In this document: positions 1 to 64,000 of the stretch, piece after piece | Numbering within the stretch: position 1 is the stretch's first letter | Layout of the letters: every line of letters begins with the position of its first letter | Source of the DNA: Candidatus Omnitrophota bacterium | GTDB lineage: Bacteria; Omnitrophota; Gorgyraeia; Duberdicusellales; 4484-171 | Assembly: GCA_024231025.1 (NCBI GenBank) | Contig: JAAEQW010000120.1 | Span: 66,324-130,323 of the forward strand | Direction of reading: 5' to 3' | DNA length: 64,000 nucleotides | Notes under the pieces: generated by a model | Database searches by the model: none | What the model was told of the DNA's origin: nothing | Seen by the model: the letters and a program-made list of their open reading frames with translations, nothing else | Made by a program: the position numbers and the translations under genes

Positions 1-402
1 GGTATATTTTTTTTTGCAAGCATAAAGCTCTATATGATTATCTCTATCGCATATACTCTGAAGAATCTCAAGTATCTTCGCAATATAATTAAACATGACC
101 TCCGTATAGCGCTGTAATTCAGTCAGATAAGCATTCTTAACGCCATTGGTATCCGTAAAATTAAAATGCTCTCCGATATACTCGTACATCTCATTAAGCT
201 TAAGAAGTATCCGCTTATAAGAATCGTTTCCAAAATAATTTAACACATTTCTAAAATCTACTTTCAACTTCTTCAAATGCGCCTGGAGCTTACCGCTTAC
301 AGCAACAATACAAAAATCACCGATCTCCAGCCGCCTCTCTTTAATGAAGGATTGGAACTCTTCAAATTCTTCAATGAATACCATAAGAACAATCTTTCTC
401 AT
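1..402 (-). CDS. hypothetical protein, N-terminal fragment only (gene runs off the window start); start is ATG at 402 or at 384
   Basis: Hand translation of the minus strand from ATG 402..400, directly after the TAG stop (403-405) of the upstream gene (MRKIVLMVFIEEFEEFQSFIKERRLEIGDFCIVAVSGKLQAHLKKLKVDF...), stays open in frame to base 1. It is absent from the ORF track only because it has no in-window stop. No recognisable domain. Confidence 0.4.
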   Translation of the reverse strand, partial: MRKIVLMVFIEEFEEFQSFIKERRLEIGDFCIVAVSGKLQAHLKKLKVDFRNVLNYFGNDSYKRILLKLNEMYEYIGEHFNFTDTNGVKNAYLTELQRYTEVMFNYIAKILEILQSICDRDNHIELYACKKKYT

Positions 403-1302
403 CTACACCCTCGCGATTGCAATAAGCGCATCGCTTTTCCCTTCAGATTCAACTTGCTGTTTATAAAAATTTTCAGTTTTTTTGTACTCCCCATCAACTT
501 CGAACACCGGACAATCTATCTGTGGCTTACCGACTATAAGCCAATTGCATAAGTTTAGTAATCCGTACCTTTGCTGGTATTTGATCTGAACATTGTCATA
601 TTCCGCCTTCTTAAAGCAGGCTAATAATGTTTTTTCATTAAAGTAGTTAAGATGTGCCCTTATCCAATAAAAATCATTATAAGATTTACACGTATCTAAA
701 AGTAGTTCGTTTTCATTAGGAACTTCGCAAATAAAAACTCCGTTAGGATTCATAAATTTTTTAATCGTCCTTAAAAACATAATCGGCTCAGCCATGTGCT
801 CTAAAACATGGAATAAGGTAATAACGTTAAACTTTCCGATATCTTTGCTGGGATTATCCAAGTCAAAATCTATCACCATCGCTGGACTATATTTACAGGC
901 TATTTCTCTTCGTTGGATACTAGGCTCTATGCCCAAAATGTTTTTATATCCTTGGTTATGTAATTCAGTCACAAAAAACCCATAACCGGTGCCAATATCT
1001 AATATTTTACAATTAGCATCCGGGCAAAGCTGCTTGATAAGCTCAACGTGTCTTGTGGTATCAAAAAAATTATTAGCCACTAACTTATTGTAATCAATGT
1101 CCTTTCCTCTGCTCTTATCCTGTAGATTTTTGTCATAGAATTCCTTATCTTCCTGAGCAGTTGGCTTCGGCACAAGTTGCACGTGGCTGCATTCTTTACA
1201 CTTATAAACCTTATATTTCACGCGATCATCCCGTAATTTATCTTTTATAAGCTCAAACTCATTAAAACTGCATATGTTGCAACAGTTATTATCAATTTTC
1301 AT
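403..1302 (-). CDS. class I SAM-dependent methyltransferase with N-terminal Cys4 zinc-ribbon
   Basis: N-terminal CxxC...CxxC (CCNIC...CKEC), then Rossmann motif I ILDIGTGYGFF and motif II/III-like spacing. Layout resembles sugar C-/O-methyltransferases of polysaccharide loci. Confidence 0.6.
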   Translation of the reverse strand: MKIDNNCCNICSFNEFELIKDKLRDDRVKYKVYKCKECSHVQLVPKPTAQEDKEFYDKNLQDKSRGKDIDYNKLVANNFFDTTRHVELIKQLCPDANCKILDIGTGYGFFVTELHNQGYKNILGIEPSIQRREIACKYSPAMVIDFDLDNPSKDIGKFNVITLFHVLEHMAEPIMFLRTIKKFMNPNGVFICEVPNENELLLDTCKSYNDFYWIRAHLNYFNEKTLLACFKKAEYDNVQIKYQQRYGLLNLCNWLIVGKPQIDCPVFEVDGEYKKTENFYKQQVESEGKSDALIAIARV

Positions 1303-2777
1303 GCTGCTTTTCCTTTTGGTAAAAAACTAAACAATACGCCTTTCACCTTCATTATCGACTGCTTATTCATTACTCCTGATTTAATCCCTACGTAAAAGAA
1401 ACTGACGATAAAACCCATTTTTACCAAATAAAAACCTATGCTATTGAACCTTATGTGCTTCAAATATAAAACAGAGATTGTCGATAAAATTATAACTACA
1501 TATAATGCGATTATGGACTTCCACTCATACCTAATTCTATACACTCTCTGCCCAACCAAGGCTAGTAATACATTAACAAAAAAATAAAATATAACGGAAG
1601 CAATAACTGCTCCCAACAATCCAATTCTAGGAATTAAAATTATATTTGCTACCACATTTACCAATGTGCCCACAATAGTAATGGGGAATATCCAATAGGC
1701 TTTCTTGCTATAGGCATATTGAACGCCACAATACATCCCAAAAATTTGCATAGATACAGCCGCCGACAAAACAATTATTATATCAATGGCAGCATGGTAA
1801 GATACCGGGGCCAATAGATAAACTATTTCCTGAGCAAAAAGAATAACGAAAAGCACAGGAGCTAACGAAATGTAAGCAAACTTAGTAAACAAGCTGCCCA
1901 CATATTCACAAGCCTGATTTCCTTTTTTAAAAACTTCACTATAGTAAACCGGCTGAAAGGCAGCCCACACCTTGCTCATTAAAAAAAAGATTCCGTTGCT
2001 AACAATTTGACCAATATTATATATTCCCACTATCGAAAGAGAGAGCATATTATTTAACATATACTTATCAAAAAACTTGGTAACAAAACCGGTAAATGCC
2101 TTAGGTACTACCTGTAAACCATATTTCATATTGTCCCAAAGAATTTTTGCACTGAAGGAGCATTTCAGCTTTCGATTAAAATGCACCATCATTGCCAAGC
2201 AAACTATCCCCGAGCCCAGTAATGATCCATACAGTACACCCATATATGACATTTTAAAACACCAAACCAAAATTAACCCGCCAACAGCAATTATAAAAGA
2301 CTGCATCACTGTAAATATAGAATGCGTAGTGGCTTTTTCCATATTCTGATATAGATTAAAATAAAAATTATTAATTTTGCCTAAATACCCCGCAATAAAA
2401 GTTACAAAAATAGCAAATCCAAAACTACTTTCGCCTAATGTTAAATTAGAGATCACATCTTTTGAAAAATACACCCCAATCGATGATATTACCATGGTTG
2501 CATATAAAAAAATCTGTAACGAAAAAACAAAGGCAGCAAATTTTTCATTGTCATTCTTATACTCAAAATAATACCTTTGTGCAGCTGCCGGCAACGCACA
2601 ACTCAAAACACTGACGGCCATCGATGGAAATAACCACATAAGAGCTATAACACCAAACTCACGAGGAGAAAGCAGCCTTGTCAAAATCGGCAAGACAATT
2701 AAATGAACGCCATACGTAAAAAATTTTGGCATAACGTAAATAAAAATATTTTTTATATGCCGATCAGTTAACGCCAC
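1299..2777 (-). CDS. polysaccharide biosynthesis protein / oligosaccharide flippase (Wzx-like, MOP superfamily)
   Basis: 492 aa, about 12-14 predicted hydrophobic helices throughout, typical size and architecture. 4-bp overlap with the downstream gene. Confidence 0.65.
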   Translation of the reverse strand: MALTDRHIKNIFIYVMPKFFTYGVHLIVLPILTRLLSPREFGVIALMWLFPSMAVSVLSCALPAAAQRYYFEYKNDNEKFAAFVFSLQIFLYATMVISSIGVYFSKDVISNLTLGESSFGFAIFVTFIAGYLGKINNFYFNLYQNMEKATTHSIFTVMQSFIIAVGGLILVWCFKMSYMGVLYGSLLGSGIVCLAMMVHFNRKLKCSFSAKILWDNMKYGLQVVPKAFTGFVTKFFDKYMLNNMLSLSIVGIYNIGQIVSNGIFFLMSKVWAAFQPVYYSEVFKKGNQACEYVGSLFTKFAYISLAPVLFVILFAQEIVYLLAPVSYHAAIDIIIVLSAAVSMQIFGMYCGVQYAYSKKAYWIFPITIVGTLVNVVANIILIPRIGLLGAVIASVIFYFFVNVLLALVGQRVYRIRYEWKSIIALYVVIILSTISVLYLKHIRFNSIGFYLVKMGFIVSFFYVGIKSGVMNKQSIMKVKGVLFSFLPKGKAA

Positions 2778-4797
2778 TTATTACCTTCTCTTTGCCCCAC
2801 GCATCTACATATCTGCTATTTGCATAATCCATAACTTGTTTGCGTGTTTTGCCCTTGCTAAAACCATTTAAAAGCCAGCTTATATATTGCCCCATTCTTT
2901 CTGCCGACCTGCCATCGCAGAATGGATCTTTCTCCTTAAGCCCCGGAACCAAGGAACCGTTGCCAAGATCATCGTTAACTTTAGGATTCAAACGATAATC
3001 CTTAATCGCCATAATCAACTTATCCAAATCATTAAAAACCAGAAGGTCTTTTTTGCAATATTCGGGATATGAGTGAAGACCTTCCAAGTCAAGGTAAATC
3101 ACACGCACACCAGATAAGAAATTCTCTAAAGAGGTAGTACCCCCAATTAATAATGAAATTGCAAAATCGGCAGCTTGCCCAATTTCCGTAGGATAATTCT
3201 CTGCCATGTACTCGCCGCCCATGAACACGCATCTTCCGGTGTCTTTTGCCTGCTGCATAAGTCCTGAGATCTCTGACAATCTTGTCTGCAAGGTTCGGGG
3301 ACGTTTTGGGCTACAAATTAAACCAATGGTCTTATCGTTCAGCACCCAGTTTAAAAGATACTTATATATCAACCTGCTCCTGCCATTAGGAATAATGCTC
3401 ATACGACGATCAGATGAATTTTCATCAAAATAACAAACAATAAACTCTGCACCATTATCTAGCAATTTTTTACGTAACTTAGCAGACTTTTCTTTAACTT
3501 GAGAAAATGAATAGTCCGTTAGGAACCCGGAAACAATAACCGCCTCATTGCAAGTTCCGCTAGCAAGAAGCTTCGAATGGTAGTAAGGGCCAAAAACAAA
3601 ATACGCATCAGCAGATGAACCTAAAATAACATTGGAAATTGGCCAATTGGACAATTGGTGACTTACGCTTACTCCTCCGGCGTTAGCCAAAGCAAGACGA
3701 CGAGCAATGCGGTAAGGATCAAAATCAACAAAATCAACATCAACCTTAATCCCATTGATCATATAAAAATCATATGCCTGTGCAAAAGAACGAATAAAAT
3801 GCATTATCGCCGGAAAAAATATTATCGAGATAAATCTTCGACGCAACATCTCTCTAGCCACTAACGATAACGCCTTAAAGGTAAGACCTATAATCATTTT
3901 CGCAACTCTAGGTGTAGGTTGATAAACTGCAACATTTTTGGAAGTCGTTGCCTTATCGGAAACAGCCATACAATTTACCCCTTGTTCCTTTAGCATAGTG
4001 GCCATATCTTCTGTAAGTGGCATATCTTTTCGATCAAAATAAATTAGTGCCTGCTTACGTTCAATGTCCGACAGTAAAAGCCACGGAAAATCATTACGCG
4101 CAGTAAGATTAAAATTTAACCCCCTTAAAGTATATAAAGATGATACTAGTGGTTCTTTGTTCGGCGCATCTCTTTTCTTGGTAAGATTTACAATTGATTT
4201 TAAGCAAGTAACGCTAGAAACATGTACATTGCCTACAAAAAAATAGCAGTATCCCAATATTTTCCTAAATGAAATATGCGAAACTACAGTTAAGTTGCAT
4301 TCTTTTATCGCGAATTCTTTTAAGCTATTAAAAAATAATGTCTTCTCTATGGCAAATTCAACAACTTTTGCACTAGCTTTTTGTGAATTTTTGCAATACC
4401 AAGAAATAACATTCATGAAAACTACAACATCTTTCATCTCTTTGCCAGCAAGTTTTCTAAAAAATATTTTGATTTTTTCTGAACTGTTTGGTTTAAAGAT
4501 TTTGGCAAAAGAATCAACAAAAGTATTCACATCTAGGATATTTTTTTGTATATCATCGCAAACACCGATCAAATCTTTACCAAATATTTTTGGAAAATAA
4601 CTTTCACCTAAATCATTTTTGATTTCAGAAAGACGGAAGTCGAATAGGCTGACTTGCTTGTTTAGCCCAAGCGAAATAAGCAAAAACTTTGCCAATCTAG
4701 AGATGTTAAAGTAATACATTTTCTCATACTGCTTGAAACAAAAAAATGCCCTTATCGCATCTGCCGCATTGAAGTAATCATAAAAAATTATTTTCAT
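2764..4797 (-). CDS. large hypothetical protein (677 aa), putative nonulosonate / capsule-type glycosyltransferase or polymerase
   Basis: No canonical motif recognised by eye. One or two internal hydrophobic segments (IIGLTFKALSLVA...ISIIFFPAIMHF). The C-terminal half has alternating beta-alpha character. Sits between the flippase and the nonulosonic-acid biosynthesis genes, so a transferase role is a context inference only. Confidence 0.3.
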   Translation of the reverse strand: MKIIFYDYFNAADAIRAFFCFKQYEKMYYFNISRLAKFLLISLGLNKQVSLFDFRLSEIKNDLGESYFPKIFGKDLIGVCDDIQKNILDVNTFVDSFAKIFKPNSSEKIKIFFRKLAGKEMKDVVVFMNVISWYCKNSQKASAKVVEFAIEKTLFFNSLKEFAIKECNLTVVSHISFRKILGYCYFFVGNVHVSSVTCLKSIVNLTKKRDAPNKEPLVSSLYTLRGLNFNLTARNDFPWLLLSDIERKQALIYFDRKDMPLTEDMATMLKEQGVNCMAVSDKATTSKNVAVYQPTPRVAKMIIGLTFKALSLVAREMLRRRFISIIFFPAIMHFIRSFAQAYDFYMINGIKVDVDFVDFDPYRIARRLALANAGGVSVSHQLSNWPISNVILGSSADAYFVFGPYYHSKLLASGTCNEAVIVSGFLTDYSFSQVKEKSAKLRKKLLDNGAEFIVCYFDENSSDRRMSIIPNGRSRLIYKYLLNWVLNDKTIGLICSPKRPRTLQTRLSEISGLMQQAKDTGRCVFMGGEYMAENYPTEIGQAADFAISLLIGGTTSLENFLSGVRVIYLDLEGLHSYPEYCKKDLLVFNDLDKLIMAIKDYRLNPKVNDDLGNGSLVPGLKEKDPFCDGRSAERMGQYISWLLNGFSKGKTRKQVMDYANSRYVDAWGKEKVISGVN

Positions 4798-5573
4798 TTT
4801 TGTGACTTATTTTTTACAAAAAGGCGAATTGTATTATTCTTATATATATGCTCTTCTTTAAAAGGTATCGGTAGCGAAGAGCATGCTTCGGTAAAGATTT
4901 TACTCACAATCATCTTTAACCCCTGCCTTTCAAACATCTTCTTAAAATTACGAGGATATGCAGTACAGGTGCCCTCGCTTTCTAAGATAAGAACAAATTT
5001 GTTACTAACCCTGGCCATCTCCTTAAAAATATGATTGGCTTTAGGCGGTATACTTACCAACACCGAATGACAAAAAACTAAATCGAAGCCACCTGTAGGA
5101 AATTTCTTAATTTCTTCGGCAGCATCTCCCGTAATGATTTTAGTGGCATGATGCATTTCAGGAAAGCTTGCTTCCATAAGCTTCACCGCCTCGCTACCAA
5201 TTTCAATGCCGGTTAAATTTTTATAGCCTTGTTTGTGCAAGTAATTTAAAGACCTCCCGACATTACAGCCAATCTCAAGAATAGCACCCTCTTTAGATAG
5301 ATACGGAAGCACTTCCTTAAAAAGTTCCTCGGTGGATTTGTCCTCATCCAAATATGTTTTTGGATCAACCAACGAATCTTGCGTTCCCTGTTTCAACCAT
5401 CTGCCGCGCATAGAAGCCGACGACGTTGAAAGCAGCGGAGAAATTCCATGATCAACAAAAAAAGTTGAGACCTTAAGATAAGCGTATCTTGCTCGTTTGT
5501 TGTTAAGTACTAAAGAGGAGACTCTCTTGAAAACTGGAAAAACTATCTTTTTTATTTCGTGTTTTACTCTCAT
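4794..5573 (-). CDS. class I SAM-dependent methyltransferase
   Basis: Motif I LEIGCNVGRSL, acidic residue after beta2 (GIEIGSEAV), motif post-I/II. 259 aa. Confidence 0.6.
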   Translation of the reverse strand: MRVKHEIKKIVFPVFKRVSSLVLNNKRARYAYLKVSTFFVDHGISPLLSTSSASMRGRWLKQGTQDSLVDPKTYLDEDKSTEELFKEVLPYLSKEGAILEIGCNVGRSLNYLHKQGYKNLTGIEIGSEAVKLMEASFPEMHHATKIITGDAAEEIKKFPTGGFDLVFCHSVLVSIPPKANHIFKEMARVSNKFVLILESEGTCTAYPRNFKKMFERQGLKMIVSKIFTEACSSLPIPFKEEHIYKNNTIRLFVKNKSQK

Positions 5574-6157
5574 TAGTTTTTCTCCTCTGTGAATTCATTC
5601 TTAAGAAGGCCCATCCTATAACAATCTAAGTATTCGTCATTTAAATAAAAACTCTGCCTCAATGTTCCCTCAAGCTGAAAACCCGCCTTTTCAAAAGCCT
5701 TGCGAGAACCCTCATTGCCAGCAATAACACCGGCGCAAAGCTTATGAAGATTAAGCCTGTTAAAAGCGTGCGCAGCTATTAATCTTATTGCTTTAGTGGC
5801 GTAACCTTTACCCCATTGCTCCTTGTCTCCGACAATAATTCCAATCTCACCATTTCTATTTCTCCAATCTATTTGCTGCAAAGTAATATTGCCGATATGC
5901 TTATCGCAAGATTTATGAAATATTCCGGTTAAAATGCCATTCTGATTTTTTGAGAAATCATCTACATATTTTTTTAATGCCATCTCGGTTACAGGAAATC
6001 TTCCACTACCCATATAAGTAGTATTTTCTTGATCATTAAGCCAAGATTCATACTCGCTAAAATCGCCTTCCTGTGTCAGGGTACGCAAATAAATTGTATC
6101 ACTATCAATAAAAACTGACACCGCTTTTTTCTCGCTGAATATTTTGTCTTGTTCCAT
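5573..6157 (-). CDS. GNAT family N-acetyltransferase (PseH-like candidate)
   Basis: GNAT motif A region QWGKGYATKAIRLIAAHAF and motif B (AGNEGSRKAFEKAGF). 194 aa, adjacent to the NeuB-family synthase as in pse loci. Confidence 0.6.
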   Translation of the reverse strand: MEQDKIFSEKKAVSVFIDSDTIYLRTLTQEGDFSEYESWLNDQENTTYMGSGRFPVTEMALKKYVDDFSKNQNGILTGIFHKSCDKHIGNITLQQIDWRNRNGEIGIIVGDKEQWGKGYATKAIRLIAAHAFNRLNLHKLCAGVIAGNEGSRKAFEKAGFQLEGTLRQSFYLNDEYLDCYRMGLLKNEFTEEKN

Positions 6158-6185
6158 ATAAACCTTCTTTCTTAAATAGTACTTA

Positions 6186-7247
6186 CTACGCTATCGAGCC
6201 CCAATTTAAAGGGGTTCCCTTTTTAATACCCCTTTTGGCCGCTTTTCCCAGAACTTTTTTTAGATTACTCGGAGCCAAGCCCATACCGGGCCGTATCGAC
6301 CTTATATTTTCCTTGGTAAACAGTTGGCCTTTTGTTATATCCTCTACTGCAAACAATGAGCGCCTAAAAACGCGATTGTTTTTTTCTTCGTCGGTTAAAC
6401 CATAGCTTATTTTCCCTAAAGCAACTTCAACTGTGCGTACATCTCTTACGAGAGTCTTTAGCTCTTCTGGTTCAATTGAAAAAAAACTATCGGAAGTTTT
6501 CATTTTTCTAGATAAAGTAAAATGTTTTTCTATTGCCACTGCCCCCACTGCAACCCCAGCAACTGACACTGCAGCACCCATGGTATGATCAGAAAGACCA
6601 ATCGGACAATTAAACTTCTTTTTCATATCATTTATTGTGTTTAAGTTCATGTTTTTGGGATTTGCCGGATAACTGCTTACGCATTTGAGCAAAATTATAT
6701 CCTTTGCTCCCGCCTTTCTAGCCACCGCCACTGCTTCTTTAATCTCCGAAAAACTAGCCATGCCAGTTGAAAGCATTAGTGGCTTTTTTGTTTTTGCCAT
6801 ATATTCAATCAGTGCTAAATCAACCAATTCAAATGATGCCAATTTATGCATCGGTACATTTATGCTTTCCAGTAAATCAACACTAGTTTTATCTGTTGCC
6901 GCAGAAAAAAATATAATTCCCAAATCATCAGCAACTTTTTTTAATTTTTTAAACCAATTCCAAGGAGCATACGATTTATCGTAAAGCTGGTAAAGAGTTT
7001 GCCCTCCCCACTTGGGGTGTTTTATTCTAAAATATCTATTATCAACATTAATCGTATGTGTATCAGCAGTATATGTTTGAAACTTTACAGCATCAGCCCC
7101 TGCTTTTTTAGCTTTTTTTATTAAATTTACAGCCCTGTTAAAGCTACGCCCATGATTAGCAGAAATTTCTGCAATCACAAAAACAGGGTTGCAGTCTCCA
7201 ATTGCTATATTGCTGGATTTTAATTTTATGCTATTCTTACAAGCCAT
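6186..7247 (-). CDS. pseI: N-acetylneuraminate/pseudaminate synthase family (NeuB/PseI/LegI)
   Basis: TIM-barrel NeuB N-terminus (NPVFVIAEISANHGRSFNRAVNLIKKAKKAGADAVKFQTY) plus C-terminal SAF/antifreeze-like domain (RSLFAVEDITKGQLFTKENIRSIRPG). Symbol chosen from context with PseB/PseC/PseG. Confidence 0.7.
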   Translation of the reverse strand: MACKNSIKLKSSNIAIGDCNPVFVIAEISANHGRSFNRAVNLIKKAKKAGADAVKFQTYTADTHTINVDNRYFRIKHPKWGGQTLYQLYDKSYAPWNWFKKLKKVADDLGIIFFSAATDKTSVDLLESINVPMHKLASFELVDLALIEYMAKTKKPLMLSTGMASFSEIKEAVAVARKAGAKDIILLKCVSSYPANPKNMNLNTINDMKKKFNCPIGLSDHTMGAAVSVAGVAVGAVAIEKHFTLSRKMKTSDSFFSIEPEELKTLVRDVRTVEVALGKISYGLTDEEKNNRVFRRSLFAVEDITKGQLFTKENIRSIRPGMGLAPSNLKKVLGKAAKRGIKKGTPLNWGSIA

Positions 7248-7248
7248 A

Positions 7249-7893
7249 TTAGTCCTTTCGATAAATCTTCAAAATATACTTATGCCCCTTGTGAACAAAA
7301 AACGCAGGGAAATCATCATTGTTAACTATACGCAATAAATTAAATTGTTTAGCCAATGTCGAATTTGGCGACATTTGACTGCTTTCTGAATCTCTGCGCT
7401 TATAATATGTGCTCTTGCCTTTTTGCTTAAGCGCTTTTAATCTTTTTCTCTTTCGTAAAAATTTCATACAAAGCTTTATCGTCGTTTCAGCTTGAATTTG
7501 CCTTACTTCACCATGAAGCTCATACCCCTTTAATAAGATATAGTCTTTCAAGTATACATCACCAGAATCCAAGGCGTCGGTGGCCTCAAACAAAACAATC
7601 GGTACTTTGTTTTTTCCTTCTAGTATTTGCCAAAACAACGGCGACCAACCCTTTCCTTGGGGTAAGGCGCTCTCATGCACAACCAGTACATGTTTATGTT
7701 TTTTAATAAAGCTTTTGCTTAAAACCTTAAAATAACTGAGCACAAACACAATTTCATAACTGTCAGATATTTGTTTAGGACTTGTAAAAAGTCTTGCGGA
7801 CACCTTTTTTTTAGCCAAGATATTGACCATTTTTTTTGCATAAGCCAAAAACCAACTGTCTTTTGACGTTAATATCGCAACTTTGCTTTTCAT
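7249..7893 (-). CDS. formyltransferase-domain protein (Fmt N-terminal-like)
   Basis: HESALPQGKGWSP...SGDVY region resembles the formyl_trans_N catalytic core (HxSLLP..rG, D). Such proteins recur in nonulosonic acid loci. 4-bp overlap with the upstream gene. Confidence 0.55.
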   Translation of the reverse strand: MKSKVAILTSKDSWFLAYAKKMVNILAKKKVSARLFTSPKQISDSYEIVFVLSYFKVLSKSFIKKHKHVLVVHESALPQGKGWSPLFWQILEGKNKVPIVLFEATDALDSGDVYLKDYILLKGYELHGEVRQIQAETTIKLCMKFLRKRKRLKALKQKGKSTYYKRRDSESSQMSPNSTLAKQFNLLRIVNNDDFPAFFVHKGHKYILKIYRKD

Positions 7894-8630
7894 CTCACCA
7901 CCCTGATCGTCTTAAAAACCTCCGCGCAACCAATACCCGCCTTAACGCCCCAATCTTGCGCTCTTAATTTTATGGCGCTAATTGAACGCGGATGACTGTC
8001 ATCTCTTAGCTCATCTTTATACTCACCCATAGCTTCCAACTTGACATTGATTGTTTTTGATATATCAAGAAACACGTCTGGAGAAAAACTATAAGGATAG
8101 CGCCACTCCGTAGAAGAAGGCACTTCAAAAGAATATATCTCCTTTACAGGTTCGTTAGCCAAGGGTCGCGTGGCCGTTAATACCGCCTTAAATGTTAACT
8201 GGTGATCTATATTCAAATCACCTTCATAATGAGTAAATATTACACTTGATTTTGTGTCATTCTTTATTTTTTCAATTGCCTTAACTATGTCGATAAATGC
8301 TATCGTGTCAAAACGATTATCGGGAAAGTCGCAAAAGAAAACCTCTTTTACTCCCATAATTTTGTTAGCTCTTCTAGAATGATCTTTAAGCCTTTCTATA
8401 TCCTTTGCTCTTTTCTCTGCATCTCTAGCATTATCTCGAGAAGTAACACCCTCTCCTAATATAAGCACATAGGCCTCGCTGCCATCCTGAACCAAGCGAG
8501 AAATCGCAGCTCCACAACCTAGAACTTCATCATCGGGATGAGCAGCCACAACTAAAATTTTTTCTTTTGCTAACACTTTTTTCTCCTTTTTTTTAGGATC
8601 TCGAAGATAAACATTTTTCAACATTGCCAT
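7890..8630 (-). CDS. PIG-L/LmbE family N-acetylglucosaminyl deacetylase
   Basis: Signature VVAAHPDDEVLGCGAAI (AHPDDE metal-binding motif) and downstream HxxH region. True start may be a few codons internal. Confidence 0.7.
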   Translation of the reverse strand: MAMLKNVYLRDPKKKEKKVLAKEKILVVAAHPDDEVLGCGAAISRLVQDGSEAYVLILGEGVTSRDNARDAEKRAKDIERLKDHSRRANKIMGVKEVFFCDFPDNRFDTIAFIDIVKAIEKIKNDTKSSVIFTHYEGDLNIDHQLTFKAVLTATRPLANEPVKEIYSFEVPSSTEWRYPYSFSPDVFLDISKTINVKLEAMGEYKDELRDDSHPRSISAIKLRAQDWGVKAGIGCAEVFKTIRVVR

Positions 8631-9324
8631 TGTGACTTATAAATTCGTCTTTGGTAACGTTATACGCGGTTAATACGCCCAATTCTAAATCCTTATACAC
8701 TGCACCGGTATCAATCCCAATCTTATAATCATCCACGTATGGCCTACTCTTGGCCGTATGCCCAAAGATTACTCTTCTTCCTTGGTACAGAATCTGAGAA
8801 TTTATAAACTCGTCACGTATAAAAACCATTCTTTCTTTATTGTGTTCTTTTAGTGGTTTATCTTTGTTCGTCGGCTCTATGCCAGCATGGACACATAAAA
8901 AGTCATCGCCCAGTTTGTGATACAGCGCAAGATTTGAACAAAACAGCAAAAAATCCTTTAGCTTTGCTGTAACTCCTTTTTTATCAACAAGAATCTGACG
9001 AGCCTCTTGCACGTCTAGCTTCTTGCCAATATAGCTTTCCAGCGTGGCAATACCTCCATAATTTATCAAAAAATCTAAAAATCTTTCTTCCCCTAAAAGA
9101 TATTGCATCCAAGCATGCTCATGATCGCCCATAAGAAAAATACATTTCTTTTCATCAGATAACCCTTGCAGGCGCTCGATAACCTCTTTTACCTTTGCAC
9201 CCTTATCTGAATAGTCACCTAAAAATATAATCTTACGGGCATCGCTAATATGTCCCAACAGGCTGTTAAGCTTATCGTATTCACCATGAATGTCAGTAAT
9301 AATATATGTCATCGCTTTGCCCAC
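8593..9324 (-). CDS. calcineurin-like metallophosphoesterase
   Basis: Motifs DIHGEY (GDxHG), GDYSDKG (GDxxDRG-like), GDHEHA (GNHE). Alternative start at MTYII (9312) abuts the stop of the upstream gene. Confidence 0.65.
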   Translation of the reverse strand: MGKAMTYIITDIHGEYDKLNSLLGHISDARKIIFLGDYSDKGAKVKEVIERLQGLSDEKKCIFLMGDHEHAWMQYLLGEERFLDFLINYGGIATLESYIGKKLDVQEARQILVDKKGVTAKLKDFLLFCSNLALYHKLGDDFLCVHAGIEPTNKDKPLKEHNKERMVFIRDEFINSQILYQGRRVIFGHTAKSRPYVDDYKIGIDTGAVYKDLELGVLTAYNVTKDEFISHNGNVEKCLSSRS

Positions 9325-10208
9325 TGCAGATTATCACCTAAAAACATCTTTAATCCACCATCAAAATTATAGTCAAATGATCCTGTAATATTCTTCAACT
9401 TAGAGTTATCCAGATAAAATTTTACATAATCCTTTGGTTCCTTTATCTCTATTTTAGAAGATGATCCCAATACAGCCTTTATTTTAGATGCAGTCATAAC
9501 AAAATCTGTCTCCTGACCATAAGAGCAGTTAATTATCTCTAGATTACTACTCCAGTCATAGGCTGTCGCAATCTTTTTCGTAAGTTGCGAAGCATCACCA
9601 ACGTAAATGGTTTCCCAAAACTTTAACCCAGTAGAATCAACAAGAACTAGCTCATTATTGATTAGTTTTTTTGCTACATTATATATATACCCCGCACGAC
9701 GAGGATAGCCATACAACCCCGGATACCTTAGAATTAACGCCTTTATTAAGCCCTTATTGGCATACGCAGCAATAGCATCTTCACCCCATTTTTTAGACAA
9801 TCCGTAAAAATGAATTGGATCAAGCCTTGCATTCTCCTTCACAGGACTAGCATTATCTGCAGCATAAACTGTCATTGATGAACAAAAAATTAATTTACCT
9901 ATATTTTTGTTAACCATAGTTTCCATCAAGTTTATTGTTGCCTGCAAATTAACATCCACCATGCCATTCGGGCATCGTCCATCATTTTGTATTTTTATAA
10001 CTGCTGCACAATGTATCACCAAATCTATTTCTGCAGATAACGCCCCCTCCAAAGAAGCAGCATCTCGAATATCACATTGTTTAAAATCAACTCCACTCAC
10101 AGGATTAGGACTATGGATGTCTATTACCGTGACATGATTTTCAGCAGAAAAATTCCTTGCCAAATAAGATCCTAAAAACCCCGCCCCTCCTGTTATGGCT
10201 ATATTCAC
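9309..10208 (-). CDS. NAD-dependent epimerase/dehydratase (extended SDR)
   Basis: N-terminal ITGGAGFLGSYLAR Rossmann motif, YxxxK region (YGLSKKWGE). Confidence 0.7.
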   Translation of the reverse strand: MNIAITGGAGFLGSYLARNFSAENHVTVIDIHSPNPVSGVDFKQCDIRDAASLEGALSAEIDLVIHCAAVIKIQNDGRCPNGMVDVNLQATINLMETMVNKNIGKLIFCSSMTVYAADNASPVKENARLDPIHFYGLSKKWGEDAIAAYANKGLIKALILRYPGLYGYPRRAGYIYNVAKKLINNELVLVDSTGLKFWETIYVGDASQLTKKIATAYDWSSNLEIINCSYGQETDFVMTASKIKAVLGSSSKIEIKEPKDYVKFYLDNSKLKNITGSFDYNFDGGLKMFLGDNLQWAKR

Positions 10209-11155
10209 AGTTTGCCCTCTTGAAAATACATTTGTTCATAAAACCGGCTCATAATTAAATTCTCCTTAAAAGGTACTGGTGTTTTTATATTGCTATTGCG
10301 CTGAATCAACAACTCTATTTCGTTAACCCCTGCGGCTATGGTAAGAGCAATTGTCGTAGAATATCGTGGGTTTATTTCAAAGATGACTGGTATTCCTTTC
10401 TTAGTCAAAATTAGCTGCACATTAAATGGTCCACATGGTTGCAGTTTATCAACTATTTCCTGACAAATATCTTCTATTGCTTTGTTTTTTCTGGTAACAG
10501 CATGTATCGTTACGCCTCGCTTATAAATCACCTCTTTAGGAACAACCGCAATTGTCTTATTGTTGGTGTCAACGACAACGGATACCGTATACTCTGTGCC
10601 ATCTATTTTTTTCTGAAGCAATATTTGGCTTTCGCTTAATGATGACAGAACCTTATAAGCTGCAAGTTGGTTGTCATTTTCTATTACCGACACCCCTCTG
10701 GACCCCCTGCCAATACGCGGCTTAACTATGTAGGGATACTTTAAATCGCAACCGCTATCATCAGACAGAAATGTTTTTGGGCTGGGCAAATTATTATCTT
10801 TTAGTTTTTTTACTAATATCCACTTATCCAATGTTGATTCTGCAAAATCATAATTGGGAAGCAATACCAAGACATTTGAGCATTGCTCTTTTATCTGGTA
10901 AGATTTAATTATCTCTTCATCAACCAAAGGAATAAAAACATCTACGCTCTGGGCATCTATTATTTCTTTTACAACTTTAATAAAATTATCATCAGCTGCT
11001 GGTGGTAAAATGTATGCCTTGTCAGCAAATTTAAGACCTGCCGCCCATTTATCCATATCGCCTAAAATAATCCGATATTTGCCTGTTTTTTTAAGTTCTT
11101 TGGTGGCGGCTATCGTTCCTGATCCTCCGCCGCCGGTCATAAATATTGTCTTCAT
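10205..11155 (-). CDS. ATP-grasp domain protein (carboxylate-amine ligase)
   Basis: N-terminal pre-ATP-grasp Rossmann fold (IFMTGGGGSGTIAA), central lid and C-terminal E/N metal-binding region (IFEINPRYS). Typical of amino-acid/acyl appending enzymes in nonulosonate pathways. Confidence 0.6.
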   Translation of the reverse strand: MKTIFMTGGGGSGTIAATKELKKTGKYRIILGDMDKWAAGLKFADKAYILPPAADDNFIKVVKEIIDAQSVDVFIPLVDEEIIKSYQIKEQCSNVLVLLPNYDFAESTLDKWILVKKLKDNNLPSPKTFLSDDSGCDLKYPYIVKPRIGRGSRGVSVIENDNQLAAYKVLSSLSESQILLQKKIDGTEYTVSVVVDTNNKTIAVVPKEVIYKRGVTIHAVTRKNKAIEDICQEIVDKLQPCGPFNVQLILTKKGIPVIFEINPRYSTTIALTIAAGVNEIELLIQRNSNIKTPVPFKENLIMSRFYEQMYFQEGKL

Positions 11156-12099
11156 TTATTTACCTCTTTTAAGCTCATAATTTTTTCTACAATCCGCGAT
11201 GATCCGCGTCCATCTACGCACTTGCGCCCTATTTGACTGCGCTTTATGCGTTCTGACTGCGGTATCAACATCCTAAAGGCGGCTTCAATCTTTGCAAACA
11301 AATCATCATCACTAAACCAACCTGCATAATCTAAAAACCCTTCTCTTTGCCAACCTTCTAGGTTTTGAACTTGGTTATCCGCCAAGCAAACGCCTATTGT
11401 TGGCACGCCGCAGCGAGCAAGTTCATAGGTTGTTTGTCCACCGGCTGATATACATAAATCAACATCAAGCATAGCTTGCCTCATCTCAAGAGCAGTATAT
11501 CGTTTCGCTGCAGGCCTAACCGCGACACATTCACAACCAAACTTGTTCCTTATCAAATCCTCTAAGTCCGATAATAAATCCTGCTTATTGTGCCCACCGA
11601 GAGTAATCAACACCTTGCTGGGATTCGGATTAATCTGTTTCTGGGGTACATTCCAAAACTCTTCTCTTAAAATTATATAGTCTTTACCCAGAATATGTTC
11701 CACCTTATCACTAGAGCCATAATCTGACTCATCGCCACAAATTGACGGATTAATTACAGTACATTTAGGATAATCAATACACCGATAGTCATCGATAGCA
11801 AATGTTCTCTTGCCTAAAATTTGAGAACAAGAGCGATAAAACTCTGCATCAGCTATGTAAGAATCAATTACCACCGCATCAAAATCATTAACCTTTTTAA
11901 GAGTTTCCTTCCTATTATTCCACCAATCAAAACACCGATACTGCTGGCCCCACAACAAAGAATCACCCATTTCATTGGCATTAACAACGAGGTCAACACG
12001 AGCACTGTTTTTTTCAAACGCTCCCTTTAGAGCGAGACACCTGGTCAAATGACCAAAACCAGCTTCCCTACCAGCTTCAGATAAAATTAAAACTTTCAT
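11152..12099 (-). CDS. pseG: UDP-2,4-diacetamido-2,4,6-trideoxy-beta-L-altropyranose hydrolase-like (PseG family, GT-B fold)
   Basis: N-terminus GREAGFGHLTRCLAL (GxGHxxRC signature of PseG). 315 aa. Located with PseB/C/I/F homologues. Confidence 0.6.
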   Translation of the reverse strand: MKVLILSEAGREAGFGHLTRCLALKGAFEKNSARVDLVVNANEMGDSLLWGQQYRCFDWWNNRKETLKKVNDFDAVVIDSYIADAEFYRSCSQILGKRTFAIDDYRCIDYPKCTVINPSICGDESDYGSSDKVEHILGKDYIILREEFWNVPQKQINPNPSKVLITLGGHNKQDLLSDLEDLIRNKFGCECVAVRPAAKRYTALEMRQAMLDVDLCISAGGQTTYELARCGVPTIGVCLADNQVQNLEGWQREGFLDYAGWFSDDDLFAKIEAAFRMLIPQSERIKRSQIGRKCVDGRGSSRIVEKIMSLKEVNK

Positions 12100-12102
12100 A
12101 AG

Positions 12103-13419
12103 TTATGCCAATCTCTTAAAACCTGAATGACAAACCGGATATTTTAAATATTTCTCCGGGTCACCGCTTTTAATTGCTTCGGCTATTGTGCCAAAAGCCT
12201 GATCACAAGCTGCCAAATAAAGATTAATATCCTTATTTTTATGCGCATAAGAAACATAGAAGGCAGTAGTTGCTAACACCTGTTGACGTAGCATTTCCTG
12301 GATAAATAAGGTTTTTAAAATCAAACTATCTTCATATTCAAAAGAAAAGTGCCCTAAAGGATAAATACCAAAAACTCGTATTTTTAAATTATTTTTTTTA
12401 GCTAAATTGCGCCACCCTTTTTGAACTCGTTTACCAATTTTTTCTAAATGCGCTGGAACATTCTTTTCTTTAATCTTTCTTATTGTAGCAAGAGCCGCAG
12501 CTGGGCCGATGCGCTCGGTCCAATAGGTGCTGCTAACAAAGGTGCTCTGCAAACTATTCATAATTTTTTCTTTACCAATAATCGTCGCCATAGGAAAACC
12601 ATTACTAATTGCTTTAGCAAATACAGCAATATCCGGCTGCCAACCAAATAAAAGATGCGCCCCCCCACAGTTCAAACGCCAGCCTGAAGTTATCTCATCT
12701 AAAATAAAAACTGCTCCAATATCTTTGGTGGTTTTGCGAATTATCTTATAAAAATCCTTATCTGGAAAAACGTTTCTTACGGTTTCTAGCACTACAGCAG
12801 CAATCTTCCCTTTGTAGCGATCAACAAGTTCTAAAAGTTTCTCGCTATCATTGTATTTAAACGGGTGGCTTGTGCCCTCTAATGCTCTAGGAACACCAGC
12901 AGGATCTAGCCCTGGCAAAAGGTGACCATCTAAAGATTTATCGTTGCCTAAGTTGGCGGAAATATACCAATCATGCCAACCGTGATATCCACAAAATAAA
13001 ACGATATCTCGACCAGTTGAAGCTCGGGCAGTTCTTACCGCAATCGCCATCGCTTCTCCTCCCGTGCGAGCAAACCGAACCATTTGGGCCCATGGATGAA
13101 GTTCCAACAAAAGCTCGCTTAGCTCTACTTCCTCCGAAGCATTTAGGGTACTCATATTCCCATGATCAATAACAGCCTTAACTGTTTTGTTTATATCCGA
13201 ATCCGCGTAACCCAGAATGCAGGAACCGATTCCCATAAGACTACAATCAAGATACTCATTATCATCTAAGTCCCATATGCGGCAGCCCTTAGCTTTTTTA
13301 TAATATGCAGGCCAACCACCAGGCAAAAACATTTCCGGCCGTTTAGATAAAAGCTGGGTTCCACCGGGAATAATCTTTTTTGCCTGCCTGTATAAATTTT
13401 GACAACTATCTTTTTCCAT
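12103..13419 (-). CDS. class III (GSA-aminomutase-like) PLP-dependent aminotransferase
   Basis: ILDEITSGWRLN..., Schiff-base lysine region DIAVFAKAISNGFP, GYHGW motif. 438 aa. Confidence 0.7.
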   Translation of the reverse strand: MEKDSCQNLYRQAKKIIPGGTQLLSKRPEMFLPGGWPAYYKKAKGCRIWDLDDNEYLDCSLMGIGSCILGYADSDINKTVKAVIDHGNMSTLNASEEVELSELLLELHPWAQMVRFARTGGEAMAIAVRTARASTGRDIVLFCGYHGWHDWYISANLGNDKSLDGHLLPGLDPAGVPRALEGTSHPFKYNDSEKLLELVDRYKGKIAAVVLETVRNVFPDKDFYKIIRKTTKDIGAVFILDEITSGWRLNCGGAHLLFGWQPDIAVFAKAISNGFPMATIIGKEKIMNSLQSTFVSSTYWTERIGPAAALATIRKIKEKNVPAHLEKIGKRVQKGWRNLAKKNNLKIRVFGIYPLGHFSFEYEDSLILKTLFIQEMLRQQVLATTAFYVSYAHKNKDINLYLAACDQAFGTIAEAIKSGDPEKYLKYPVCHSGFKRLA

Positions 13420-13430
13420 AACTTTCCTTT

Positions 13431-14288
13431 TTATAAGGTAAACATTTCCTTAATCGTTTCCATAAATTCTTCCGGTTCGATCATTCGTTTCTGCTCATCA
13501 AGAATAACAAACTTTTTTCCTGAACGCACAACGCTAAACGTAGGCATTTCCGTAAGGTGCGCGCTGAGCTGTTCACACTCTTTAACACCAACATGCCTAT
13601 TTATTTTAGCCACTTGAGGATTATCATCCAACCACGTATATACAGTCCTTAACGAAAGTGGTGATCCTTTATCTAAGGCGCGATAGACCAAATCAATCAT
13701 CTCAATATCAGCTGGCTCATCAATTGTTAGCCGATACTCTGGCCGGCATAAATCGTGCTCTAGCAAAATATTTAGCATCTTAAATTGAGAAGGATTTTCC
13801 TTAATATGCAAGGTCACCGCTGGACCACGGTGATGTTTGTGAACCTCCTTTAGAGCTTCCAACGAAATTAATTCTGTCAATGTTCCTTGAATCATCGTCA
13901 TATTGCTAACACAACCAAAATCCCAATATTCCTTTTTAAAGGCTTCAACAAGACAAGATGTGCTCTCAATATCAAAAATCGGAGAATCACAAGTAACGCG
14001 AATAACCGCATCGGCTTTTTCTTGCTGACACAGCTGGATGTGCCGATCAACAACATCTTGTTCAGCACCAGAAAACCAACCGCACTCTAAACGTTTAGCT
14101 TCCTGGATTAAAGCTTCGTTCAATGGATCAGTTGAAGTTGCCAGGAACACTCCATTCAAGCCTTGCACCTGTTTCATTCTTTCTACATGCCGTTCAAAAA
14201 TTGATTTGTCTCCCAATTTTTTTAAAACTTTACCTGGGCATCGAGTCGATGCCATACGCGCAGTAATCACACCAATAACTCTTCTCAT
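13431..14288 (-). CDS. acylneuraminate cytidylyltransferase family (CMP-nonulosonate synthetase, PseF/SpsF-like)
   Basis: N-terminal VIGVITARMASTRCPGKVLKKLGDKSI (glycosyltransferase family A cytidylyltransferase P-loop-like motif). 285 aa. Confidence 0.65.
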   Translation of the reverse strand: MRRVIGVITARMASTRCPGKVLKKLGDKSIFERHVERMKQVQGLNGVFLATSTDPLNEALIQEAKRLECGWFSGAEQDVVDRHIQLCQQEKADAVIRVTCDSPIFDIESTSCLVEAFKKEYWDFGCVSNMTMIQGTLTELISLEALKEVHKHHRGPAVTLHIKENPSQFKMLNILLEHDLCRPEYRLTIDEPADIEMIDLVYRALDKGSPLSLRTVYTWLDDNPQVAKINRHVGVKECEQLSAHLTEMPTFSVVRSGKKFVILDEQKRMIEPEEFMETIKEMFTL

Positions 14289-14298
14289 ATGTTAGCTC

Positions 14299-15276
14299 CT
14301 ATACCTTTTCCCACTGACCGGTCTGAGCCGACCGACTAGCTGCTAATGCTAAGTCTAAAACACCCAATGAATCTTCTACTGAATTAAATGTCGCAACTTT
14401 TTCCTCAACTTTTTTCAAAAAATACTTCATTTCATCAACATACATTTGATTATAGTACAATGGTAAATCTAACGGTTCCCAAACCCAATCTTTCTTTTCT
14501 TTAGTAATCACACCAACTTGTTTGCTGGTAAAATCCCACCCTACTGTAGCTTTGTCACAAACAACTTTATATTTTCTTGCGTATCCATGCTGAAGATAAT
14601 CCATATGTATTCGAACAGATACACCCGAAACAAACTTTATTATCATCTCCACATAATCCTCAGTATCATTAACTACATCTGATAAAATATCCTTTGAACA
14701 TATGACTTTTTGCGCCAAACCAAACATCCATACCGCACAATCTAGTTCATGAATGTCGTCAAAAATTAAATTTCCTCCTAACCGACTGTTAGCTTGGTAA
14801 CTATTCTTATGATTCGTTTTTGCGAATGGTAGATAATATCCAAACTCTAAATCCGCACACAGCGGTTTACCCGTTTGCGGTTGCTGCAACATTTCAAAAA
14901 CACGGCCTACACCCGGATGAAACCGCATATTACACCCGACCATAGAGATTAAGCTGTTATCTTTGATAATAGAAACCAATCCGCTTATTCCATCCCTATG
15001 TAGCGCTATCGGTTTTTCAATAAACAAATGACACCCAGCAACCGCACAAGCAATGGCTGGTTTAATATGATCATTGCTAAATGTACAAATAACTGCCACC
15101 TGCGGCTTAACTGACAACGCCTCATCAAGCGAAACAAAAACATCACGCGCAATGCTAACAGCTGCCTTGAGATTATCCGGGTTAATATCCACTGCATACG
15201 CTTCATGACCCAATGCAATAGCATTTCGTAAATGCCTCATTCCAATAGAACCAACCCCAACAACAAGTATCTTCAT
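14299..15276 (-). CDS. Gfo/Idh/MocA family NAD(P)-dependent oxidoreductase
   Basis: N-terminal Rossmann KILVVGVGSIGMRHLRN, conserved EKP motif (HLFIEKPIA). Confidence 0.7.
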   Translation of the reverse strand: MKILVVGVGSIGMRHLRNAIALGHEAYAVDINPDNLKAAVSIARDVFVSLDEALSVKPQVAVICTFSNDHIKPAIACAVAGCHLFIEKPIALHRDGISGLVSIIKDNSLISMVGCNMRFHPGVGRVFEMLQQPQTGKPLCADLEFGYYLPFAKTNHKNSYQANSRLGGNLIFDDIHELDCAVWMFGLAQKVICSKDILSDVVNDTEDYVEMIIKFVSGVSVRIHMDYLQHGYARKYKVVCDKATVGWDFTSKQVGVITKEKKDWVWEPLDLPLYYNQMYVDEMKYFLKKVEEKVATFNSVEDSLGVLDLALAASRSAQTGQWEKV

Positions 15277-16763
15277 GCGTTTATCTTCTTTTCATCTTCT
15301 TGACGTTTTCTATAAAAATTCAACAAAAAATCCTTGTATAAAACTTTTTCCCAGGCAAATCCATACCACATAATACGATTGCGAATCTTGGCTAAAAAAA
15401 TAAAAAAGCTATTAGTAAATCGATCACTCCAATTACTAATCTGATGGTTTCCCAGTCGTGCTTCTGACTCCATATTAATATATAAAGCCGCAGCCTCAGA
15501 ATAGACACCATTAATCTGCCAAGGTCGAATATATTCCGCAGAAGTATACATATCCATATTCTTTTTATCTGCCCAATCACTTAAGTTAACCGGCTCAACC
15601 AACATACCATCTTCAATTAGCCTTACAGTAAGTTCACACTTAGGGTAAGGGCGAAATGTCCCTGCACCACAGGTAAATTTCTTATACCGGCGAAGACGAT
15701 TTATGAATTTCACCGTTTTTTTTATATCTTTCGCGGATTCTCCCGGTATCTCCAGGATAAAAGAGGCCCTTCCGATAATTCCATGTTGATCACATTTTTT
15801 AATTGCATTTTCAGCTTGTTGAAGCGTAATCCCTTTTTTCATAAGGTTTAACGTGTGTGTAGAGCCAGACTCAATGCCAACGGTTAGCTGAATAAGTCCT
15901 GCCTGCCTTGCTAGAGTCAAGGTTTGATCGTTTAGCATCTTCTCATTAAAATAATCACATCTGCACTCCGCATCCCAAGTTATATTTAATTTACGATCGA
16001 TGATCCCTTGGCATATCACACGTGCGCGCATAACATCTACAAAAAAATTATCATCAACAATTTTTACATGTGTAAGATCAAAACGTTTAACAATTTGTGC
16101 AATCTCATCAATAACTTTGTTAGCCTTTTTTTGCCTATAGTTCGTATTACCTGTGACAACATTAATGCAAAATGTGCATAATGATGGGCATCCCCGGCTG
16201 CTTTCATAAGGTAACCACCGCATCGGTTGGCTAGCAGACTGCGCCAACTTATCAGTTAGATAATTGCTTATAAACTTTTCAATATCGGAGTCTATGGCAT
16301 AGTCAACTAGCGGTAAACTATTTAAGTCGATTATTTTCTTGGGAAATACCGTTGTTGCTAATTTTCTTTTTCCAGCAATTGCATCAGCAACAATACCAAT
16401 ATGCTTCTCGCCCTCTCCCGTGATTACATAATCAACCATACCTGAGCCCATAACTTGATCGGGGAACAAAGTGCAATGCCACCCTCCAGCAACAATAGCA
16501 ACATCACTTTTAGATTTAATCATCTCTAGAATTTCATACGCATTAGGAACTTCCGCAGTCAACATGGTTATTCCCACAAAATCAACATCGTTAATTTGCT
16601 CCATGATCCGCTCTTTGTAGTCTTCGTAAAATGCACAGTTGATAATCTTTACCTGATATCCCTTTTGTTTTAATGCCGTAGCAACTGATATTAACCCAAG
16701 CGAGGGGTAGTTGTTGTAGTTGTAAGTATTTTTGGGACGAATTAATAAAACTTTACCGACCAT
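15273..16763 (-). CDS. B12-binding-domain radical SAM protein (candidate cobalamin-dependent C-methyltransferase/epimerase)
   Basis: N-terminal cobalamin-binding-like domain, radical SAM CxxxCxxC (SRGCPSLCTFC). 496 aa. Confidence 0.7.
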   Translation of the reverse strand: MVGKVLLIRPKNTYNYNNYPSLGLISVATALKQKGYQVKIINCAFYEDYKERIMEQINDVDFVGITMLTAEVPNAYEILEMIKSKSDVAIVAGGWHCTLFPDQVMGSGMVDYVITGEGEKHIGIVADAIAGKRKLATTVFPKKIIDLNSLPLVDYAIDSDIEKFISNYLTDKLAQSASQPMRWLPYESSRGCPSLCTFCINVVTGNTNYRQKKANKVIDEIAQIVKRFDLTHVKIVDDNFFVDVMRARVICQGIIDRKLNITWDAECRCDYFNEKMLNDQTLTLARQAGLIQLTVGIESGSTHTLNLMKKGITLQQAENAIKKCDQHGIIGRASFILEIPGESAKDIKKTVKFINRLRRYKKFTCGAGTFRPYPKCELTVRLIEDGMLVEPVNLSDWADKKNMDMYTSAEYIRPWQINGVYSEAAALYINMESEARLGNHQISNWSDRFTNSFFIFLAKIRNRIMWYGFAWEKVLYKDFLLNFYRKRQEDEKKINA

Positions 16764-17910
16764 ATAAGATTCCTTTCAACGTTTTGCACACATACGCTAC
16801 CTGCTTAGTAGACAGACTTGGATGTATTGGCAACGAAATAGCAGAATCGTAATACTTATTTGCTATCGGATAAGCATTTTTTTGATGCTTTAGCGCCTGA
16901 TAGTAAGGCTGTTGATATATTGGAATATAGTGAACCTGCACGCCGATACCTGCCGCACGCAGCTTTTGAAATACTTTTTTACGTTTGCTCAAGCTATTTA
17001 CCCTAATAGTATATAGATGCCACGCACTGCGGACGCGTGGGGACTGAACTGGTAAAATTAGCTCTTCGATATTTCTTAACTCTTTCTGGTAATAAGCCGC
17101 GATTGATTGCCTAATTTTCATAAAACGATCCAATCTTTTCATCTGATTAGCCCCCAAGGCGCATTGTATATCACTAATGCGATAGTTATACCCCAATTCC
17201 TGCATTTCATAATACCAATTTTCAGATTTTTTCCTCTTAAGCTTTGCCCCATCTTTAGTAATACCATGACTACGAAAAAGAAGTAACCGATCATAGAGCG
17301 TTTTACTGTTAGTAAGAATCGCTCCACCTTCTCCGGTAGTAATCGCTTTTAAAGGATGGAAACTAAACACCGTCATATCGCTATGTTTACCTGCCCCTAT
17401 CTTAATCCTCTTACCTTTATGAAGATAACTGGAACCCAGAGCATGTGCCGCATCTTCAATAACCGCAAGATTATGTTTTTTGGCCAGCCTATAGATATCT
17501 GCCATAGCACAAGGATGACCTGCAAAATGCACTGGAATTATCGCTTTAGTCCTTTTATTAATTCTCTTTTCTAGTTCCTTGGGATTAATATTGACTGTAT
17601 CTTCATAAACATCTGCAAAGACAGGCTTTCCGCCGCAATACAAAACACAGTTAGCTGACGCTACGAAAGTAATCGGAGAAGTAATAACTTCATTATTTTT
17701 TTTAATTCCTGCAGCAAGGCAAGCCAAGTGCAACGCAGCTGTTCCGCTAGATACAGCCACCGCGTATTTAGCTTTCGTGTAGACACATAGGGACTTTTCA
17801 AACTTTTGAACATTTGGCCCTTGAGTGAGCCACTCCGACTTTAAAGCTTTAACAACAGCTTTGATATCAGCTGAATTAATAGCTTGATGGCTATAAGGTA
17901 TAAACTTCAT
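16753..17910 (-). CDS. pseC: DegT/DnrJ/EryC1/StrS family sugar aminotransferase (PseC-like)
   Basis: N-terminus MKFIPYSHQAINSADIKAV, PLP lysine region SFHPLKAITTGEGG. Immediately downstream of the PseB homologue. Confidence 0.7.
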   Translation of the reverse strand: MKFIPYSHQAINSADIKAVVKALKSEWLTQGPNVQKFEKSLCVYTKAKYAVAVSSGTAALHLACLAAGIKKNNEVITSPITFVASANCVLYCGGKPVFADVYEDTVNINPKELEKRINKRTKAIIPVHFAGHPCAMADIYRLAKKHNLAVIEDAAHALGSSYLHKGKRIKIGAGKHSDMTVFSFHPLKAITTGEGGAILTNSKTLYDRLLLFRSHGITKDGAKLKRKKSENWYYEMQELGYNYRISDIQCALGANQMKRLDRFMKIRQSIAAYYQKELRNIEELILPVQSPRVRSAWHLYTIRVNSLSKRKKVFQKLRAAGIGVQVHYIPIYQQPYYQALKHQKNAYPIANKYYDSAISLPIHPSLSTKQVAYVCKTLKGILYGR

Positions 17911-17928
17911 AACTCCTTTAGCTTGCGC

Positions 17929-18975
17929 TTAAACAGGCGCTCCTTCTTTTAACCACCGCGATTTCTCAATAGAATAATCATTGCTGATGCGCCCAACAAT
18001 TTCGGCAAGGTCCTTAACTGACATCCAAACCGTATTGTTCTCTGAGGTGTATTCAAAATTCTCAAGACAATTTTTACCTTGATCCACAAAAGCTGACATT
18101 TCACCTTGATAGCTTTTGCAAGGATTAATGATATAGAACCTGTTGAACTCTAAGGTATTTCGAGAATCGTCTTCTCCGATTAAAACTTCATGTATTTTCT
18201 CTCCCGGTCTTATTCCTATGATCTCATGCTTGCAATCCGGACCAATCGCCTTAGCCAGGTCGGTTATCCGCATCGAAGGTATTTTAGGAACAAAGGTTTC
18301 TCCGCCTTCCATGTGACTTAAGGTAAATAGCACAAAATGCGCAGCCTGATCTAAAGTAATCCAAAACCTTGTCATTCTAGAATCAGTAACAGGTAACACT
18401 CCGGTTTTTTTCCACTCTTTAAAAAATGGTATTACCGAACCACGGCTACCTAAAACATTACCGTACCTCACAACACAAAACTTTGTATCATGAAATCCAC
18501 TATACACACGGGCAGCGGAAAACAACTTGTCAGAACAAAGTTTGGTTGCCCCATATAAATTAACCGGATTACAAGCCTTGTCAGTTGACAAAGCTACAAC
18601 TTTTTTTACTTTATTGGCAATAGCTGCATCAATAACATTCATCGCTCCTAAGATATTTGTCTTGATGCATTCACATGGATTGTACTCAGCAGCAGGAACC
18701 TGCTTTAAAGCAGCAGCGTGGATAACACAATCTACACCACCAAAAGCACGCATCAAGCGCTCTTTATCGCGTACATCTCCTAGAAAATAACGAATAAAAG
18801 GGTATTTTTTTTCACTCCACTTTTGCGCCATCTCAAACTGCTTTAACTCATCACGACTGAAGACTATTAACTTCTCCGGTTTATACTCTTGAACTATAAT
18901 CTGTACCAATTTCTTGCCCAAAGATCCTGTGCCACCGGTAATTAAAACAACTTTTCCGTTTATAAGATTTTTCAT
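17929..18975 (-). CDS. pseB: UDP-N-acetylglucosamine 4,6-dehydratase (inverting), PseB/FlaA1/CapD-like
   Basis: KVVLITGGTGSLGKKLV, catalytic region YGATKLCSDKLF (YxxxK), about 340 aa typical of PseB. Confidence 0.75.
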   Translation of the reverse strand: MKNLINGKVVLITGGTGSLGKKLVQIIVQEYKPEKLIVFSRDELKQFEMAQKWSEKKYPFIRYFLGDVRDKERLMRAFGGVDCVIHAAALKQVPAAEYNPCECIKTNILGAMNVIDAAIANKVKKVVALSTDKACNPVNLYGATKLCSDKLFSAARVYSGFHDTKFCVVRYGNVLGSRGSVIPFFKEWKKTGVLPVTDSRMTRFWITLDQAAHFVLFTLSHMEGGETFVPKIPSMRITDLAKAIGPDCKHEIIGIRPGEKIHEVLIGEDDSRNTLEFNRFYIINPCKSYQGEMSAFVDQGKNCLENFEYTSENNTVWMSVKDLAEIVGRISNDYSIEKSRWLKEGAPV

Positions 18976-20229
18976 TTACTTCTCCATTTTTTTAACCATT
19001 TTTGTAGTATCTATTTTCAAAGCCCGAGAATCCCAACATTTTTTCCCATCGATGAAAGACTTGTGAGGCGATAAAAACATATACCTACCGTCAAAGGCTC
19101 CATCATAAAAAATAGCTGCTGCATCCTTAATTGTTCCTGCTATATTTAAATATGTTTGTTTTAATGTTTTTGTATCTAAAATAACTATCGTATCTGGATC
19201 CTCCCTATTCTGATCATCTTTATTATTCATGTACGGAAAAAACCAAACGCTTTCCCCAACCCGCTCACAATTCACCATTCCTCCAATTGAGCTATTTTCC
19301 GTATTAGCATCCAATATCACCACTCCATTAATAGTTGGTTTATCAATATCAATAATAGCAATATTACCGTGGAACTTCTCATCATCGCTATAATGAGGCG
19401 AAAAAATAACTTTCCCGTCGCAATAGCAGACGCCGTGATAACCTTTCGCCTTAGGATTAATCAAAGATAGGTCTATAATAGTTGTGCCGTTAATCGTAAA
19501 ATCGCTGCTATTTATCCTCACCACTTTGCCTATTCTGGTTTTTCCATTCCAGCTGGGCGCAGCCCAAATAAACCCATTAGAATCGACACACAAGCCGTTA
19601 TACCCTGTTGCTTCGCTGTCAATGCTACTAACATCAATAATATCCACGCTTTCCGATGAAAAATCATTTGCCTTAACTCTTAAAAATAAACCATGCTTCA
19701 TTGGCGACACATAAACATATTCTTTATAAAAAAGAACATTGGTGCTAAATCCTTCTTCCGGCAAAGACAACTTTATCGTTTCAATTTCAGATAAATGAAA
19801 TATGTTCTCGTTAACAACAACTTTGACTAAAATACTTTCATCTCTAGTAACCATATATACATTACCGCTATCATCGCTATCTATCCCTACAAAAGAATTA
19901 AGTTTCGGATTAATCTTGGTTAAGTCTAAAACTTGAACGACTCCGGTAATAATATTCTGCCTTGCTAGCAGTCCACTTTTCTTTACCTCTTGCGAAGAAA
20001 GCAAACAAACATCTTTGGTATCCCAATTAATAAAAGGTGCATAATAAACCCATCCATTGGAAATTATATTTTCGCAATAAGAACCAGGCAACTGCGCTAT
20101 GTCAACTAAATCCTTGTTTAAAGCATAAAATTTATTAGCAGAAGTCGCACAACCAAAGCTAGCCACTATCACAGATAAGCCAATAAAGAATCTACCAGCA
20201 CATTTATTACTAAAAAAAATACTACTCAC
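18976..20229 (-). CDS. secreted/lipoprotein-like hypothetical protein with repeated beta-propeller-like blades
   Basis: N-terminal signal peptide (FFIGLSVIVASFGCATSA). At least six degenerate repeats of pattern G(Y/F)xG(V/L)C.D..G.(I/V)(Y/W) spaced about 45-55 aa. Confidence 0.4.
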   Translation of the reverse strand: MSSIFFSNKCAGRFFIGLSVIVASFGCATSANKFYALNKDLVDIAQLPGSYCENIISNGWVYYAPFINWDTKDVCLLSSQEVKKSGLLARQNIITGVVQVLDLTKINPKLNSFVGIDSDDSGNVYMVTRDESILVKVVVNENIFHLSEIETIKLSLPEEGFSTNVLFYKEYVYVSPMKHGLFLRVKANDFSSESVDIIDVSSIDSEATGYNGLCVDSNGFIWAAPSWNGKTRIGKVVRINSSDFTINGTTIIDLSLINPKAKGYHGVCYCDGKVIFSPHYSDDEKFHGNIAIIDIDKPTINGVVILDANTENSSIGGMVNCERVGESVWFFPYMNNKDDQNREDPDTIVILDTKTLKQTYLNIAGTIKDAAAIFYDGAFDGRYMFLSPHKSFIDGKKCWDSRALKIDTTKMVKKMEK

Positions 20230-20248
20230 TACCCACCCTTTTTAATTT

Positions 20249-21193
20249 TTACCGCAGAATTTTGCCTTCTCCTGTGTCCCTTTGGAAAAACCCCATAAGA
20301 AAACCTAAAAATATATAGAAAAAAACAGCAATTACACCGGCAACTAAAATTCTATGGCCTCTGTTATGCCCAATCATCTCCATTGACGAAGAGATAATTT
20401 CAACTTCATCCAACTCCGCCGCCTTAACGGCTAGTGCTTCTTCATGTTTTTGCGTTAAAATTTCATACGCCATTTTATTTTTTTTCATTTTTTGATTTAA
20501 CTTAGCTAGTCTTGCTTCTTTTCTTTTTACGTCTCTTTCTAATCTAGATATTTTTCGCGTAAATTTAAAACCGAAGAAACCGCAGCTCTTTTCATTTTCC
20601 TTCATATTTTTCGTGTCATTCTTCATCTTTGCGCTCATTAAATCCAACCCGCTTTCAAGCTGAAACTCCTCAACTAATTCCTTACTCTGGGTAAAATTCT
20701 GACGAGCAGTCTCAAGCTTCTTGGGCATACTTTTTCTTAGGGACTCTTTTAGTTGTTTCCCCTGGTACCCCTGATATATCTTCGCCCACGCATAAGCTAT
20801 TTCTAATACCTTCTTAGGGCTGGCATCTATAACCTGTAGTTGTAAAATATTTGCGTTTGCTGATTCTTTAATATTCAACTTTTGCGATTTATCTTTCTGC
20901 GTTAATTGTTTTCCAGATTTATTTTTTAAATCTAGTTTATTAGCTAACATCTCCAAGGCTGCTTTCGGATCTAAACACATTTCATCAACACAAAACCTAC
21001 TTAGGTCTTTGATTGATAGCACACGAACCGAAACTGTCGCCCGATAAACCTCCGGCATTAAAAAAGTAACTCCGCCAATAACGACTGTTGCAAACAAAAA
21101 AACAGATAAGGCTATCCTCTTTTTATCACTAATAAAGCTATCAGCAACTTGCAAAAGGCCTCTCTTTTTTTGTAGATTATGTTGTTTTCCCAT
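20249..21193 (-). CDS. Wzz/GumC-like polysaccharide co-polymerase (chain-length determinant) candidate
   Basis: N-terminal TM helix (IALSVFLFATVVIGGVTFLMP), long coiled-coil/periplasmic region, C-terminal TM helix (ILVAGVIAVFFYIFLGFLMGFF). This is PCP topology. No kinase domain. Confidence 0.45.
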   Translation of the reverse strand: MGKQHNLQKKRGLLQVADSFISDKKRIALSVFLFATVVIGGVTFLMPEVYRATVSVRVLSIKDLSRFCVDEMCLDPKAALEMLANKLDLKNKSGKQLTQKDKSQKLNIKESANANILQLQVIDASPKKVLEIAYAWAKIYQGYQGKQLKESLRKSMPKKLETARQNFTQSKELVEEFQLESGLDLMSAKMKNDTKNMKENEKSCGFFGFKFTRKISRLERDVKRKEARLAKLNQKMKKNKMAYEILTQKHEEALAVKAAELDEVEIISSSMEMIGHNRGHRILVAGVIAVFFYIFLGFLMGFFQRDTGEGKILR

Positions 21194-21213
21194 TGATCCT
21201 TTTTTTACGCCTC

Positions 21214-21537
21214 TTAGCTAGCTGGTATTTTTTCTAATTCTTCCTTTAACTTTAGATACTCCTTCTCTTTTCTTTTTAAAAAATAATAAGTAAGCTGCAA
21301 TTTATGCTCTAGACCTTTTCCGGTTAGCATATACTTAACTTTTCTGATTTTTTGGTTTTTAATGGTGAAGTTTTTGATTTCAACCAAGCCTCTGGTAACC
21401 AAAGACTTAAGAAGATAATTAGTCTTACCTAAGGAAACTCCCAAGGAATGTGACAGTTCTCTTTGGCTTGAACCTTCCGTTGACGATAAGACTCGAAGAA
21501 TATTTAGAATGTCTTCTTTGATATGGTGTTCATTCAT
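21214..21537 (-). CDS. MarR-like winged-helix transcriptional regulator (EPS-associated MarR type)
   Basis: 107 aa. wHTH region SQRELSHSLGVSLGKTNYLLKSLVTRGLVEI. Sits at the head of the polysaccharide gene string, as MarR-EPS regulators typically do. Confidence 0.55.
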   Translation of the reverse strand: MNEHHIKEDILNILRVLSSTEGSSQRELSHSLGVSLGKTNYLLKSLVTRGLVEIKNFTIKNQKIRKVKYMLTGKGLEHKLQLTYYFLKRKEKEYLKLKEELEKIPAS

Positions 21538-21587
21538 TGAACACTATTATAAAAGAAAAGGAGAAGCTGTCAATTGTTTTATAGCGG

Positions 21588-22715
21588 CTAGGTATAGAAG
21601 TCACAAACCTTTCTGGCGACACAAGTTACGGCTGGCTGCTTCATCATAGGAAAGACTGGTAAGGTTAGAATTTCATTAAGTACAGCTTTACAATTATTAA
21701 GTGAGCCTGCAATCCGGCATCTTCTAAACGCCTTCATTTCCGGCAAAATTACCGGATAATAAACGCGTGCCCCGATGCCGCTATTATTAAGGTAAGTAAG
21801 TAGCTTATTTCTTTTCGAAGATACTTTTATGGTATACAAATTATACACATGTTTCATTCCCTTTGGCTCACTTGGGCATTGCATGCTTTTTACACTCTTA
21901 AAAACTTTATTGTAATTAGCGGCTACTTTGCGACGTAGGTTATTAAATTTATCCACATATTTCAACTTTACCAGAAGAATTGCCGCCTGCATTGAATCCA
22001 AGCGAGAGTTATACCCTATAAAGTCAGCATCATAAGCGGTGCGTTGGCCATGATTACGTAAAATTTTAATGTTGTCGGCAATTTTACCGTTATTAGTTGC
22101 GATTAATCCTCCATCACCAAAGGCCCCTAAATTTTTTGAAGGAAAAAAGCTATAACAGCCACAATCTCCGATCGTTCCTAATTTCTTATCATTACAGCTG
22201 CCACCAAAAGCTTGTGCAGCATCTTCTACAATAAATAATTTGTTTTCACGGGCGATTTTTTTAATCTCAACCATCGCAGCGCTCAAACCATACAAATGCA
22301 CCGGCATAATCCCAACGGTGTTTTTGTTAATTGCCTGTTTTATTTTTTTCGGATCAATGTTAAAAGTATCATAATCAATATCCACAAAAACAGGGCTCGC
22401 CCCAGAGCGCACTATCGCTTCAGCCGTTGCAATAAAAGTAAAAGGAGTGGTTACAATTTCATCCTTTTTGTCAAAATGGTCCTTGCCTTTAAGCTTTACC
22501 GCTAAAGCCTTTAATGACAAAATTAAAGCGTCAGTTCCTGACGCAACACCAACTGCGTACTTTACCCCTAAATATTTTGCCACCTCTTTTTCAAACGCAA
22601 GTTCTTTAGGCCCTAAGATCCAAGATTGTGTCTGAAAACAAGATTTTAGCTCTTCGCTAATTTCTTTTTTAAAAATTTTGTATTCGTCAGATAAATCTAA
22701 AATTGGAATATTCAT
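21588..22715 (-). CDS. DegT/DnrJ/EryC1/StrS family PLP-dependent sugar aminotransferase
   Basis: YAVGVASGTDALILSL, PLP-lysine region SFFPSKNLGAFGDGG. 375 aa. Confidence 0.75.
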   Translation of the reverse strand: MNIPILDLSDEYKIFKKEISEELKSCFQTQSWILGPKELAFEKEVAKYLGVKYAVGVASGTDALILSLKALAVKLKGKDHFDKKDEIVTTPFTFIATAEAIVRSGASPVFVDIDYDTFNIDPKKIKQAINKNTVGIMPVHLYGLSAAMVEIKKIARENKLFIVEDAAQAFGGSCNDKKLGTIGDCGCYSFFPSKNLGAFGDGGLIATNNGKIADNIKILRNHGQRTAYDADFIGYNSRLDSMQAAILLVKLKYVDKFNNLRRKVAANYNKVFKSVKSMQCPSEPKGMKHVYNLYTIKVSSKRNKLLTYLNNSGIGARVYYPVILPEMKAFRRCRIAGSLNNCKAVLNEILTLPVFPMMKQPAVTCVARKVCDFYT

Positions 22716-22716
22716 T

Positions 22717-23643
22717 CTATTTACTTTTAAAGTATTCGATGGTACGTATGAGACCCTTTTTTAATGGCACCTTCGGGGTCCATTTTAAGTGTTTTTTCGC
22801 CTTCGTTATATCAGGACACCTTCTTTGAGGGTCATCTTCCGGTAATGGTAAGAACTTTATTTTCGACTTTGACTTTATTAAAACCTTAACCATCTGTGCA
22901 AGACCAATAACTTTAAGTTCCGTAGGATTTCCTAAATTCAAAGGCAAGCTATAGTCAGCTACCATCATTTTAATTATCCCGGCAATAAGATCGTCAATAT
23001 AGCAGAACGAACGGGTTTGCTCGCCTTTGCCATATATGGTAATATCCTCACCTTCAAGCACCTGATTAATAAAATTTGAAACAACCCTGCCATCATCTTT
23101 CTGCATATTCGGACCGTAAGTATTAAAAATACGAACAACTCTAACATCAAGGTCATGCATTTTTTTATAAGCATATGTAAAGGCCTCTGCGCCACGTTTA
23201 CTTTCGTCATAGCAGGAGCGCACACCGATAGAATTAACATTGCCCCAATATTGTTCACTTTGCGGATGCTCTAGGGGATCGCCATAAACTTCTGATGTTG
23301 ACGCTAAAAAAAACTTTGCCCTTTTTTCCTTGGCTAGCCCCAAGCAATTATGCGTACCAAGTAACCCCGATTTCAAGGTATGTATTGGATGTTTTAGGTA
23401 ATACCTTGGAGAAGCAAGAGAAGCGAAATGCATTACCCAATCTAACTGACCATCAATATAAAGTTCATCAGCAATATCGTGCTCGATAAGCTTAAACTCC
23501 TTATTCTCGAGAAGATCGCTTACGTTATCTTTTGAGCCAGTAATAAAATTGTCCACACAAATTACAGAATTGCCATATTCTAATAATTTCCTACACAAGT
23601 GCGAACCGATAAACCCTGCCCCGCCGGTAATTAGCACTCTCAT
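22717..23643 (-). CDS. UDP-glucuronate decarboxylase (UDP-xylose synthase-like / ArnA C-terminal-like SDR)
   Basis: MRVLITGGAGFIGSHLC...VICVDNFITGSK...EHDIA. Y145xxxK (YDESKRGAE). 308 aa. Confidence 0.7.
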   Translation of the reverse strand: MRVLITGGAGFIGSHLCRKLLEYGNSVICVDNFITGSKDNVSDLLENKEFKLIEHDIADELYIDGQLDWVMHFASLASPRYYLKHPIHTLKSGLLGTHNCLGLAKEKRAKFFLASTSEVYGDPLEHPQSEQYWGNVNSIGVRSCYDESKRGAEAFTYAYKKMHDLDVRVVRIFNTYGPNMQKDDGRVVSNFINQVLEGEDITIYGKGEQTRSFCYIDDLIAGIIKMMVADYSLPLNLGNPTELKVIGLAQMVKVLIKSKSKIKFLPLPEDDPQRRCPDITKAKKHLKWTPKVPLKKGLIRTIEYFKSK

Positions 23644-23645
23644 AA

Positions 23646-24950
23646 TTAAAGACCCCTTATGTTATCAAATTTCTTTTTATAAGTGTTTCGTGTATCAAAA
23701 ACAAGTTTGGCGTTCTTCCTTATAAACTCATAGTTCACTCCGGTATGTGCAGTAATCAAGGCAACGCAATCATATTGAGCTAATACTTTTTTAGTTAAAC
23801 GCACTGCTTTTAAATTTATGGTTCCTATTTTTAAATAAGGTACCAGCGGATCGTAATAGTCTACCTTAATTTTATTTTTCATAAATCCTTCGATAATATC
23901 CAGCGCTGGTGACTCTCGTAAATCATTAACGTCTTTCTTATAAGTAACGCCTAAAATCAAAACTTTTGCCGTTGTTATAGGGATCTTTCTCTCAGTTAAC
24001 AAATCTTTTACTTTACAAACAATGTGTTTGGGCATGAAATGATTAACTTCTACCGCCAAATCAATCATTTTCGTTTTAAAGCCTAGTTTTTTTGCCTTCC
24101 ATGATAAATATACCGGATCTGCTGGAAGACAATGCCCGCCCGCGCCTGGACCAGGATAAAAAGGCATAAACCCAAATGGTTTTGTTTTGGCCGCCTCAAT
24201 CACTTCCCAAACATCTATACCCATCTTATGGCAAATCATGGCAAATTCGTTTGCTAGGCCAATATTAACCAATCTAAATGTATTCTCTAAAAGTTTGCTG
24301 GTTTCGGCAACTTCAGGCGATGAAACAACGACCACATCTTTAATAATTCGTGAGTATAAGGCCTTCGCTAACTCACTCGATTTAGCTGACAGACCCCCAA
24401 CAACTTTTGGTATTTTTGTTAAAGGATATTTCTTGTCCCCCGGATTAACTCGTTCCGGTGAAAAGCATAGAAAAAAATCATGCCCTTCTTTTAAGCCGCT
24501 TTTTTTTAATTCCGGTAAAACTACTTCACGAGTTGTAGCCGGGTATGATGTACTTTCCAACACAACTAACTGGTTGGATTTTAAATTTTTTCTTATAGTT
24601 GCGCTCGCCTTTACAACATAGGAAATATCCGGTATCTTTATTTTACGCAATGGCGTTGGCACACAAATTATAACAACATCAGCCTTAGCTATAATCTTAT
24701 TGTTTTCAGACGGGTGAAGTTTACCACTCTTTATAAGTTTGGTAACGTCATTAGGGTCAATATCGGCTATATATTTAACGCCTTTTTGTAATCTTTGCAC
24801 TTTTATCGAGCTGGTGTCAAACCCATAAACAAAATATCCTTTTTTGGCAAAAGCAACAGCTAAAGGGAGCCCTACATAGCCCATGCCAATAACGCAAATC
24901 TTTGCTGTCTTTTTATTAATTTTGTCTTTTAGTATTCTGTAACTATTCAT
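23646..24950 (-). CDS. nucleotide-sugar dehydrogenase (UDP-N-acetyl-D-mannosamine/glucosamine dehydrogenase family)
   Basis: KICVIGMGYVGLPLAVAFA N-terminal NAD motif, catalytic Cys region (GPGAGGHCLPAD), C-terminal UDP-binding domain. Confidence 0.75.
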   Translation of the reverse strand: MNSYRILKDKINKKTAKICVIGMGYVGLPLAVAFAKKGYFVYGFDTSSIKVQRLQKGVKYIADIDPNDVTKLIKSGKLHPSENNKIIAKADVVIICVPTPLRKIKIPDISYVVKASATIRKNLKSNQLVVLESTSYPATTREVVLPELKKSGLKEGHDFFLCFSPERVNPGDKKYPLTKIPKVVGGLSAKSSELAKALYSRIIKDVVVVSSPEVAETSKLLENTFRLVNIGLANEFAMICHKMGIDVWEVIEAAKTKPFGFMPFYPGPGAGGHCLPADPVYLSWKAKKLGFKTKMIDLAVEVNHFMPKHIVCKVKDLLTERKIPITTAKVLILGVTYKKDVNDLRESPALDIIEGFMKNKIKVDYYDPLVPYLKIGTINLKAVRLTKKVLAQYDCVALITAHTGVNYEFIRKNAKLVFDTRNTYKKKFDNIRGL

Positions 24951-25032
24951 AAAAAACCCCGTGACGTATTTTCGCAGATTCTTTTTATTCCGTCAATGGA
25001 CAAAATAATTAATCCTGATTGGGAACAATGCG

Positions 25033-26157
25033 TTAGGCTAAATAATCTTTAGTTATCGCCGTAACATATTTACCAATGGCAAGGGCCGCTGTTAGGCCTG
25101 GGGACTCTATCCCAATAAGATTTATTAAACCGGGAAATCCGTTATTTTTTTCATGATTTATTATAAAATCTTTTACCCCTTCACCACTTATTTTAGGCCT
25201 TATTCCCGCCATATCGGCAGCCAGGGCTGTTCTCTCCAAGCCACCGATCAACGCCTTAGCCTTTTCATAAAAAATGTCCCCTTTGCAATTATCAACTTGG
25301 TAATCTATTTCATCAACATATTCAATATCCGGCCCAAAACGTAAATGGCCCGCCAAATCTATTGTAGCGTGCACGCCTAATCCTTTTAAATCTTTTTGCG
25401 GCACCGGATAAATAAGCCTCTTTACCGGTGAAGGTTTAGAGTAAGAAAAATATGACCCCTTGCAATAGGCCAATTTGTAATCAAGCGCATCAATACTGAG
25501 ACCAACTAAACCAGCAACAATGTCTGAGCCCAGTCCGGCTGAATTAATAACTACTCGTGAAGAAAAAATATAATCATCATCTTTTTGACTTACGACATAC
25601 TTATCCAATTGTTTTTCGATATTTGATATTTCGCTATTAAATGCAAAAGTTACCCCTAAAGCCTTCGCTTTGCGATATAAGCTCTTCATCAAAGAATGAG
25701 AATCAACAATGCCAGTATTTGGTAAATAAAGCGCCGAATAAGCTTTAACCATCGGTTCTAAGTTGTTTGCTTCATTCCTGGTTAATAGGCTTAATCCGCG
25801 AATATCTCTTTTGACACCCAAATCATATAAACAATCTAATTGAGCTTGCTCTTGGGCGTTTAGAGCAACTATTAACTTGCCTAACTTATTATAATTAATC
25901 TGATTTTTATCGCAATAATCATAAAGCAATTGCGCCCCTTGCAGACACAGTTTCATCTTTAACGATCCTTGCGGATAATAAATACCGGAATGGACAACTT
26001 CGCTATTACGACTACTGCTTTCCTGTCCAAAGGTTTGATTTTTATCAACGACTACTATGTTTTTGAAATTTTCGGATAATTGTGCAGCTATCGCAAGACC
26101 GACCACCCCAGCCCCAATGATGGTTATGCCTACCTCATCCATGTCTGGAGCCAACAA
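25033..26157 (-). CDS. FAD-dependent oxidoreductase (L-2-hydroxyglutarate oxidase LhgO / DAO family-like)
   Basis: GxGxxG ITIIGAGVVGLAIA, SSRNSEVVHSGIYY motif typical of LhgO-like flavoenzymes. Start likely at internal Met (MDEVG). Confidence 0.55.
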   Translation of the reverse strand: MLAPDMDEVGITIIGAGVVGLAIAAQLSENFKNIVVVDKNQTFGQESSSRNSEVVHSGIYYPQGSLKMKLCLQGAQLLYDYCDKNQINYNKLGKLIVALNAQEQAQLDCLYDLGVKRDIRGLSLLTRNEANNLEPMVKAYSALYLPNTGIVDSHSLMKSLYRKAKALGVTFAFNSEISNIEKQLDKYVVSQKDDDYIFSSRVVINSAGLGSDIVAGLVGLSIDALDYKLAYCKGSYFSYSKPSPVKRLIYPVPQKDLKGLGVHATIDLAGHLRFGPDIEYVDEIDYQVDNCKGDIFYEKAKALIGGLERTALAADMAGIRPKISGEGVKDFIINHEKNNGFPGLINLIGIESPGLTAALAIGKYVTAITKDYLA

Positions 26158-26211
26158 CGCAGATTTTTGTTAATCTTTTATCAACTTTATCTTTTGAAAT
26201 TTTACAATTAT

Positions 26212-27516
26212 TCATTTTCCTCTACCTAAACCAATATATTCAAATCCAGCGGCAATTAGCTTTACTGGATCAAGCATATTTCTTCCATCAGCGATTAGGG
26301 CGTTGTTCATGGTTTTTTTGATTTTTTTGAAATCAAGTGCTAAAAACTGCTTCCACTCAGTTAAAAAACAAACACAATCGCACCCCTTAACTGCCGCATA
26401 CGCATCTTTGGCAAACATGATTTTTTTACTTTTAAATATATTTTTTGCCTCATTCATAGCTTTCGGATCATAAAGAGTAAGCTCTGCTCCTTCTTTCTCT
26501 AATGTTTTAACGATATTGATTGACGGAGCAAAACGCATATCGTCGGTATTGGGCTTAAAAGATAAACCCAATATGGCAATTTTTTTACCTCTAATGACCC
26601 ACAGCCTCTCTCGTATTTTTTCGGTAAAATAAAGTTGTTGTTCGTGGTTGATTTTTGTAACTTCTTTAAGAAAGGAAAAATCATAGCCTAGCTTTTTAGA
26701 TATATAAGCAAACGCTTCAACATCCTTTGGAAAACAAAAACCCCCCCACCCGATACCTGCGGATAAAAAATCTCCTCCGATTCTTTTATCAAGCCCCATC
26801 GCTTGAGATACTTTTTCGACATCGGCACCGGCCTTATCGCAAACCCTTGAAACAGCATTAATAAAAGAAATTTTACTGGCTAAAAATGAATTTGAAGCAT
26901 GCTTAATAATTTCGGCAGTGTTAACATCGGTAACAATTATTTTGGTCTTTAATTTAGAGTATATTTGGCGCAAAATTGTTTCAGCCTGTTTTGAATCAAC
27001 TCCCAAAACTATTCTATCCGGGTAAAATGAATCATGCACTGCTTTGCCTTCTCTTAAGAATTCCGGGTTAGAAGCGACATCATATGTTGCATCACCTTTT
27101 TTGTATCTTGCAATAGTCTCTTTAATTTTTTTACCGGTTTGAACCGGCACCGTTGATTTTTCAACAATCAATTTATATGAATTAAGATTTTTAGCAATTA
27201 CTCTGGCTACATCCTCAATCGCACTTAAGTCGGCAGAACCATCACTCTTGGGAGGAGTGCCTACAGCAATAAATATTACTTTTGATTTTTTTATGCTGTT
27301 ATCCAAAGAGTCCGAGAAAACAAGCCGCTTGCTATTGGCAGTTTTCTTAACCAGCGTAGCAAGCTTAGGCTCATAAAAAGGCATTTTTCCTTTCTTTAAG
27401 AGTGCGATCTTTGCGCTATCATTATCAACACAAATAACACTATGGCCCATTTGCGCAAAACAAGCCGCTGCAACCAAACCAACGTGCCCCCCGCCAATTA
27501 CACAAATTCTATGCAT
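26212..27516 (-). CDS. ugd: UDP-glucose 6-dehydrogenase
   Basis: RICVIGGGHVGLVAAACFA, catalytic GGFCFPKD, C-terminal UDP-binding region. 434 aa. Confidence 0.8.
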   Translation of the reverse strand: MHRICVIGGGHVGLVAAACFAQMGHSVICVDNDSAKIALLKKGKMPFYEPKLATLVKKTANSKRLVFSDSLDNSIKKSKVIFIAVGTPPKSDGSADLSAIEDVARVIAKNLNSYKLIVEKSTVPVQTGKKIKETIARYKKGDATYDVASNPEFLREGKAVHDSFYPDRIVLGVDSKQAETILRQIYSKLKTKIIVTDVNTAEIIKHASNSFLASKISFINAVSRVCDKAGADVEKVSQAMGLDKRIGGDFLSAGIGWGGFCFPKDVEAFAYISKKLGYDFSFLKEVTKINHEQQLYFTEKIRERLWVIRGKKIAILGLSFKPNTDDMRFAPSINIVKTLEKEGAELTLYDPKAMNEAKNIFKSKKIMFAKDAYAAVKGCDCVCFLTEWKQFLALDFKKIKKTMNNALIADGRNMLDPVKLIAAGFEYIGLGRGK

Positions 27517-27518
27517 TT

Positions 27519-29669
27519 TTAATAATCCTTTCTTGCCCCTTCGTAACTATGGTCAAACCCTAAATGAAGATCAGGAAAATCTTTTAAAGTGAAAACTAAC
27601 CAAAAAGTAAACTTTCTATCTTTGTTTTCTTTCTCATCTACATCAAGTCCAACATCCATCCACCAACAATGCAAATCGGTTCTGAGAGCATATTGCTGCT
27701 CCTTAAATCTTCTATCTGTATTCTCATAACGAATATAATTTGTAAATCTAACCTTTGGTGTTAGCTGATACTCTAGGCCCAAAGTACTCTGGCTTGAATC
27801 GCTACGCGTGTATCTTTGCCCTAAAGATATTGAATATTTATTTTCTTCGGGATCGCTAAGTGTTAGGTCAACATTTACCCCTCTAAATGCACCAAGAGAA
27901 AAGTCATATTCTGTATCGGAATTTAGAGCCAATCCCGCTCTAGGGTAAATTTCTAAATCAGCCTTTATATTTTTAAAGTAACTCCCTTTTCCCTCTTCAT
28001 GAATCGCATATTCAACCGCCGGACTAAAATACAAAAATGTCCAAATTTCTTCTTGCGATTTCGCCTGCAGTTTATTGTCCAATTTAAAAATCACGCTTTC
28101 CTTCCTGACTAAGTTGTCTGTTCCGTCAAACTGGAAAAGATCAGAATTAGGAATTGTCGGCTGATGAATATAATCATACTGCAAGGTTGGCGTTAGGACA
28201 TGGCGCATAGAATCAACTGTCTTGCCAAGAATATTACCATCAACTCTAAACGTTTTATAAAGTTTAGTGCTTAAAGACGCTCCTGCGGCAGGAGTTGTGC
28301 GAGTAACATTCTCTCGGCTCGAAGAATCTTTAGAATAAAACGTGGTATAATTTCCGATGTAAGGATTAAAATACAACCACCCTACTTTTTTAGCATAGCT
28401 TAAAGTATTATGGGAATGCGCACGCATTGCATCGTGATCTACGTCAGAATTGGCAGTCTTATAACTTAAATTGCCTACTGCTGTATTTGACTCAAAGTAA
28501 AAACTGCTATTGCCTAAATTCTGCTTATAAAAATCATATTCCAATTGTGGCAGGTATTCTGTTTCACTCCAAAAACGATTCATTCTTTTCTGGCCCAACA
28601 AAGATAATGACGAGTTAGAAAAAGAATAATCAATTAAACCATAGCTCAAAGGATGGGGCTGAACTTCATACTCACGATAAAAAAAATCTTTAATGAAATA
28701 CTCATCTGAGAACTTATTGAATTCACTGGTTATTGACATCTTCGGTGAAATTTGCCAGCAGTAAGCTCCTTGAGCCTTGTAACGATCATCTTCTAAATAC
28801 TTATCCGATACCGCAGCACGCCCGGGATATATCTTAAAAAGATCGTTTCTCTTGTTGCTTCGGTACATCTCATCATCAAGATAATAATAATTGATTAGCG
28901 CCTCACCAAAATTTTTACTCTCCATCTTATGGCTTATACCTTGGCCGATTCCACGATCTTCATAAAAATCAAGATGGACCTTACCCCTATGCTCATCATT
29001 AATATGATAGCGCCAGCGAGTTAACATGTAGTTGCCCCAATCGCTCTCCTTTCCGGGTGAAATCTCAAATGGAAATGAATTATCATTCAACGGCATAACG
29101 CAATACGGTATATAAAAGAGTGGGATTTTACCCAATTTCAAAACCATGTTCTTAGCTATAATCTTTTTCCCCGGAAAAGCCACAACTCGCTTTGCTGTCA
29201 TTCGATAATGAGGCTTTTCGGCACTGCAAGTCGTAATATGGCCCCGCTTTAGAATATACTTATCGTCACCAATTCTTTGAACCTCATTAGCCTTTGCATA
29301 TAAAGGAGGAAACTCCATTTCGGTTCCAAGCATTTGCGCTTTGTTTGTGTTAAAGTTATATAAAACATTATCGCCATAGATGGTTGAGCCATCTCTTACT
29401 ATCCTTATATTTCCAGAAAGATTAGCAATATGCGTATTTGCGTCATAATCAGCGCGGTCGCAAAACAATTCAGTCCCTTGATATTTCATCTTCACGTTAC
29501 CGCAAACCTTCACTTTGCTTTCACCCTGAGCATAACTGATCTCATCACCATCAATCACAACTGGTAAAATTTCTTCTTCGCAAAAAACAGTTGGTAGACC
29601 AAAGACTAAAGACCAAAGACCAAAGACCAAAAATAACTTTATAACTCGTGATTTTCTTTGATAATTCAT
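27519..29669 (-). CDS. lptD: LPS-assembly outer membrane protein LptD (OstA family)
   Basis: Signal peptide, N-terminal OstA/LptA-like beta-jellyroll (DGDEISYAQGESKVKVCGNVKMKYQGTELFCDRADYDANT...IRIVRDGSTIYGD), long C-terminal beta-barrel with alternating aromatic residues. 716 aa. Confidence 0.7.
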   Translation of the reverse strand: MNYQRKSRVIKLFLVFGLWSLVFGLPTVFCEEEILPVVIDGDEISYAQGESKVKVCGNVKMKYQGTELFCDRADYDANTHIANLSGNIRIVRDGSTIYGDNVLYNFNTNKAQMLGTEMEFPPLYAKANEVQRIGDDKYILKRGHITTCSAEKPHYRMTAKRVVAFPGKKIIAKNMVLKLGKIPLFYIPYCVMPLNDNSFPFEISPGKESDWGNYMLTRWRYHINDEHRGKVHLDFYEDRGIGQGISHKMESKNFGEALINYYYLDDEMYRSNKRNDLFKIYPGRAAVSDKYLEDDRYKAQGAYCWQISPKMSITSEFNKFSDEYFIKDFFYREYEVQPHPLSYGLIDYSFSNSSLSLLGQKRMNRFWSETEYLPQLEYDFYKQNLGNSSFYFESNTAVGNLSYKTANSDVDHDAMRAHSHNTLSYAKKVGWLYFNPYIGNYTTFYSKDSSSRENVTRTTPAAGASLSTKLYKTFRVDGNILGKTVDSMRHVLTPTLQYDYIHQPTIPNSDLFQFDGTDNLVRKESVIFKLDNKLQAKSQEEIWTFLYFSPAVEYAIHEEGKGSYFKNIKADLEIYPRAGLALNSDTEYDFSLGAFRGVNVDLTLSDPEENKYSISLGQRYTRSDSSQSTLGLEYQLTPKVRFTNYIRYENTDRRFKEQQYALRTDLHCWWMDVGLDVDEKENKDRKFTFWLVFTLKDFPDLHLGFDHSYEGARKDY

Positions 29670-29671
29670 GA

Positions 29672-30583
29672 TTATTTTGAAAGTTTTTGTTTTGCTAAAA
29701 GACCCGCTCCAATTAAGCCGGCATTCTTTAGCTTAGCTTTTACTATTTTTGTATTTTTTGCCTGGGGCCACATTGCTTGCTTTTTTATAATTTTTAGAAG
29801 CATCGGTTTAAACACGCTCATCGCCCCGGAAACGCCTCCGCCTAAAACTATTTTATCAGGATCAAAGACATTTATCATCCCTGAAAGATACATGCCAAAA
29901 GCATAAGAAAACTCTTGCCAAACCTTAATCGCAGCCGTCTCCCCTTCTTTAGCTTTTAAGAAAATATCTTTTACTTTATTAAGAGTCTTTGCTTTTCCTT
30001 TTTTAAGTTGCGCATAACGCAAGAGTAAGTATTTATTACCCAAAAATGTCTCGATGCAACCATACCCACCGCACCCACACTTGGTGCCGGTTAAACTTAT
30101 CGGAAAATGCCCTAACTCTGCGGCACTTGTACTACCCTCTAAAATACGACCGTCCAAAATAACGGCACTGCCCAGCCCCGTTCCTAAAGTAAAAAATAAC
30201 ACTCGTTTTGCCTTCCTTGCCGCACCAAGGCAGTTTTCGGCTAAAGCGAAAACATTAGCATCATTATCCACAAAAACTGGAAGCTTTAATTCCTTTGCTA
30301 ACACCTTCTTAAGCGGATAATTTTTCCAACCATTAATATTGGGTAGGTAGTAAATAAACCCTTTTTTAATGTCAACTATTCCCGGAACCCCAATTCCAAC
30401 GCCTTTTATATCATATCCACTTAAATCAGCAACCAGTGATTTTATGCTTTCAATAAAGATCTTTTTGCTCTTTAGTCGATCTGAAACAAAAAGCTTCTTT
30501 CTCAAAACTCTACCGCTTGAGGTGACTACCCCCGCCTTAATGTATGTTCCGCCCCAATCAATACCTAAAAAATAGTCCATCAA
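29672..30583 (-). CDS. ROK family sugar kinase (glucokinase-like)
   Basis: N-terminal LGIDWGGTYIKAGVV (actin-like ATPase phosphate-1), ROK zinc motif CGCGGYGCIE. Confidence 0.75.
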   Translation of the reverse strand: MMDYFLGIDWGGTYIKAGVVTSSGRVLRKKLFVSDRLKSKKIFIESIKSLVADLSGYDIKGVGIGVPGIVDIKKGFIYYLPNINGWKNYPLKKVLAKELKLPVFVDNDANVFALAENCLGAARKAKRVLFFTLGTGLGSAVILDGRILEGSTSAAELGHFPISLTGTKCGCGGYGCIETFLGNKYLLLRYAQLKKGKAKTLNKVKDIFLKAKEGETAAIKVWQEFSYAFGMYLSGMINVFDPDKIVLGGGVSGAMSVFKPMLLKIIKKQAMWPQAKNTKIVKAKLKNAGLIGAGLLAKQKLSK

Positions 30584-30669
30584 CTTATTATTCTACCTAT
30601 ATAGCAACCCTTCTGTCAACCATCAACTCAGAATAATCGAAAATAAAATGCCTTCTGTTGCTTTAGTGC

Positions 30670-31245
30670 CTACTTCGCCTCTCTCTTCAATAAATAATCA
30701 CACTCTAAATTAAGCCTACTGCCAACTCTTTTATTCTTTAAAGTAGTATGTTTATAAGTAAAAGGGATTACGCTAACAGTAAAAACCCTTGCTATGACTT
30801 TTTTAACTGTAAGAGATACACCGTCTATCGCTACTGACCCATTCGCAATAATAAATTTTTTTAACGGCTGTGGTAAGTCAAACTCTAAATTACAGCAATC
30901 ACTGCGTTTTATGATTCTGCGCAATTTAGTCTCTGAATCAATATGGCCAAGAACAAAATGTCCACCTAGCTTATCATTCGCCTTCAACGCAGACTCTAAA
31001 TTTACTAAATCACCGCGTTTAAGAATTTTTAAAGTGGTTCTGCTTAAGGTCGGACCAACTGCTTCAAAAAACATTAAACCATTATCTTTATATATTAAGG
31101 TAAGGCACACACCATTTACAGCGATGCTATCTGAAATATGAGCATCCTCGCAAATAAGCTTAGAATGAACCCCTAGCGTAACTAGCGGCCCCTTCTTGAT
31201 GACCTTCTTTAGTGAACCTATTTCTTTAATTATACCTGTAAACAT
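30670..31245 (-). CDS. ribE: riboflavin synthase alpha subunit
   Basis: MFTGIIKEIGSL N-terminus, duplicated lumazine-binding halves with GxSLTV motifs (NGVCLTL / DGVSLTV). 191 aa. Confidence 0.8.
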   Translation of the reverse strand: MFTGIIKEIGSLKKVIKKGPLVTLGVHSKLICEDAHISDSIAVNGVCLTLIYKDNGLMFFEAVGPTLSRTTLKILKRGDLVNLESALKANDKLGGHFVLGHIDSETKLRRIIKRSDCCNLEFDLPQPLKKFIIANGSVAIDGVSLTVKKVIARVFTVSVIPFTYKHTTLKNKRVGSRLNLECDYLLKREAK

Positions 31246-31302
31246 TTTTTTGATTATTAGTGTAAGAATTATATCAAAAGAAGAAACAAAAAGCTATATG
31301 TA

Positions 31303-31330
31303 TTTATACACAAAAACCCTTTATTTTCAA
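31303..31330 (-). promoter_or_regulatory. candidate sigma70 promoter for ribE (-35 TTGAAA at 31330..31325, 16-nt spacer, -10 TATAAA at 31308..31303)
   Basis: Minus-strand reading ttgaaa-ataaagggtttttgtg-tataaa about 60 nt upstream of the ribE ATG. No FMN riboswitch motifs recognised between it and the start codon. Confidence 0.3.
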
Positions 31331-31474
31331 TGGTTTTTTGTGTTTTAGGGAGTTAGGATTATGTGAAATTAATACCAGTAAAAAGACGGCGCTCATAAAT
31401 CCTTGAGGGGCAATTACTTATGTAGTGTCGGTATGGTTTAACTTTGCTCGGGCGGGACCCCGCTGATGCGGGGG

Positions 31475-31518
31475 ATTCGGCTAAAGAGCTTTTCTTCCTT
31501 TCGTTGAAAAACTCTAGC
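31475..31518. repeat. 44-bp direct repeat copy 1 (attcggctaaagagcttttcttcctttcgttgaaaaactctagc)
   Basis: Perfect 44/44 identity to 31590..31633. Each copy can fold (minus-strand RNA) into a 9-bp stem AGAGUUUUU/AAAAGCUCU with loop CAACGAAAGGAAG. Confidence 0.85.
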
Positions 31519-31589
31519 TTTACATTCGTCCGGCTGCCTGAATACTGAGGAAATTTCTTCGATATTTCCACAGAGCAGCTCGGACATTA

Positions 31590-31633
31590 ATTCGGCTAAA
31601 GAGCTTTTCTTCCTTTCGTTGAAAAACTCTAGC
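31590..31633. repeat. 44-bp direct repeat copy 2
   Basis: Identical to 31475..31518. The two copies are separated by 71 bp (115 bp copy-to-copy) that contain a long imperfect hairpin (31528..31585). Confidence 0.85.
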
Positions 31634-31639
31634 CTCATT

Positions 31640-31673
31640 AAAAAACCCCGTCTCGGTTTTTCACGAGACGGGG
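31640..31673 (-). terminator. rho-independent terminator for the lysine-rich small gene
   Basis: Perfect 10-bp GC-rich stem CCCCGTCTCG/CGAGACGGGG (31646..31655 / 31664..31673) with 8-nt loop. On the minus strand it is followed by a U6 tract (31640..31645) and lies 20 nt after the TAA stop at 31693. Confidence 0.75.
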
Positions 31674-31692
31674 CTATATCACTTAAGATGTC

Positions 31693-31827
31693 TTACTTCT
31701 TTTTTTTCTTTGCAACTTTCTTCTTTGCAACTTTCTTCTTTGCAACTTTCTTCTTTGCAACTTTCTTCTTTGCTACCTTTTTCTTAGCAACCTTTTTCTT
31801 TGCTGCTTTCTTCTTTTTAACTGCCAT
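31693..31827 (-). CDS. small lysine-rich repeat protein (44 aa: MAVKKKKAAKKKVAKKKVAKKKVAKKKVAKKKVAKKKVAKKKKK), histone-H1-tail-like / nucleoid-associated candidate
   Basis: Hand translation of the minus strand. ATG 31827..31825 is preceded by a strong RBS (AGGAGGTGG, about 6 nt spacing). 45 codons to TAA, with the intrinsic terminator immediately downstream. Below the 60-aa cutoff of the ORF track. The plus-strand ORF 31619..31882 (poly-F) is its antisense shadow. Confidence 0.6.
   Translation of the reverse strand: MAVKKKKAAKKKVAKKKVAKKKVAKKKVAKKKVAKKKVAKKKKK
31711..31815. repeat. 15-bp tandem repeat array (tgcaactttcttctt x4 perfect + 3 degenerate units) inside the lysine-rich gene
   Basis: Direct inspection. 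Units at 31711, 31726, 31741, 31756 are identical and encode the KKKVA pentapeptide repeat. Confidence 0.9.
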
Positions 31828-31880
31828 CTTTCCACCTCCTTTTATTGTTCGACCTTTTGTCGAAACTTATCTACAATTTT

Positions 31881-31909
31881 AATTTAACAAATTTAAAAAT
31901 GAATGTCAA
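31881..31909 (-). promoter_or_regulatory. candidate sigma70 promoter of the lysine-rich gene (-35 TTGACA 31909..31904, 17-nt spacer, -10 TAAATT 31886..31881)
   Basis: Consensus -35 hexamer with ideal spacing in an AT-rich region, about 50 nt upstream of the ATG. Confidence 0.4.
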
Positions 31910-32007
31910 CTCTTTTTCAAAAATTTTTTCCATTTTTTTAAAAAAACACAACATATTGTGATTTTAAAAAATTTAACTAACCACTTTTTGTTTTTTATTT
32001 TTAGTAA

Positions 32008-32379
32008 TTATTCGTGGGATTTTTGTTTCGGAATGCGCACGCGCTTAGCATCGCACCAAAGATTCGAAAGATCGTAGAACTCTCTCGCTTCATGAGTAAA
32101 GATATGAATTACCACATCGAAAAAATCAACAAGAAGCCAGCGATCAAGTTCATCGTCTTCGCGGTGATGAACCTTAAACCCTTGCTTACTTGCCTGCTTA
32201 ATAATTAGATCATATATTGCGCGCGCCTGACGAGGAATTTGAGCTGAAACAATAACAAAATAATCACAAAAGGTTGCAACACCTCTTACATCCAAAATAA
32301 CAGGATCCTCTGCTTTTTTAATGGCAGCGATGTTAACTAGCTCAATTGCCAAATCTTTACTAGTAAATGTTTTTCTCAT
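32008..32379 (-). CDS. rsfS: ribosomal silencing factor RsfS (Iojap family)
   Basis: LDVRGVATFCDYFVIVSAQIPRQARAIYD...WLLVDFFDVVIHIFTHEAREFYDLSNLW matches the RsfS/DUF143 core. Confidence 0.8.
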   Translation of the reverse strand: MRKTFTSKDLAIELVNIAAIKKAEDPVILDVRGVATFCDYFVIVSAQIPRQARAIYDLIIKQASKQGFKVHHREDDELDRWLLVDFFDVVIHIFTHEAREFYDLSNLWCDAKRVRIPKQKSHE

Positions 32380-32440
32380 TCTTAAAAACTCATAAATTTT
32401 TAATTTTGAATTGTGGATTATGCATGCCTATAATGTTTTG

Positions 32441-32495
32441 GTCATTGTAGCTTGGTTATTGTTTGTGGTTTGGTATTTGTAATTTGTAATTTTTT
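32441..32495. repeat. 'ttggttatt' repeat family, half-copy (cattgtagcttggttattgtttgtggtttggtatttgtaatttgtaat)
   Basis: Shares the 24-bp core attgtag(c/t)ttggttatt(g/a)tttgt with 34696..34720. Intergenic between the M16 peptidase and rsfS. Confidence 0.6.
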
Positions 32496-32511
32496 CATAA
32501 CCATTATAATG

Positions 32512-33777
32512 CTATGCTGTTCTTATAATGTTCGTTATTTCTTTTTCTGTATCTGCGGCCATATCGCCAACACACCCAACACAAATATTATGAATGTTAA
32601 ATATCTTCCGGGCAACCTCACTTATCTGTTGCGGCGTAATTTGAGTTATCTTCTCCTTGATTTGCTCAACCGAATTTATTCTACCGGTTTTTAGGTGACT
32701 TTCGGCGTTAAAGAACATCCTTCCCTCGGGGCGCTCTAGGACCATTACGCTCTGGCCAAAAAAGAAGTCTTTTGCTCTTGCCAATTCTGAAAGAGAAATT
32801 TTCTTCTCTTTAATTTTTTTTAGTTCTTTGATAATTCTGCCCAAGGCAAGTTTAATCCTGCTCTTGTCTAATCCAATATGAATAATAAACGCACCACTAT
32901 CTCTGTACTTTCTAACTTCAGTAGATATATCATAACAAAGAGGCCTTTTCTCTCTTACTTCTTCAAATAAGCGGCTACTCATATTCGCCCCCATAATAAT
33001 ATTTAATAGTTCGCTAGTAAGCCGGTCGCTACTTAAATAAGATGGGCTTCGAAACCCTACACAAAGATGTGCCTGTTCTAACTTTTTCCTTTCAACATCA
33101 ATGTGCATGCCCGTCAATGAGCCCGGGGATAGCAACTGATGCTTTACCTTTGCGGATTTACTCTTTATTTTTTTGTTTATCAGATTAACTAAGGCATCTT
33201 GTGCAAAGTCACCGCTACAAGAAACAACTATGTTAGAAGGCTGATAATACTTATCTTTGAAATTTATCAAATCTTTACGAGTGATCCTCTCAACGCTTGC
33301 CATCTCACCAGCTACCTCTTGCCCCAATTGATGCTTTGGCCAAAGTAATTTATCAAGCAACATAACCACTCGTGAAGTGGGAATATCATTGTACATCTTT
33401 ATTTCTTCTAAAATAACTCTTCTCTCCTTCTCTACGTCATCTGCCTTTAAAGATGGGCATAAAACCATATCCAAAAGAATATCCAAAGTTATATCAAGAT
33501 TTTTCTTCAGAAAATGAGCATAAAATCCTGTGCTTTCCTGCGAAGTAAATCCGTTCAAAGCCCCGCCGCGACCCTCAATTTCTCTTTTAATTTTACGATA
33601 AGAGTAATGCTTGCTACCTTTAAAAAGAAGATGTTCTAGGAAATGAGCAATCCCCTTTAAATTATTTGTCTCGTAACGGCCACCCACCTTTAAGAACACT
33701 CCGAGAGATGCAGTATCCCTACCCTTAAAAGGAGTAAAAACCAAGTCGGTTCCGTTAATATTTATTACTTTATGCAT
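32512..33777 (-). CDS. M16 family zinc peptidase (pitrilysin-like)
   Basis: Inverted zinc motif HxxEH: GIAHFLEHLLFKGSKHYS plus downstream E. 421 aa, single M16/M16_C unit. Confidence 0.75.
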   Translation of the reverse strand: MHKVININGTDLVFTPFKGRDTASLGVFLKVGGRYETNNLKGIAHFLEHLLFKGSKHYSYRKIKREIEGRGGALNGFTSQESTGFYAHFLKKNLDITLDILLDMVLCPSLKADDVEKERRVILEEIKMYNDIPTSRVVMLLDKLLWPKHQLGQEVAGEMASVERITRKDLINFKDKYYQPSNIVVSCSGDFAQDALVNLINKKIKSKSAKVKHQLLSPGSLTGMHIDVERKKLEQAHLCVGFRSPSYLSSDRLTSELLNIIMGANMSSRLFEEVREKRPLCYDISTEVRKYRDSGAFIIHIGLDKSRIKLALGRIIKELKKIKEKKISLSELARAKDFFFGQSVMVLERPEGRMFFNAESHLKTGRINSVEQIKEKITQITPQQISEVARKIFNIHNICVGCVGDMAADTEKEITNIIRTA

Positions 33778-34568
33778 AAGGAACGAATATGTTTTGACAA
33801 TCGTTTAACCAAATCTTTTCGGCAGGAATTTTCATCTATGAATTTCACTATTTCACTTCCGATTATTACTCCATCACTAAATTCACTTATTTCCTTTACC
33901 TGGCTTTTTTTATGTATTCCAAAGCCAACACAAATCGGTAATTGAGTCACTTTCCTTATTCTTTTAACGCTAGCTGCAAGCCAATCGCCATCAAGCTTTT
34001 GAGGACCAGTAATTCCTGTAACGGAAATATAATAAATAAAACCCTTGGAATGATCGGCAATTTTCTTGGCTCTTGTGAAAGAAGTTGTTGGTGTAACAAA
34101 GAATATTGTTTCTAAATTAAACCTGTTGGCCTTTTTTATGTACGCTTTGCTCTCTTCAACGGGTAAATCGACGATCATCACCCCGGATACTTGTGCCTTT
34201 TTCATTTTAAGGAAAAATTTATCCATGCCATACTTTAAAACAGGATTATAGTAAGTCATTATAACCAAAGGAATTTTTAATTTTCCTTTAAGGCTATTGA
34301 GCATCGTAAAAAGCTTATCGGTATTTGCTCCTTGCGCTAAAGCCTTATTCGCAGCTGCCTGGATAATCGGACCATCGGCCAAAGGGTCGGAAAAAGGAAC
34401 TCCTAATTCAACAATATCCACACCACAGTCCTGCAAGGCGAGAATAATTTTAGCAGAATCATCCAAAGTTGGAAAACCAAAAGGAACATAAGCTAAAAAT
34501 GCTTTTTTCCCTAGTTTATGCAAGTCTTTGAATTTTTGACTAATCTTCATAAAATTAAAAATAATCAA
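33765..34568 (-). CDS. trpA: tryptophan synthase alpha subunit
   Basis: FLAYVPFGFPTLDDSAKIILALQDCGVDIVELGVPFSDPLADGPIIQAA (TrpA active site E49/D60 region), C-terminal GFGI motif. Confidence 0.85.
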   Translation of the reverse strand: MIIFNFMKISQKFKDLHKLGKKAFLAYVPFGFPTLDDSAKIILALQDCGVDIVELGVPFSDPLADGPIIQAAANKALAQGANTDKLFTMLNSLKGKLKIPLVIMTYYNPVLKYGMDKFFLKMKKAQVSGVMIVDLPVEESKAYIKKANRFNLETIFFVTPTTSFTRAKKIADHSKGFIYYISVTGITGPQKLDGDWLAASVKRIRKVTQLPICVGFGIHKKSQVKEISEFSDGVIIGSEIVKFIDENSCRKDLVKRLSKHIRSLCIK

Positions 34569-34595
34569 GACACCCGCCTGCCAATCCGACGGGCA

Positions 34596-34750
34596 AGCAA
34601 GTTACAATAACCAAGTTACAAGTTACAATAACCAAGCAATAACCAATTACCAAATTCGAATAACCAAATTATTTGATTATTAAAATCTTGATTATTGGTT
34701 ATTGTAGTTTGGTTATTATTTGTATCTTGCATCTTGTTTCTTGGTTATTT
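34596..34750. repeat. long imperfect palindrome of 'aataaccaa' (x6, left) / 'ttggttatt' (x4, right) units inserted between trpB and trpA
   Basis: Left arm 34596..34665 carries aataaccaa repeats. Right arm 34694..34750 carries their reverse complements. The resulting 176-bp trpB-trpA spacer is atypical (these genes usually abut). Confidence 0.7.
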
Positions 34751-35926
34751 AATATATTGATTAACAATATCTAGGTCCTTATCGCCTCTTCCCGACAAAC
34801 AAACAATTATTATTTTATTCTTTGCCGCTTTTGCTAATTCCTTTAAGTAATAAATCGCGTGTGAAGGCTCAAGGGCCGGAATAATGCCTTCTTGCTGAGA
34901 AAGCATTTTAAATCCTTTTATCGCCTGGCGGTCATCAACTGTTACATATTCTGCCCTTTTCGTTACTTTATAAAAAGCGTGCTCCGGCCCAACCCCTGGA
35001 TAATCTAATCCTGGAGCAACAGAGTGCGCCTCTTTAATCTGACCAAATTTATCTTGAAGAACAAAAGACTTTGCTCCTTGCAATACACCGATCTCGCCTT
35101 TTGTAAGCGAAGCAGAATTAAAACTATTTAAACCAGATCCAGCAGCTTCAACCCCAATAAATTTAACACTTTTTTCTTTAAAAAAAGGATGGAAAAGCCC
35201 CATTGAGTTACTTCCTCCGCCAACACAAGCAACCAAATAATTAGGAAGTTTTTTCTCTTTCTTTAAGATTTGTTTTTTGGCTTCACTGCCAATAACCGAT
35301 TGGAAATCTCTAACCATATAAGGGTATGGATGCGGTCCCACAGTAGAGCCGAGCAAATAATACGTATCACCGACATTAGTAACCCAATCGCGAATTGCTT
35401 CGCTACAAGCGTCTTTTAAGGTTTTTGAACCATTACACACCGGTATTACTTTTGCGCCCAAAACTCGCATACGCAAAACATTGGCCTTCTGACGCAAAAC
35501 GTCCTCTGCGCCCATATAGATTTCGCAATTTAATCCAAAAAGGCGCGATACTGTAGCAACAGAAACTCCGTGCTGGCCGGCCCCGGTTTCAGCGATTATT
35601 CTGCGCTTACCCATGTGTTTTGCTAACAAAATTTGGCCTAATGAATTGTTTATTTTATGCGCCCCAGTATGAAGAAGATCTTCGCGCTTAAGATATATTT
35701 TAGCGCCTAAATGTTTACTTAAATTTTTAGCAAAATAAAGTGGCGTAGGGCGTCCGGCATATTCAGAAAGATAAAACTTTAATTCCTTCTTAAAAGATGC
35801 TTGTCTAGACACCTCTTTATAAACACCCTCTAGCTCCAAAAGACATGCCCAAAGAGTTTCAGGTACATATTTACCCCCAAATTCACCAAAGTAGCCTCTA
35901 CTATCCGGTATTTTTTTATTACTCAT
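34745..35926 (-). CDS. trpB: tryptophan synthase beta subunit
   Basis: [15 protein letters not shown] lysine [14 protein letters not shown] motif. 393 aa. Confidence 0.9.
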
Positions 35927-36546
35927 AATTGTTTTGCCTTTTCAATAAAAATACGCATTAAGGCATGATCCTTTTTACCAACAAACTCTTCAATCCCGCT
36001 TGCTACATCAATCGCATAAGGATTAAGATTTTTGCAATTATTTATGTTTTTTTCAGTTAACCCTGAAGAGATGATAACCCTTTCATTTTTTTTGATAATT
36101 GCTGCTATCTCTTTATAGCTATCTGAACAAAGAGTTTTCTGTCCTTTAATTTTATCTTGATATTTCACATCAAACAAAAACCCATCAACCGAATATTTAG
36201 CTATCGCGTCATGGTAGGGGCGATCTTTAGGGAAAAAAACCTTTACTATCTTAAATTTTCGTCTAAATGACTTACAAAAACTCGCCGATTCATCGCCATG
36301 AAACTGCAATATGTTTAATTCAAGTAAAGATGCAATTTCTAGCACCTCATCTTTTTCTTGGTTTGCAAACACACCGCATTTTAAAACAAACGGATCTAAT
36401 TTTGAAATTATCTTTTTCGCACTTTGTGGTTTTATATAGCGTGGACTTTTTTTAGAAAAGATAAACCCTAGAACATCGGCTCCATAGCGTGATGCTCCAA
36501 GCGCATCACTTAAATTTGTTATGCCACATATTTTTACTTTAACCAT
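35923..36546 (-). CDS. trpF: phosphoribosylanthranilate isomerase
   Basis: [11 protein letters not shown]-terminus, (beta/alpha)8 size 207 aa, QFHGDE motif. Placed between trpC and trpB. Confidence 0.8.
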
Positions 36547-37318
36547 CGATTTGAAACTCTTTTATTTTTGATGCAAAATCCTCAGATTCCATTATCGCTC
36601 GACCAACCAAAACCGCGTCCACACCAAGGCCCTTAAGCCATAAAATATCCTTCAAAGACCTTATGCCGCTTTCACTTACTTTTATAATATCCGCTGGAAT
36701 AAAAGGGGCAAGTTTTTGAGTTTTTACTATGTCTACTTTCAAAGTATGTAAATTGCGATTATTAATACCAACAATATCTACTCCTAAAGATAGGATCTTC
36801 CTTAGTTCTTTTTCGCTATGCACTTCAGCCAACACATCCATGCCTAAGTCTTTAGCCAGGCTGTAGAGTTTGGTGAAGCGCTCTTCTTCTAAAATACTAG
36901 CAATAAGAAGAATTGCGTCAGCACCGACCGCTCTTGACTCTAGGACTTGAACTTCTTCTAATATAAAATCCTTACGTAATATCGGCACTTTTACCCGACC
37001 CTTGATTTCCTCAATATCATTGATTTTGCCCATAAAAAATTCTTCTTCAGTAAGAACCGATATAGCGTTAACCTTTGCTGATTCATAAATTTTAGCAATT
37101 TTTAATGGCGAAAAATCTTTACACAACACCCCCGTTAATGGAGAGGCCTGTTTCACTTCGGCAATCAAAGATAGTTTTCCATCGCGTTTTATTGCGTTCT
37201 TAAAAGAAATCGGTGTGGGGGCTTTTTTCACCAAGGCACGAATCGCATCGCTATTTTTACGCAATACCGCGATCCGTTTCTTTTTGGCCTCCAATATTAA
37301 TGAAAGTGTCCTATGCAT
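36539..37318 (-). CDS. trpC: indole-3-glycerol phosphate synthase
   Basis: IAEVKQASPLTGVL, ISVLTEEEFFMG (IsVLTd..fF.Gs), INNRNLHTL. 259 aa. Confidence 0.8.
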   Translation of the reverse strand: MHRTLSLILEAKKKRIAVLRKNSDAIRALVKKAPTPISFKNAIKRDGKLSLIAEVKQASPLTGVLCKDFSPLKIAKIYESAKVNAISVLTEEEFFMGKINDIEEIKGRVKVPILRKDFILEEVQVLESRAVGADAILLIASILEEERFTKLYSLAKDLGMDVLAEVHSEKELRKILSLGVDIVGINNRNLHTLKVDIVKTQKLAPFIPADIIKVSESGIRSLKDILWLKGLGVDAVLVGRAIMESEDFASKIKEFQIDG

Positions 37319-38354
37319 TGTTTTTAATAAACTTTCTTAATTCTAGTAATTTTTTCTTAGCTTGACCGCTATCAACAATTTCAGCAGCAAGCTTAACGCC
37401 CTCTTTTAAGGTTTGCGCTTTACCCAATATATAAAAACAGCAAGCTGCGTTGGCGAGCACAATGCTTCGCGGGGCACCCTTTTTCCCATTTAAGATATCT
37501 TTTATAACACTTGCGCTATCTTTAGCGCTCTTGACCTCTAAGTCTTTTAACTTGATCCTCTTTAAGCCAAAATCAGATGGACTCAAGATCATTCTTTTAA
37601 TTTTCTTATTATCAAGAAAGGCCACTTCGGTTTTGCTGCTCAAAGAAACTTCGTCTTTTAAATCCTTGCTGCAAACAACAAAGGCTCTTTTTATGCCAAT
37701 ATTTTTCAGCACCTTAGCCATTACACCAAGCAAGTTCTCGCTGTGCACTCCTAAGAGCTGATGAGTAGTAAAAGCAGGATTGCATAATGGACCCAAAATA
37801 TTAAAAACTGTTCTTATTCCTATTTCTCTTCTAATACCGGCAACATCTTTTAATGCCGGATGATACAACGGAGCATATAAAAATCCTACGTTAATTTTTC
37901 TTATCGCACTCTCCATCACACAAGGAAGGGTATCGATTTTTACCCCTAAAGCTTCAAAAGCATCGGCACTGCCACAGCTAGAAGACATTGCACGATTCCC
38001 ATGCTTAGCCACTTTCGCTCCACCGGCGGCAACAACAAAAGACACCGCAGTCGAAATATTAAATTTGTTAGCTCCGGAGCCACCTGTGCCACAAGTATCG
38101 ATTATTGATTCGTCTTTATTCTCAATACCAATAAAGCTAGTGCGCACATTTATTTTACAGGCATGATCCCTAACTACCTTGGCAGCAGCGGTGATTTCTT
38201 CTTCGCACTCACCCTTCATTGAAAGCGCCACTAAAAACGCGGCAATTTGAACATGAGTTGCTTTCTTTTTGAAGATTTCTTCAAAAACTTTTTCTGCCTC
38301 AGAAGAAGTAAGGCTGCTATTTTTACTTAATTTTATAATCGCCTGTTTGATCAT
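37311..38354 (-). CDS. trpD: anthranilate phosphoribosyltransferase
   Basis: DTCGTGGSGANKFNISTAVSFVVAAGGAKVAKHGNRA (GTGGD/KHGNR signatures). Confidence 0.85.
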   Translation of the reverse strand: MIKQAIIKLSKNSSLTSSEAEKVFEEIFKKKATHVQIAAFLVALSMKGECEEEITAAAKVVRDHACKINVRTSFIGIENKDESIIDTCGTGGSGANKFNISTAVSFVVAAGGAKVAKHGNRAMSSSCGSADAFEALGVKIDTLPCVMESAIRKINVGFLYAPLYHPALKDVAGIRREIGIRTVFNILGPLCNPAFTTHQLLGVHSENLLGVMAKVLKNIGIKRAFVVCSKDLKDEVSLSSKTEVAFLDNKKIKRMILSPSDFGLKRIKLKDLEVKSAKDSASVIKDILNGKKGAPRSIVLANAACCFYILGKAQTLKEGVKLAAEIVDSGQAKKKLLELRKFIKNNA

Positions 38355-38914
38355 AGCTTTAAAAAATTACCTAAAATCTTTTTCCCTTCATTTGTCAAAA
38401 TTGACTCAGGGTGAAATTGCACACCACAAAGAGGATATGTTTTTTCTTTTACTCCCATTATTATACCATTATCGCAAAATGCCGTAATTTCAAAATTAGA
38501 TGATAAAGTTTTTTTATCAATGATTAAAGAATGATATCTTGTTGCAACAAATGGCTTTTCTACTTTTGCAAAAAGACCTTTACCGTTATGCTTAATAAGC
38601 GAGGTTTTACCATGCATAACCTGCGGCGCTTTTATAATTTTAGCGCCAAAACAAAAACCAATACATTGATGCCCAAGACAAACACCAAGGATAGGTACTT
38701 TTTTGTAAAACTCTCTTACAACAGAACAACTAATCCCAGCGTCTTTCGGCCTTCCTGGACCAGGAGAAATAACTATTTTTTTGGGTTTTAATTTATTTAT
38801 TTGCGCTATGTCAATTTTGTCATTGCGGATAGTAATCGTTTCGGCGCCAAGTTCTTGCAAATACTGCACTAAATTGTAAGTAAAGGAGTCGTAGTTATCA
38901 ATTACTAGTATCAT
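38351..38914 (-). CDS. trpG: anthranilate synthase component II (glutamine amidotransferase)
   Basis: MILVIDNYDSFTYNLVQYL, catalytic GVCLGHQ, HPES. 187 aa. Confidence 0.8.
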   Translation of the reverse strand: MILVIDNYDSFTYNLVQYLQELGAETITIRNDKIDIAQINKLKPKKIVISPGPGRPKDAGISCSVVREFYKKVPILGVCLGHQCIGFCFGAKIIKAPQVMHGKTSLIKHNGKGLFAKVEKPFVATRYHSLIIDKKTLSSNFEITAFCDNGIIMGVKEKTYPLCGVQFHPESILTNEGKKILGNFLKL

Positions 38915-38958
38915 ATTGTAATATATTTATTAGGCACTAAATTTATATCTTATATCAA

Positions 38959-39400
38959 CTAAAAACTAAAAGCTAAAAACGTAAAACCATAACTTAAAAC
39001 TTAAAACCTGTTCTTCCCTTTAAGAGTCAAAATACTAGATCCTAATATTTTTGACAACTCGTTAGTTTCCCTCAATAAAAATTCTAACTGGGGACTCTCT
39101 ATCTTCTTGGCATCTTTCAATAATCCAAACCAATACAGTGTTTCATTAGCTGATTTTAATGAATAACTAAAAAAATTAGTAAAATCTTTTTTGGAACTAG
39201 AAGCTTGAGCCTCAACAATATTCGCACCTATAGATGTCGCTGATCTTATTAACTGTTTTGCGATTATTTGATTCGACAAATCCCTTGGTAAGCTATCTAT
39301 AAAGTTAATAACTTTTATGGAATATTGATAAGCTCTATCTTTTAATTTAATTTTGAATTTTGAGCTTTGGTTTTGCATTTTTCGTTTTTAGTTTTTCGTT
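38959..39400. mobile_element. TIR-bounded small element (~440 bp) whose only cargo is a four-helix-bundle (23S rRNA IVS-protein family) gene; parent of the MITE-like copies at 42586..42754 and 55331..55444
   Basis: Left terminus 38959..38991 (ctaaaaactaaaagctaaaaacgtaaaaccata) is near-identical to the left arm of the 55331 element and is the reverse complement of the right terminus 39369..39400 (ggttttgcatttttcgtttttagtttttcg). The gene's ATG lies inside the right arm. Confidence 0.55.
39001..39378 (-). CDS. four-helix-bundle protein (23S rRNA intervening-sequence protein family)
   Basis: 125 aa. Family hallmark LIRSATSIGANIVEAQASSSKKDFTNFFSYSLKSANETLYW (R.S..SI..NI.EG...S..eF..fl.iA.gS..E). 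Strong AT-rich flanks. Confidence 0.7.
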   Translation of the reverse strand: MQNQSSKFKIKLKDRAYQYSIKVINFIDSLPRDLSNQIIAKQLIRSATSIGANIVEAQASSSKKDFTNFFSYSLKSANETLYWFGLLKDAKKIESPQLEFLLRETNELSKILGSSILTLKGKNRF

Positions 39401-39431
39401 TAATATTAATAAAAGTTTTAAGATCATACAA

Positions 39432-40718
39432 TTAAAATCTTCTGTCTTTAGTTTGTTTGCGTTGTTTTTCGCGAGTTATTTTCGCTCCCAATTTCCTTAG
39501 CTTGTCTTCGATTCTTTCATACCCCCGATCTATATGGTAAACACGTAACAATTCAGTCTTGCCTTCTGCTGCCATGCCTGCAATTACCAGTGCGGCTGAA
39601 GCACGCAAATCAGAAGCCATTACCTCTGCGCCAAAAAGTTTACCTTTGCCTTCAATTATTGAATAAGGTCCATTTCTCTGGATCGACATACCCATGCGAT
39701 TAAGTTCAGCAACATGCATAAATCGATCTGGGTATACTTTTTCGGTTATAAGAGAGATCCCTTTTGTCAAACAAAGGCAAGTCATAAACTGTGCCTGTAA
39801 ATCAGTAGGAAAACCCGGATACGGCAAGGTGGTAAGATTAACCGGTTTTAGCGTTTTTGGTTTTACAAAAATATTCTTCTTTTCATCAAAAGTAATATTG
39901 GCTCCCATCATCCTACTAGCTTCAATGATCGATGTAAGATGCAAAGGGTTGGCTGATTTTATAGTTAATGGTGAATCAGTAGCCAGACTGGCAGCAATAA
40001 ATGTTCCTGCTTCAATCCTATCGGGGATAATTTTAAACTCACACCCTCCCAAAGATTGCACACCACGCACCTTTATTAACGGCGTTCCTTCTCCGGAAAC
40101 TACCGCTCCCATTTTTTTTAAAAATAATGTTAAGGCCTCTATTTCCGGTTCGCAAGCCGCATATTCAATTGTTGTTTCACCTTTGGTTAATACCGCCGCC
40201 ATTAGAACATTTGCCGTAGCAAGAACTGATGAACCAAAAACTCCGCCAAGATACACATGGCTGCCCTGTAATTTTTTTGCCTCTCCAATGCAATAGCCTT
40301 TATCGACAATAATTTTCGCACCAAGCTCTTTTAGCCCTTTTATATGTAAATCAACCGGACGCACCCCGATAATACATCCACCGGGAAGAGACACCTTTGC
40401 CCGTTTCCTTTTCGCTAAAAGCGGACCCAAACAACAAAAAGAAGCTCGCATCGTGCTTACTAATTTATACGGAGCAACATAGCTTTTTTTCCTTTTTGAC
40501 TCAATATATAAAACATTGTCTTGAAACGTAATTTTCTTGCCCAAAACCGCTAAAATATCAATCATCGTTCTGATATCCATAAGGTCAGGAACGTTGCTAA
40601 CTACGCATTTTTCATCGGTAAGCAAAGTAGCGGCCATAATCGGCAAAGCGGCATTCTTAGAGCCGCTGATTTTAACCGAACCCTTAAGGCGTGATTTATG
40701 AATTATAAATTTATCCAT
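39432..40718 (-). CDS. murA: UDP-N-acetylglucosamine 1-carboxyvinyltransferase
   Basis: MDKFIIHKSRLKGSVKISGSKNAALPIMAA, catalytic Cys region RASFCCLGPLLA, C-terminal DRGYERIEDKL. ORF-track start 40751 trimmed to the internal ATG (MDKF) on family N-terminus conservation. Confidence 0.85.
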   Translation of the reverse strand: MDKFIIHKSRLKGSVKISGSKNAALPIMAATLLTDEKCVVSNVPDLMDIRTMIDILAVLGKKITFQDNVLYIESKRKKSYVAPYKLVSTMRASFCCLGPLLAKRKRAKVSLPGGCIIGVRPVDLHIKGLKELGAKIIVDKGYCIGEAKKLQGSHVYLGGVFGSSVLATANVLMAAVLTKGETTIEYAACEPEIEALTLFLKKMGAVVSGEGTPLIKVRGVQSLGGCEFKIIPDRIEAGTFIAASLATDSPLTIKSANPLHLTSIIEASRMMGANITFDEKKNIFVKPKTLKPVNLTTLPYPGFPTDLQAQFMTCLCLTKGISLITEKVYPDRFMHVAELNRMGMSIQRNGPYSIIEGKGKLFGAEVMASDLRASAALVIAGMAAEGKTELLRVYHIDRGYERIEDKLRKLGAKITREKQRKQTKDRRF

Positions 40719-41526
40719 TATTTTTAAGTTGTAGAATGACTCCCCGATCATGATTAGAATAATCTTTTATCCACTCTATGATCGTAAAATTTCCCAAAAA
40801 GCTAACGAGCAGCTCTACCCTCTCTCTATGATTATATCCCACTTCTAGCATTATAAAACCATCTTTTTTAAGGTAACCGGAGGCATCCCGTATTATCTCC
40901 TCAATAAAGGAAAATCCGTCATCCTCAGCTTTCAAGGCAGTTCTTGGTTCATATTTAAGACTATCTCGTATAAGCTCCTCACTAACATAAGGCGGATTGC
41001 TAATCACAAGATCAAAACTGTTTTTCTTAAAAGCCGAAAATAAATCACTGTTTATCAGACCAATTTTTACTTTGTGGGACTTTATATTGTTTTTGGTCAC
41101 CTTCAAAGCTGACAAGCTTATATCAGAAGAAAAAACTTTAATATCCTTAGAAAGTCGTTTTAAGCTTATGCCGATGTTTCCCGATCCAGTACATAAATCT
41201 AAAACCGTCTTTAATTTATTATCTTTAATGAGGCGCGCTGCCTTCTCTACAATTAATTCTGTTTCTTTGCGAGGTATCAATACATCACTGGTGATTTCAA
41301 ATTCCCAGCCAAGAAATTCTTCTTTACCTAAAATATATGGTAAAGGCATGCCTTGTGCATATAAATTCTTTATTTCATTAAGGCAATGCAGTTTTTCTTC
41401 ATTTAAAGACGGATTATCGTACACAGCCAAAGCAAGACTATCAAAGAACACGCTTTTAACCAAAAAACGTAGGTCTCGATCGAAAAATACTTTTTTATTT
41501 ATATCAAGCCAATCCTTTAGCTTCAT
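40711..41526 (-). CDS. prmC: release-factor glutamine N5-methyltransferase (HemK/PrmC)
   Basis: SAM motif VLDLCTGSGNIG, catalytic NPPY (LVISNPPYVSEE). Confidence 0.8.
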   Translation of the reverse strand: MKLKDWLDINKKVFFDRDLRFLVKSVFFDSLALAVYDNPSLNEEKLHCLNEIKNLYAQGMPLPYILGKEEFLGWEFEITSDVLIPRKETELIVEKAARLIKDNKLKTVLDLCTGSGNIGISLKRLSKDIKVFSSDISLSALKVTKNNIKSHKVKIGLINSDLFSAFKKNSFDLVISNPPYVSEELIRDSLKYEPRTALKAEDDGFSFIEEIIRDASGYLKKDGFIMLEVGYNHRERVELLVSFLGNFTIIEWIKDYSNHDRGVILQLKNNG

Positions 41527-42574
41527 AAATTTTTTCTCTTTCTGCTTTTATTAACTTCTTAATAATCTCATCCAGGTTGCCTTCTAGAATTGCTTCCAGA
41601 CGATAAATAGTAAAATTTATTCTGTGATCGGTTACCCTTCTTTCTGGAAAATTATAAGTTCGTATTTTTTCGCTACGATCACCAGTACCTACCTGAACAC
41701 GCCTAGCTTGGGTTACTTTGCCGATTTCTTCTCTGCGTATTTGCTCTAAAATTCGTGCCTTTAAAACTCTCATCGCCTTAGCTCGATTCTTGATCTGTGA
41801 CCGCTCATCCTGACAGCTTACGACTACGCCAGTAGGAAGATGTGTAATCCTAACTGCTGAATCAGTAACATTAACGTGTTGACCGCCAGCACCTGAAGAC
41901 CGATAAGTATCAATCTTTAAATCGTCGGTGTTTATTTTTAATTCCACCTCTTTAGGCTCAACTAAAATAGCAACGGTAACTGTTGATGTATGAATCCTTC
42001 CACTCGATTCAGTGGCTGGCACTCGCTGCACGCGATGCACACCCATTTCAAATTTAAGATTATGATAAGCGCCTTTTCCCTTAACAGAAAAAATAACTTC
42101 TCTGCAACCTCCTATCTCAGTAAAGCTTGAGTTAAGAAGTTCCAACTTCCAGCCTTTCTGCTCAATGTATTTGCTATACATTTTAAAAAGCGCTCCAGCA
42201 AAGAGCGAAGACTCTTCCCCACCAGCAGCGGATCTTATCTCGATCATAAAATCATAATCCGGCTCGCTTTCTTCAAAAAGCTTGCCCTCTATATCATCTT
42301 CTACGGATTGCAAGTTTTGAACCAACTCAGCAAGCTCCTCGTTGGCAAGAGCACGAACATCTTCATCTTCAGAAGAATCAGAAATAACTTCTTGGAGATG
42401 CTCTTTTTCTTTAAAAAGATTTCTCCTTCTTTCTAAAAGAACTATTATTTTCTCCAAAAAAGCGTAACGCTTGGCTAATTTTTGATATTTATCTCTATCA
42501 GATATCACCTCGCAATCAGAAAGCGCAATAGCTATTTCTTGATGCTCTTGTTTCAATTTTTCGTAATTAATCAT
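41504..42574 (-). CDS. prfA: peptide chain release factor 1
   Basis: PAT tripeptide (RVQRVPATES) and GGQ (SGAGGQHVNVTDSAVRITHLPTG). ORF-track start 42583 is TTG; the ATG at 42574 (MINYEKL) is more plausible. Confidence 0.9.
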   Translation of the reverse strand: MINYEKLKQEHQEIAIALSDCEVISDRDKYQKLAKRYAFLEKIIVLLERRRNLFKEKEHLQEVISDSSEDEDVRALANEELAELVQNLQSVEDDIEGKLFEESEPDYDFMIEIRSAAGGEESSLFAGALFKMYSKYIEQKGWKLELLNSSFTEIGGCREVIFSVKGKGAYHNLKFEMGVHRVQRVPATESSGRIHTSTVTVAILVEPKEVELKINTDDLKIDTYRSSGAGGQHVNVTDSAVRITHLPTGVVVSCQDERSQIKNRAKAMRVLKARILEQIRREEIGKVTQARRVQVGTGDRSEKIRTYNFPERRVTDHRINFTIYRLEAILEGNLDEIIKKLIKAEREKIYEAKGLA

Positions 42575-42585
42575 ACTCTTCAATT

Positions 42586-42754
42586 AAAAACGTAAAGCTA
42601 AAAGCGAAATCCCGCACTTTAATATATTTTATTTGCGGGACCCCGATAGACGGGGAACCATAATTCAAAATTCAAAATTTCTTTCCGGAATAAAGAGTTT
42701 ATTTACTTTTAAATTCTACGCTATGGCTTTGCATTTTGCGTTTTTAGTTTTTAG
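42586..42754. repeat. MITE-like inverted-repeat element, copy A (with two extra internal GC hairpins)
   Basis: Arms aaaaacgtaaagctaaaagcg (left) and tacgctatggctttgcattttgcgtttttagtttttag (right) match copy B and the termini of the four-helix-bundle element. It retains a decayed MQSHSVEFKSK* remnant of the cargo gene's start. The right arm supplies the last ~5 codons and stop of rpmE. Internal hairpins at 42611..42639 and 42641..42655. Confidence 0.65.
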
Positions 42755-42953
42755 TTTTTTTGCCGTACTTTTTGTAAAACTTGTCTACTCTTCCTTCTGA
42801 ATCAACAAACTTCTGTTTGCCGGTAAAAAAAGGATGGCACTTCGAGCAAATTTCCACATTAATTGTCTTTCGTGTAGAACGAGTGTGGACCACATTTCCA
42901 CAAGCACACATAATTGTGCACTGCTCGTATTTTGGATGAATTTTATCCTTCAT
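42744..42953 (-). CDS. rpmE: 50S ribosomal protein L31
   Basis: MKDKIHPKY...[12 protein letters not shown]...[13 protein letters not shown] (zinc-ribbon CxxC...CxxC L31 type A). Confidence 0.9.
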
Positions 42954-43086
42954 TTTTTCCTCCTGGTATAATTTCTGATTCTGTCAAAAATTACTATTTG
43001 TTTTTACTTAAGTTTTCACTTCCATTTCTTCCCAAAACACCCTGTTGTTTTTATCATAAGCCATCTTTAGAGTGTGCCATTATACA

Positions 43087-44385
43087 TTATTTATTGAGAG
43101 AAAGCAAAAACTCTACATTATTCTTAGTTTTGGTGAGTTTGCCGGTTAATAGCTCCAAGGCCTCCGCTGAACTCAACTCATTTAGCGCCTTTCTCAATAC
43201 CCATATTTTCTGCAATTCGTCAGGATGAATAAGCAACTCCTCACGTCTAGTGTTAGAGCGCTTAATATCAATCGCCGGGTAAATACGCTTCTGAAACATG
43301 CCTCGATCAAGAGTTATTTCCATGTTTCCTGTGCCCTTAAACTCTTCGAAAATAACATCATCCATGCGCGAACCGGTGTCAACCAAAGCTGTTGCAATAA
43401 TTGTTAAAGATCCCCCCTCTTCCATTGTTCTCGCCGCACCAAAAAATCTTTTTGGTTTATGCAAGGCATTAGAATCAATACCACCAGAAAGAATTCTTCC
43501 TGAATGAGGTTCGTTAAGATTATATGCGCGTGCCAAGCGCGTAATGCTGTCTAACAAAATTACCACATCTTTTTTATGCTCGACTAATCTTTTTGCGCGC
43601 TCAATAACCATTTCGGCAACTTGAATGTGGCGATGAGACGGCTCATCAAAAGTAGAACTTAAAACCTCTCCCTTTACAATGCTTTTCATCTCTGTAACTT
43701 CCTCAGGACGTTCATCAATTAAAAGCACCATTAAAAATATTTCAGGGTAATTTTTCATTATGCCGTTAGCAATTTTCTGCAAAAGTACAGTTTTGCCGCT
43801 ATAAGGCGGCGCAACAATAAGCCCTCGTTGTCCTTTTCCAATCGGACATAGCAAGTCCAAACATCGGCACGAAAGCTCATTTGGGGCAGTTTCCATAATG
43901 AAACGGTCGTTAGGATACACCGGCGTTAAGTTATCAAAAAGAACTCTGTTTCTTGATTCCTCAGGGTTTTCAAAATTTACCGCCTCAACCTTTAAAAGCG
44001 CAAAATATTTTTCGTTATCTTTCGGTGGACGAATTTGCCCGCTCACCGTATCTCCTGTTTTTAGAGCAAATTTTCTAATCTGCGATGGTGAAACATAAAT
44101 ATCATCTGGTGAAGGCAGATAGCTATAATCTGAGGAGCGCAAAAAACCAAATCCTTCAGATAAAACCTCTATTACCCCATTTCCAAACATAAGTCCGGCC
44201 TTCTCAGCCTTTGCTTGCAGGATCTTAAAAATAAGATCCTGCTTTTTTAAACCACTTACAGAGTCGATTTCCAACTCCTTGGCAATCTTGTTTAATTCTG
44301 CGATTTTCATTTCTCGTAAACCAGCAATATCAATACGGTCATTAGTTTTGACATCGCTACGTTTTGTTGTTTTGTTATTCACCAT
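43087..44385 (-). CDS. rho: transcription termination factor Rho
   Basis: N-terminal RNA-binding OB domain, Walker [21 protein letters not shown]-loop and R-loop. 432 aa. Confidence 0.9.
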
Positions 44386-44388
44386 AAA

Positions 44389-44997
44389 TCACCTCTTTTT
44401 TTTGTTTTTCCCATATGTTTTTAACTTGTTCCACAAAACCCCTGTTTTTATTTTTAAATCCTGCAGGTTGCTGCTATTGTAAATTACAAAATCAGCTTTT
44501 TTTATTTTTGCCTTAACAGGAAGATAGAAAGATAGTCTTTTTACTGCTTTTGGTCTGCTCATGTTGTACTTGCTCATAGCTCTGCTTACAGTAATTTCTT
44601 TTTTTGCCACAACAACAATAACCGCATCAAAAATTGATGAAAGTTTTTTCTCAAAAAGAAGCGGCACTTCAGCAACAAATATTTTATTATCAGCTTTCCC
44701 GCACCAAGCTTTTAGTTCTTTTATAATCGGCGGATGAACAATTCCTTCCAGCTTGAGTAACTTTTTAACATCAGAAAAAACCAATCCACCTAATTTTTTA
44801 CGGCAAATAACGCCATTTTTTTTAACTGCTTCGGGGAAAAAACGTATAACTTTTTTATAAACAGTACTATCCCTATTTCTATAGTAGCGATGCACTATTT
44901 TATCAGCGTCAAAAACAACCGCCCCTTTATTTTTAAGGCCTGCTATAACAACGCTTTTTCCACTTGCAAAATTGCCGGTTATCGCAAATGAAGCCAT
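44389..44997 (-). CDS. coaE: dephospho-CoA kinase
   Basis: P-loop ITGNFASGKS at the N-terminus, about 200 aa. Confidence 0.8.
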   Translation of the reverse strand: MASFAITGNFASGKSVVIAGLKNKGAVVFDADKIVHRYYRNRDSTVYKKVIRFFPEAVKKNGVICRKKLGGLVFSDVKKLLKLEGIVHPPIIKELKAWCGKADNKIFVAEVPLLFEKKLSSIFDAVIVVVAKKEITVSRAMSKYNMSRPKAVKRLSFYLPVKAKIKKADFVIYNSSNLQDLKIKTGVLWNKLKTYGKNKKKR

Positions 44998-44998
44998 T

Positions 44999-46405
44999 TT
45001 ATACTGTCATCCTCTCGCATTTAGTCTTATTGAGAGCTGCGCTTTTGTACATATCAATGTATCTTTTTGCTGTTGTTTCCCAAGAAAAAACATTGCTCAT
45101 GGCTCTTTTAGCTGTAGCGTACCACTTTTTTTTATTTTGAAAATACGCACGCGCTCTTTCAATGGTAAAAATTAAGTCCTGCGCGCTGTAATCGCTAAAA
45201 ACAAACCCCATACCTCCCTCTTTAATATCGCTAACCGTATCAGCTAGCCCTCCTGTCTCATGAACAATTGGTAAAGTACCATAGCGATAGCTAATCATCT
45301 GAGAAAGTCCACAAGGCTCAAAACGTGAAGGCACTAAAAAGACATCGCTTCCAGCATAAATGCGATGAGCTAGTTCTTCGTCAAATTTTAAAGTAACTGC
45401 CATGCTCCCCTTATACTTTTTTGCACTTTTCTTTAAACTCCTATGATAAGCTTGATCACCTACGCCTAAGATGGCAATTTGACAGCCCGGCAAAACCTTG
45501 TCCAAAGATTGACTTAGTATGTCCAAACCCTTTTGCTCAGTTAAGCGGCTAACCATTCCTAAAAGTAAAATATTTTTATCAACTTTTAATCCCAAATCTT
45601 TTTGTATTTTGCATTTGTTGATTGCCTTTTCAGCAATTGTTATCTTGGAGTACTTCTTATAAATTAAATTATCTGTTTTAGGATTCCAAATCTTGTTATC
45701 AATCGCATTTAGTATTCCCGAGAGAGAGCCACGCCTGCGTTTTAATACCCCACCAAGGCCACAACCATACTCCTTGTTTTGAATTTGTTTGGCATAAGTA
45801 GGACTAACTGTGTTAACCACATCGGAAAAAAGAATACCTGCTTTAAGAAAGCTAATTTGTCCGTAATACTCCAAACCATCTATTCCAAAGTATTGCCCCG
45901 GTATCCCTAAAAAATGATATTTATCTTTATTAAACAACCCTTGATAAGCAAGATTGTGTATCGTTAATACAGAAACTGCGTCCTTAAAAAAGTTATCACC
46001 ACTATAGGCAGTTTTAAGATAAACACTAATTAAGGATGTCTGCCAATCATTACAATGGATAATTTTCGGTGAAAAATCAAGCTCTTTCAATAATTCTAAT
46101 ACTTTTTTGTTAAAAAAGGTAAAGCGCTCTAAATTATCGGAATAATCGCAATCCCCATCTTGGTAATAACCGTCCCTTTGAAAATAATGGTCATTTTTAA
46201 TAAAATAAAACTCTACTCCGGATTGTTTCGTATACCCGTAATTATCAAATATCTTTTTTGGTTTTATGCCTTTATAAAAAGGAATAAAAACTTTTACTTG
46301 GTGGTGTTGCTTAGCCAAGCTCACCGGGAGTGCCCCGGCGACATCGCCCAATCCGCCAGTTTTAGCAAATGGATAACTTTCAGAAGAACAAAAGGCTATT
46401 TTCAT
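44999..46405 (-). CDS. glgA: glycogen synthase (ADP-glucose type, GT5)
   Basis: N-terminal KTGGLGDVAGALP (KTGGL motif). GT-B C-terminal domain with E-x7-E region. 468 aa. Confidence 0.8.
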   Translation of the reverse strand: MKIAFCSSESYPFAKTGGLGDVAGALPVSLAKQHHQVKVFIPFYKGIKPKKIFDNYGYTKQSGVEFYFIKNDHYFQRDGYYQDGDCDYSDNLERFTFFNKKVLELLKELDFSPKIIHCNDWQTSLISVYLKTAYSGDNFFKDAVSVLTIHNLAYQGLFNKDKYHFLGIPGQYFGIDGLEYYGQISFLKAGILFSDVVNTVSPTYAKQIQNKEYGCGLGGVLKRRRGSLSGILNAIDNKIWNPKTDNLIYKKYSKITIAEKAINKCKIQKDLGLKVDKNILLLGMVSRLTEQKGLDILSQSLDKVLPGCQIAILGVGDQAYHRSLKKSAKKYKGSMAVTLKFDEELAHRIYAGSDVFLVPSRFEPCGLSQMISYRYGTLPIVHETGGLADTVSDIKEGGMGFVFSDYSAQDLIFTIERARAYFQNKKKWYATAKRAMSNVFSWETTAKRYIDMYKSAALNKTKCERMTV

Positions 46406-46419
46406 TTTGTTAATTCTCC

Positions 46420-48900
46420 TTACACTTTGGATTCATTTTCCATATTTGCCCAGGTTTTTCCAACTTTAATTTTTACTTCAATCGGAACATCTAGTTTTAT
46501 ACTCTCTTGCATATTTTTTTTAATTATACCGACCACTTGGTCATATTCATTCTTACTTACATCAAAAATTAATTCGTCATGAATCTGAATGATCATCCGT
46601 GATTTTAAGTTATATTTTTTAAATTCATCTGCAATTTTTACCATCGCAACCTTTATAAGATCCGCACAAGAGCCCTGAATCGGAGTATTAACTGCCTGGC
46701 GGCGAGCAAACTCTCTTAAATGAGGATTGGGGCTATTGTAATCCATCAGTTTTCTCTCGCGAGAAAGAATAGTCTTAACAAAGCCGTTTTCTTCTAAATC
46801 CTTATGCACTTTTTTTATATATTCTTTAACTTGAGGATAACGGGAAAAATAATCCTCAATAAAGGTTTCTGCCTCTTTTGGAGCAATCTTCAACTCTCGA
46901 GACAATCCGTAAGAGCTCATCCCATAAAGTATCCCGAAATTAACTCGTTTTGCAATATTTCGCTGATGGCTATCTACTTCTTCTGTGTCAAAAAGCAGTG
47001 ACGCGGTATATCTATGCACATCTACTCCGCTGTTAAAAGCTTTTTGAAGCTTTTTATCGCCTGAATAATGAGCAAGAATTCTTAACTCAATTTGGGAATA
47101 ATCTCCTGAAATTAAACAGCCTTCTTCAAAAGACGACACAAAGGCTTGGCGTAATTCATCAGCAAATTCACCTTTGACCGGAATACTCTGTAAGTTTGGA
47201 GATGAGCTAGATAGCCTACCTGTTTGAGCCGCAGTCTGGTTAAACTGTGCGTGCAGTTTTCCATTACCTTTTTTTACTGATTCAATTATCGGCAAAATAT
47301 ATGTTGTCTTTAATTTATTCATCGTGCGATAATCTAAAATAAAACTGGCGATATCATGGCTAATCGATAGTTTTTGTAAAACTTCTTCTCCGGTGGAGAA
47401 ACCGGTTTTAGTTTTTTTCAACGGTGTAATTCCAAGTTCACCAAACAACACCGCACTTAATTGTTTTGGCGAGTTTAAATTAAATTCATGACCAGAAATC
47501 GCAAATATTTTGCGAACAACTACCTTTAGCCTCTCGTCTACTTTAAGCAAAAGCTTCTGTAATGTTTGCACGTTAACCTTTACACCAAATTTCTCCATTT
47601 CTGCCAAAACTGTGATCAACGGCATTTCAACGTTAAAAAGCAACTTTTGCATTTCTTTCTCTCTTATTTGGGAAGAAAAATGCTTATAGAGTTCATTTAT
47701 AAAGTAAGGCGTCGCAGCAGCAGGCACATCTCCGTTGCAATCGTCTAAATAGCAGGCACCGAGAGCCAAAAGCGAATAATCCCCAAATGTAGAATCAGCT
47801 AAATATGCCGCGATCTTAGTGTCAAATAAAATACCGTTTATTTTAATACCGGAAGATATCATCTGCCGTTTAAACCCATGGGATATTTTTTTTATCGATT
47901 CATCCTCTAAAATAGATTTGGCGTCTTTTAGTTTTAGTTTATAAGTGTCGCCGTCAAAGAAATACACGTAATCACCATCAATAAAAAAGGTTGCTGTTTC
48001 CTTATTGGGAATTGTTTTCGCCTCTTTCACTATTATCTCTTTTTGCGGTCTTTCAGGCGAAAGATCCCTAAACAATGCCTTAAATTCAAGTTCGCGAAAT
48101 AAATCACGCAACGATTCGGTATCTGACTCACCGATCTTTAAATCATCCGCACCCATACTCAACTCACACTTATACAATTGCACCAACTCTTTGCTTAAAA
48201 ATATATCATCTTTACTTTGAAGAAGAAGATCTTTTACTTTCAAAGAAAGCTTATCAACATTATTAAATATCGTCTCAACTGTTTTAAATTCTTTTATAAG
48301 CTTAGCCGCGCCCACCTTGCCAATCCCGCGCGCACCCGGAACATTGTCTGCTGCATCACCAACCAATGAAAGGTAATCAACCATAAACTCCGGCTCAAAC
48401 CCAAAATCATTCATAAAGTCGTTCTCAGTAAACACTTTTTCCTTGGCCGAATTGTAAATTGCTACCTGCCCTTCGTTGAGAAGCTGGTACATATCCTTAT
48501 CCGAGCTTATGACAACAACCTTTTTCCCTTTGTGGCATGCCTCCCGACAAAGAGTGGCAATTACGTCGTCGGCTTCATACCCTTCCTTTTCAATAACAGC
48601 AATCCCCATAAATTTGAGTAATTGTTTTATTGTCGGAATCTGCTCCTTTAAACCTTCGGGTGCTGGCGGTCTATGCCCTTTATAGTCTTGAAATTTGTCC
48701 TGACGAAAGGTCTTACGCGAAACATCAAAACAAACCCCCATGCATATTGGATTGTATTTTGAGATTATCTTTTGCAAAATCTTATAAAAACCATATACAC
48801 CCCCCGTAGGTCGCCCCATAGAAGTAGAGAGCTTAATCGCAAAAAAAGAGCGATAGCATATAGACGTTCCATCAACAAGATAAATAGTATTTTTTGACAT
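46420..48900 (-). CDS. polA: DNA polymerase I
   Basis: 5'-3' exonuclease N-terminus, polymerase motifs A (DYSQIELR), B (RRQAVNTPIQGSCADLIK) and C (QIHDE). Exo I-III motifs of the 3'-5' proofreading domain not evident (Taq-like). Confidence 0.9.
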   Translation of the reverse strand: MSKNTIYLVDGTSICYRSFFAIKLSTSMGRPTGGVYGFYKILQKIISKYNPICMGVCFDVSRKTFRQDKFQDYKGHRPPAPEGLKEQIPTIKQLLKFMGIAVIEKEGYEADDVIATLCREACHKGKKVVVISSDKDMYQLLNEGQVAIYNSAKEKVFTENDFMNDFGFEPEFMVDYLSLVGDAADNVPGARGIGKVGAAKLIKEFKTVETIFNNVDKLSLKVKDLLLQSKDDIFLSKELVQLYKCELSMGADDLKIGESDTESLRDLFRELEFKALFRDLSPERPQKEIIVKEAKTIPNKETATFFIDGDYVYFFDGDTYKLKLKDAKSILEDESIKKISHGFKRQMISSGIKINGILFDTKIAAYLADSTFGDYSLLALGACYLDDCNGDVPAAATPYFINELYKHFSSQIREKEMQKLLFNVEMPLITVLAEMEKFGVKVNVQTLQKLLLKVDERLKVVVRKIFAISGHEFNLNSPKQLSAVLFGELGITPLKKTKTGFSTGEEVLQKLSISHDIASFILDYRTMNKLKTTYILPIIESVKKGNGKLHAQFNQTAAQTGRLSSSSPNLQSIPVKGEFADELRQAFVSSFEEGCLISGDYSQIELRILAHYSGDKKLQKAFNSGVDVHRYTASLLFDTEEVDSHQRNIAKRVNFGILYGMSSYGLSRELKIAPKEAETFIEDYFSRYPQVKEYIKKVHKDLEENGFVKTILSRERKLMDYNSPNPHLREFARRQAVNTPIQGSCADLIKVAMVKIADEFKKYNLKSRMIIQIHDELIFDVSKNEYDQVVGIIKKNMQESIKLDVPIEVKIKVGKTWANMENESKV

Positions 48901-49005
48901 TAACTGCTGGAAGAATAACTCACGATAATATTTCTAACTTTAACTATAGAAAATTTTACTCTTTATTTTTTGAATTTTATAGACTATACGGCTGGTGCCT
49001 TTACC

Positions 49006-49824
49006 TTATTCTTCTTGGGAAATCAATAGAACCGATGTAAGCGACTCTTTGAGCTTGTCTCCTGCGGAAAGATAATCTTCCTTATCTATATGCTTTAATG
49101 CCTGCTCGGCATTATCTTTAGCCTCTTCTTTGTTGACCATCTGCAAAGCCTTGCGATAGAAATCCTGAATTTGCATCGATAAATCGGGATCCGCTGGATT
49201 TAAAAAGCCTGCCGTTTCAAACTCTTTTATCGCAGCTTTGTGATCACCTCTTTTTAAAAATCCTACTCCCACTTCCAAATGTAATCTGGCTTCATCAATA
49301 GTCTTCAGCCTCTTTTGTTCACGATCATAAACAAGGTTCTGAGATAAGCTTGCAGCCTGACGCTCCAGCCGCTCTCTTCTCAACTGAGGATATGTTCCTA
49401 ATTTAAGTAGGTGCTGACGTGACACCTCCCACCAATAATCGCCCTCTTGGCCTAAATCATATCTCTTTTTCCAGTAGTGGCTGGCATTTAGTACATTGCC
49501 CCTCTTTTCATAAAGAAAAGCTAAGTTCGTATAAACCGGTAAGTAATTACTGTCAATTTCTAGAGCCCTTTTATATTCTAGGAGAGCATTATCGAAATCT
49601 CCCATATTTTCATAGATTACGCCCAAATCATTGTGAGCTTCCGCATATTGGGGATCCATTTCAATAGCTTTTTGATAATAAGCCATGGCTTCATCTGCAC
49701 TCCCCTTCATCTGGAGTTTATACCCAAGCTCGCGATACTCTCTGGATTGTTCGTTTGTGAGATCAGTCGCGCCAACGACAAAAACAGGCAACAAAACCAA
49801 AGTAATAATAAAAAAATATCTCAT
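49006..49824 (-). CDS. secreted TPR-repeat protein
   Basis: Signal peptide (FFIITLVLLPVFVVGA), then about 4 TPR units (AMAYYQKAIEMDPQYAEAHNDLGVIY...ALLEYKRALEIDSNY...). Confidence 0.6.
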   Translation of the reverse strand: MRYFFIITLVLLPVFVVGATDLTNEQSREYRELGYKLQMKGSADEAMAYYQKAIEMDPQYAEAHNDLGVIYENMGDFDNALLEYKRALEIDSNYLPVYTNLAFLYEKRGNVLNASHYWKKRYDLGQEGDYWWEVSRQHLLKLGTYPQLRRERLERQAASLSQNLVYDREQKRLKTIDEARLHLEVGVGFLKRGDHKAAIKEFETAGFLNPADPDLSMQIQDFYRKALQMVNKEEAKDNAEQALKHIDKEDYLSAGDKLKESLTSVLLISQEE

Positions 49825-50035
49825 TTTTTCTTGATAAATTTAGACAACTTATTGATGTTTGTTAGTTTACGCTATCTGGCAATTCGGCAACTGCCCAACC
49901 TGTGTCAATCTAGCATAAATCAACACCCCTGTCAAGAATATTCTGCAAATGGAGCAACGCAAATCCCGCCTGCTGCGCTTTTCATCCCCCGCCCAAAAGC
50001 CAGGACTTTATCGCAGCAAAATAACCTCGTTTTTA

Positions 50036-50896
50036 TTAATCTTTTTTCTTAATCGGCACTACTCCAGCAAGTTCACCAACTACATTAATTAATTCAGTGT
50101 CTGTTGGAATTACTACCTTTGCGTTGTCTTTTAACGCATTTTCAACCGTTTGAAGTTTTCTTAAAACTTGCGCATTCCCTATAAAGTATTTTTCTGCAGC
50201 TTCATTTACTAATTTTATTGCTTCAGATTCTCCTTGTGCCTGCAAAATTCTTGCTTGTTTAACCCCTTCGGCCTTTTTTATCTCTGACCTCTTTTCACCA
50301 TCGGCGGCAGTTTCCTGAGCTGTGGCATAGTCGACAGCGGCTATTTTTTCGTTTTCCGCCTTTACTACCTTATTCATTGTCTCTTGCACGTCTTTGGGCG
50401 GATCAATTTGCTTTAATTCTGTTCTGACGATCTCAATTCCCCAAGTAGTTGTTTCATCACGAAGGGTTTTATGTAACTCGAAATTGATTTTCCCTCTTTC
50501 GCTATTAGCAGACTTTAAAGTAAGGGTACCTATAATGTTTCTTAATGTAGTTCTTGCTAAATTCACAATTTGATGCTTGTAGACGTTAACGTGGTATTGT
50601 GAACTCTTTACACTTTCTTCGTCGGATTTTACCTTGAAGTAAACTTGAGCATCAACAGTGGCATTTAGGTTATCGTTGGTAATGATCTCCTGTGGTTCCG
50701 CATCAACCATTTGCTCAGTAACATTCACTATATACATCTTTTCAATGATCGGAATAATCCAATTAAATCCAAAATTAGCAAAACGACAATATTTACCTAG
50801 TCGTTCAATCAATCCTCGATGAGTCGGTCTTACAATTCTAATACCAAGAAAAAATATGAAAAGAATTACACCAATAATTAATTTTACTGAACCCAT
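50036..50896 (-). CDS. SPFH/band-7 domain protein (stomatin/HflC-like)
   Basis: N-terminal TM anchor, SPFH core (RIVRPTHRGLIERLGKY...), C-terminal coiled-coil with Ala/Glu/Gln-rich heptads. Confidence 0.75.
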   Translation of the reverse strand: MGSVKLIIGVILFIFFLGIRIVRPTHRGLIERLGKYCRFANFGFNWIIPIIEKMYIVNVTEQMVDAEPQEIITNDNLNATVDAQVYFKVKSDEESVKSSQYHVNVYKHQIVNLARTTLRNIIGTLTLKSANSERGKINFELHKTLRDETTTWGIEIVRTELKQIDPPKDVQETMNKVVKAENEKIAAVDYATAQETAADGEKRSEIKKAEGVKQARILQAQGESEAIKLVNEAAEKYFIGNAQVLRKLQTVENALKDNAKVVIPTDTELINVVGELAGVVPIKKKD

Positions 50897-50977
50897 AATA
50901 ACCTCCTTTTTGTAAATAAATTATAACATGTTTTGTTGATTTTTGTTATTTTTACTGATAAGACTTTAAGAGATTCG

Positions 50978-51310
50978 TTATTCAAATTTAATTATTGTTC
51001 CGACTATTTTTCGTGGGATTTCGGTTTTTCCCGCTGTTTCTTTATCGATAACAATCAGCGCATCCCCGCCCATTCTCGCCACTTCTCGCCGCAACGCATG
51101 ATAGGTTGGCTCTAAATTGCTGCTTACTCCTTTATAGGTAAGTTGACAAATTTCTTGATAATCCTCTAGCGGAGACTCTTGCAATATTTTTACTTGAAGT
51201 GGATCAGTAGGAGAAATAGACAAGCCCGAATAATCATCAATTGAAACACTTCCCCCAACACAGCCACACGCAAAAACAAATAATAAAAAAATCATTTTCA
51301 GTTTACTCAT
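50978..51310 (-). CDS. small predicted lipoprotein, function unknown
   Basis: Signal peptide with Cys-containing lipobox-like segment (LLFVFACGC). 110 aa. Overlaps the stop of the SBP gene by 8 nt. Confidence 0.35.
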   Translation of the reverse strand: MSKLKMIFLLFVFACGCVGGSVSIDDYSGLSISPTDPLQVKILQESPLEDYQEICQLTYKGVSSNLEPTYHALRREVARMGGDALIVIDKETAGKTEIPRKIVGTIIKFE

Positions 51311-53066
51311 GCTTTCCTCCTCTTATATAAATCCATTCCAATTCACCAAACGCTCCACCATATACCGTTGGATATAAATTCGCAAATTTATCTCTTATTG
51401 CGTATAGCGAATAGGGGATAGCCGTATAAATCAACGGTAACTCCCGAGCTACTATTTTCTGCCAAGTAAAAAATAGCTCCTTTCTCTTGCTCTCATCAAT
51501 AGTTTTAGCGCCAAGATTAAATATATCCTCTATTTCTTGTTCGAAAGGCATTATTGCTTTTTTTGTTGGGTTCCACATATGCAGATTTCCCTTATATGAC
51601 CATACATTTTTACCAAAATAAGGTTCGATCCCACCGGTTAAGCCAATCATAATTAGCTCCCAATCAAAAGTAGCAGTAAGCTTGCTGACTAAATTGTTAA
51701 AATCAAGCGGAAGAAAACTTATTTTCATACCAATGTCTTCTAAATCTTTTTTAACTAGCGTAGCAATTTGCACTCGTTGAGTATTATCCGCATTAGTAAA
51801 AAAATTAAGTTCTAGTTTTTTGCCTTGGCTATCTTCCAGCGTGCCGTCTTGATCGCGATCTCCAAAGCCAATCTCGGCTAAAAGCTGTTTGGCCTTATCG
51901 GGGCTGAACTTATGCTTTTTAACATCTTCGGTGTAGAAAAACTTATTTGCTGGACTTACCGAAGAAAACTGCCTAACGCCCAAATCATTCATAACTATCT
52001 TTATAATCTTATCCTTGTTGATCGCATGGGCTATCGCTTTTCTAAATTTTATATTTCCAAACCACTTTAACTTATAAGGCGAAACATATGGTTTTTTAGT
52101 GCGTGGATTTTCTAAATTATTTTGATTAAAAACTAAGAAATTTGAGCCAAAAGATGGACCGGCATTATAAATAGTGAATAAGTCTTTCTTGCATCGAGGA
52201 CCCAAAATAGCTAAATCTTGCGATCGTAACGAATAATAGTCGATTTCTCGATCAAGAAATTTAAGTAGCGCTGTATCGGAATTTTGCAGAATGATATAAA
52301 TTATTTCTTGCAGATAAGGTAACTGTGTTTGATTTTCATCTTTTTTCCAATAGTAAGGGTTTGGGGCGAAAACCACCCTCTCACCTGGAAGATATTGCTT
52401 TAAGCAGTACGGGCCTGTTCCAACGATATCTTTCAATTTGCTATCAAGCCCCATGCTAAAAGTAAATTTCTTATCTTTTGCTATTTTATGATACTTATGC
52501 CTCGGCAGTATCTCATGACTCAACGCTCGTAGAAAAGGAGCAAAAACGCAAGGCAGGGTGAATTTGACCGTATAATCATCAACCCTCTCTACTGTTATTT
52601 TTTTACCCTCAATTGTAAAAATATCCCGGCTTGATGTAGGAATATCGCTATTATAAATTAATTCATTAAACGTAAAAACAACATCATCAGCTTTAAATTT
52701 TTCCCCATCGTTAAAAAAAACATCTTCTCTTAAATAGAAAATCCAAACCTTGCCATCTTCAGTTTCCCAACTCTTAGCTAAATTAGGTACTACTTCTAAA
52801 GTTAACGGATGCGTCCGTGTAAGGCCCTCAAAAATTAAAGATGTAATTTGTGTAGTTGAAGTCTCATTAGCAACAATTGGGTTGAAGGATTTAGGGTCAG
52901 ATGTGGCTGGAATAACTAATCTTCCGCCCTTATGACCAGACTCTAATTTATACTCTTTGAAAGGTTTCTGAAATACAGACTCAGCTGTAACTGAAGATTG
53001 CAAAAACAATACCGCAATTATGGCAAGTAGAGGGCTATTCTTTCTCATCCGTTGACGAGGCCTCAC
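51303..53066 (-). CDS. ABC transporter substrate-binding protein, family 5 (oligopeptide/dipeptide OppA/DppA-like)
   Basis: Signal peptide, SBP_bac_5 features (size 587 aa). No cognate permease/ATPase genes adjacent. Confidence 0.7.
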   Translation of the reverse strand: MRPRQRMRKNSPLLAIIAVLFLQSSVTAESVFQKPFKEYKLESGHKGGRLVIPATSDPKSFNPIVANETSTTQITSLIFEGLTRTHPLTLEVVPNLAKSWETEDGKVWIFYLREDVFFNDGEKFKADDVVFTFNELIYNSDIPTSSRDIFTIEGKKITVERVDDYTVKFTLPCVFAPFLRALSHEILPRHKYHKIAKDKKFTFSMGLDSKLKDIVGTGPYCLKQYLPGERVVFAPNPYYWKKDENQTQLPYLQEIIYIILQNSDTALLKFLDREIDYYSLRSQDLAILGPRCKKDLFTIYNAGPSFGSNFLVFNQNNLENPRTKKPYVSPYKLKWFGNIKFRKAIAHAINKDKIIKIVMNDLGVRQFSSVSPANKFFYTEDVKKHKFSPDKAKQLLAEIGFGDRDQDGTLEDSQGKKLELNFFTNADNTQRVQIATLVKKDLEDIGMKISFLPLDFNNLVSKLTATFDWELIMIGLTGGIEPYFGKNVWSYKGNLHMWNPTKKAIMPFEQEIEDIFNLGAKTIDESKRKELFFTWQKIVARELPLIYTAIPYSLYAIRDKFANLYPTVYGGAFGELEWIYIRGGKHE

Positions 53067-53346
53067 CTTGAATTGGAGCCTCCTGCGCAGGGGTATCCTT
53101 GTACTTTTCTAATAGTGATTTGCCCCGCTGCTTAGAGATATAGGCCAAAGATATTGACGTTGTAAAAAAAGCAACAACTAATCCTACCGTTACTCTTACT
53201 AAAAGGGCGCTAGTTTTAGTTCCAAATATAGATTCCACTCCGCCTAGGGCTTCAACCAAACCACCGCTTCTTCCTCTCTGAATCAGAATCGCTCCAATCA
53301 AAGAGATTACTACTATGACATGCAACACTAACATAAAATTATACAT
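53035..53346 (-). CDS. secG: preprotein translocase subunit SecG
   Basis: LVLHVIVVISLIGAILIQRGRSGGL (SecG TM1 + conserved G-rich loop), second TM, about 100 aa. Confidence 0.8.
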   Translation of the reverse strand: MYNFMLVLHVIVVISLIGAILIQRGRSGGLVEALGGVESIFGTKTSALLVRVTVGLVVAFFTTSISLAYISKQRGKSLLEKYKDTPAQEAPIQGEASSTDEKE

Positions 53347-53357
53347 ATTTTTCCTCC

Positions 53358-54113
53358 TTAAACGGCATTTTTGGCGATCTGAGCAAAAGAATCTTCTTTT
53401 AAGGACGCACCACCAACTAACGCACCGTCAATGTCAGCTTGGCCCATCAATTCCTTAGAATTTTCGGGTTTTACACTTCCGCCGTAAAGTATGCGTAGGT
53501 TCTCCGATATTAAAGTGCTAAATTTTTCTTTGATCCATCCACGAATAAAAGCGTGTATTTCTTGAGCCTGATCTGGTGTCGCAGTTTTGCCAGTTCCAAT
53601 CGCCCAAACTGGTTCATAGGCAATAATTGAGTTGGCCATATCCTCATTAGAAAGCCCTTCTAGGCCACCAGTTAATTGCTCTTCGATAATCGCCTTGGTT
53701 TTGTCTGCTTCTCGTTCTTGCAAAGTCTCACCAACACAAATTATCGGGTTGAGCCCAATGCCTAAAGCCGCTTTAATTCTTTTATTCACCGTCTCATTAG
53801 TTTCGTTAAAATATTTTCTTCTTTCGGAATGACCAATAATTACATATTCGCAGCCGCAAGCCTTGATCATCACCGGTGATATTTCTCCAGTGTAAGCGCC
53901 CTCGCTTTCCCAAAATAAATTCTGCGCGCCAAGTTTTATGGGGGTGTCTTCAACAATCGAATAAACTGTATTTAAGGCCGTAAAAGTCGGGCAAATAACA
54001 ATATCCGCCTCGATAAAAGTTGCCAACTCTTTTTTTAACTCCTCGGCAAGCATGCTGGCCTCACCAATGGTTTTGTACATTTTCCAATTTCCGGCAATCA
54101 TTATTTTTCTCAT
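53358..54113 (-). CDS. tpiA: triosephosphate isomerase
   Basis: IAGNWKMYKT, catalytic AYEPVWAIGTGKTAT, GGASLK. secG immediately downstream, the conserved tpiA-secG pairing. Confidence 0.9.
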   Translation of the reverse strand: MRKIMIAGNWKMYKTIGEASMLAEELKKELATFIEADIVICPTFTALNTVYSIVEDTPIKLGAQNLFWESEGAYTGEISPVMIKACGCEYVIIGHSERRKYFNETNETVNKRIKAALGIGLNPIICVGETLQEREADKTKAIIEEQLTGGLEGLSNEDMANSIIAYEPVWAIGTGKTATPDQAQEIHAFIRGWIKEKFSTLISENLRILYGGSVKPENSKELMGQADIDGALVGGASLKEDSFAQIAKNAV

Positions 54114-54126
54114 TTTTTTCCTTTCC

Positions 54127-55305
54127 TTATTTGTTTGGCACTGCCGCTATTGCAGGAAGTGTTTTGCCTTCTAAGAATTCCAGCGATGCTCCACCTCCGG
54201 TAGAAACATGCGCAAGCTTACCGGCTACACCAAATTCCTTGGCTGCCGCGGCTGAATCTCCGCCACCAACAATAACTGTGGCACTCTCTAAGTCGGCTAA
54301 CATTGAAGCAATTTCTTTTGTGCCTTCACAGTAGTGTGGATTTTCAAATATACCCAGAGGACCGTTCCAAAGGACGGTTTTAGCTCCCTCTAACTCTTGT
54401 TTGAAATAATTAACTGTCTTTGGGCCAATATCAACGGCAATATCCCCGCCGATCAACTTTTCGGTGAATCTTTTAGTTTCAGGCTTATCTATAGCGCTAA
54501 CCACTAAATGATCCACTGGTAATAAAATTTTTATACCCAAGCAATTAGCCTTTTCTAAAATTTCTTTTGCTAAGCTTACCTTATCCTCTTCGACTCGCGA
54601 ACTGCCTGTGCCTTCACCTTTAGCCCTTAAAAAGGTATACGCCATCGCCCCACCAATAATAAGCGTATTGGCCCGCTCCATAAGGTTACTTATGACTGTA
54701 ATCTTATCGCTCACCTTAGCACCGCCTAAGATAACAACATACGGTTTTTCGGGAGTAAGCGCACAAGACAACGATTTAATTTCTTTATCTACCAAAAATC
54801 CCAAACACGCTGGCAAAAATTTTGCAATAATTGTTGTCGATGCGTGAGCGCGATGGGCAGTTCCAAAAGCATCGTTTACAAAAATATCTGCCAATGACGC
54901 AAGCTCTCTGGCAAACGCTTCATCGCCTTTAGTCTCTTGGGGGTGAAAACGTAAATTCTCAAGTAAAATTACTCGCTTATCGCTTGCCTCTACCGCATCT
55001 TTTACTTTTTTACCAACGCAATCGTCTAGCTTCTCCACTTCTCTTCCTAAGAGCCTAGCCAATTCTTTGGCTACTGGATCCATACGAAGACTGTCGACAA
55101 CAACACCCTTGGGGCGCCCCAAATGACTCATCAAAATCACCTTACTGGCGCCATGATTTAAAATATACTGAATAGTCGGCATCGCCGCCTTTATTCGCGC
55201 TTCGTCATTAACCGAACCACTATCATCTAACGGGACATTAAAATCAACACGAACAATTACTTTTTTATCAACTAGATCTAAATCTTTAATTGTTTTTTTA
55301 TTCAT
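54127..55305 (-). CDS. pgk: phosphoglycerate kinase
   Basis: VRVDFNVP, hinge and C-terminal GGGASLEFLEGKTLPAI. Start moved from ORF-track 55329 to the internal ATG (MNKKTIKDL) preceded by GGGAG RBS. Confidence 0.9.
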   Translation of the reverse strand: MNKKTIKDLDLVDKKVIVRVDFNVPLDDSGSVNDEARIKAAMPTIQYILNHGASKVILMSHLGRPKGVVVDSLRMDPVAKELARLLGREVEKLDDCVGKKVKDAVEASDKRVILLENLRFHPQETKGDEAFARELASLADIFVNDAFGTAHRAHASTTIIAKFLPACLGFLVDKEIKSLSCALTPEKPYVVILGGAKVSDKITVISNLMERANTLIIGGAMAYTFLRAKGEGTGSSRVEEDKVSLAKEILEKANCLGIKILLPVDHLVVSAIDKPETKRFTEKLIGGDIAVDIGPKTVNYFKQELEGAKTVLWNGPLGIFENPHYCEGTKEIASMLADLESATVIVGGGDSAAAAKEFGVAGKLAHVSTGGGASLEFLEGKTLPAIAAVPNK

Positions 55306-55330
55306 TACAACTCCCGCTAAGCCAACCATT

Positions 55331-55444
55331 TAGCTAAAACCGTAAAGCTAAAAGCGTAAAACCATAATTCAAAAATTAAAATTTTTCCGGATAATTTCAA
55401 ATTTTACGCTATGGTTTTACGTTTTGCGTTTTTAGTTTTTAGTT
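55331..55444. repeat. MITE-like inverted-repeat element, copy B (minimal form, ~114 bp) filling the gap-pgk intergenic space
   Basis: Left arm gctaaaaccgtaaagctaaaagcgtaaaaccata and right arm tacgctatggttttacgttttgcgtttttagtttttag are imperfect inverted repeats of one another and match copy A and the four-helix-bundle element termini. Confidence 0.65.
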
Positions 55445-55447
55445 ATT

Positions 55448-56482
<1,035 letters not shown>

Positions 56483-56590
56483 TTATTAATGATCGTTCCC
56501 TAAATTCTATTGGCACTGAGGGTGTCCGCCCCAAAGTGCCTTAAAAATCTTTATATACCTAAATATGTTTACTCTCTCATTTGGAGAGTT

Positions 56591-56618
56591 ATTATAGCAA
56601 TCGAATTGTAAATTGCAA
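56591..56618 (-). promoter_or_regulatory. candidate sigma70 promoter for gap-pgk-tpiA-secG (-35 TTGCAA 56618..56613, 16-nt spacer, -10 TATAAT 56596..56591)
   Basis: Perfect -10 hexamer with good -35/spacing about 130 nt upstream of the gap ATG. A GC stem-loop (56512..56540) lies in the predicted 5' UTR. Confidence 0.45.
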
Positions 56619-56634
56619 GAAAATTATCAATCGC

Positions 56635-57816
56635 TTAAAGGGGTTTAATTTTTAAGAATTTCCGCTTGCCAATCTTTAAAATCAATCCTGATTTTGGTAC
56701 TTCTAGGTACTGACTTTTTATTGTTAAAGGGGTCTCGGCAACTATTGAAATTGCTCCTTGGTTTAAGAGCCGGCGTGCTTCATTTTTAGAAGAAGCCATT
56801 TTGTTCTGATAAATAATGCTTATGACGTCTATTTCTTTTGATGCTTTTACCGTCAGTATATCCTTCGGTAACTCTTTTTGAGAAAAAACACGCTGGAATT
56901 CTTCTCTCTCTTTTTCAGCAGATTTCTGACAATGGTAAAAAGATGTAATCGTTACCGCCAAAAGAAGCTTCGCTTCTTTAGGATGCATTGCTTTTGCTTT
57001 TTCTAAATCATGATCGGTTAGAAGCCTGAAATACTCCCACATTGCCTCATCGGAAATGCTCATAATTTTACCAAACATATCTTTTGAGCTATCGTTAACG
57101 CCAACATAATTATTGAGCGATTTAGACATTTTTTCCTTTCCGTCTAGCCCAACTAAAATTGGCATTGTTACAACTACCTGAGGCAACTGTTTGAAATTTT
57201 CCTGCAAATGCCTCCCCACAATAAGATTAAACTTTTGATCAGTTCCTCCAAATTCAATATCTGCCTCCAACATCACTGAATCATAACCCTGCACCAATGG
57301 ATAAACAACTTCAAGCATTGTAAGCGGCTTATTTTCTTTCATTCTTTTAGAAAAATCATCACGCTCCAAAATCCGCGCCATAGTGTAAGAAGAAAGAAGC
57401 GACAAAAATTTTGACAGATCCATCTTCTTAAACCACGCACTATTGTAAATTACTTTTGTTTTCTTTTTATCAAGAATTTTGAAGGCTTGTGACGTGTAAG
57501 TGAGCGCGTTGCTTTTGATTTCTTTATCGCTTAAAATCGGACGCAATGTGCTTTTACCGGATGGATCACCAATTTTAGCGGTAAAATCCCCAATAACAAG
57601 GCACACGGTATGGCCTAAATCCTGTAATTTACGAAGCTTACGTAAAAGCACAGTATGACCCAAATGAATATCACGTGCCGTGGGATCAAAGCCAATTTTT
57701 AAATTAAGTGATTTTTTAGATTGCAGCTTTAGTGTGAGCTCTTCTTCTGAAATTAAGTCGATAGCGTTTTTCTTTATCGCCGCCAAATGCAGCTTTAGAT
57801 CTTTTTTCACTGACAA
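56635..57816 (-). CDS. tyrS: tyrosine--tRNA ligase
   Basis: HIGH-type motif DIHLGHTV, KMSKS motif present, C-terminal S4-like domain. 393 aa. Confidence 0.9.
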   Translation of the reverse strand: MSVKKDLKLHLAAIKKNAIDLISEEELTLKLQSKKSLNLKIGFDPTARDIHLGHTVLLRKLRKLQDLGHTVCLVIGDFTAKIGDPSGKSTLRPILSDKEIKSNALTYTSQAFKILDKKKTKVIYNSAWFKKMDLSKFLSLLSSYTMARILERDDFSKRMKENKPLTMLEVVYPLVQGYDSVMLEADIEFGGTDQKFNLIVGRHLQENFKQLPQVVVTMPILVGLDGKEKMSKSLNNYVGVNDSSKDMFGKIMSISDEAMWEYFRLLTDHDLEKAKAMHPKEAKLLLAVTITSFYHCQKSAEKEREEFQRVFSQKELPKDILTVKASKEIDVISIIYQNKMASSKNEARRLLNQGAISIVAETPLTIKSQYLEVPKSGLILKIGKRKFLKIKPL

Positions 57817-57922
57817 ACCCTCAGATTATGAAATCTTCTCGCTTCTTGTGCGGTTTTAAAGACAGTCTGGTGCTGATCAAGCAATTGAGTAAAGATTTCT
57901 ATGTGTGCGGGAAAATTTCTGA

Positions 57923-59491
57923 TTATTCTTCGGCAATCTCAATTGGCTCATCTATTCTAGAAGAAAGGCCAATCTTGGCTGAACCAGAATCAATCTTAAT
58001 TATTTTAACCGTAATTTTGTCTTGCGGCTTAAGATTGTCCATGACATCTTTTTCGATCTCACCTGAAAAAACTAATCCTTCCAAATCGTCGTCAATTTTA
58101 ACGAACACTCCAAAATTGGTAACTTTAACAACAATGCCATCTAACACCGTACCAATAGGAAATTTTTCCACAATTGCCGGCCATGGATCATCTTGCAACT
58201 GCTTAATGCCCAAAATAATCCTTCGACTAGCTCTATCTACTCCTAAAACTTTAAAGGAATTTGTTTGCCCGCGCTTAAGCACTTCTTGCGAACGAACGAT
58301 GCGCTTGGTCCAGGAAATATCTTCGTTAAAAATCACCCCTTCAAGTCCGTTTTCGAGTTCCATGTAAACGCAGCCTTCCCCATAACTCGCAACCTTACCA
58401 TTTACTTGAGAATCAACTGTAATCATATTTTCAATATCATCCCAAGGATCTTTTTCGGTCTGTTTAACGCTTAAAGAGATTTTGCGCTCTCCTGGATCTA
58501 CGCCAATGATTTTAATTTCAACTGCATCCCCAATAGCAAATGATTCATGCAAGTTAATAAATCGTTTGGTCCAGGAAACTTCGCTAATATGGATCAAGCC
58601 TTCGATGCCCTTTTCCAGCTCAACAAAAATACCATAATTCTGGATATTTGTTATTCTGCCCTTTATCATCGAATTAACTTTGTACTTCTTGTCGATTTCT
58701 TTCCATGGATCAGGTGTAGTTTGTTTTAACCCCAGAGATATTTTGCCTTTTTCCTTTTCAAAGCCCAAGACGATTACATTTATTTCATCGCCAGCAGCAA
58801 CAATTTCTGAAGGGTGAGTAATTTTTTTCCAACTCATGTCAGCAATATGAAGCAATCCGTCAACCCCTCCTAAATCAACAAAGGCGCCAAAGTTAGTAAT
58901 GCTTTTCACCTTACCCAATATAATTTTACCTTCTTCCATTTCTTCCCAAATTTTCTTGCGAGATGCTTCTCTTCCAATGCGAAGAGCATCTTTGCGAGAA
59001 ATAATAAAGTTTTCTTTTGCTCTGCTCATTTTAACAATTTGAAAACCAAAAGTTTTACCCATTACCTCTTCTGTAGCCATATTTTTAAATGATGATAAGC
59101 TTTGAGGCAAAAATCCTTCTACCCCGAAAACATCCACCATGTAACCACCCTTAACTTTTCTTGTTACAAAACCTTCTACGAGATCACCTTCGTTGTAATT
59201 ATCAGCTAAGGTACGCCAACCTTTTGTTTCGCGCGCCTTCCTGAAAGATAAAACTACTCTACCGTCTTCATCTTCAACATTTTCAACGAAAACCTCAATT
59301 TCACCAAGATCATCAACGTCCACCCCTTCAAACTCGGAACGCAAAATGATCCCTTCTGATTTGTAGCCAACGTCAACAATAACCTCACGAGAGGTAACAG
59401 CTACAACCTCACCCTTGACGATTTCCCCCTCGCTTAACTCCTTTATCGAGTCAAAATACGCGCTCTCTAATTCTGTTAATTCTTTTTCCAT
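57923..59491 (-). CDS. rpsA: 30S ribosomal protein S1
   Basis: Multiple tandem S1 OB-fold repeats (GxV..i..fGaFV.l...egLlHiSe...). 522 aa. Strong RBS AAGGAGGA. Confidence 0.85.
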   Translation of the reverse strand: MEKELTELESAYFDSIKELSEGEIVKGEVVAVTSREVIVDVGYKSEGIILRSEFEGVDVDDLGEIEVFVENVEDEDGRVVLSFRKARETKGWRTLADNYNEGDLVEGFVTRKVKGGYMVDVFGVEGFLPQSLSSFKNMATEEVMGKTFGFQIVKMSRAKENFIISRKDALRIGREASRKKIWEEMEEGKIILGKVKSITNFGAFVDLGGVDGLLHIADMSWKKITHPSEIVAAGDEINVIVLGFEKEKGKISLGLKQTTPDPWKEIDKKYKVNSMIKGRITNIQNYGIFVELEKGIEGLIHISEVSWTKRFINLHESFAIGDAVEIKIIGVDPGERKISLSVKQTEKDPWDDIENMITVDSQVNGKVASYGEGCVYMELENGLEGVIFNEDISWTKRIVRSQEVLKRGQTNSFKVLGVDRASRRIILGIKQLQDDPWPAIVEKFPIGTVLDGIVVKVTNFGVFVKIDDDLEGLVFSGEIEKDVMDNLKPQDKITVKIIKIDSGSAKIGLSSRIDEPIEIAEE

Positions 59492-59558
59492 ATCTTCTAC
59501 TTTTCCTCCTTAAATTCCCACGGCTTGAGTCTAGCTCTCCATGGGAAAAATTTCTACA

Positions 59559-59587
59559 ATTATCTCTTAAAGGCCCCCGCTTGTCAA
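59559..59587 (-). promoter_or_regulatory. candidate sigma70 promoter for rpsA (-35 TTGACA 59587..59582, 17-nt spacer, -10 GATAAT 59564..59559)
   Basis: Consensus -35 and spacing about 65 nt upstream of the rpsA ATG. Confidence 0.45.
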
Positions 59588-59710
59588 CAATAAAAACTTC
59601 TGATTGACAATAACGTGAGGGCGCATTGCATGTGCCCTTAATTTTGTAGGTGCGAGAGCTCTTTCGTCCTATGGAGATAAAGGGCTCAAGCTATCTCCTT
59701 TTCCTATGGT

Positions 59711-60280
59711 TTAAAGGCTTTTTATTTTTTCCATTACCCTTTTGGCAATCTCCTCATAAGTGTCTTTAGAGGTGTAATCTACCTTATCGGTTATGACTCT
59801 CAATTTGGCAATTTTAGGAAATTTTGCGCCTTTAGGAAGGATTTTGTCGCTACCATAGATTTTAGCCACCATAATCGGAACTTTAGCCTTTTTGCACAAA
59901 AATCCAACTCCAGGATTGATTTGATCAAGGCTCGCTCCACGAGTTCCTTGAGGAAAAACTACAACTGGGTATTTTTTAAGAATTTTTAAGGCATTTCGCA
60001 TGCCGGCAATATCACTTTCACCTCTTTTCACAGGAAATGTCCCATAAGCTTTCACAGCAAAGGCCAGAAGCTTGTTTTTAAACAACTCTTCTTTACCAAA
60101 GAAACATAGTCGACGTGGAGAAGCAATAGAAAGGATTGCCGGATCAAAATAACTTAAGTGGTTAGACGCAAAAACAAAAGGTTGGCCTTTCGCAGGAAAT
60201 TGAGCCCTGCGTTCTATTTTAATCTGAAAAAGTATCTTAAAACTTATCCAAATTAAAGTTCGGGTAATGCTATAGTGCAT
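59711..60280 (-). CDS. plsC: 1-acyl-sn-glycerol-3-phosphate acyltransferase
   Basis: HxxxxD motif FASNHLSYFDP, FPQGTR (block III), VPI block. 189 aa. Confidence 0.75.
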   Translation of the reverse strand: MHYSITRTLIWISFKILFQIKIERRAQFPAKGQPFVFASNHLSYFDPAILSIASPRRLCFFGKEELFKNKLLAFAVKAYGTFPVKRGESDIAGMRNALKILKKYPVVVFPQGTRGASLDQINPGVGFLCKKAKVPIMVAKIYGSDKILPKGAKFPKIAKLRVITDKVDYTSKDTYEEIAKRVMEKIKSL

Positions 60281-61664
60281 AAATCATCTTAGTTCCAAGA
60301 GCAACTAATGACTTCGCTTCTTTTTGGCTTTTGCTCTCAGCGTAAACCCGCACAATCGGCTCAGTTCCTGATTTTCTAAACATCAGCCAAGTATCTTTAG
60401 TGATCAATTTAATTCCATCTAATTTATTTACTCTTTCAACTTTTTTACCCATTAAAATTTTGGGAAGTTTTAGGTCGTTCAAGCTCTTTCGTACACTTTT
60501 CACAGGGATAGCGCTTCGCCAATAATGCCAATGGCCATATTTTTGATAAAAATTATTTAATAAGATAGCAAATTTTTTCTTCTCCATGATTAGCATTTCA
60601 AGAACAAGCAAAAATGAAATTGACCCATCTCTTTCAGGAATATAGCCTTTAAATCCAATGCCACCGGCCTCTTCCCCACCAACACAAATTAAATTTTGCT
60701 TAAAAAGATTTGATAGATATTTAAAACCAACTGGTGTTTCATAGCACGCAACGCCTAAATCTAACGCTACCTTATCGATTACATTACTGCCAACAACTGT
60801 TTTGCCAACACCACCTTTTTCCTTGCGATTTTTAACCATATGCAGTGCAAGCAATGGCACAATCACCTGGGCATTAATAAAATTACCCTTTCCATCCACT
60901 AATGCAATTCTATCGGCATCACCATCTAGGGCAACACCAAAATCATATTTACCTTTTTTAACGCTTTTAATCAACTTTTGTAAATTGCTTGCAACCGGCT
61001 CAGGATGAATACCCCCGAATGAAGGATTAATTTCGTTATTTAAATAATCAAACTTAATTTTACTTTTGCCAATAATTTGCTCAACAAAATTATCACCCAC
61101 GCCATACATATTGTCGACTAGTACTTTTAATTTCAATTTTTTTATCGCCTTAACATCAACAAATCCTTTCAAAAATTTAACATATATTTCGGTAAGATCG
61201 GCTAATACCAATAACCCCTTCTTTTTAGCTTCGTCTTGCTCGATTTTTCGCACTTTACTCTTGTGTAAAAGCTTTTCAACTGCATCAGTTACATCCTTAT
61301 CTGCGGCTCCGCCATCGGAAGTTTTTATTTTTAATCCATTAAAAGCCGCCGGATTATGTGAAGCAGTAATCATAACCCCAAGATCATATTTTTTGTAACG
61401 AGCATGAAAGCTTACTGCCGGAGTTGGAATATCGCGATTAGATAAAACTACTTTTATTTTGTTTGCGGCCAACACCCTCGATACAGTCATCGCAAACTCT
61501 TTTGAAAGAAAACGACGATCATATCCGATTACAACTTTTTTATTTTTTTTCTTAACCGTCTTTTTTAAATAATCGGCAATAGCTTGTGAAAGAATTTCTA
61601 AATTTTCGAAAGTGTAATCTTTTGCTATAATTGCTCGCCATCCGTCTGTTCCAAACTTAATCAT
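60270..61664 (-). CDS. phosphoglucomutase/phosphomannomutase family (alpha-D-phosphohexomutase)
   Basis: Active-site serine loop ITASHNP, metal-binding DGDADR, sugar-binding GEE(A)GG. 464 aa. Confidence 0.8.
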   Translation of the reverse strand: MIKFGTDGWRAIIAKDYTFENLEILSQAIADYLKKTVKKKNKKVVIGYDRRFLSKEFAMTVSRVLAANKIKVVLSNRDIPTPAVSFHARYKKYDLGVMITASHNPAAFNGLKIKTSDGGAADKDVTDAVEKLLHKSKVRKIEQDEAKKKGLLVLADLTEIYVKFLKGFVDVKAIKKLKLKVLVDNMYGVGDNFVEQIIGKSKIKFDYLNNEINPSFGGIHPEPVASNLQKLIKSVKKGKYDFGVALDGDADRIALVDGKGNFINAQVIVPLLALHMVKNRKEKGGVGKTVVGSNVIDKVALDLGVACYETPVGFKYLSNLFKQNLICVGGEEAGGIGFKGYIPERDGSISFLLVLEMLIMEKKKFAILLNNFYQKYGHWHYWRSAIPVKSVRKSLNDLKLPKILMGKKVERVNKLDGIKLITKDTWLMFRKSGTEPIVRVYAESKSQKEAKSLVALGTKMIYAL

Positions 61665-61677
61665 CGTAGCTCCTTTT

Positions 61678-62238
61678 TTAAGTGTAGAAATTATGCCTCT
61701 TTATATATTGCTCGACTTCTTCGCACACCAGATATCTTATTGAATCTCCATTAGCAACCATATTTCTTATTTTAGAAGATGAAACATCAATTTGAACAAT
61801 ATCAGCAACAATAAATTTTTCATCTTCGACCAATGGATTTGGCCGCCTAATCGCAACTATGATTTTGATTTCTTCTTTTAATTCTTTATAATATTTCCAA
61901 GTCGAAAACTGATTTGCTAAATCAGAACCAACAATAAGAAAAAAATCATCATCCGGATAATCATTTCGCAATTCTCTTACTGTGTCTACCGTATAGGAAA
62001 CTCCTCCTCGATTTATTTCCAAATCCTTGACTTCAAAACAAACGTCTTTTTGCAATGCCACATTGAGCATTGCTAAGCGATGATCGGCACTAACCCCGGC
62101 ATTATCTTTGTGCGGAGGAATATTGGTTGGAATAAAAAATATCTTATCCAATCCAAATTTTTGACGGACTTCTTCGGCGATAATAAAATGACCGATATGT
62201 GGTGGATTAAAAGTTCCGCCGAGTATTCCAATTTTCAC
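61678..62238 (-). CDS. nadD: nicotinate-nucleotide adenylyltransferase
   Basis: GGTFNPPHIGH (H/TxGH nucleotidyltransferase motif), SSTxIR-like C-terminal motif (SSSKIRN). Confidence 0.85.
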   Translation of the reverse strand: MKIGILGGTFNPPHIGHFIIAEEVRQKFGLDKIFFIPTNIPPHKDNAGVSADHRLAMLNVALQKDVCFEVKDLEINRGGVSYTVDTVRELRNDYPDDDFFLIVGSDLANQFSTWKYYKELKEEIKIIVAIRRPNPLVEDEKFIVADIVQIDVSSSKIRNMVANGDSIRYLVCEEVEQYIKRHNFYT

Positions 62239-62281
62239 CAGCTACAATCTCCCTTGCCACGTTTGCGCCTACATCACGTGG

Positions 62282-63529
62282 TTATTCTCTAATTTGCCCA
62301 GCTCCGGTTACAACATATTTATAGGTCGTTAAGTCTTCTACTCCCATTGGGCCACGAGCATGCAATTTATCAGTTGAAATTCCAATCTCAGCACCTAAGC
62401 CAAATTGATGCCCATCACTAAAACGCGTCGATATATTTACAAAACAACAGGCAGAGTCAACTTCTCTGGCAAACTTAGCGGCCATTGCTTTATTTTTTGT
62501 AATAATTGTTTCGGTATGATGCGAGCCATAATTGTTAATATGCTCGATTGCCTGATTAATGTCTTCAACAATTTTTACTGAAACAATAAGAGCAAGATAT
62601 TCGGTGCTCCAATCTTTCTGGGTTGCCTTTTTAATTCCTTTTAAAATCTTTGCAGTCTTAGCGCAACCCCTTATTTCAACTCCTAAAGAATCGAATTCTT
62701 TCTTTAGCCTAGGTAAAAATTTCTTTGCTTGAACTTGATGCACCAAAATTGTCTCGACCGCATTGCACACTGAAGGGCGCTGGCACTTTCCATTAACGCA
62801 AATTCTCATCGCCTGACGTTTGCATCCGGTTGCATCAACATAAACATGACAAATTCCCTTGTAGTGCTTGATCACAGGAATAGTAGATTCTTTAACCACT
62901 TTCTGTATTAAAGCTTCTCCACCGCGGGGGATAACCATATCGATATTTTCATTTTCTTTTAATAAGGCGTCAACTATTTTGTGGTCAGTTTTTTCGACTA
63001 TAAAAAAAGGATCAAAATTAATACCGCAATCATAAACTACTTTTTTCAATATCTTTGCTATCGCAAGATTTGAACGAAGCGAAGCCTTACCGCCTCGTAA
63101 AATACCAACATTAGATGATTTAAAAAGCAGGCCAACGCAATCGCTGGTAACATTAGGTCTGGCCTCATAAACGATCATTACAACGCCAATTGATGCTCTC
63201 ACTTTTGAAATTGAAAGCCCATTAGGACGCTTCCATTTTTTTATTAAACTACCTACTGGATCAGCGAAATTGGCAATCTCGCTTAAAGATGCGCTCATCT
63301 CTTTTAAACGTTTTTCATTTAAAGTAAGGCGGTCAATAAAACTCTTTGCAACATTAGCTTTGCTTGCATTCGCAACGTCTTTTTTGTTCTCAGATAAAAT
63401 AAACTTCTTATTATCTAGAATAGCCTTGGCCATTTTAGACAACACGCGCGTCTTAGTTTTTGAATCCAGTAAACTCAACTTATAGCTGGCACGTCTTGCT
63501 TTTTTCGTTAAATCTTTTACATACTTCAT
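62282..63529 (-). CDS. proA: gamma-glutamyl phosphate reductase
   Basis: Aldehyde dehydrogenase fold with catalytic Cys region and typical ProA length (415 aa). 4-bp overlap with proB upstream. Confidence 0.85.
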   Translation of the reverse strand: MKYVKDLTKKARRASYKLSLLDSKTKTRVLSKMAKAILDNKKFILSENKKDVANASKANVAKSFIDRLTLNEKRLKEMSASLSEIANFADPVGSLIKKWKRPNGLSISKVRASIGVVMIVYEARPNVTSDCVGLLFKSSNVGILRGGKASLRSNLAIAKILKKVVYDCGINFDPFFIVEKTDHKIVDALLKENENIDMVIPRGGEALIQKVVKESTIPVIKHYKGICHVYVDATGCKRQAMRICVNGKCQRPSVCNAVETILVHQVQAKKFLPRLKKEFDSLGVEIRGCAKTAKILKGIKKATQKDWSTEYLALIVSVKIVEDINQAIEHINNYGSHHTETIITKNKAMAAKFAREVDSACCFVNISTRFSDGHQFGLGAEIGISTDKLHARGPMGVEDLTTYKYVVTGAGQIRE

Positions 63530-64000
63530 TTCGCACCTTTTTTAGAATATCGATAAGGCGTATAACACAAACCTTGAGCAGACTTTATGAAATTATTTCT
63601 ATGCACTACTTCCTTTTCCAATCTTTTTTTAGGCTTTATATCTTTCGAATCATAGTTAACCAACCCACACCCTAATACTTGCCCGCTGCAAGATACGATT
63701 GCTACTGCGTCACCGCGCTTAAAATCAACGCTAACCTTAACTATTCCTACTCCTAATAAACTTTTACCTTTGTTGAGCAGAGCTTCTTTTGCTCCGTCAT
63801 CAATGGTAATCGTCCCCTTGATTTGCTTACTAAAAATCCACCGTTTACGCGCTTTTGCTTTTTCCTTTGAGCAAGCAAAAAGAGTGCCAACATCTTCCCC
63901 TTTTATTATCTTTGTCAAAACATTCTTCGCTCTACCGTTAACAATGCGCGTCTTTATCCCCGAATGACAAGCACTGGTTGCCGCTTCAAGCTTGGTTTCC
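63526..64000 (-). CDS. proB: glutamate 5-kinase, C-terminal part (PUA domain); gene continues beyond the window end
   Basis: AKARKRWIF...GTITIDDGAKEALLNKGKSLLGVGIVKVSVDFKRGDAV matches the ProB C-terminal PUA domain. The reading frame stays open upstream of the ORF-track TTG start at 63918 (...SACHSGIKTRIVNGRAKNV...). Confidence 0.8.
   Translation of the reverse strand, partial: ETKLEAATSACHSGIKTRIVNGRAKNVLTKIIKGEDVGTLFACSKEKAKARKRWIFSKQIKGTITIDDGAKEALLNKGKSLLGVGIVKVSVDFKRGDAVAIVSCSGQVLGCGLVNYDSKDIKPKKRLEKEVVHRNNFIKSAQGLCYTPYRYSKKGAK

Follow-up and report, generated by a model that had tools for sequence, protein, structure and literature searches.

A described precedent for the chemistry considered here is the biosynthesis of garosamine in gentamicin X2 by GenD2, GenS2, GenN and GenD1 (PMC4340712), which follows the same logic of dehydrogenase, transaminase, N-methyltransferase and cobalamin radical SAM C-methyltransferase as the pathway proposed below. 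Among nonulosonic acids, an ATP-grasp enzyme takes part in the tailoring of pseudaminic acid (Pse) in Shewanella (PMC3765264), and the O-antigen of Flexibacter maritimus contains a pentadeoxy, extra-aminated nonulosonate (PMC4052302). Our literature search found no paper connecting radical SAM enzymes with nonulosonate synthesis.

On balance we favour the view that the operon described here makes a CMP-activated, heavily tailored nonulosonic acid of the Pse type and hands it to a lipid-linked surface-glycan route. The product is likely to be a radical-SAM-modified (probably C-methylated) and extra-aminated Pse derivative. The occurrence of the conserved cassette in more than 10 phyla predicts a new, uncharacterised modified sialic-acid-like sugar.

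The operon and its pseudaminic-acid-type core

The window, a stretch of 64,000 nucleotides from a Candidatus Omnitrophica MAG, contains a tightly packed series of minus-strand genes that extends from 403 to 21537 (Table 1). Because neighbouring genes overlap or are separated by no more than 28 nt, they form a single operon, and since a further gene begins at 402 this operon runs beyond the start of the window. The coordinates that an earlier note on this DNA had given for its open reading frames proved exact, and all of these frames are on the minus strand. Two genes within the interval had gone undiscussed there, namely the metallophosphoesterase gene and a second SDR gene. The genes that flank the operon at 21588-27516 clearly belong to a second nucleotide-sugar route.

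Table 1. Genes of the operon, in order of position in the window
Feature	Position	Strand	Evidence
Class-I SAM methyltransferase paired with Wzx	403..1302	-	PF13489 84.3 bits
Wzx-type flippase	1299..2777	-	PF01943 (Polysacc_synt) 69.3 bits; about 12 hydrophobic segments
677-aa protein, unannotated family, GT-B fold	2764..4797	-	Candidate transferase for modified CMP-sugar
Class-I SAM methyltransferase	4794..5573	-	TIGR03587 53.3 bits vs 112.05; weak kin of Pse-associated methylase
GNAT N-acetyltransferase, 'post-PseI' orthogroup	5573..6157	-	PF13302 (Acetyltransf_3) 90.6 bits
PseI, pseudaminic acid synthase	6186..7247	-	TIGR03586 454.1 bits vs cut-off 340.25
Truncated formyltransferase-like acyltransferase	7249..7893	-	PF00551 (Formyl_trans_N) 37.6 bits, profile positions 81-156 of 181
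PIG-L/LmbE-type N-deacetylase	7890..8630	-	PF02585 85.9 bits; AHPDD metal motif
Metallophosphoesterase	8593..9324	-	PF00149 46.7 bits; motifs DIHG, GDYSDKG, GDHEH
Extended SDR (GalE/RmlD-like)	9309..10208	-	PF01370 119.7 bits; motifs GGAGFLG, YGLSK
ATP-grasp carboxylate-amine ligase (PylC-like N-domain)	10205..11155	-	PF02655, PF15632, PF21360
PseG-like UDP-sugar hydrolase	11152..12099	-	TIGR03590 119 bits, under cut-off 153.55
Class-III (GSA-aminomutase-like) aminotransferase (AT3), Gfo partner	12103..13419	-	PF00202 149.6 bits
SpsF/KdsB-like cytidylyltransferase	13431..14288	-	CTP_transf_3 PF02348 63.8 bits; best PDB match 6oew
Gfo/Idh/MocA NAD(P) oxidoreductase	14299..15276	-	Pfam hits; translationally coupled to radical SAM gene
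Cobalamin-binding-domain radical SAM enzyme	15273..16763	-	PF02310 63 bits, PF04055 56 bits
PseC, UDP-4-amino-4,6-dideoxy-AltNAc aminotransferase	16753..17910	-	TIGR03588 521.5 bits vs cut-off 423.5
PseB, inverting UDP-GlcNAc 4,6-dehydratase	17929..18975	-	TIGR03589 503 bits vs cut-off 407.75
417-aa predicted lipoprotein	18976..20229	-	N-terminal signal, SFGC lipobox-like motif
Wzz/PCP-like membrane protein	20249..21193	-	Topology only; hydrophobic segments 25-50, 278-305
MarR-family EPS-associated regulator, operon head	21214..21537	-	TIGR04176 98.8 bits vs cut-off 88

Proteins were assigned by NCBIfam equivalog cut-offs, supplemented by Pfam profiles. PseB, PseC and PseI exceeded their cut-offs whereas the LegB, LegC and NeuB models remained below theirs, which bears out the earlier proposal of a Pse-type core as opposed to a legionaminic acid or bacillosamine pathway. 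As a candidate NeuB, the synthase scored 314 against a cut-off of 399.65. The only credible PDB match of the PseG-like protein was PseG of C. jejuni (3hbm), and the alignment includes the N-terminal GFGH motif. Of the loci that carry the radical SAM gene (see below), half yielded no PseG.

The core had also been thought sufficient for CMP-Pse5Ac7Ac. This does not hold, because the PseH and PseF assignments behind it fail the family tests, and neither canonical enzyme was found in the operon with the NCBIfam profiles. The GNAT once taken for PseH reached 37.8 bits with the PseH model, compared with 93.1, and belongs to the orthogroup of a second GNAT, termed 'post-PseI'. Stand-alone GNATs of two related loci, L085 and L086, share 58-59% identity with it, and it did not match the PseH domain that is fused to PseG in L085. 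The cytidylyltransferase put forward as PseF gave no match to the PseF profile even at E ≤ 5 and resembles SpsF and KdsB instead. No second cytidylyltransferase was found in this locus, and the SpsF-like enzyme is presumed to be the CMP-nonulosonate synthetase. Four other loci have a second, shorter CTP_transf_3 gene, so that there the cytidylyltransferase linked to the radical SAM gene need not be the CMP-sugar synthetase.

The radical SAM cassette

The radical SAM enzyme is the founding member of a conserved cassette and a candidate C-methyltransferase. It has a CPSLCTFC motif (CX3CX2C) at residues 192-199, and its N-terminal region is a genuine B12-binding domain (63 bits vs 32.1). None of the curated B12-dependent radical SAM families reached its cut-off with this protein, the best scoring 125 bits against a cut-off of 360. 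The AF2 model is of moderate quality (pLDDT 76.6) and poor near the cluster loop. In fold comparisons the closest structures were TsrM, OxsB, MgmA, AprD4, CysS and TokK, most of which (TsrM, MgmA, CysS and TokK) are cobalamin methylases. AprD4, which had the highest target-normalised TM-score (0.65), is a dehydratase; OxsB, another top fold match, is likewise not a methylase.

Orthologues of the enzyme form a tight group (55-79% identity in 31 species loci, mean column identity 75%) spanning more than 10 phyla of uncultured anaerobes. The same gene arrangement was seen in 31 species-representative genomes, a recurrence which places the clustering far beyond chance. The hosts, both bacteria and archaea, include Omnitrophota, Nitrospirota, Deltaproteobacteria, anammox Planctomycetes, Saganbacteria/Margulisbacteria, Chloroflexota, Actinomycetota, Methanoregula and ANME-2. 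The order is invariably PseB-(PseC)-radical SAM-(Gfo)-cytidylyltransferase...PseI. PseB lies upstream of the radical SAM gene in 26 of the 31 loci and PseC directly upstream in 20; Gfo orthologues occur in 22 and a NeuB-family gene in 27. A cytidylyltransferase with 48-82% identity follows within 1.2 kb downstream in every one of the 29 informative loci, usually with the Gfo/Idh/MocA gene in between, and a reverse look-up starting from the cytidylyltransferase recovered the arrangement in three cases out of three. In the same 29 loci the cassette occurs together with Pse genes, interleaved between PseC and PseG/PseI. The Gfo and radical SAM genes overlap by 4 nt in the Omnitrophica operon, and the same coupling (offset -3) is found in most Gfo-carrying loci.

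Mirror-tree comparison of 17 loci, made without correction for shared ancestry or cluster co-transfer, gave r values of 0.91 for radical SAM-Gfo, 0.81 for radical SAM-cytidylyltransferase and 0.74 for Gfo-cytidylyltransferase, but only 0.42 for radical SAM-PseI and 0.37 for radical SAM-AT3; with PseB the identity-matrix correlation over all available loci was 0.35. The radical SAM enzyme therefore appears tied more closely to cytidylylation than to the synthase step. In several loci PseI is exchanged for distant NeuB types (29-33% identity) while the radical SAM enzyme and the cytidylyltransferase stay constant. The co-evolution of radical SAM enzyme, Gfo and cytidylyltransferase argues that the tailoring genes are part of the Pse pathway. 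That they might form a separate pathway is also contradicted by phylogenetic profiling, in which these three genes and the class-III aminotransferase gene are syntenic with PseB, PseC and PseI across phyla.

Accessory tailoring genes

AT3 is GSAM/GenB-like and retains the context of the catalytic lysine (VFAKAIS), and its PDB relatives include the gentamicin C-6' aminotransferases 7lld and 7lm0. It had been paired with the ATP-grasp enzyme but associates instead with Gfo, being present in 15 of 15 Gfo loci (Fisher p = 0.003), and more weakly with the post-PseI GNAT, which is limited to AT3-bearing loci (11 of 19, against none of the five without AT3); for Gfo and GNAT p was 0.013. Neither p value is corrected for shared ancestry or co-transfer. 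Because about one third of the radical SAM loci have no adjacent Gfo/AT3 pair, the radical SAM enzyme is independent of this pair. The Gfo enzyme bears a weak resemblance to the sialic acid oxidoreductases RgNanOx and YjhC, which act on C4 of sialic acid.

The actual partners of the ATP-grasp enzyme are the SDR, the phosphatase and the PIG-L protein. SDR and PIG-L genes accompany it in four loci, the SDR gene co-occurring with it across loci, and the p value for ATP-grasp and PIG-L was 0.018, again uncorrected for shared ancestry or co-transfer. In L085 an IMPase-like phosphatase gene (Inositol_P) takes the place of the metallophosphoesterase gene between those for SDR and PIG-L. PIG-L orthologues with 45-66% identity were present in six loci. 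The catalytic motifs of the PIG-L, radical SAM, AT3, SDR and phosphoesterase proteins are intact. The ATP-grasp/PIG-L sub-module occurs in a minority of radical SAM loci only, and so do the methyltransferases.

An exchange of N-acetyl for N-formyl by PIG-L and the neighbouring formyltransferase had been suggested, but the latter is truncated at its N-terminus and, while the His and Asp residues are retained, all homologues have Val or Ile where the catalytic Asn would be. Since its strong matches are confined to loci in which no PseH-like GNAT was detected, it is more likely that this protein replaces PseH at N7 than that it re-acylates a deacetylated N5.

Proposed pathway and surface route

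PseB, PseC and PseI, as identified by the family tests, provide for conversion of UDP-GlcNAc to a 2,4-diamino-2,4,6-trideoxy-L-altrose derivative and its condensation with PEP. The PseG-like hydrolase would free the hexose from UDP, and because an orthologous PseH is absent the 4-amino group (N7 of Pse) may be acylated by the formyltransferase-like protein or the GNAT. The distinctive chemistry would then be carried out at the nonulosonate stage by the three genes of the cassette. The SpsF-like cytidylyltransferase would activate the sugar, Gfo could oxidise a secondary alcohol at C8 or C4, and the radical SAM enzyme would most likely C-methylate a neighbouring carbon (substrate, position and reaction type all being deduced). 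AT3 could convert the keto group to a third amino group, which might be acetylated by the GNAT or methylated by a class-I methyltransferase. The Flexibacter maritimus nonulosonate is reportedly an 8-amino structure. Optionally, the sub-module of PIG-L, ATP-grasp, SDR and phosphatase may exchange N-acetyl for another acyl or aminoacyl group.

It might be thought that, instead of methylating, the radical SAM enzyme works with Gfo in a radical-mediated elimination like those of AprD4/AprD3 or DesII, in which a vicinal amino-alcohol is dehydrated or deaminated, or in an epimerisation, with NAD(P)H-dependent reduction or transamination to follow, yielding a deoxygenated or stereochemically new nonulosonate. 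The high rank of AprD4 and OxsB in the fold comparison, the failure to match any curated methylase family and the translational coupling and co-evolution with Gfo, as expected of a radical enzyme and its reductase, would all fit. We nevertheless consider this unlikely: the B12-binding domain is genuine, the AprD4 model covers only the radical SAM core (residues 187-381), the nearest structures are for the most part cobalamin-dependent methylases, a vicinal diol is absent from Pse, and about a third of the radical SAM loci lack an adjacent Gfo gene. Early action on a UDP-hexose, the product of PseB or PseC, is quite improbable. In this case methylation of the 6-deoxy-hexosamine at C6 or C3, for example, would lead PseI to build a branched or ten-carbon ulosonic acid. 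The constant position of the gene directly after PseB or PseC agrees with this, as does the equal conservation of PseB and the radical SAM enzyme (mean pairwise identity 0.64 for each across loci), but the much stronger co-evolution with the cytidylyltransferase than with PseI, and the lower correlation with PseB, do not. Moreover, the synthase would have to accept a modified hexose, which is hard to reconcile with the replacement of PseI in loci where the radical SAM enzyme is constant.

There is also a very small chance that two pathways lie side by side and share regulation only, an ordinary CMP-Pse route and a set of unrelated enzymes (among them the radical SAM enzyme, Gfo, AT3, ATP-grasp and PIG-L) with a different target in the same glycan, either another sugar or a substituent that is not a sugar. 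The flanking nucleotide-sugar route, the restricted occurrence of the sub-module and methyltransferases, and the many paralogous B12-dependent radical SAM genes that the same phyla carry in clusters for sugars other than Pse (L038-L084) could be taken in this sense. However, synteny has already largely refuted it, given the interleaving of the cassette with Pse genes in all informative loci from bacteria and archaea, and the only cytidylyltransferase able to activate the Pse product belongs to the cassette.

Coming back to the tailored Pse derivative, its candidate transferase is the 677-aa protein. This had no match in Pfam or NCBIfam even at E ≤ 5, and its 46 homologues are all hypothetical; several of them are on contigs equal in length to contigs with radical SAM matches. 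The structure prediction for which the earlier note had called (AF2, pLDDT 92.9) indicates a GT-B fold, and the model matched UDP-GlcNAc 2-epimerases, TagF and GT4 enzymes in Foldseek (E about 5e-8). Orthologues of the methyltransferase encoded next to it adjoin the same family in two other loci. The 417-aa predicted lipoprotein gave no family match in profile searches and had no homologue in the related loci; it is part of the operon but outside the conserved set. The Wzz-like function that had been assigned to the membrane protein at 20249..21193 is no more than putative; topology and faint Wzz and EpsF matches speak for it, together with a single sub-threshold HMM match among related loci (23 bits, L009). 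The proposed Wzx flippase and MarR_EPS regulator were both confirmed by their profiles (Table 1). Wzx would flip the lipid-linked product and MarR_EPS would control the operon; an O-antigen or capsule is a plausible destination, given Wzx and an LptD-like neighbour. MarR_EPS homologues are located upstream of PseB in five loci. Wzx orthologues lie downstream in six loci, and the pair of Wzx and its methyltransferase is kept at 54-55% identity in three.

Core pathway and operon layout

Profile searches showed that the locus encodes a predicted nonulosonate pathway of the pseudaminic acid (Pse) type. PseB, PseC and PseI all exceeded the cut-offs of their equivalog models (see table), as an earlier note on the sequence had proposed for the core, whereas the models for other pathways failed: FnlA (243.7 bits against a cut-off of 730) and LegB (65.6 against 475) on PseB, LegC (275.9 against 420) on PseC, and NeuB (314 against 399.65) on PseI. 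Legionaminic, neuraminic and bacillosamine-type cores were therefore ruled out, and the scaffold is assigned to the pseudaminic type. The PseG-like protein stayed below its cut-off. Its sole credible match in the PDB was PseG of Campylobacter jejuni (3hbm, E = 0.02), with an N-terminal GFGH aligned to the catalytic-His motif, and a faint match to Glyco_tran_28_C was also seen.

The steps proposed to complete CMP-Pse5Ac7Ac did not stand. The GNAT taken for PseH scored far below the PseH model, and the cytidylyltransferase gave no match to PseF (TIGR03584) even at E <= 5, only sub-threshold matches of the KdsB type.

Features of the locus and its surroundings in window coordinates; scores are in bits, each against the cut-off of the model
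Feature	Position	Strand	Profile evidence or description
Gene running past the window start (MRKIVLMVFIEEFEEF...)	1-402	-	
677-aa protein	2764-4797	-	No Pfam or NCBIfam match
GNAT	5573-6157	-	PseH TIGR03585, 37.8 vs 93.1
PseI	6186-7247	-	TIGR03586 equivalog, 454.1 vs 340.25
Formyltransferase-like	7249-7893	-	PF00551, 37.6 vs 26.1
PIG-L	7890-8630	-	PF02585, 85.9 vs 28.2
Metallophosphoesterase	8593-9324	-	
SDR	9309-10208	-	
ATP-grasp	10205-11155	-	
PseG-like	11152-12099	-	TIGR03590, 119 vs 153.55 (sub-threshold)
Class-III aminotransferase	12103-13419	-	
Cytidylyltransferase (SpsF/KdsB-like)	13431-14288	-	CTP_transf_3, 63.8 vs 22.6
Gfo/Idh/MocA oxidoreductase (Gfo)	14299-15276	-	
B12-binding radical SAM protein	15273-16763	-	PF02310, 63.1 vs 32.1; PF04055, 56.2 vs 29.5
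PseC	16753-17910	-	TIGR03588 equivalog, 521.5 vs 423.5
PseB	17929-18975	-	TIGR03589 equivalog, 503 vs 407.75
MarR_EPS regulator (HTH)	21214-21537	-	TIGR04176 equivalog, 98.8 vs 88
Second nucleotide-sugar route	21588-27516	-	DegT aminotransferase; UDP-xylose-synthase/ArnA-C-type SDR; UDP-ManNAc-dehydrogenase-like enzyme; TuaD-like UDP-glucose dehydrogenase
FAD oxidase	25033-26157	-	Nearest L-2-hydroxyglutarate oxidase, 225 vs 299
LptD-like outer-membrane protein	27519-29669		
Stretch lacking ORFs of at least 100 aa (762 nt)	31246-32007		Between riboflavin-synthase-like gene and rsfS

All ORFs named in the earlier note were present, with exactly matching coordinates, and the interval holds two further genes that it did not discuss, the metallophosphoesterase and a second SDR. 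Pfam and NCBIfam agreed with the remaining identities, namely the B12-binding plus Radical_SAM protein, Gfo/Idh/MocA, class-III aminotransferase, ATP-grasp, PIG-L and Formyl_trans_N proteins and two class-I methyltransferases. The Wzx flippase was recognised by Polysacc_synt (PF01943, 69.3 bits against 28.2) and is polytopic, with about 12 hydrophobic segments, and the HTH protein is indeed a MarR_EPS regulator. The Wzz-like label is tentative and draws on two terminal hydrophobic segments and faint matches.

From 21537 down to 403 adjacent genes overlap or lie at most 28 nt apart, and all genes of interest are on the same strand. Together with the gene that starts at 402 and leaves the window, this spacing indicates one long operon whose distal end lies outside. 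No glycosyltransferase of a known family was found within the window, and glycosyltransferases or a polymerase may be encoded in the part beyond its start. A small MarR_EPS/HTH_24 regulator lies upstream of PseB here and in six numbered loci from other genomes (L001, L020, L023, L032, L035 and L085) belonging to several phyla, and seems to travel with the gene cluster. The second nucleotide-sugar route lies upstream of the regulator and is followed by the LptD-like protein and then by housekeeping genes. An Rfam scan of the window gave no family at gathering score anywhere, for example no FMN riboswitch, and a tRNA scan gave none.

A radical SAM-oxidoreductase-cytidylyltransferase cassette across genomes

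The B12-binding radical SAM protein has hundreds of homologues, the best 120 of which all scored above 670 bits at 57-63% identity and came from widely differing phyla. Its PF02310 match spans residues 17-120 and predicts a cobalamin-binding, Rossmann-type N-terminal domain. The CX3CX2C motif (CPSLCTFC, residues 192-199) is invariant in 21 orthologues, and mean column identity in the alignment of 21 homologues was 75%. A scan of one genome per GTDB species yielded 31 loci with radical SAM orthologues at 55-79% identity; below these, identity fell sharply to 43% and then to about 30%, the level of paralogues in other contexts. The hosts of the 31 loci are Omnitrophota, Nitrospirota, Deltaproteobacteria/Thermodesulfobacteriota, Brocadia, Scalindua and other Planctomycetes, Margulisiibacteriota, Saganbacteria (WOR-1), Dehalococcoidia, Actinomycetota and Methanoregula. 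Separate look-ups added ANME-2 and Syntrophorhabdaceae.

The gene order is constant: PseB-(PseC)-radical SAM-(Gfo)-cytidylyltransferase-(class-III aminotransferase)...PseI. The cytidylyltransferase lies at most 1.2 kb downstream of the radical SAM gene in 29 of 29 loci with sufficient flank. Among the 31 loci, PseI is found near the radical SAM gene in 27, PseB in 26, Gfo and the class-III aminotransferase in 22 each, and PseC in 20. Conversely, a look-up starting from the cytidylyltransferase found the radical SAM gene and Gfo immediately upstream in 3/3 loci. The earlier note had treated the tailoring genes as part of the Pse pathway and had proposed phylogenetic profiling as a check. The recurrent synteny with Pse genes and the reverse look-up essentially refute a separate adjacent pathway, and the three-gene cassette very probably acts in Pse biosynthesis.

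The cytidylyltransferase has 6oew as its best PDB relative, and its orthologues are annotated as SpsF by JGI. Its best-scoring 120 database matches were all at least 61% identical, which marks it, by sequence, as a distinct and highly conserved clade, and in all cases examined the clade adjoins a B12 radical SAM gene. The enzyme also weakly matches the N-terminal part of TIGR04321, a 'spiro-SPASM protein' (E = 2.5e-4); if the matched part is cytidylyltransferase-like, this would be a further association of a cytidylyltransferase with a radical SAM protein.

Pairwise-identity matrices were correlated over the 17 loci that share all five proteins and assessed by a Mantel test, with kinship among loci and co-transfer of the cluster ignored. 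The radical SAM protein correlated most strongly with Gfo (r = 0.91), then with the cytidylyltransferase (r = 0.81), and Gfo correlated with the cytidylyltransferase (r = 0.74; Mantel p ~0.0005 for each of the three pairs). The values were 0.42 for radical SAM-PseI and 0.37 for radical SAM-aminotransferase. Some loci carry distant NeuB types (29-33% identity) instead of PseI, with the radical SAM protein and cytidylyltransferase unchanged. The radical SAM and Gfo genes overlap by 4 nt in the window and in most Gfo-carrying loci, and the aminotransferase sequences split into two clades, one 33-38% and the other 52-80% identical to that of the window. Taken together, the three genes behave like one cassette, coupled to activation more than to the synthase step.

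Tailoring modules and the missing PseH

Profile searches and co-occurrence over the loci, with kinship among loci ignored in the statistics, resolved the cluster into modules. The core comprises PseB, PseC, the radical SAM protein, the cytidylyltransferase and PseI, and about half of the loci also have a recognisable PseG. Module B consists of Gfo and the class-III aminotransferase, the latter being present in 15/15 Gfo loci (p = 0.003, kinship ignored). The GNAT encoded after PseI is confined to loci with the aminotransferase (11/19 with it, 0/5 without) and co-occurs with Gfo (p = 0.013, kinship likewise ignored). Module C, formed by ATP-grasp, SDR, phosphatase and PIG-L, was found in the window, L005, L010, L022 and L085. 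The pairing of ATP-grasp with the class-III aminotransferase suggested in the earlier note was rejected, as co-occurrence across loci places the aminotransferase with Gfo and ATP-grasp with module C. Module D combines a methyltransferase, the 677-aa protein and Wzx, and there is in addition a conserved Wzx-methyltransferase pair. All modules are present in the window and in its close relative L005, which makes these two the maximal version of the cluster.

The catalytic motifs of PIG-L (metal-binding AHPDD at residue 30), the SDR, the aminotransferase and the phosphoesterase are intact. The aminotransferase resembles GSA aminomutase and has the gentamicin C-6' aminotransferases (GenB enzymes) among its solved relatives. 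Gfo weakly resembles RgNanOx and YjhC, two enzymes that oxidise sialic acid at C4. The slot between SDR and PIG-L is filled by the metallophosphoesterase in the window and by an IMPase-like protein (Inositol_P, 14620-15405) in the Nitrospiraceae locus L085. This looks, from the families involved, like a non-homologous replacement, and such a swap points to an intermediate of the ATP-grasp sub-module that is phosphorylated.

The nearest structures to the GNAT are SpeG and AAC(6')-type enzymes. Locus L085 encodes a PseG-PseH fusion of 493 aa (10159-11640, Glyco_tran_28_C plus Acetyltransf_3) and, after PIG-L, a separate GNAT. The window protein shares 58-59% identity with this separate, post-PseI type of GNAT, and no similarity could be detected between it and the fused PseH domain. 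The window therefore contains no PseH orthologue, and the identification of its GNAT as PseH was abandoned. PseG ORFs of about 490-540 aa in L006, L010, L022 and L024, similar in length to the L085 protein, suggest the same fusion.

The formyltransferase-like protein matches profile positions 81-156 of 181 and aligns to Fmt from position 56 on; the first ~50 residues of Formyl_trans_N, which form the N-terminal strands, are absent. N-formyltransferases of the Fmt, ArnA-N and WlaRD type carry the motif NxHxSLLPxxRG ... D. Here the catalytic motif is VVHESALPQGKG, in which the His and the downstream Asp (LDSGD) are kept. The Asn-His-Asp triad is incomplete, with Val or Ile at the Asn position in 6/6 aligned sequences. 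Strong matches were limited to the window, L005, L001/L012 and L033, and the small PseH-like GNAT was undetected in these loci. We infer that the protein takes the place of PseH in acylating the 4-amino group (N7 of Pse), the group transferred being perhaps formyl. As an alternative, the post-PseI GNAT could acylate this amino group.

The 677-aa protein belongs to no sequence family. A database search found 46 homologues, all 'hypothetical', so that it represents a small family without annotation, and several of these lie on contigs whose lengths match those of radical SAM-bearing contigs. The structure prediction that the earlier note had called for (AF2, pLDDT 92.9) gave a GT-B fold of two Rossmann-like domains, with a Foldseek probability of 1.0 to UDP-GlcNAc 2-epimerases, HepE and TagF (target TM ~0.6). 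On this model the protein is a candidate transferase for the CMP-sugar, and may represent a new transferase family for modified CMP-nonulosonates. The arrangement methyltransferase-677-aa protein-Wzx recurs in L017 and L035, and a 677-aa homologue near Wzx was also seen in L023. A comparison of the family profile with unannotated post-PseI proteins of about 600 aa gave borderline values in L003 (E = 0.31) and L022 (E = 0.005).

The FAD oxidase encoded among the flanking sugar genes has a 47%-identical homologue directly upstream of PseB in a complete WOR-1 genome (L019, 6490-7608). The nonulosonate of Flexibacter maritimus is amide-linked to 2-hydroxyglutarate and, by analogy, it is conceivable that the oxidase is linked to the acyl donor of the ATP-grasp enzyme.

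Proposed chemistry and related systems

In the pathway that we propose, the SpsF-like enzyme would serve as CMP-sugar synthetase, since the locus has no other cytidylyltransferase. Gfo would oxidise a secondary alcohol of the nonulosonate, at C8 or C4, and the aminotransferase would add a third amino group there, to be capped by the GNAT or a class-I methyltransferase. The radical SAM enzyme would C-methylate a neighbouring carbon. In module C, PIG-L would remove one N-acetyl group and ATP-grasp would re-acylate with a carboxylate that the SDR and the phosphatase have prepared, a logic of deacetylation and re-acylation comparable to that of mycothiol biosynthesis and to the part of the ATP-grasp enzyme SfmE in the tailoring of Pse in Shewanella. 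The whole package of Pse scaffold, cassette and tailoring steps is slightly more likely than not as stated.

The assignment of the radical SAM protein was judged from NCBIfam scores and fold matches. It belongs to none of the characterised B12 radical SAM subfamilies (PhpK, HpnR, TsrM, MCR-Gln methylase, RiPP C-methylases, BchE, HpnJ and others), its 22 NCBIfam matches being far sub-threshold; the best were a ladderane-lipid family (125 against 360), BchE (122 against 481), HpnJ (120 against 578) and PhpK (114 against 600). AF2 gave a model of moderate confidence (pLDDT 76.6), and the solved structures closest to it in fold are TsrM, OxsB, the MCR glutamine methylase MgmA, AprD4, CysS and TokK, mostly cobalamin-dependent methylases; the TsrM, OxsB, MgmA, CysS and TokK structures have cobalamin bound. 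The odds that the enzyme C-methylates the nonulosonate, or the CMP form of it, are even or slightly lower. OxsB and AprD4 are the non-methylases in this set, and AprD4 gave the best target-normalised TM-score (6fd2, TM 0.65). Radical chemistry of the AprD4/AprD3 or DesII kind, with no methyl transfer and with Gfo as the redox partner, is unlikely. The apramycin pair AprD4/AprD3, a radical SAM 1,2-diol dehydratase and its NADPH reductase, does share the close fold, with a Rossmann-like N-terminal domain, and the combination of a radical SAM enzyme with an NAD(P) oxidoreductase on an amino sugar. Here, however, the N-terminal domain scores as truly B12-binding, the partner is a Gfo/Idh/MocA protein and not an SDR, and Pse has no vicinal diol.

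Even less probable is that the enzyme acts before PseI on a UDP-hexose intermediate; the position of its gene after PseB or PseC speaks for this, and the stronger correlation with the cytidylyltransferase than with PseI speaks against it. That two unrelated pathways lie side by side is very improbable, the cassette genes being interleaved with those of the Pse core in every locus. A phosphonate route was rejected. Fom3 of fosfomycin biosynthesis, a class B radical SAM methylase, has as its substrate the cytidylylated 2-hydroxyethylphosphonate that the Fom1 cytidylyltransferase domain makes. The likeness to our C-methylation scheme lies in the coupling of a cobalamin radical SAM enzyme to a cytidylyltransferase, with CMP as a handle on the substrate, but the cytidylyltransferase family and the substrate differ, and PEP mutase is absent from all examined loci.

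Compared with the canonical PseB-PseC-PseH-PseG-PseI-PseF pathway of C. jejuni and Helicobacter pylori (TIGR03584-TIGR03590), the window has in common the PseB, PseC and PseI equivalogs, a sub-threshold PseG-like protein with GFGH, and the predicted type of end product, a CMP-activated 5,7-diamino-tetradeoxy-nonulosonate scaffold. It differs in having neither a PseH orthologue nor a member of the PseF family. The PseF position is taken by the SpsF/KdsB-like enzyme, locked to the radical SAM and Gfo genes, and eight further tailoring genes are interleaved. The context is of the Wzx/LPS type and not flagellar, and there is no Maf protein. SpsF-type enzymes of NeuB clusters (Bacillus subtilis sps operon; 6oew) share the CTP_transf_3 sub-type, whereas the enzyme described here forms a separate clade beside the radical SAM gene.

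The closest parallel in enzyme logic is the conversion of gentamicin A2 to X2, for which the dehydrogenase GenD2, the transaminase GenS2, the N-methyltransferase GenN and the cobalamin radical SAM C-methyltransferase GenD1 have been established experimentally (PMC4340712). The same four enzyme types would act on a sugar in both cases, from alcohol via ketone to amine, with N-modification and C-methylation at the neighbouring carbinol carbon, and the aminotransferase is related to the GenB enzymes. However, the substrate here is a nonulosonic acid, probably CMP-linked, and not an aminoglycoside pseudotrisaccharide. The radical SAM protein lies outside every curated methylase family, and the likeness is one of logic rather than of established orthology. 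In Shewanella oneidensis, sfmABCDE produces a flagellin Pse-type nonulosonate with a single N-acetyl group and a further moiety, using the ATP-grasp ligase SfmE and a SAM methyltransferase (PMC3765264). Tailoring of Pse by these two enzyme types is shared with our locus, but the Shewanella system is flagellar, has Maf proteins and a narrow distribution, and lacks radical SAM, Gfo and PIG-L genes. An extra-aminated pentadeoxy-nonulosonate has been described from the O-antigen of F. maritimus (PMC4052302). A glycoproteomics preprint on Ca. Kuenenia stuttgartiensis reported nonulosonates (oxonium ions 261, 275 and 289) that bear a free amine and had not been described before, and gave no genetic explanation; Kuenenia was absent among the cassette-bearing loci, and the preprint serves as context.

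The scaffold pathway is known; what stands out is how broad and tight the radical SAM-Gfo-cytidylyltransferase association is. Recognition of microbial surfaces by phages, immune systems and symbiosis partners depends in large part on nonulosonic acids. Their known diversity lies in stereochemistry and in N- or O-substituents, and Pse and Leg derivatives that are N-formylated, aminoacylated or methylated are known from chemical work. To our knowledge, no radical SAM step has been reported for nonulosonic acid biosynthesis, and full-text literature searches for radical SAM or cobalamin enzymes in connection with such sugars turned up nothing relevant. We tentatively suggest, with somewhat less confidence than for the C-methylase assignment itself, that the cassette defines an unrecognised, widespread branch of nonulosonic acid biosynthesis in anaerobic bacteria and archaea. 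A new cobalamin radical SAM family would C-methylate or radically rearrange the CMP-linked Pse scaffold, and Omnitrophota, Nitrospirota, anammox bacteria, Saganbacteria, methanogens and ANME would display branched and/or tri-amino sugars on their surfaces, with the 677-aa GT-B family as dedicated transferase. If so, a conserved cobalamin/radical SAM enzyme in the Pse operons of more than 10 phyla would be a new reaction type for sialic-acid-like sugars, and radical SAM enzymology would gain a family whose candidate substrate (Pse or CMP-Pse) is defined and can be bought or synthesised. The suggestion can be tested through what it predicts, namely that uncultured anaerobes and archaea make a new class of modified sialic-acid-like sugars.

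In the cassette-bearing loci L001 (19981-21375), L011 and L032, another B12-binding radical SAM gene, distantly related to the first, lies a few kb downstream of PseI. Paralogous genes of about 25-32% identity occur in arrays of 2-4 copies in L038-L084 (e.g. L043, L049, L054, L064 and L076). Their neighbours are often DegT-type aminotransferases and SDRs, and their hosts are Omnitrophota, Nitrospinota, Dehalococcoidia and several archaeal lineages. These arrays hint at widespread radical SAM tailoring of other sugars.

Follow-up and report, generated by a model that had tools for sequence, protein, structure and literature searches.

The spacer between rsfS and ribE in this Omnitrophota genome raises the question of whether a very short, lysine-rich open reading frame (sORF), overlooked by gene callers and family databases, is a gene, and of what its product might do. 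The window, which is the whole stretch of 64,000 nucleotides that was analysed, carries rsfS upstream of the sORF (PF02410, E = 8e-27), in agreement with the neighbour named in the initial annotation, and ribE downstream of it. The sORF lies on the minus strand, like 54 of the 57 ORFs of at least 150 aa in the window (1-64000), which together make up 58.4 kb. GC skew is negative throughout the same stretch.

An unannotated 44-aa lysine-repeat gene, reading from an ATG at 31827 to a TAA at 31695-31693, had been proposed here, and all of its elements were found in place (Table 1), with the same cassette present in two further diverged lineages. The translated peptide, MAVKKKKAAKKKVAKKKVAKKKVAKKKVAKKKVAKKKVAKKKKK, contains 27 lysines among its 44 residues (61%, where about 60% had been claimed), has no acidic residues and carries a charge of about +26.5. 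The exact peptide was absent from a collection of 15 billion proteins, in which the neighbouring RsfS was 100% identical to MCP4652360.1, a protein of a Candidatus Omnitrophica MAG; this is consistent with the sORF being unannotated. Based on its expression signals, its codon pattern and its relatives, we believe that the sORF is a genuine, independently transcribed small gene that is kept in a clade of Omnitrophota. The reality of the gene is well supported, and we infer its function, including the translation, abundance, ligand and physiological role of the peptide, from sequence.

Table 1. Positions of the sORF features in the window, and of RsfS loci and proteins with lysine-rich tails (numbered within each locus).
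Feature	Position	Strand	Evidence or remark
CDS, poly-lysine pentad peptide	31693..31827	-	ORF scan, translation, codon statistics, orthologous ORFs
15-nt (five-codon) tandem array inside the CDS, 7.7 copies	31702..31816	-	Tandem Repeats Finder
Sigma-70-type promoter	31881..31909	-	consensus scan 10/12, TG present; layout alike in relatives
5'-UTR hairpin TTCGAC/GTCGAA, 6 bp	31848..31864	-	MFE fold
Shine-Dalgarno AAGGAGGTG	31833..31841	-	anti-SD match length in the window; AAAGGAGGTG invariant in L124 and L128
Intrinsic terminator, T-run after the stem	31638..31675	-	consensus scan; -22.9 kcal/mol, z = -4.9
Tailed RsfS, L014	3722-4279		N-terminal tail
Tailed RsfS, L022	3503-4432		N-terminal tail
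Tailed RsfS, L045	961-1422		N-terminal tail
Tailed RsfS, L069	417-1364		N-terminal tail
Tailed RsfS, L093 (P0034)	550-963		C-terminal tail
Tailed RsfS, L124	2123-2677		C-terminal tail, 70 aa, syntenic
Tailed RsfS, L125	492-1094		C-terminal tail, 70 aa, syntenic
Tailed RsfS, protein P0040			N-terminal and C-terminal tails
Tailed RsfS, protein P0056			N-terminal tail

Promoter, ribosome-binding site and terminator of the sORF

The sORF is preceded by the TTGACA-17-TAAATT promoter that had been claimed for it. The consensus scan placed the -35 element TTGACA at 31909-31904, a TG extension at 31889-31888 and the -10 element TAAATT at 31886-31881, with a spacer of 17 nt and an A/T-rich tract further upstream, and the same layout recurs in the related loci L124 and L128. 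The small hairpin in the 5'-UTR of the window gave no consensus pairs with the relatives. Predicted TTGACA-type promoters also stand before several of the other strong-SD genes of the window. A perfect 12/12 sigma-70 consensus (TTGACA-16-TATAAT) occurs at 21573-21546 (-), on the coding strand.

The ribosome-binding site, described as strong, is the longest complement to the anti-SD found before any ORF of the window: it is 9 nt long, its GGAGG sits 7 nt 5' of the ATG, and AGGAGGTG occurs only once in the 64 kb. The next-best sites belong to ORFs that resemble Rho, band-7, GAPDH, bS1 and SecG proteins in their N-termini, so named by this likeness, and the strength of the sORF site is in the class of, or above, those of GAPDH, bS1 and SecG in the same window.

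The expected terminator with a GC stem and a U-tract was recovered as a stem of 12 pairs at 31675-31644, of which 8 are G-C (core CCCCGTCTCG/CGAGACGGGG, loop 8 nt), followed by a T-run. It is the strongest terminator on the coding strand (60 kb scanned), where the other terminator-like sites of the window are no more frequent than in shuffled sequence, and it is unidirectional because the plus strand has no T-run after the stem. From promoter to terminator, the sORF forms a compact unit of about 235 nt.

Between this terminator and ribE lies a spacer of 398 nt (31246-31643), which folds better than its shuffles (z = -3.97) and has no Rfam match; the equivalent spacers of L124 and L128 differ from it in sequence. 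It contains a perfect 44-nt direct repeat (31475-31518 and 31590-31633, 115 nt apart). An FMN riboswitch upstream of ribE was ruled out by the lack of an Rfam match, and in the window as a whole Rfam 15 gave no gathering-level match, with only chance-level matches in 31150-32050. The extended -10 element TGnTATAAT of ribE is found at 31275-31268 in the window, at 2969-2977 in L124 and at about 3473-3481 in L128. It sits about 22-30 nt before the ATG of ribE, which has no SD in the window. This makes ribE an independently transcribed gene with a short leader in all three lineages.

These observations bear on the idea that the sORF is a leader peptide of lysine codons that controls ribE through an attenuator. 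The arrangement invites it, since 27 lysine codons are followed by a terminator only 18 nt later. However, the MFE and centroid folds contain only the 5' hairpin and the terminator, and the terminator arm has no possible partner in the coding region. In addition, ribE begins about 400 nt further on behind its own conserved -10 in three lineages, has no relation to lysine, and is present without the sORF in relatives. We therefore give attenuation of ribE a negligible chance.

No repeated or mobile element was detectable: the 762-nt intergenic segment occurs only once in the window and matched nothing in the collections of plasmids and phages.

The cassette in related lineages and the coding frame

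Syntenic loci were reached through a search with RibE, and the contigs around the matches were then examined. The cassette was carried by four contigs of three lineages (the window, L124 with L125, and L128), in which the common gene order is trpB-trpA-M16-rsfS-[sORF]-ribE-ROK-lptD; L125 is a strain 99.94% identical to L124. We take L124, L125 and L128 to be Omnitrophota, judging by their synteny and their named best matches. The flanking proteins of the three lineages share only 45-61% identity, with about the same distance between each pair of lineages.

In L124 and L125, rsfS and ribE are separated by a spacer that has TTGACT-17-TAAATT and TG, followed by AAAGGAGGTGGCAA and an ATG, from which a frame of 30 aa (MATKKKTVKKAACKKTACKKATKKVAKKKK) is read; it is followed by a hairpin (CCCCGTTT.../...AAACGGGG) with a U-tract (-26.7). 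In L128, the order is TTGACA-16-TAAAGT with TG, then AAAAAGGAGGTGATAG, then an ATG and a frame of 24 aa (MPAKKKKATKKKATKKKATKKKKK), and the hairpin on its 3' side has 11 bp with 9 G-C pairs (-25.8). The alignment columns invariant in the three lineages comprise TTGAC of the -35 element, the -10 element TGnTAAA and the SD AAAGGAGGTG, whereas the terminator stems differ in sequence and are alike in form, each being a strong hairpin with a U-tract. At a divergence that leaves housekeeping proteins about 55% identical, neutral intergenic DNA would be randomised, yet the signals of the cassette persist.

The conservation is one of short signals and of their spacing. With the upstream region of the window alone, nhmmer returned L124 (E = 7.1) and L128 (E = 70), and these non-significant matches were nevertheless the best non-self matches and lay at the orthologous place; such weak E values indicate that no extended sequence is conserved. 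The composite motif occurred in 1.0 Mb only at the four cassettes, a count that is circular because the motif was derived from these cassettes. In L128, the gene caller annotated a 32-aa ORF over the promoter (3020-3118) and missed the adjacent lysine-rich ORF of 24 aa (3135-3209).

The three peptides begin with M-[A/P]-x-KKK, end with KKKK(K) and have no acidic residues. Their mean column identity is 63%, which is driven by lysine, and their low complexity bars a statistical proof of homology over convergence. Only the lysine frame is open with an ATG and an SD in all three lineages. Length varies among the lineages, while frame, composition and termini are kept. The initial annotation had predicted that the number of repeat units could change without a shift of frame, and this is supported between lineages, where products of 24, 30 and 44 aa go with 3.5, 2.4 and 7.7 period-15 copies in L128, L124 and the window, respectively.

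The coding sequence of the window was also correctly described as a 15-bp tandem repeat. Tandem Repeats Finder reported a period of 15 with 89% matches and a score of 167; four units are perfect copies of AAGAAGAAAGTTGCA and the remainder are degenerate. At the protein level, there are six KKKVA units, and the nucleotides that vary among them are at positions 6, 9, 12 and 15 only. All four of these sites are third positions of codons, and all changes are synonymous (chance P = 0.0037). AAG makes up 63% of the lysine codons in the sORF and 34% in the genes of the window (binomial P = 0.002, or 0.017 once identical units are collapsed). The longest A-run in the sORF is 8 nt, shorter than expected from the codon usage of the window (P = 0.027). 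The enrichment of AAG and the short A-runs are consistent with slippery poly(A) being avoided. Taken alone, the variation at third positions does not exclude the antisense FFFAT frame, because the third positions of that frame coincide with those of the lysine frame. The antisense ORF, of 87 aa, was rejected on other grounds: it has no SD, crosses the terminator hairpin and is not conserved in the relatives.

The cassette is not present in every relative. In L094, one of the nearest loci by RsfS, rsfS and ribE are only 88 nt apart and no sORF was found between them; L123 keeps the gene block with an 83-aa HypA-like ORF in the place of the sORF; and in L127 the cassette is missing and the synteny differs. 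The sORF would thus be dispensable or replaceable. Scans of genome and metagenome contigs based on RsfS reached at best 52% identity and yielded no close relative and no sORF; they brought to light RsfS proteins with lysine-rich tails. The loci found through the RsfS homologues P0033 and P0034 lack the sORF too. A DUF4912 protein with a similar N-terminus (P0007) was rejected as a relative, its 5' region being unrelated.

These gaps leave room for a reading in which the frame is a repeat expansion in a spacer, open by chance and without a selected role. The four perfect 15-nt copies imply a recent expansion, the cassette is missing from L094, L123 and L127, gene callers skip the sORF, and no family model matches it. 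However, the ATG, the SD, the promoter, the terminator and the lysine-rich frame are all retained among lineages with about 55% identity in their housekeeping proteins, and the differences between repeat units are synonymous only. We consider a labile frame without function very unlikely.

The comparison between lineages also separates coding from non-coding readings. The transcript itself could be the product, namely a small, stable, purine-rich RNA (AAG/AAA, ARN-type) that acts as a sponge for protein or RNA, with the ORF being incidental; the unit of about 235 nt does carry repeated AAGAAGAAAGUUGCA, each with a UUGCAA palindrome. Against this, the transcript has no Rfam family match, its coding part has little predicted structure, and the repeat sequence is not kept in L124 and L128, in which the ATG, the SD, the lysine frame and the terminator are kept and the antisense frame is not. 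The comparison with relatives had been set out as a test between a coding and a non-coding element, and its outcome favours coding. An RNA product is, in our view, highly improbable.

Sequence searches and lysine-rich tails

Searches with the 44-aa peptide returned no significant match in Pfam, NCBIfam, PHROG or PDB sequences, and a word-indexed homology search and exact-sequence look-ups returned nothing. In PDB sequences, the only match was of low complexity, to the tail of Streptomyces SigA, and no ribosomal chain was matched. The three peptides had no Pfam or NCBIfam match to bS22/DUF1713, bL37 or bTHX at E <= 10. An exhaustive phmmer search of 1.84 billion representatives gave 31 matches, all of them lysine-repeat tails of longer proteins, the best being up to 95% identical over the repeat; phmmer is insensitive to free-standing peptides of less than 50 aa because their maximum score is near the threshold.

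The resemblance to Hc2-type nucleoid proteins, which had been suggested, held in part: the peptide shares lysine pentads without acidic residues with them and falls outside the corresponding family models. Hc2 (Pfam PF07382) scored 11.7 bits (E = 0.28) where the gathering threshold is 40 bits, and the Burkholderia H1-like NCBIfam model NF038053 scored 7.5 bits (E = 4.6) where the cut-off is 80 bits; the 30-aa peptide of L124 and the 24-aa peptide of L128 had no HC2 match at all.

KKKVA-type tails were found on nucleic-acid-binding proteins (ParA-like ATPases, RHH/CopG proteins and YjbR), on many phage proteins, on a glyoxalase and on a DUF4912 protein, and they presumably act as generic electrostatic modules for binding nucleic acids. 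The fused tails of RsfS, ParA-like ATPases, RHH proteins, YjbR and Streptomyces SigA have the same pentad motif and composition as the sORF peptide. In contrast to them, the sORF peptide is not joined to a globular domain, and its free-standing gene is served by a separate promoter, SD and terminator. The RsfS tails, from PVC-type lineages, measure 20 to about 200 aa and occur at either end of the protein (Table 1). The sORF was rejected as a product of fission or frameshift of such a tail, since four in-frame stops separate rsfS and the sORF in the window; in L124 a tailed RsfS and the sORF coexist, which excludes a simple fission there as well.

Because RsfS orthologues repeatedly bear fused lysine-rich tails, a specific link of the peptide to RsfS or the ribosome is possible. 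The peptide would then be a dedicated ribosome factor that binds rRNA, as a peripheral ribosomal protein or a hibernation cofactor, and would work with RsfS as the trans-acting equivalent of the tails fused to RsfS in related lineages. The sORF stands directly downstream of rsfS in all three lineages, and its expression signals are in the class of those of bS1. There is also a precedent in tiny, basic, unannotated peptides that proved to be ribosomal: bL37 has 24 aa and a pI of 12.0, bS22 has 33 aa and a pI of 12.75, and small basic ribosomal proteins contact rRNA through salt bridges of lysine and arginine (PMC10081302). In size, extreme basicity and frequent lack of annotation, the sORF peptide resembles bS22 (DUF1713) and bL37 and, by analogy, bTHX and eL41.

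However, bS22 and bL37 have a defined, conserved sequence and a fixed length, whereas the sORF peptides are of low complexity and range from 24 to 44 aa, which is atypical of a protein in a fixed rRNA pocket, and neither bS22/DUF1713, nor another ribosomal family, nor a ribosomal PDB chain was matched. The adjacency to rsfS may simply reflect the conserved gene block, which L123 has without the sORF. An operon link is not seen, because every rsfS comes with a hairpin of its own and the sORF with a separate promoter. The RsfS tail and the sORF occur together in L124, four in-frame stops separate the two genes in the window, and lysine-rich tails are also found on many unrelated proteins. Taken together, we regard a dedicated ribosome factor as unlikely. 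More specifically, the Omnitrophota peptide could be a new and abundant factor in ribosome silencing and in compaction of the cytoplasm, working in trans with RsfS as the counterpart of the fused tails, with its dose per molecule tuned by 15-nt slippage; this combined proposal appears distinctly doubtful to us.

Proposed role of the peptide

We propose that the peptide is a highly expressed, free-standing polycation that binds nucleic acids non-specifically, like a minimal Hc2 or H1 tail, and we put the probability of this reading at roughly 60%. It is favoured because KKKVA-type tails are taken as nucleic-acid-binding modules and because Hc2 and BpH1 are the closest described proteins. In Hc2, lysine-rich pentamers follow one another directly, differences in their number change the length of the protein, and the protein binds DNA and RNA (PMC2848022). 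The Hc2 (hctB)/BpH1 proteins of Chlamydia, Bordetella and Burkholderia combine lysine-rich pentamers with small residues (A, V, T), as the sORF peptide does with its six KKKVA pentads, and acidic residues are absent both from the Hc2 repeat region and from the peptide. In both cases, length changes by in-frame gain or loss of repeats, and the expected ligand is DNA or RNA. In contrast, Hc2-type proteins have 150-237 aa, two basic residues in each pentamer and conserved flanks outside the repeats, whereas the sORF peptides have 24-44 aa and, apart from M-[A/P]-x, only repeats, and the peptide of the window has three lysines per pentamer.

Nucleic acids are also neutralised and condensed by other polycations that are short or resemble tails, namely the C-terminal domain of eukaryotic histone H1, the protamines and ScvA of Coxiella, of which the protamines and ScvA are arginine-rich. 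They have no detectable homology with the sORF peptide; the peptide is lysine-only among basic residues and has no link to a developmental cycle here. The kind of protein is thus known, a bacterial lysine-pentamer polycation. The literature searched contained no paper describing such a gene, and what appears to be new is a conserved Omnitrophota gene of 24-44 aa that encodes such a polycation alone, under conserved expression signals of its own.

In the proposed mechanism, the strong extended -10 promoter and the best SD of the region would drive abundant synthesis of the peptide, and the strong terminator would insulate the unit from ribE. With a charge of about +26, the peptide would bind the phosphate backbones of DNA and of rRNA or other RNA electrostatically, whatever their sequence. 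The AlphaFold2 model is a single unbroken helix over residues 2-43 (pLDDT 93.7), which is probably over-confident for a peptide of such low complexity; we read it as a helical propensity upon charge neutralisation and not as evidence of a stable fold, so that the peptide would probably be helical only when its charge is neutralised. Its role would be that of a counter-ion encoded in the genome and of a compaction factor, with the function of a minimal polycation of the Hc2, BpH1 or histone H1 tail type. Its length may be tuned over evolution by gain or loss of 15-nt units, which are whole codons and cannot shift the frame. A polycation this strong might be toxic if it is abundant.

Toxicity to other cells is the core of a further reading, in which the peptide is exported as an antimicrobial or as a predation factor of host-dependent Omnitrophota. 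Polycations can harm a target cell by damaging its membranes and condensing its nucleic acids, and Omnitrophota include epibiotic or predatory forms (PMC10066038). However, the peptide has neither a signal peptide nor a hydrophobic segment, and no transporter, immunity or maturation gene is adjacent, the neighbours being housekeeping genes. Export seems to us improbable in the extreme.

Omnitrophota are an uncultivated phylum of nanobacteria with mostly ultra-small cells. In so tiny a volume, the neutralisation of charge and the compaction of DNA and ribosomes are an open problem on which the peptide may bear. If translated, it would rank among the most lysine-rich gene products in nature and be the smallest free-standing bacterial analogue of histone H1/Hc2-type polycations. 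The cassette may also offer a clean natural case of protein length evolving by in-frame repeat slippage, with selection on composition rather than on sequence, and a lead on why RsfS so often gains lysine-rich tails.

Short lysine-rich ORFs were also seen elsewhere. Viral contigs scanned for KKKVA x3 and for SD-ATG-KKK contained only tails or unrelated mini-peptides. Phage mini-ORFs of 11-16 aa that have strong SDs recur on the IMG/VR contigs L129-L149 (for example, MAMKKKGGKGGGGKKC and MACKKKGKGGRK) and seem to have no relation to the cassette of Omnitrophota. A 53-aa MAKKKVA(KKKVA)n... ORF with an SD lies inside an over-extended call of 100 aa on a high-GC marine contig (L095, 392-553), and on another IMG/VR contig (L107, 9376-9522) there is a 48-aa KKPAA/KKKTAT ORF with an SD. 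These two free-standing lysine-repeat ORFs suggest that such an architecture may arise repeatedly.

Follow-up and report, generated by a model that had tools for sequence, protein, structure and literature searches.

The closest described counterparts of the locus reported here are the intervening sequences (IVSs) of 23S rRNA genes that carry an ORF, as in Leptospira, Coxiella and the Xanthomonas-type S23p ORFs. To our knowledge, the IVS proteins have been without a known function since 1993, and the mobility of rRNA IVSs, although long suspected, is still a guess and has never been demonstrated. Tandem heptamer arrays form a second group of related sequences. The cyanobacterial STRR was reportedly described by Mazel in 1990 as intergenic tandem heptamers, and we know of several descriptions of heptamer arrays in cyanobacteria, Xanthomonas and Beggiatoaceae, none of which gives a cause. 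A third group is represented by the Correia elements of Neisseria, short gene-less hairpin inverted repeats in operon spacers, which are co-transcribed, are substrates of RNase III and have defined 26-bp termini and a TA duplication.

Concerning rRNA IVSs, excision from the host transcript by RNase III has been demonstrated, and the Coxiella IVS contains tandem heptamers (GACAGAT) immediately 5' of the start codon (PMC4990558). ORFs of the PF05635 family are also present inside 16S and 23S insertions of CPR bacteria (PMC11270868). The genomic arrays include TAACTGA units in Beggiatoaceae, cyanobacteria and Bacteroidetes (PMC4679880) and GGGAATC units in Xanthomonas and GGGGAYT units in Nostoc (PMC4692102); a term search of both texts found no mention of PF05635 or S23p. 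Avd, the accessory protein of diversity-generating retroelements (DGRs), binds RNA stem-loops in the DGR ribonucleoprotein and is required for reverse transcriptase (RT) activity, and DGR RNAs are enclosed by a long-range duplex to which the avd 3' end contributes (bioRxiv 10.1101/2023.10.23.563531).

The stretch of DNA that we analysed (64 kb, the window) harbours a cassette of ~480 bp (38939..39418, minus strand), which is delimited by an inverted repeat and fills most of the spacer between murA and trpG. By name, the neighbouring genes in the window correspond to MurA-type, TrpG, RF-1, L31, GAPDH and PGK. The sole ORF in the element is the 125-aa gene that a first-pass annotation had reported (39001..39378, minus strand), and profile matches assign its product to the four-helix-bundle family PF05635/TIGR02436 (S23p/IVS-protein family). 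In the orientation of the gene, the 5' arm (39351..39418, minus strand) is made up of A-rich phased heptamers, (NNNAAAA)n, and the 3' arm (38939..39006, minus strand) of T-rich phased heptamers, (TTTTNNN)n, as judged by the inverted repeat, TRF and lag-7 autocorrelation. The inner 28 nt of the 5' arm correspond to the start codon and first 9 codons of the gene (MQNQSSKFK), and the 3' arm begins at its last codon and stop codon. The core of the inverted repeat spans 50 nt (38957-39006 vs 39351-39400) with 80% complementarity, and allowing one gap extends the arms to ~69 nt (roughly 38939-39418). The inverted termini claimed previously are thus real but longer than the 33 bp proposed, and they are not conventional TIRs, as the arms consist of degenerate heptamers in phased arrays, vary from genome to genome and lack a conserved end sequence. 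TRF detected the period of 7, with degenerate units, at 38957-39007, at 39366-39401 and in two smaller copies of the element. An arm-derived 25-mer matched four sites with ≤3 mismatches, compared with 0 in 100 shuffles, and blastn-short across the whole window confined arm-like sequence to 38.9-39.4 kb, 42585-42759 and 55331-55446.

Several features are in common with ORF-bearing rRNA IVSs. The same protein family is encoded inside the element, phased heptamers are present in the 5' arm as in Coxiella, and the complementary terminal sequences form a stem around the element that encloses the ORF. The full element folds as one long hairpin with a z-score of -3.6. We found no promoter-like site in the 5' arm and no terminator-like site in the element; as in rRNA IVSs, expression would hence rely on host transcription. 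Unlike rRNA IVSs, on the other hand, the cassette lies outside any rRNA gene helix, between the protein-coding operon genes murA and trpG, and gene-less derivatives are present in other mRNA spacers. A search against Rfam, rRNA families included, gave 0 matches anywhere in the window. In the same operon, the trpB/trpA spacer is filled by a second long hairpin that is unrelated to the cassette.

We lean, with moderate confidence, towards the interpretation that the locus is an IVS-type hairpin cassette outside rRNA, consisting of a promoter-less S23p/Avd-like gene and inverted phased-heptamer arrays, inserted in sense into a short spacer between co-transcribed housekeeping genes. The gene would be expressed by read-through of the host operon, and the arms of the transcript would pair to form a stem of ~50 bp enclosing both the start and the stop codon. 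By analogy with rRNA IVSs, for which excision by RNase III has been demonstrated, the enzyme may cut the stem of the cassette, which would set the cassette RNA free and allow the insertion to be tolerated. As a putatively ring-forming relative of the RNA-stem-binding Avd, the protein may bind heptamer arrays, both those flanking its own gene and those in the gene-less copies. Copies with internal deletions arise and occupy other spacers, preferentially nearby, and new DNA copies could be generated by slippage, gene conversion or recombination between heptamer arrays, or by an unlinked enzyme.

The primary structure of the protein was examined against both family profiles proposed in the first-pass annotation, and both were matched above cut-off (PF05635, E 4.3e-23, 82 bits vs cut-off 33.8; TIGR02436, E 1.4e-27, 96 bits vs cut-off 24). 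The conserved motif of the family is GxxRxxxSxxxNxxE (PMC3936711). The RxxxSxxxNxxE portion is located within IRSATSIGANIVEAQ, and R45, S49, N53 and E56 are invariant across 22 relatives, while the leading G of the motif is missing. An AlphaFold model (pLDDT 91), in which the protein was modelled as a monomer, predicts four helices at residues 12-27, 34-59, 63-90 and 96-119 and disorder in residues 1-8. With this model as a query, Foldseek returned 2RLD (E 6.6e-7, TM 0.76-0.87) and 2GSC, followed by DGR Avd (4DWL/8UBE, TM 0.68-0.78, identity 15-16%). The crystal entries 2RLD and 2GSC each contain five chains with their own sequence, and 2GSC is described as a homopentamer. The protein therefore resembles Avd in its four-helix-bundle fold, with five-chain structures as its nearest solved relatives, whereas the locus differs from DGRs in having housekeeping neighbours and no RT, template or variable repeat nearby. 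Between copies, dN/dS was 0.03-0.10 with synonymous sites saturated, and judging from these sequences the protein is under strong purifying selection. Protein identities of 73-81% across phyla had raised the possibility of recent horizontal transfer, which was dropped because of the saturated dS and the dN/dS of 0.03-0.10.

The two gene-less copies noted previously were both found by blastn-short of the window. One fills the rpmE/prfA spacer (42585..42759, minus strand), and the other fills the whole gap/pgk spacer (55331..55446, minus strand), from 3 nt past the gap stop codon to 1-2 nt before the pgk start codon. Each folds as one long hairpin, with z-scores of -4.0 and -5.3 for the copy at 55.3 kb. 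Identity is 90% between the two and 82% with the full copy. The 42.6-kb copy keeps both ends of the gene, namely its last ~5 codons and ~10 start codons, the latter correctly read previously as MQSHSVEFKSK*. The final codons of rpmE, including the stop codon, are provided by the outer 5' arm of this copy; rpmE ends in ...YGKKTKN* in the window and in ...YGKK* in the relative L130. The 3' arm of the 42.6-kb copy is interrupted by a 46-nt insertion with two small G+C-rich hairpins (42610..42655), a sequence that occurs once in the window; when it is taken out, the copy again aligns with the 55.3-kb copy. From their sequences, the remnants of both gene ends (first ~10 and last ~5 codons) identify both small copies as internal-deletion derivatives of the full element. 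The two also have one deletion junction and loop in common, 12.6 kb apart, which suggests that one derivative was copied to a second site rather than that two deletions occurred independently. The earlier proposal that the element had spawned MITEs thus stands with respect to deletion derivatives and is not supported with respect to conventional TIRs; no target-site duplication was seen at any copy read. As in Correia MITEs, the small copies are short, gene-less, hairpin-forming and situated in operon spacers. They differ from Correia elements in their heptamer-array arms, with no duplication seen and no defined terminus, and in that the full-length parent encodes a four-helix bundle and not a transposase.

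Since gene-less hairpins fill operon spacers, and an unrelated long hairpin occupies the trpB/trpA spacer of the same operon, we considered whether the gene landed in regulatory or terminator hairpins of the host, with arms that exist independently of it. However, the small copies in the window hold remnants of both gene ends, the gene-less copy at another locus (L073) also retains a remnant of the gene, and the inner 5' arm consists of the first 9 codons of the gene in most related loci. Moreover, no hairpin is found at murA/trpG of syntenic relatives, and the element has neither an Rfam match nor a terminator-like site. We regard this explanation as extremely improbable, and gene-independent arms, which the first-pass annotation had named as the contrary outcome, appear on these sequence grounds to be largely refuted.

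In syntenic relatives (rho-rpmE-prfA-prmC-murA-trpG-trpD-trpC-trpF), trpG directly follows murA with a spacer of -4 to 33 nt. The site is empty and without a hairpin in the relatives L125, L127, L128 and L129, as the first-pass annotation would have it for an insertion; the MurA relatives are only ~60% identical, and the flanks are not alignable at the nucleotide level. That murA adjoins trpG in relatives of the same gene order indicates that the element is an insertion relative to them. The element had also been placed in a slot in which trpE would precede trpG; no such slot exists in relatives with this gene order, where murA is followed by trpG. A search for target-site duplications found no flanking direct repeat at the three window copies or at three copies of locus L091, although the termini are fuzzy and a repeat of 1-2 nt could escape. 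In line with the previous description, there was no transposase in or adjoining the element, nor any recombinase in or near it.

We then turned to 82 related loci from about 10 phyla. The hosts comprise Omnitrophota, Planctomycetota, Atribacterota, Patescibacteria, Chloroflexota, Ignavibacteria, Zixibacteria, Gammaproteobacteria and two archaea, and the family is both ancient and distributed very widely. The flanking inverted repeat exceeded the 99th percentile of random positions in 87% of the 82 loci, with a median repeat score of 36 compared with 16 for other ORFs of 80-170 aa (p = 3e-34). The co-occurrence of family members and inverted-repeat flanks, suggested previously as a check, held at these loci. 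Gene and arms recur together at unrelated sites in unrelated genomes, in agreement with the proposal that they form a single unit, and in most loci the first 9 codons of the gene itself form the inner 5' arm. Co-orientation with the gene was seen for 76 of 80 upstream and 71 of 78 downstream neighbours, and for both neighbours in 66 of 76 loci (p = 6e-8 vs a background of 76%), and the median gaps to the neighbours were 34 and 59 nt. Nearly always, the cassette occupies a tight spacer within an operon and has the orientation of its neighbours. Examples are the spacers of atpE/atpF, porA/porB, rsmI/metG and ligT/recA, and a site at ribBA, and there are ~100 different neighbour families per side. 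Among the 25 commonest Pfam neighbour families per side, transposases, integrases and RTs were absent. Gene-less copies, present at 24 of the 82 loci, match the resident full copy in their arms, retain remnants of the 3'-end of the gene (e.g. L073) and were 2-3 times denser at ≤2.5 kb from a full copy (p = 0.007).

Regarding mobility, the earlier claim of copies in this genome was examined over the 64 kb of the window, which contains three, and every exact protein variant looked up mapped to one site only. Taking into account this single site per variant and the saturated synonymous sites, the sequences do not support active cut-and-paste transposition. With the ligT/recA site also common to several Planctomycetota, the full copies look old and mostly vertically inherited. 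The two window copies with a common junction are the sole, and indirect, indication of recent movement.

These observations bear on the alternative that the gene is a domesticated, immobile host gene, with a role in RNA processing or translation control for example, whose arms serve as an autoregulatory or processing hairpin and whose gene-less hairpins are copies deleted in place. The strong purifying selection at saturated synonymous sites, the one site per exact variant, the recurrent ligT/recA site in Planctomycetota and the start and stop codons exactly enclosed by the arms would all be accommodated. We nevertheless judge it unlikely. The ~100 unrelated neighbour families per side amount to dozens of independent insertion sites, the syntenic relatives have empty sites, and the two small window copies have the same junction and loop in spite of lying 12.6 kb apart. 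Furthermore, on a Dolichospermum plasmid, heptamer arrays are also found in frame inside neighbouring genes.

The structure of the arms was examined across the related loci. Arm alignments displayed an invariant A at every 7th column, and lag-7 autocorrelation was 0.34-0.35 over the 82 loci, compared with ~0 in random windows. When the arms were paired, 76.1% of the cells were complementary, compared with 54-56% after a slide of one column. After partners were shuffled, 73.4% of the cells still paired; most of the complementarity therefore stems from the generic A4/T4 skeleton. None of 500 shuffles reached 76.1%, and the two arms co-vary. Mismatches in the stem were symmetric on the sense strand (164 G.U-type vs 160 A.C-type) and therefore gave no sign of selection for an RNA stem on one strand, and RNAalifold found no consensus structure. 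Selection for an RNA stem only was set aside on these two results. Two further candidates were rejected. A role for TAA/TGA/TAG heptamers as three-frame stops was not borne out, with 2.21 frames in the 5' arm vs 2.11 in shuffles, and the A-rich-first/T-rich-last polarity is not universal, being limited to the clade of the window, unlike in Planktothrix and Xanthomonas.

Distant PF05635 members in Nostoc, Dolichospermum, Planktothrix, Bernardetia and Xanthomonas are arranged in the same way, with heptamers of other sequence. Array flanks had been predicted, from the broader proposal given below, for the Xanthomonas XCC0516-type gene, whose product was crystallised, and were confirmed; the gene lies between accB and accC with inverted GGGAATC arrays on either side. 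The cargo gene and its placement relative to the arms are the same across phyla, at 40% protein identity. The arrays vary in unit number and have spread locally in one plasmid.

This constancy weighs on the reading given in the first-pass annotation, an ordinary non-autonomous, MITE-like DNA transposon whose arms are TIRs for a transposase encoded elsewhere and whose gene is a passenger. Inverted termini, small gene-less derivatives and several copies would be expected of such an element, small and full copies within each genome have matching arms, and the symmetric mismatch spectrum fits a constraint at the DNA level. A passenger gene would not, however, be expected to stay the same in kind and placement across phyla, as this cargo does. 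In addition, no target-site duplication was seen, there is no conserved terminus, the arms vary between genomes while the supposed passenger is conserved, the orientation bias is strong, and the 143 neighbouring genes had no transposase among their 25 commonest families. Accordingly, we consider a MITE-like transposon distinctly unlikely.

The kinship in fold with Avd (TM about 0.7-0.78) raises another route, in which an unlinked RT or polymerase recruited by the Avd-like protein would copy cassette RNA back into DNA, or would add heptamers to nicks or ends in DNA, so that inverted arrays arise on either side. RT activity depends on Avd, which binds an RNA stem-loop. The varying unit number and local spread of arrays in one plasmid may be seen in the same light. 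The host range also overlaps the DGR-rich lineages CPR, DPANN and Omnitrophota, reportedly recognized as such by Paul et al. in 2017. Nevertheless, no RT was found among the 25 commonest neighbour families, there were no poly-A or other marks of retro-insertion, and adenine-specific variation was absent, the A positions being precisely the invariant ones. This route, drawn entirely from the analogy with Avd, seems very unlikely, more so than a MITE-like transposon.

Returning to the IVS-type cassette, we compared it with the published heptamer arrays. In both cases tandem 7-nt units lie in spacers, often ending just before a start codon, and convergent (inverted) pairs are frequent, with 70 in X. 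campestris. The published arrays occur in the same taxa as those rich in PF05635 genes, and the units on either side of the Xanthomonas PF05635 gene are exactly of the GGGAATC type described for those arrays. The differences are that published arrays were treated as stand-alone, and that the units in the clade of the window are degenerate (NNNAAAA) and not perfect. The cassette plausibly links IVS proteins to the unexplained genomic heptamer arrays. As a broader and tentative proposal, PF05635 proteins may be dedicated partners of genome-wide heptamer arrays (STRR, TAACTGA, GGGAATC, Coxiella IVS), the gene with its inverted arrays constituting an autonomous mobile or self-propagating unit without a recognisable transposase. 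Gene-less hairpins of operon spacers, ORF-less rRNA IVSs, solo arrays 5' of start codons and even heptamers inserted in frame within genes would then be non-autonomous progeny, and the ring-shaped protein would recognise, and perhaps propagate, its cognate heptamer.

If one type of element joins IVS-protein function, IVS mobility and heptamer arrays, all three become testable in culturable bacteria such as Xanthomonas campestris, Nostoc punctiforme and Anabaena, with the XCC0516 protein, the GGGAATC arrays and the accB-accC operon as entry points. It would represent a widespread, selfish-looking element whose only gene encodes a small helical bundle. 'Four helix bundle protein' genes in cas, restriction-modification and metabolic operons would be read as insertions and not as functional partners. 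Operon spacers in Omnitrophota, CPR and Planctomycetota may hold such elements, which would affect predictions of operons and RNA processing. As for phage carriers, none were found in IMG/VR, and GenBank phages gave two distant matches.

The 125-aa ORF that the first-pass annotation had recognized at 39001..39378 (minus strand) was confirmed, and profile searches placed its product in the proposed four-helix-bundle (S23p) family, PF05635 (E 4.3e-23) and TIGR02436 (E 1.4e-27). As judged by Pfam, the gene lies between those for a MurA-type enolpyruvyl transferase and TrpG. It is enclosed by inverted repeat arms of 50 nt (38957-39006 and 39351-39400; 80% complementary), which extend to approximately 69 nt per side (roughly 38939-39418) when one gap is allowed. 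The arms run into the gene: read in its orientation, the start codon and first nine codons make up the inner 28 nt of the 5' arm, and the 3' arm starts at the final codon and the stop. A 25-mer from the arm gave four matches with three or fewer mismatches in the window, compared with none in 100 shuffles. Across the whole window, sensitive blastn located arm-like sequence only at the gene and at two gene-less copies, 42585-42759 between L31 (rpmE) and RF-1 (prfA) and 55331-55446 between GAPDH (gap) and PGK (pgk; all Pfam), in agreement with the three places noted earlier. The cassette and all six flanking genes of the three copies are on the minus strand, and the predicted fold of each copy is a single long hairpin (z-scores -3.6 to -5.3). 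No promoter-like site was present in the 5' arm of the window copy.

In both gene-less copies the 5' arm is preserved together with roughly the first ten codons of the gene (MQSHSVEFKSK* at 42.6 kb, just as first read), as are traces of its final five codons (GGAAAGAAA..TTTTGA versus GGGAAGAACAGGTTTTAA) and the 3' arm. Hairpins in operon spacers could also be regulatory structures unconnected with the gene; with pieces of both gene ends kept in both small copies, we regard this as extremely improbable. The small copies have in common a junction and loop, TCCGGAAA, missing from the full copy, and are 90% identical to each other (103/114) and 82% identical to the full copy. Owing to this shared junction and higher mutual identity, the simplest reading of the sequences is that one internal deletion produced a derivative, of which a second spacer 12.6 kb away later received a copy. 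The outer 5' arm of the 42.6-kb copy also supplies the last codons and stop codon of rpmE, whose product ends in ...YGKKTKN* in the window and in ...YGKK* in one relative. Its 3' arm contains a 46-nt insertion (42610-42655) comprising two small G+C-rich hairpins (TCCCGCA...TGCGGGA and CCCCG...CGGGG) that occur nowhere else in the window, and the 3' arm of a full element in another genome (L085) is also interrupted by a similar G+C-rich hairpin. These recall the very small mobile repeats reportedly described by Elhai in 2008 inside Nostoc heptamer arrays.

Metagenome contigs were scanned with the MurA protein, yielding relatives about 60% identical that share the gene order rho-rpmE-prfA-prmC-murA-trpG-trpD-trpC-trpF. 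In four syntenic relatives the murA-trpG gap is -4 to 33 nt, compared with 517 nt in the window. Judged from this comparison, the window element is an insertion between murA and trpG. The remark that it occupies the slot of trpE was mistaken, as the two genes directly adjoin in these four relatives. The first-pass annotation had also proposed a search for empty sites and target-site duplications. The former were thus found, and no duplication was visible, there being no direct repeat at the ends of any copy (with relatives only about 60% identical in MurA, the flanks are too diverged for base-by-base alignment). The murA|trpG spacer is longer in two syntenic relatives, L126 (6264-6381, 118 nt) and L124 (6270-6354, 85 nt), one containing a run of A-rich AATTAAA-type heptamers, the other a different small inverted repeat. 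This spacer may have been hit repeatedly, or the repeats may be remnants of older insertions.

The window protein has thousands of relatives, with a match of 100% identity in an NCBI Omnitrophica MAG. The genes of five close relatives are wedged, co-oriented, into five spacers (rsmI|metG, porA|porB, atpE|atpF, ribBA|unknown and ligT|recA), and arms of the same kind are present at rsmI|metG and porA|porB, the two contexts read at the sequence level. Scanning GTDB at one genome for each species confirmed at least 561 relatives, of which the best 80 were taken, and 82 loci were analysed; the hosts of these 80 were Omnitrophota, Planctomycetota, Atribacterota, Patescibacteria, Chloroflexota, Ignavibacteria, Zixibacteria, Gammaproteobacteria and two archaea. 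The flanking-repeat score exceeded the 99th percentile of random positions in 87% of the 82 loci (median 36, versus 16 for other 80-170 aa ORFs at the same loci; p = 3e-34); the layout is general within this clade. Against a background of 76% for adjacent genes, the neighbour was co-oriented in 76/80 loci upstream (p = 7e-6), in 71/78 downstream (p = 7e-4) and on both sides in 66/76 (p = 6e-8); the unit is inserted in sense orientation into operon spacers. The median gaps to the neighbours are 34 and 59 nt, and the arms therefore fill the spacers.

Further arm-like sequences, found in the flanks of 24/82 loci, match the resident full copy and not a universal consensus. Clear small hairpins were seen in neighbouring spacers between co-oriented genes at L073, L089, L091 (two), L101, L105 and L079, and the small copy at L073 visibly keeps the last ~7 codons of the gene. 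Gene-less copies were two to three times denser within 2.5 kb of the full copy than at 2.5-10 kb (20/37 versus 33% expected, p = 0.007); deletion derivatives thus occupy further spacers, preferentially nearby. Such copies resemble ordinary MITEs moved by an unseen transposase, a reading that we consider unlikely: among the about 100 different Pfam families neighbouring the gene on each side, the 25 commonest listed include no transposase, integrase or reverse transcriptase (RT). At the rsmI|metG copy L001 (2939-3030), an extra ~30 nt lie between the 5' arm and the conserved N-terminal codons, and the annotated ORF, at 135 aa, is longer by 10 codons; apparently part of an arm was duplicated or a heptamer block inserted. 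The locus L002 (GCA_000405645.1, ASOY01000001.1; 3513-4901) has the same rsmI|element junction, but its metG is truncated to 172 aa, with a rhomboid gene beyond it on the opposite strand; this layout points to a rearrangement or a chimeric assembly immediately 3' of the element.

Alignment of 35 arm pairs revealed an invariant A every seventh column in the 5' arm and an invariant T every seventh column in the 3' arm. The autocorrelation of A (or T) peaked at lags of 7 (0.34) and 14 (0.24-0.27), and was nearly zero in random windows. The three positions between the A-tracts differ among genomes and co-vary between the two arms. The gene and its inverted heptamer arrays are a conserved unit. Pairing was observed in 76.1% of arm cells, compared with 54-56% when the partner was slid by one column. 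As 73.4% of cells still paired after partners were shuffled among sequences, the complementarity is mostly a generic A4/T4 skeleton, with a modest element-specific part (0/500 shuffles reached the observed value; covariation score 0.147 versus 0.115). Stem mismatches on the sense strand were symmetric (164 G.U-type, 160 A.C-type) and hence do not single out a one-strand RNA stem as the target of selection; the pattern would be just as expected if the constraint were at the DNA level or if a protein recognised each arm.

The window element has the anatomy of a published rRNA intervening sequence (IVS), that of Coxiella. There, a 28-bp terminal stem encloses an S23p ORF, tandem GACAGAT heptamers lie immediately 5' of the start codon, and RNase III cuts within the stem (PMC4990558). 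In CPR bacteria, 16S and 23S insertions can likewise carry PF05635 ORFs (PMC11270868). IVSs are defined by their location in an rRNA gene, whereas the window element lies in an mRNA spacer. Because it combines IVS anatomy with this position, we call it an IVS-type cassette; by analogy, RNase III may likewise cleave it. Plasmid members approximately 40% identical, from cultured bacteria, have the same layout with other, often perfect heptamers: (TAATTCG)5 / (CGAATTA)5 in Dolichospermum pAfl69 and Nostoc flagelliforme (100% complementary), (CAATTCG)n in Nostoc punctiforme PCC 73102, AATCCCC and AATCGTA units in Planktothrix, and (GATTAGT)17 in Bernardetia. Abundant genomic heptamer arrays have been reported without explanation: TAACTGA arrays in one paper (PMC4679880) and, in another, GGGAATC arrays of Xanthomonas, for which X. 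campestris has 186 arrays as well as 70 convergent pairs (PMC4692102); term searches of both papers found no mention of the PF05635/S23p family. We had predicted that inverted GGGAATC arrays would flank the Xanthomonas XCC0516-type gene (the XCC0516 structure is 2GSC), and this was the case. In X. arboricola and X. sacchari the gene lies co-oriented between accB and accC, with 30-nt arms of GGGAATC-type units (87-90% complementary) and an array-encoded N-terminus, MENRES.

Between copies, dN/dS was 0.03-0.10 with dS saturated. Each exact protein variant, when looked up, occupied a single site across many samples, and the ligT|recA site is common to several Planctomycetota. It follows that full copies are old, have been passed on mostly by vertical descent and have been kept functional, which weighs against a purely parasitic, recently jumping transposon. 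Protein and arm phasing are both under long-term purifying selection, and conservation of the phasing where silent sites are randomised is a sign of function. A domesticated gene that no longer moves would agree with this inheritance, and would sit less easily with derivatives in nearby spacers; we rate it as somewhat unlikely. The predicted structure (pLDDT 91) has four helices, with residues 1-8, encoded by the 5' arm, disordered. Among solved structures, the S23p proteins 2RLD and 2GSC come closest, each entry with five chains of its own sequence (2GSC is described as a homopentamer); the Bordetella phage retroelement follows with its Avd subunits, both alone and bound in the RT-RNA complex (TM 0.68-0.78). 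Avd binds an RNA stem-loop and is needed for RT activity (bioRxiv 10.1101/2023.10.23.563531). Since Avd binds such a structure, the window protein may also bind nucleic acid, most plausibly its own heptamer arms. The likeness to Avd brings to mind copying assisted by a polymerase or RT, which, with no RT among the 25 commonest neighbour families listed, seems very unlikely. We lean modestly towards a joint mechanism in which the host operon would transcribe the cassette, the arms would pair and be processed as in rRNA IVSs, and the four-helix-bundle protein would bind the heptamer arrays.

ORF-bearing IVSs, and the guess that IVSs are mobile, are already old knowledge, and PF05635 genes in cas loci were noticed earlier and taken as a functional association (PMC3936711). 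In the searchable literature we found no description of the cassette in protein-coding operons, of heptamer-phased arms as a family-wide trait, of deletion derivatives of the cassette, or of a link between PF05635 cassettes and genomic heptamer arrays.

Several further arrays were observed. On the Dolichospermum flos-aquae plasmid pAfl69 (L207, NZ_CP051207.1), the first 50 kb contain twelve TAATTCG/CGAATTA arrays, and every one of them falls in a 6.5-kb stretch surrounding the four-helix-bundle gene (27262-33641). Several are in frame inside annotated helicase, hypothetical and DNA-methyltransferase genes, encoding repeats of the peptide ITNYELR, so that coding sequence is open to invasion by heptamer arrays, much as it is by Rickettsia palindromic elements. 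In Planktothrix agardhii NIES-204 plasmid3 (L205), a second array of the 5'-arm type (1943-2019; AATCCCC / AATCGTA units) lies ~50-60 nt 3' of the 3' arm and runs right up to the start codon of the following gene, the arrangement of the solo TAACTGA arrays just 5' of start codons in Beggiatoaceae. In the window, the trpB|trpA spacer of the same operon as the murA|trpG element holds a second long hairpin (34593-34749), preceded by a small G+C-rich hairpin. Its arms (34606-34667 and 34688-34749; 62 nt, 71% complementary) consist of ~7-nt units, CAAGTTA / CAATAAC. The hairpin encloses no gene, does not resemble the IVS-type arms, and may represent the small form of a different element family. Finally, a perfect tandem AGACCAA array of five units (29596-29630) falls within the first 25 codons of a 716-aa ORF (27519..29669, minus strand) and reads in frame as a hydrophobic FGLWSLVFGL-type stretch; it may be coding, the result of a mis-called ORF start, or another solo array upstream of the true start.
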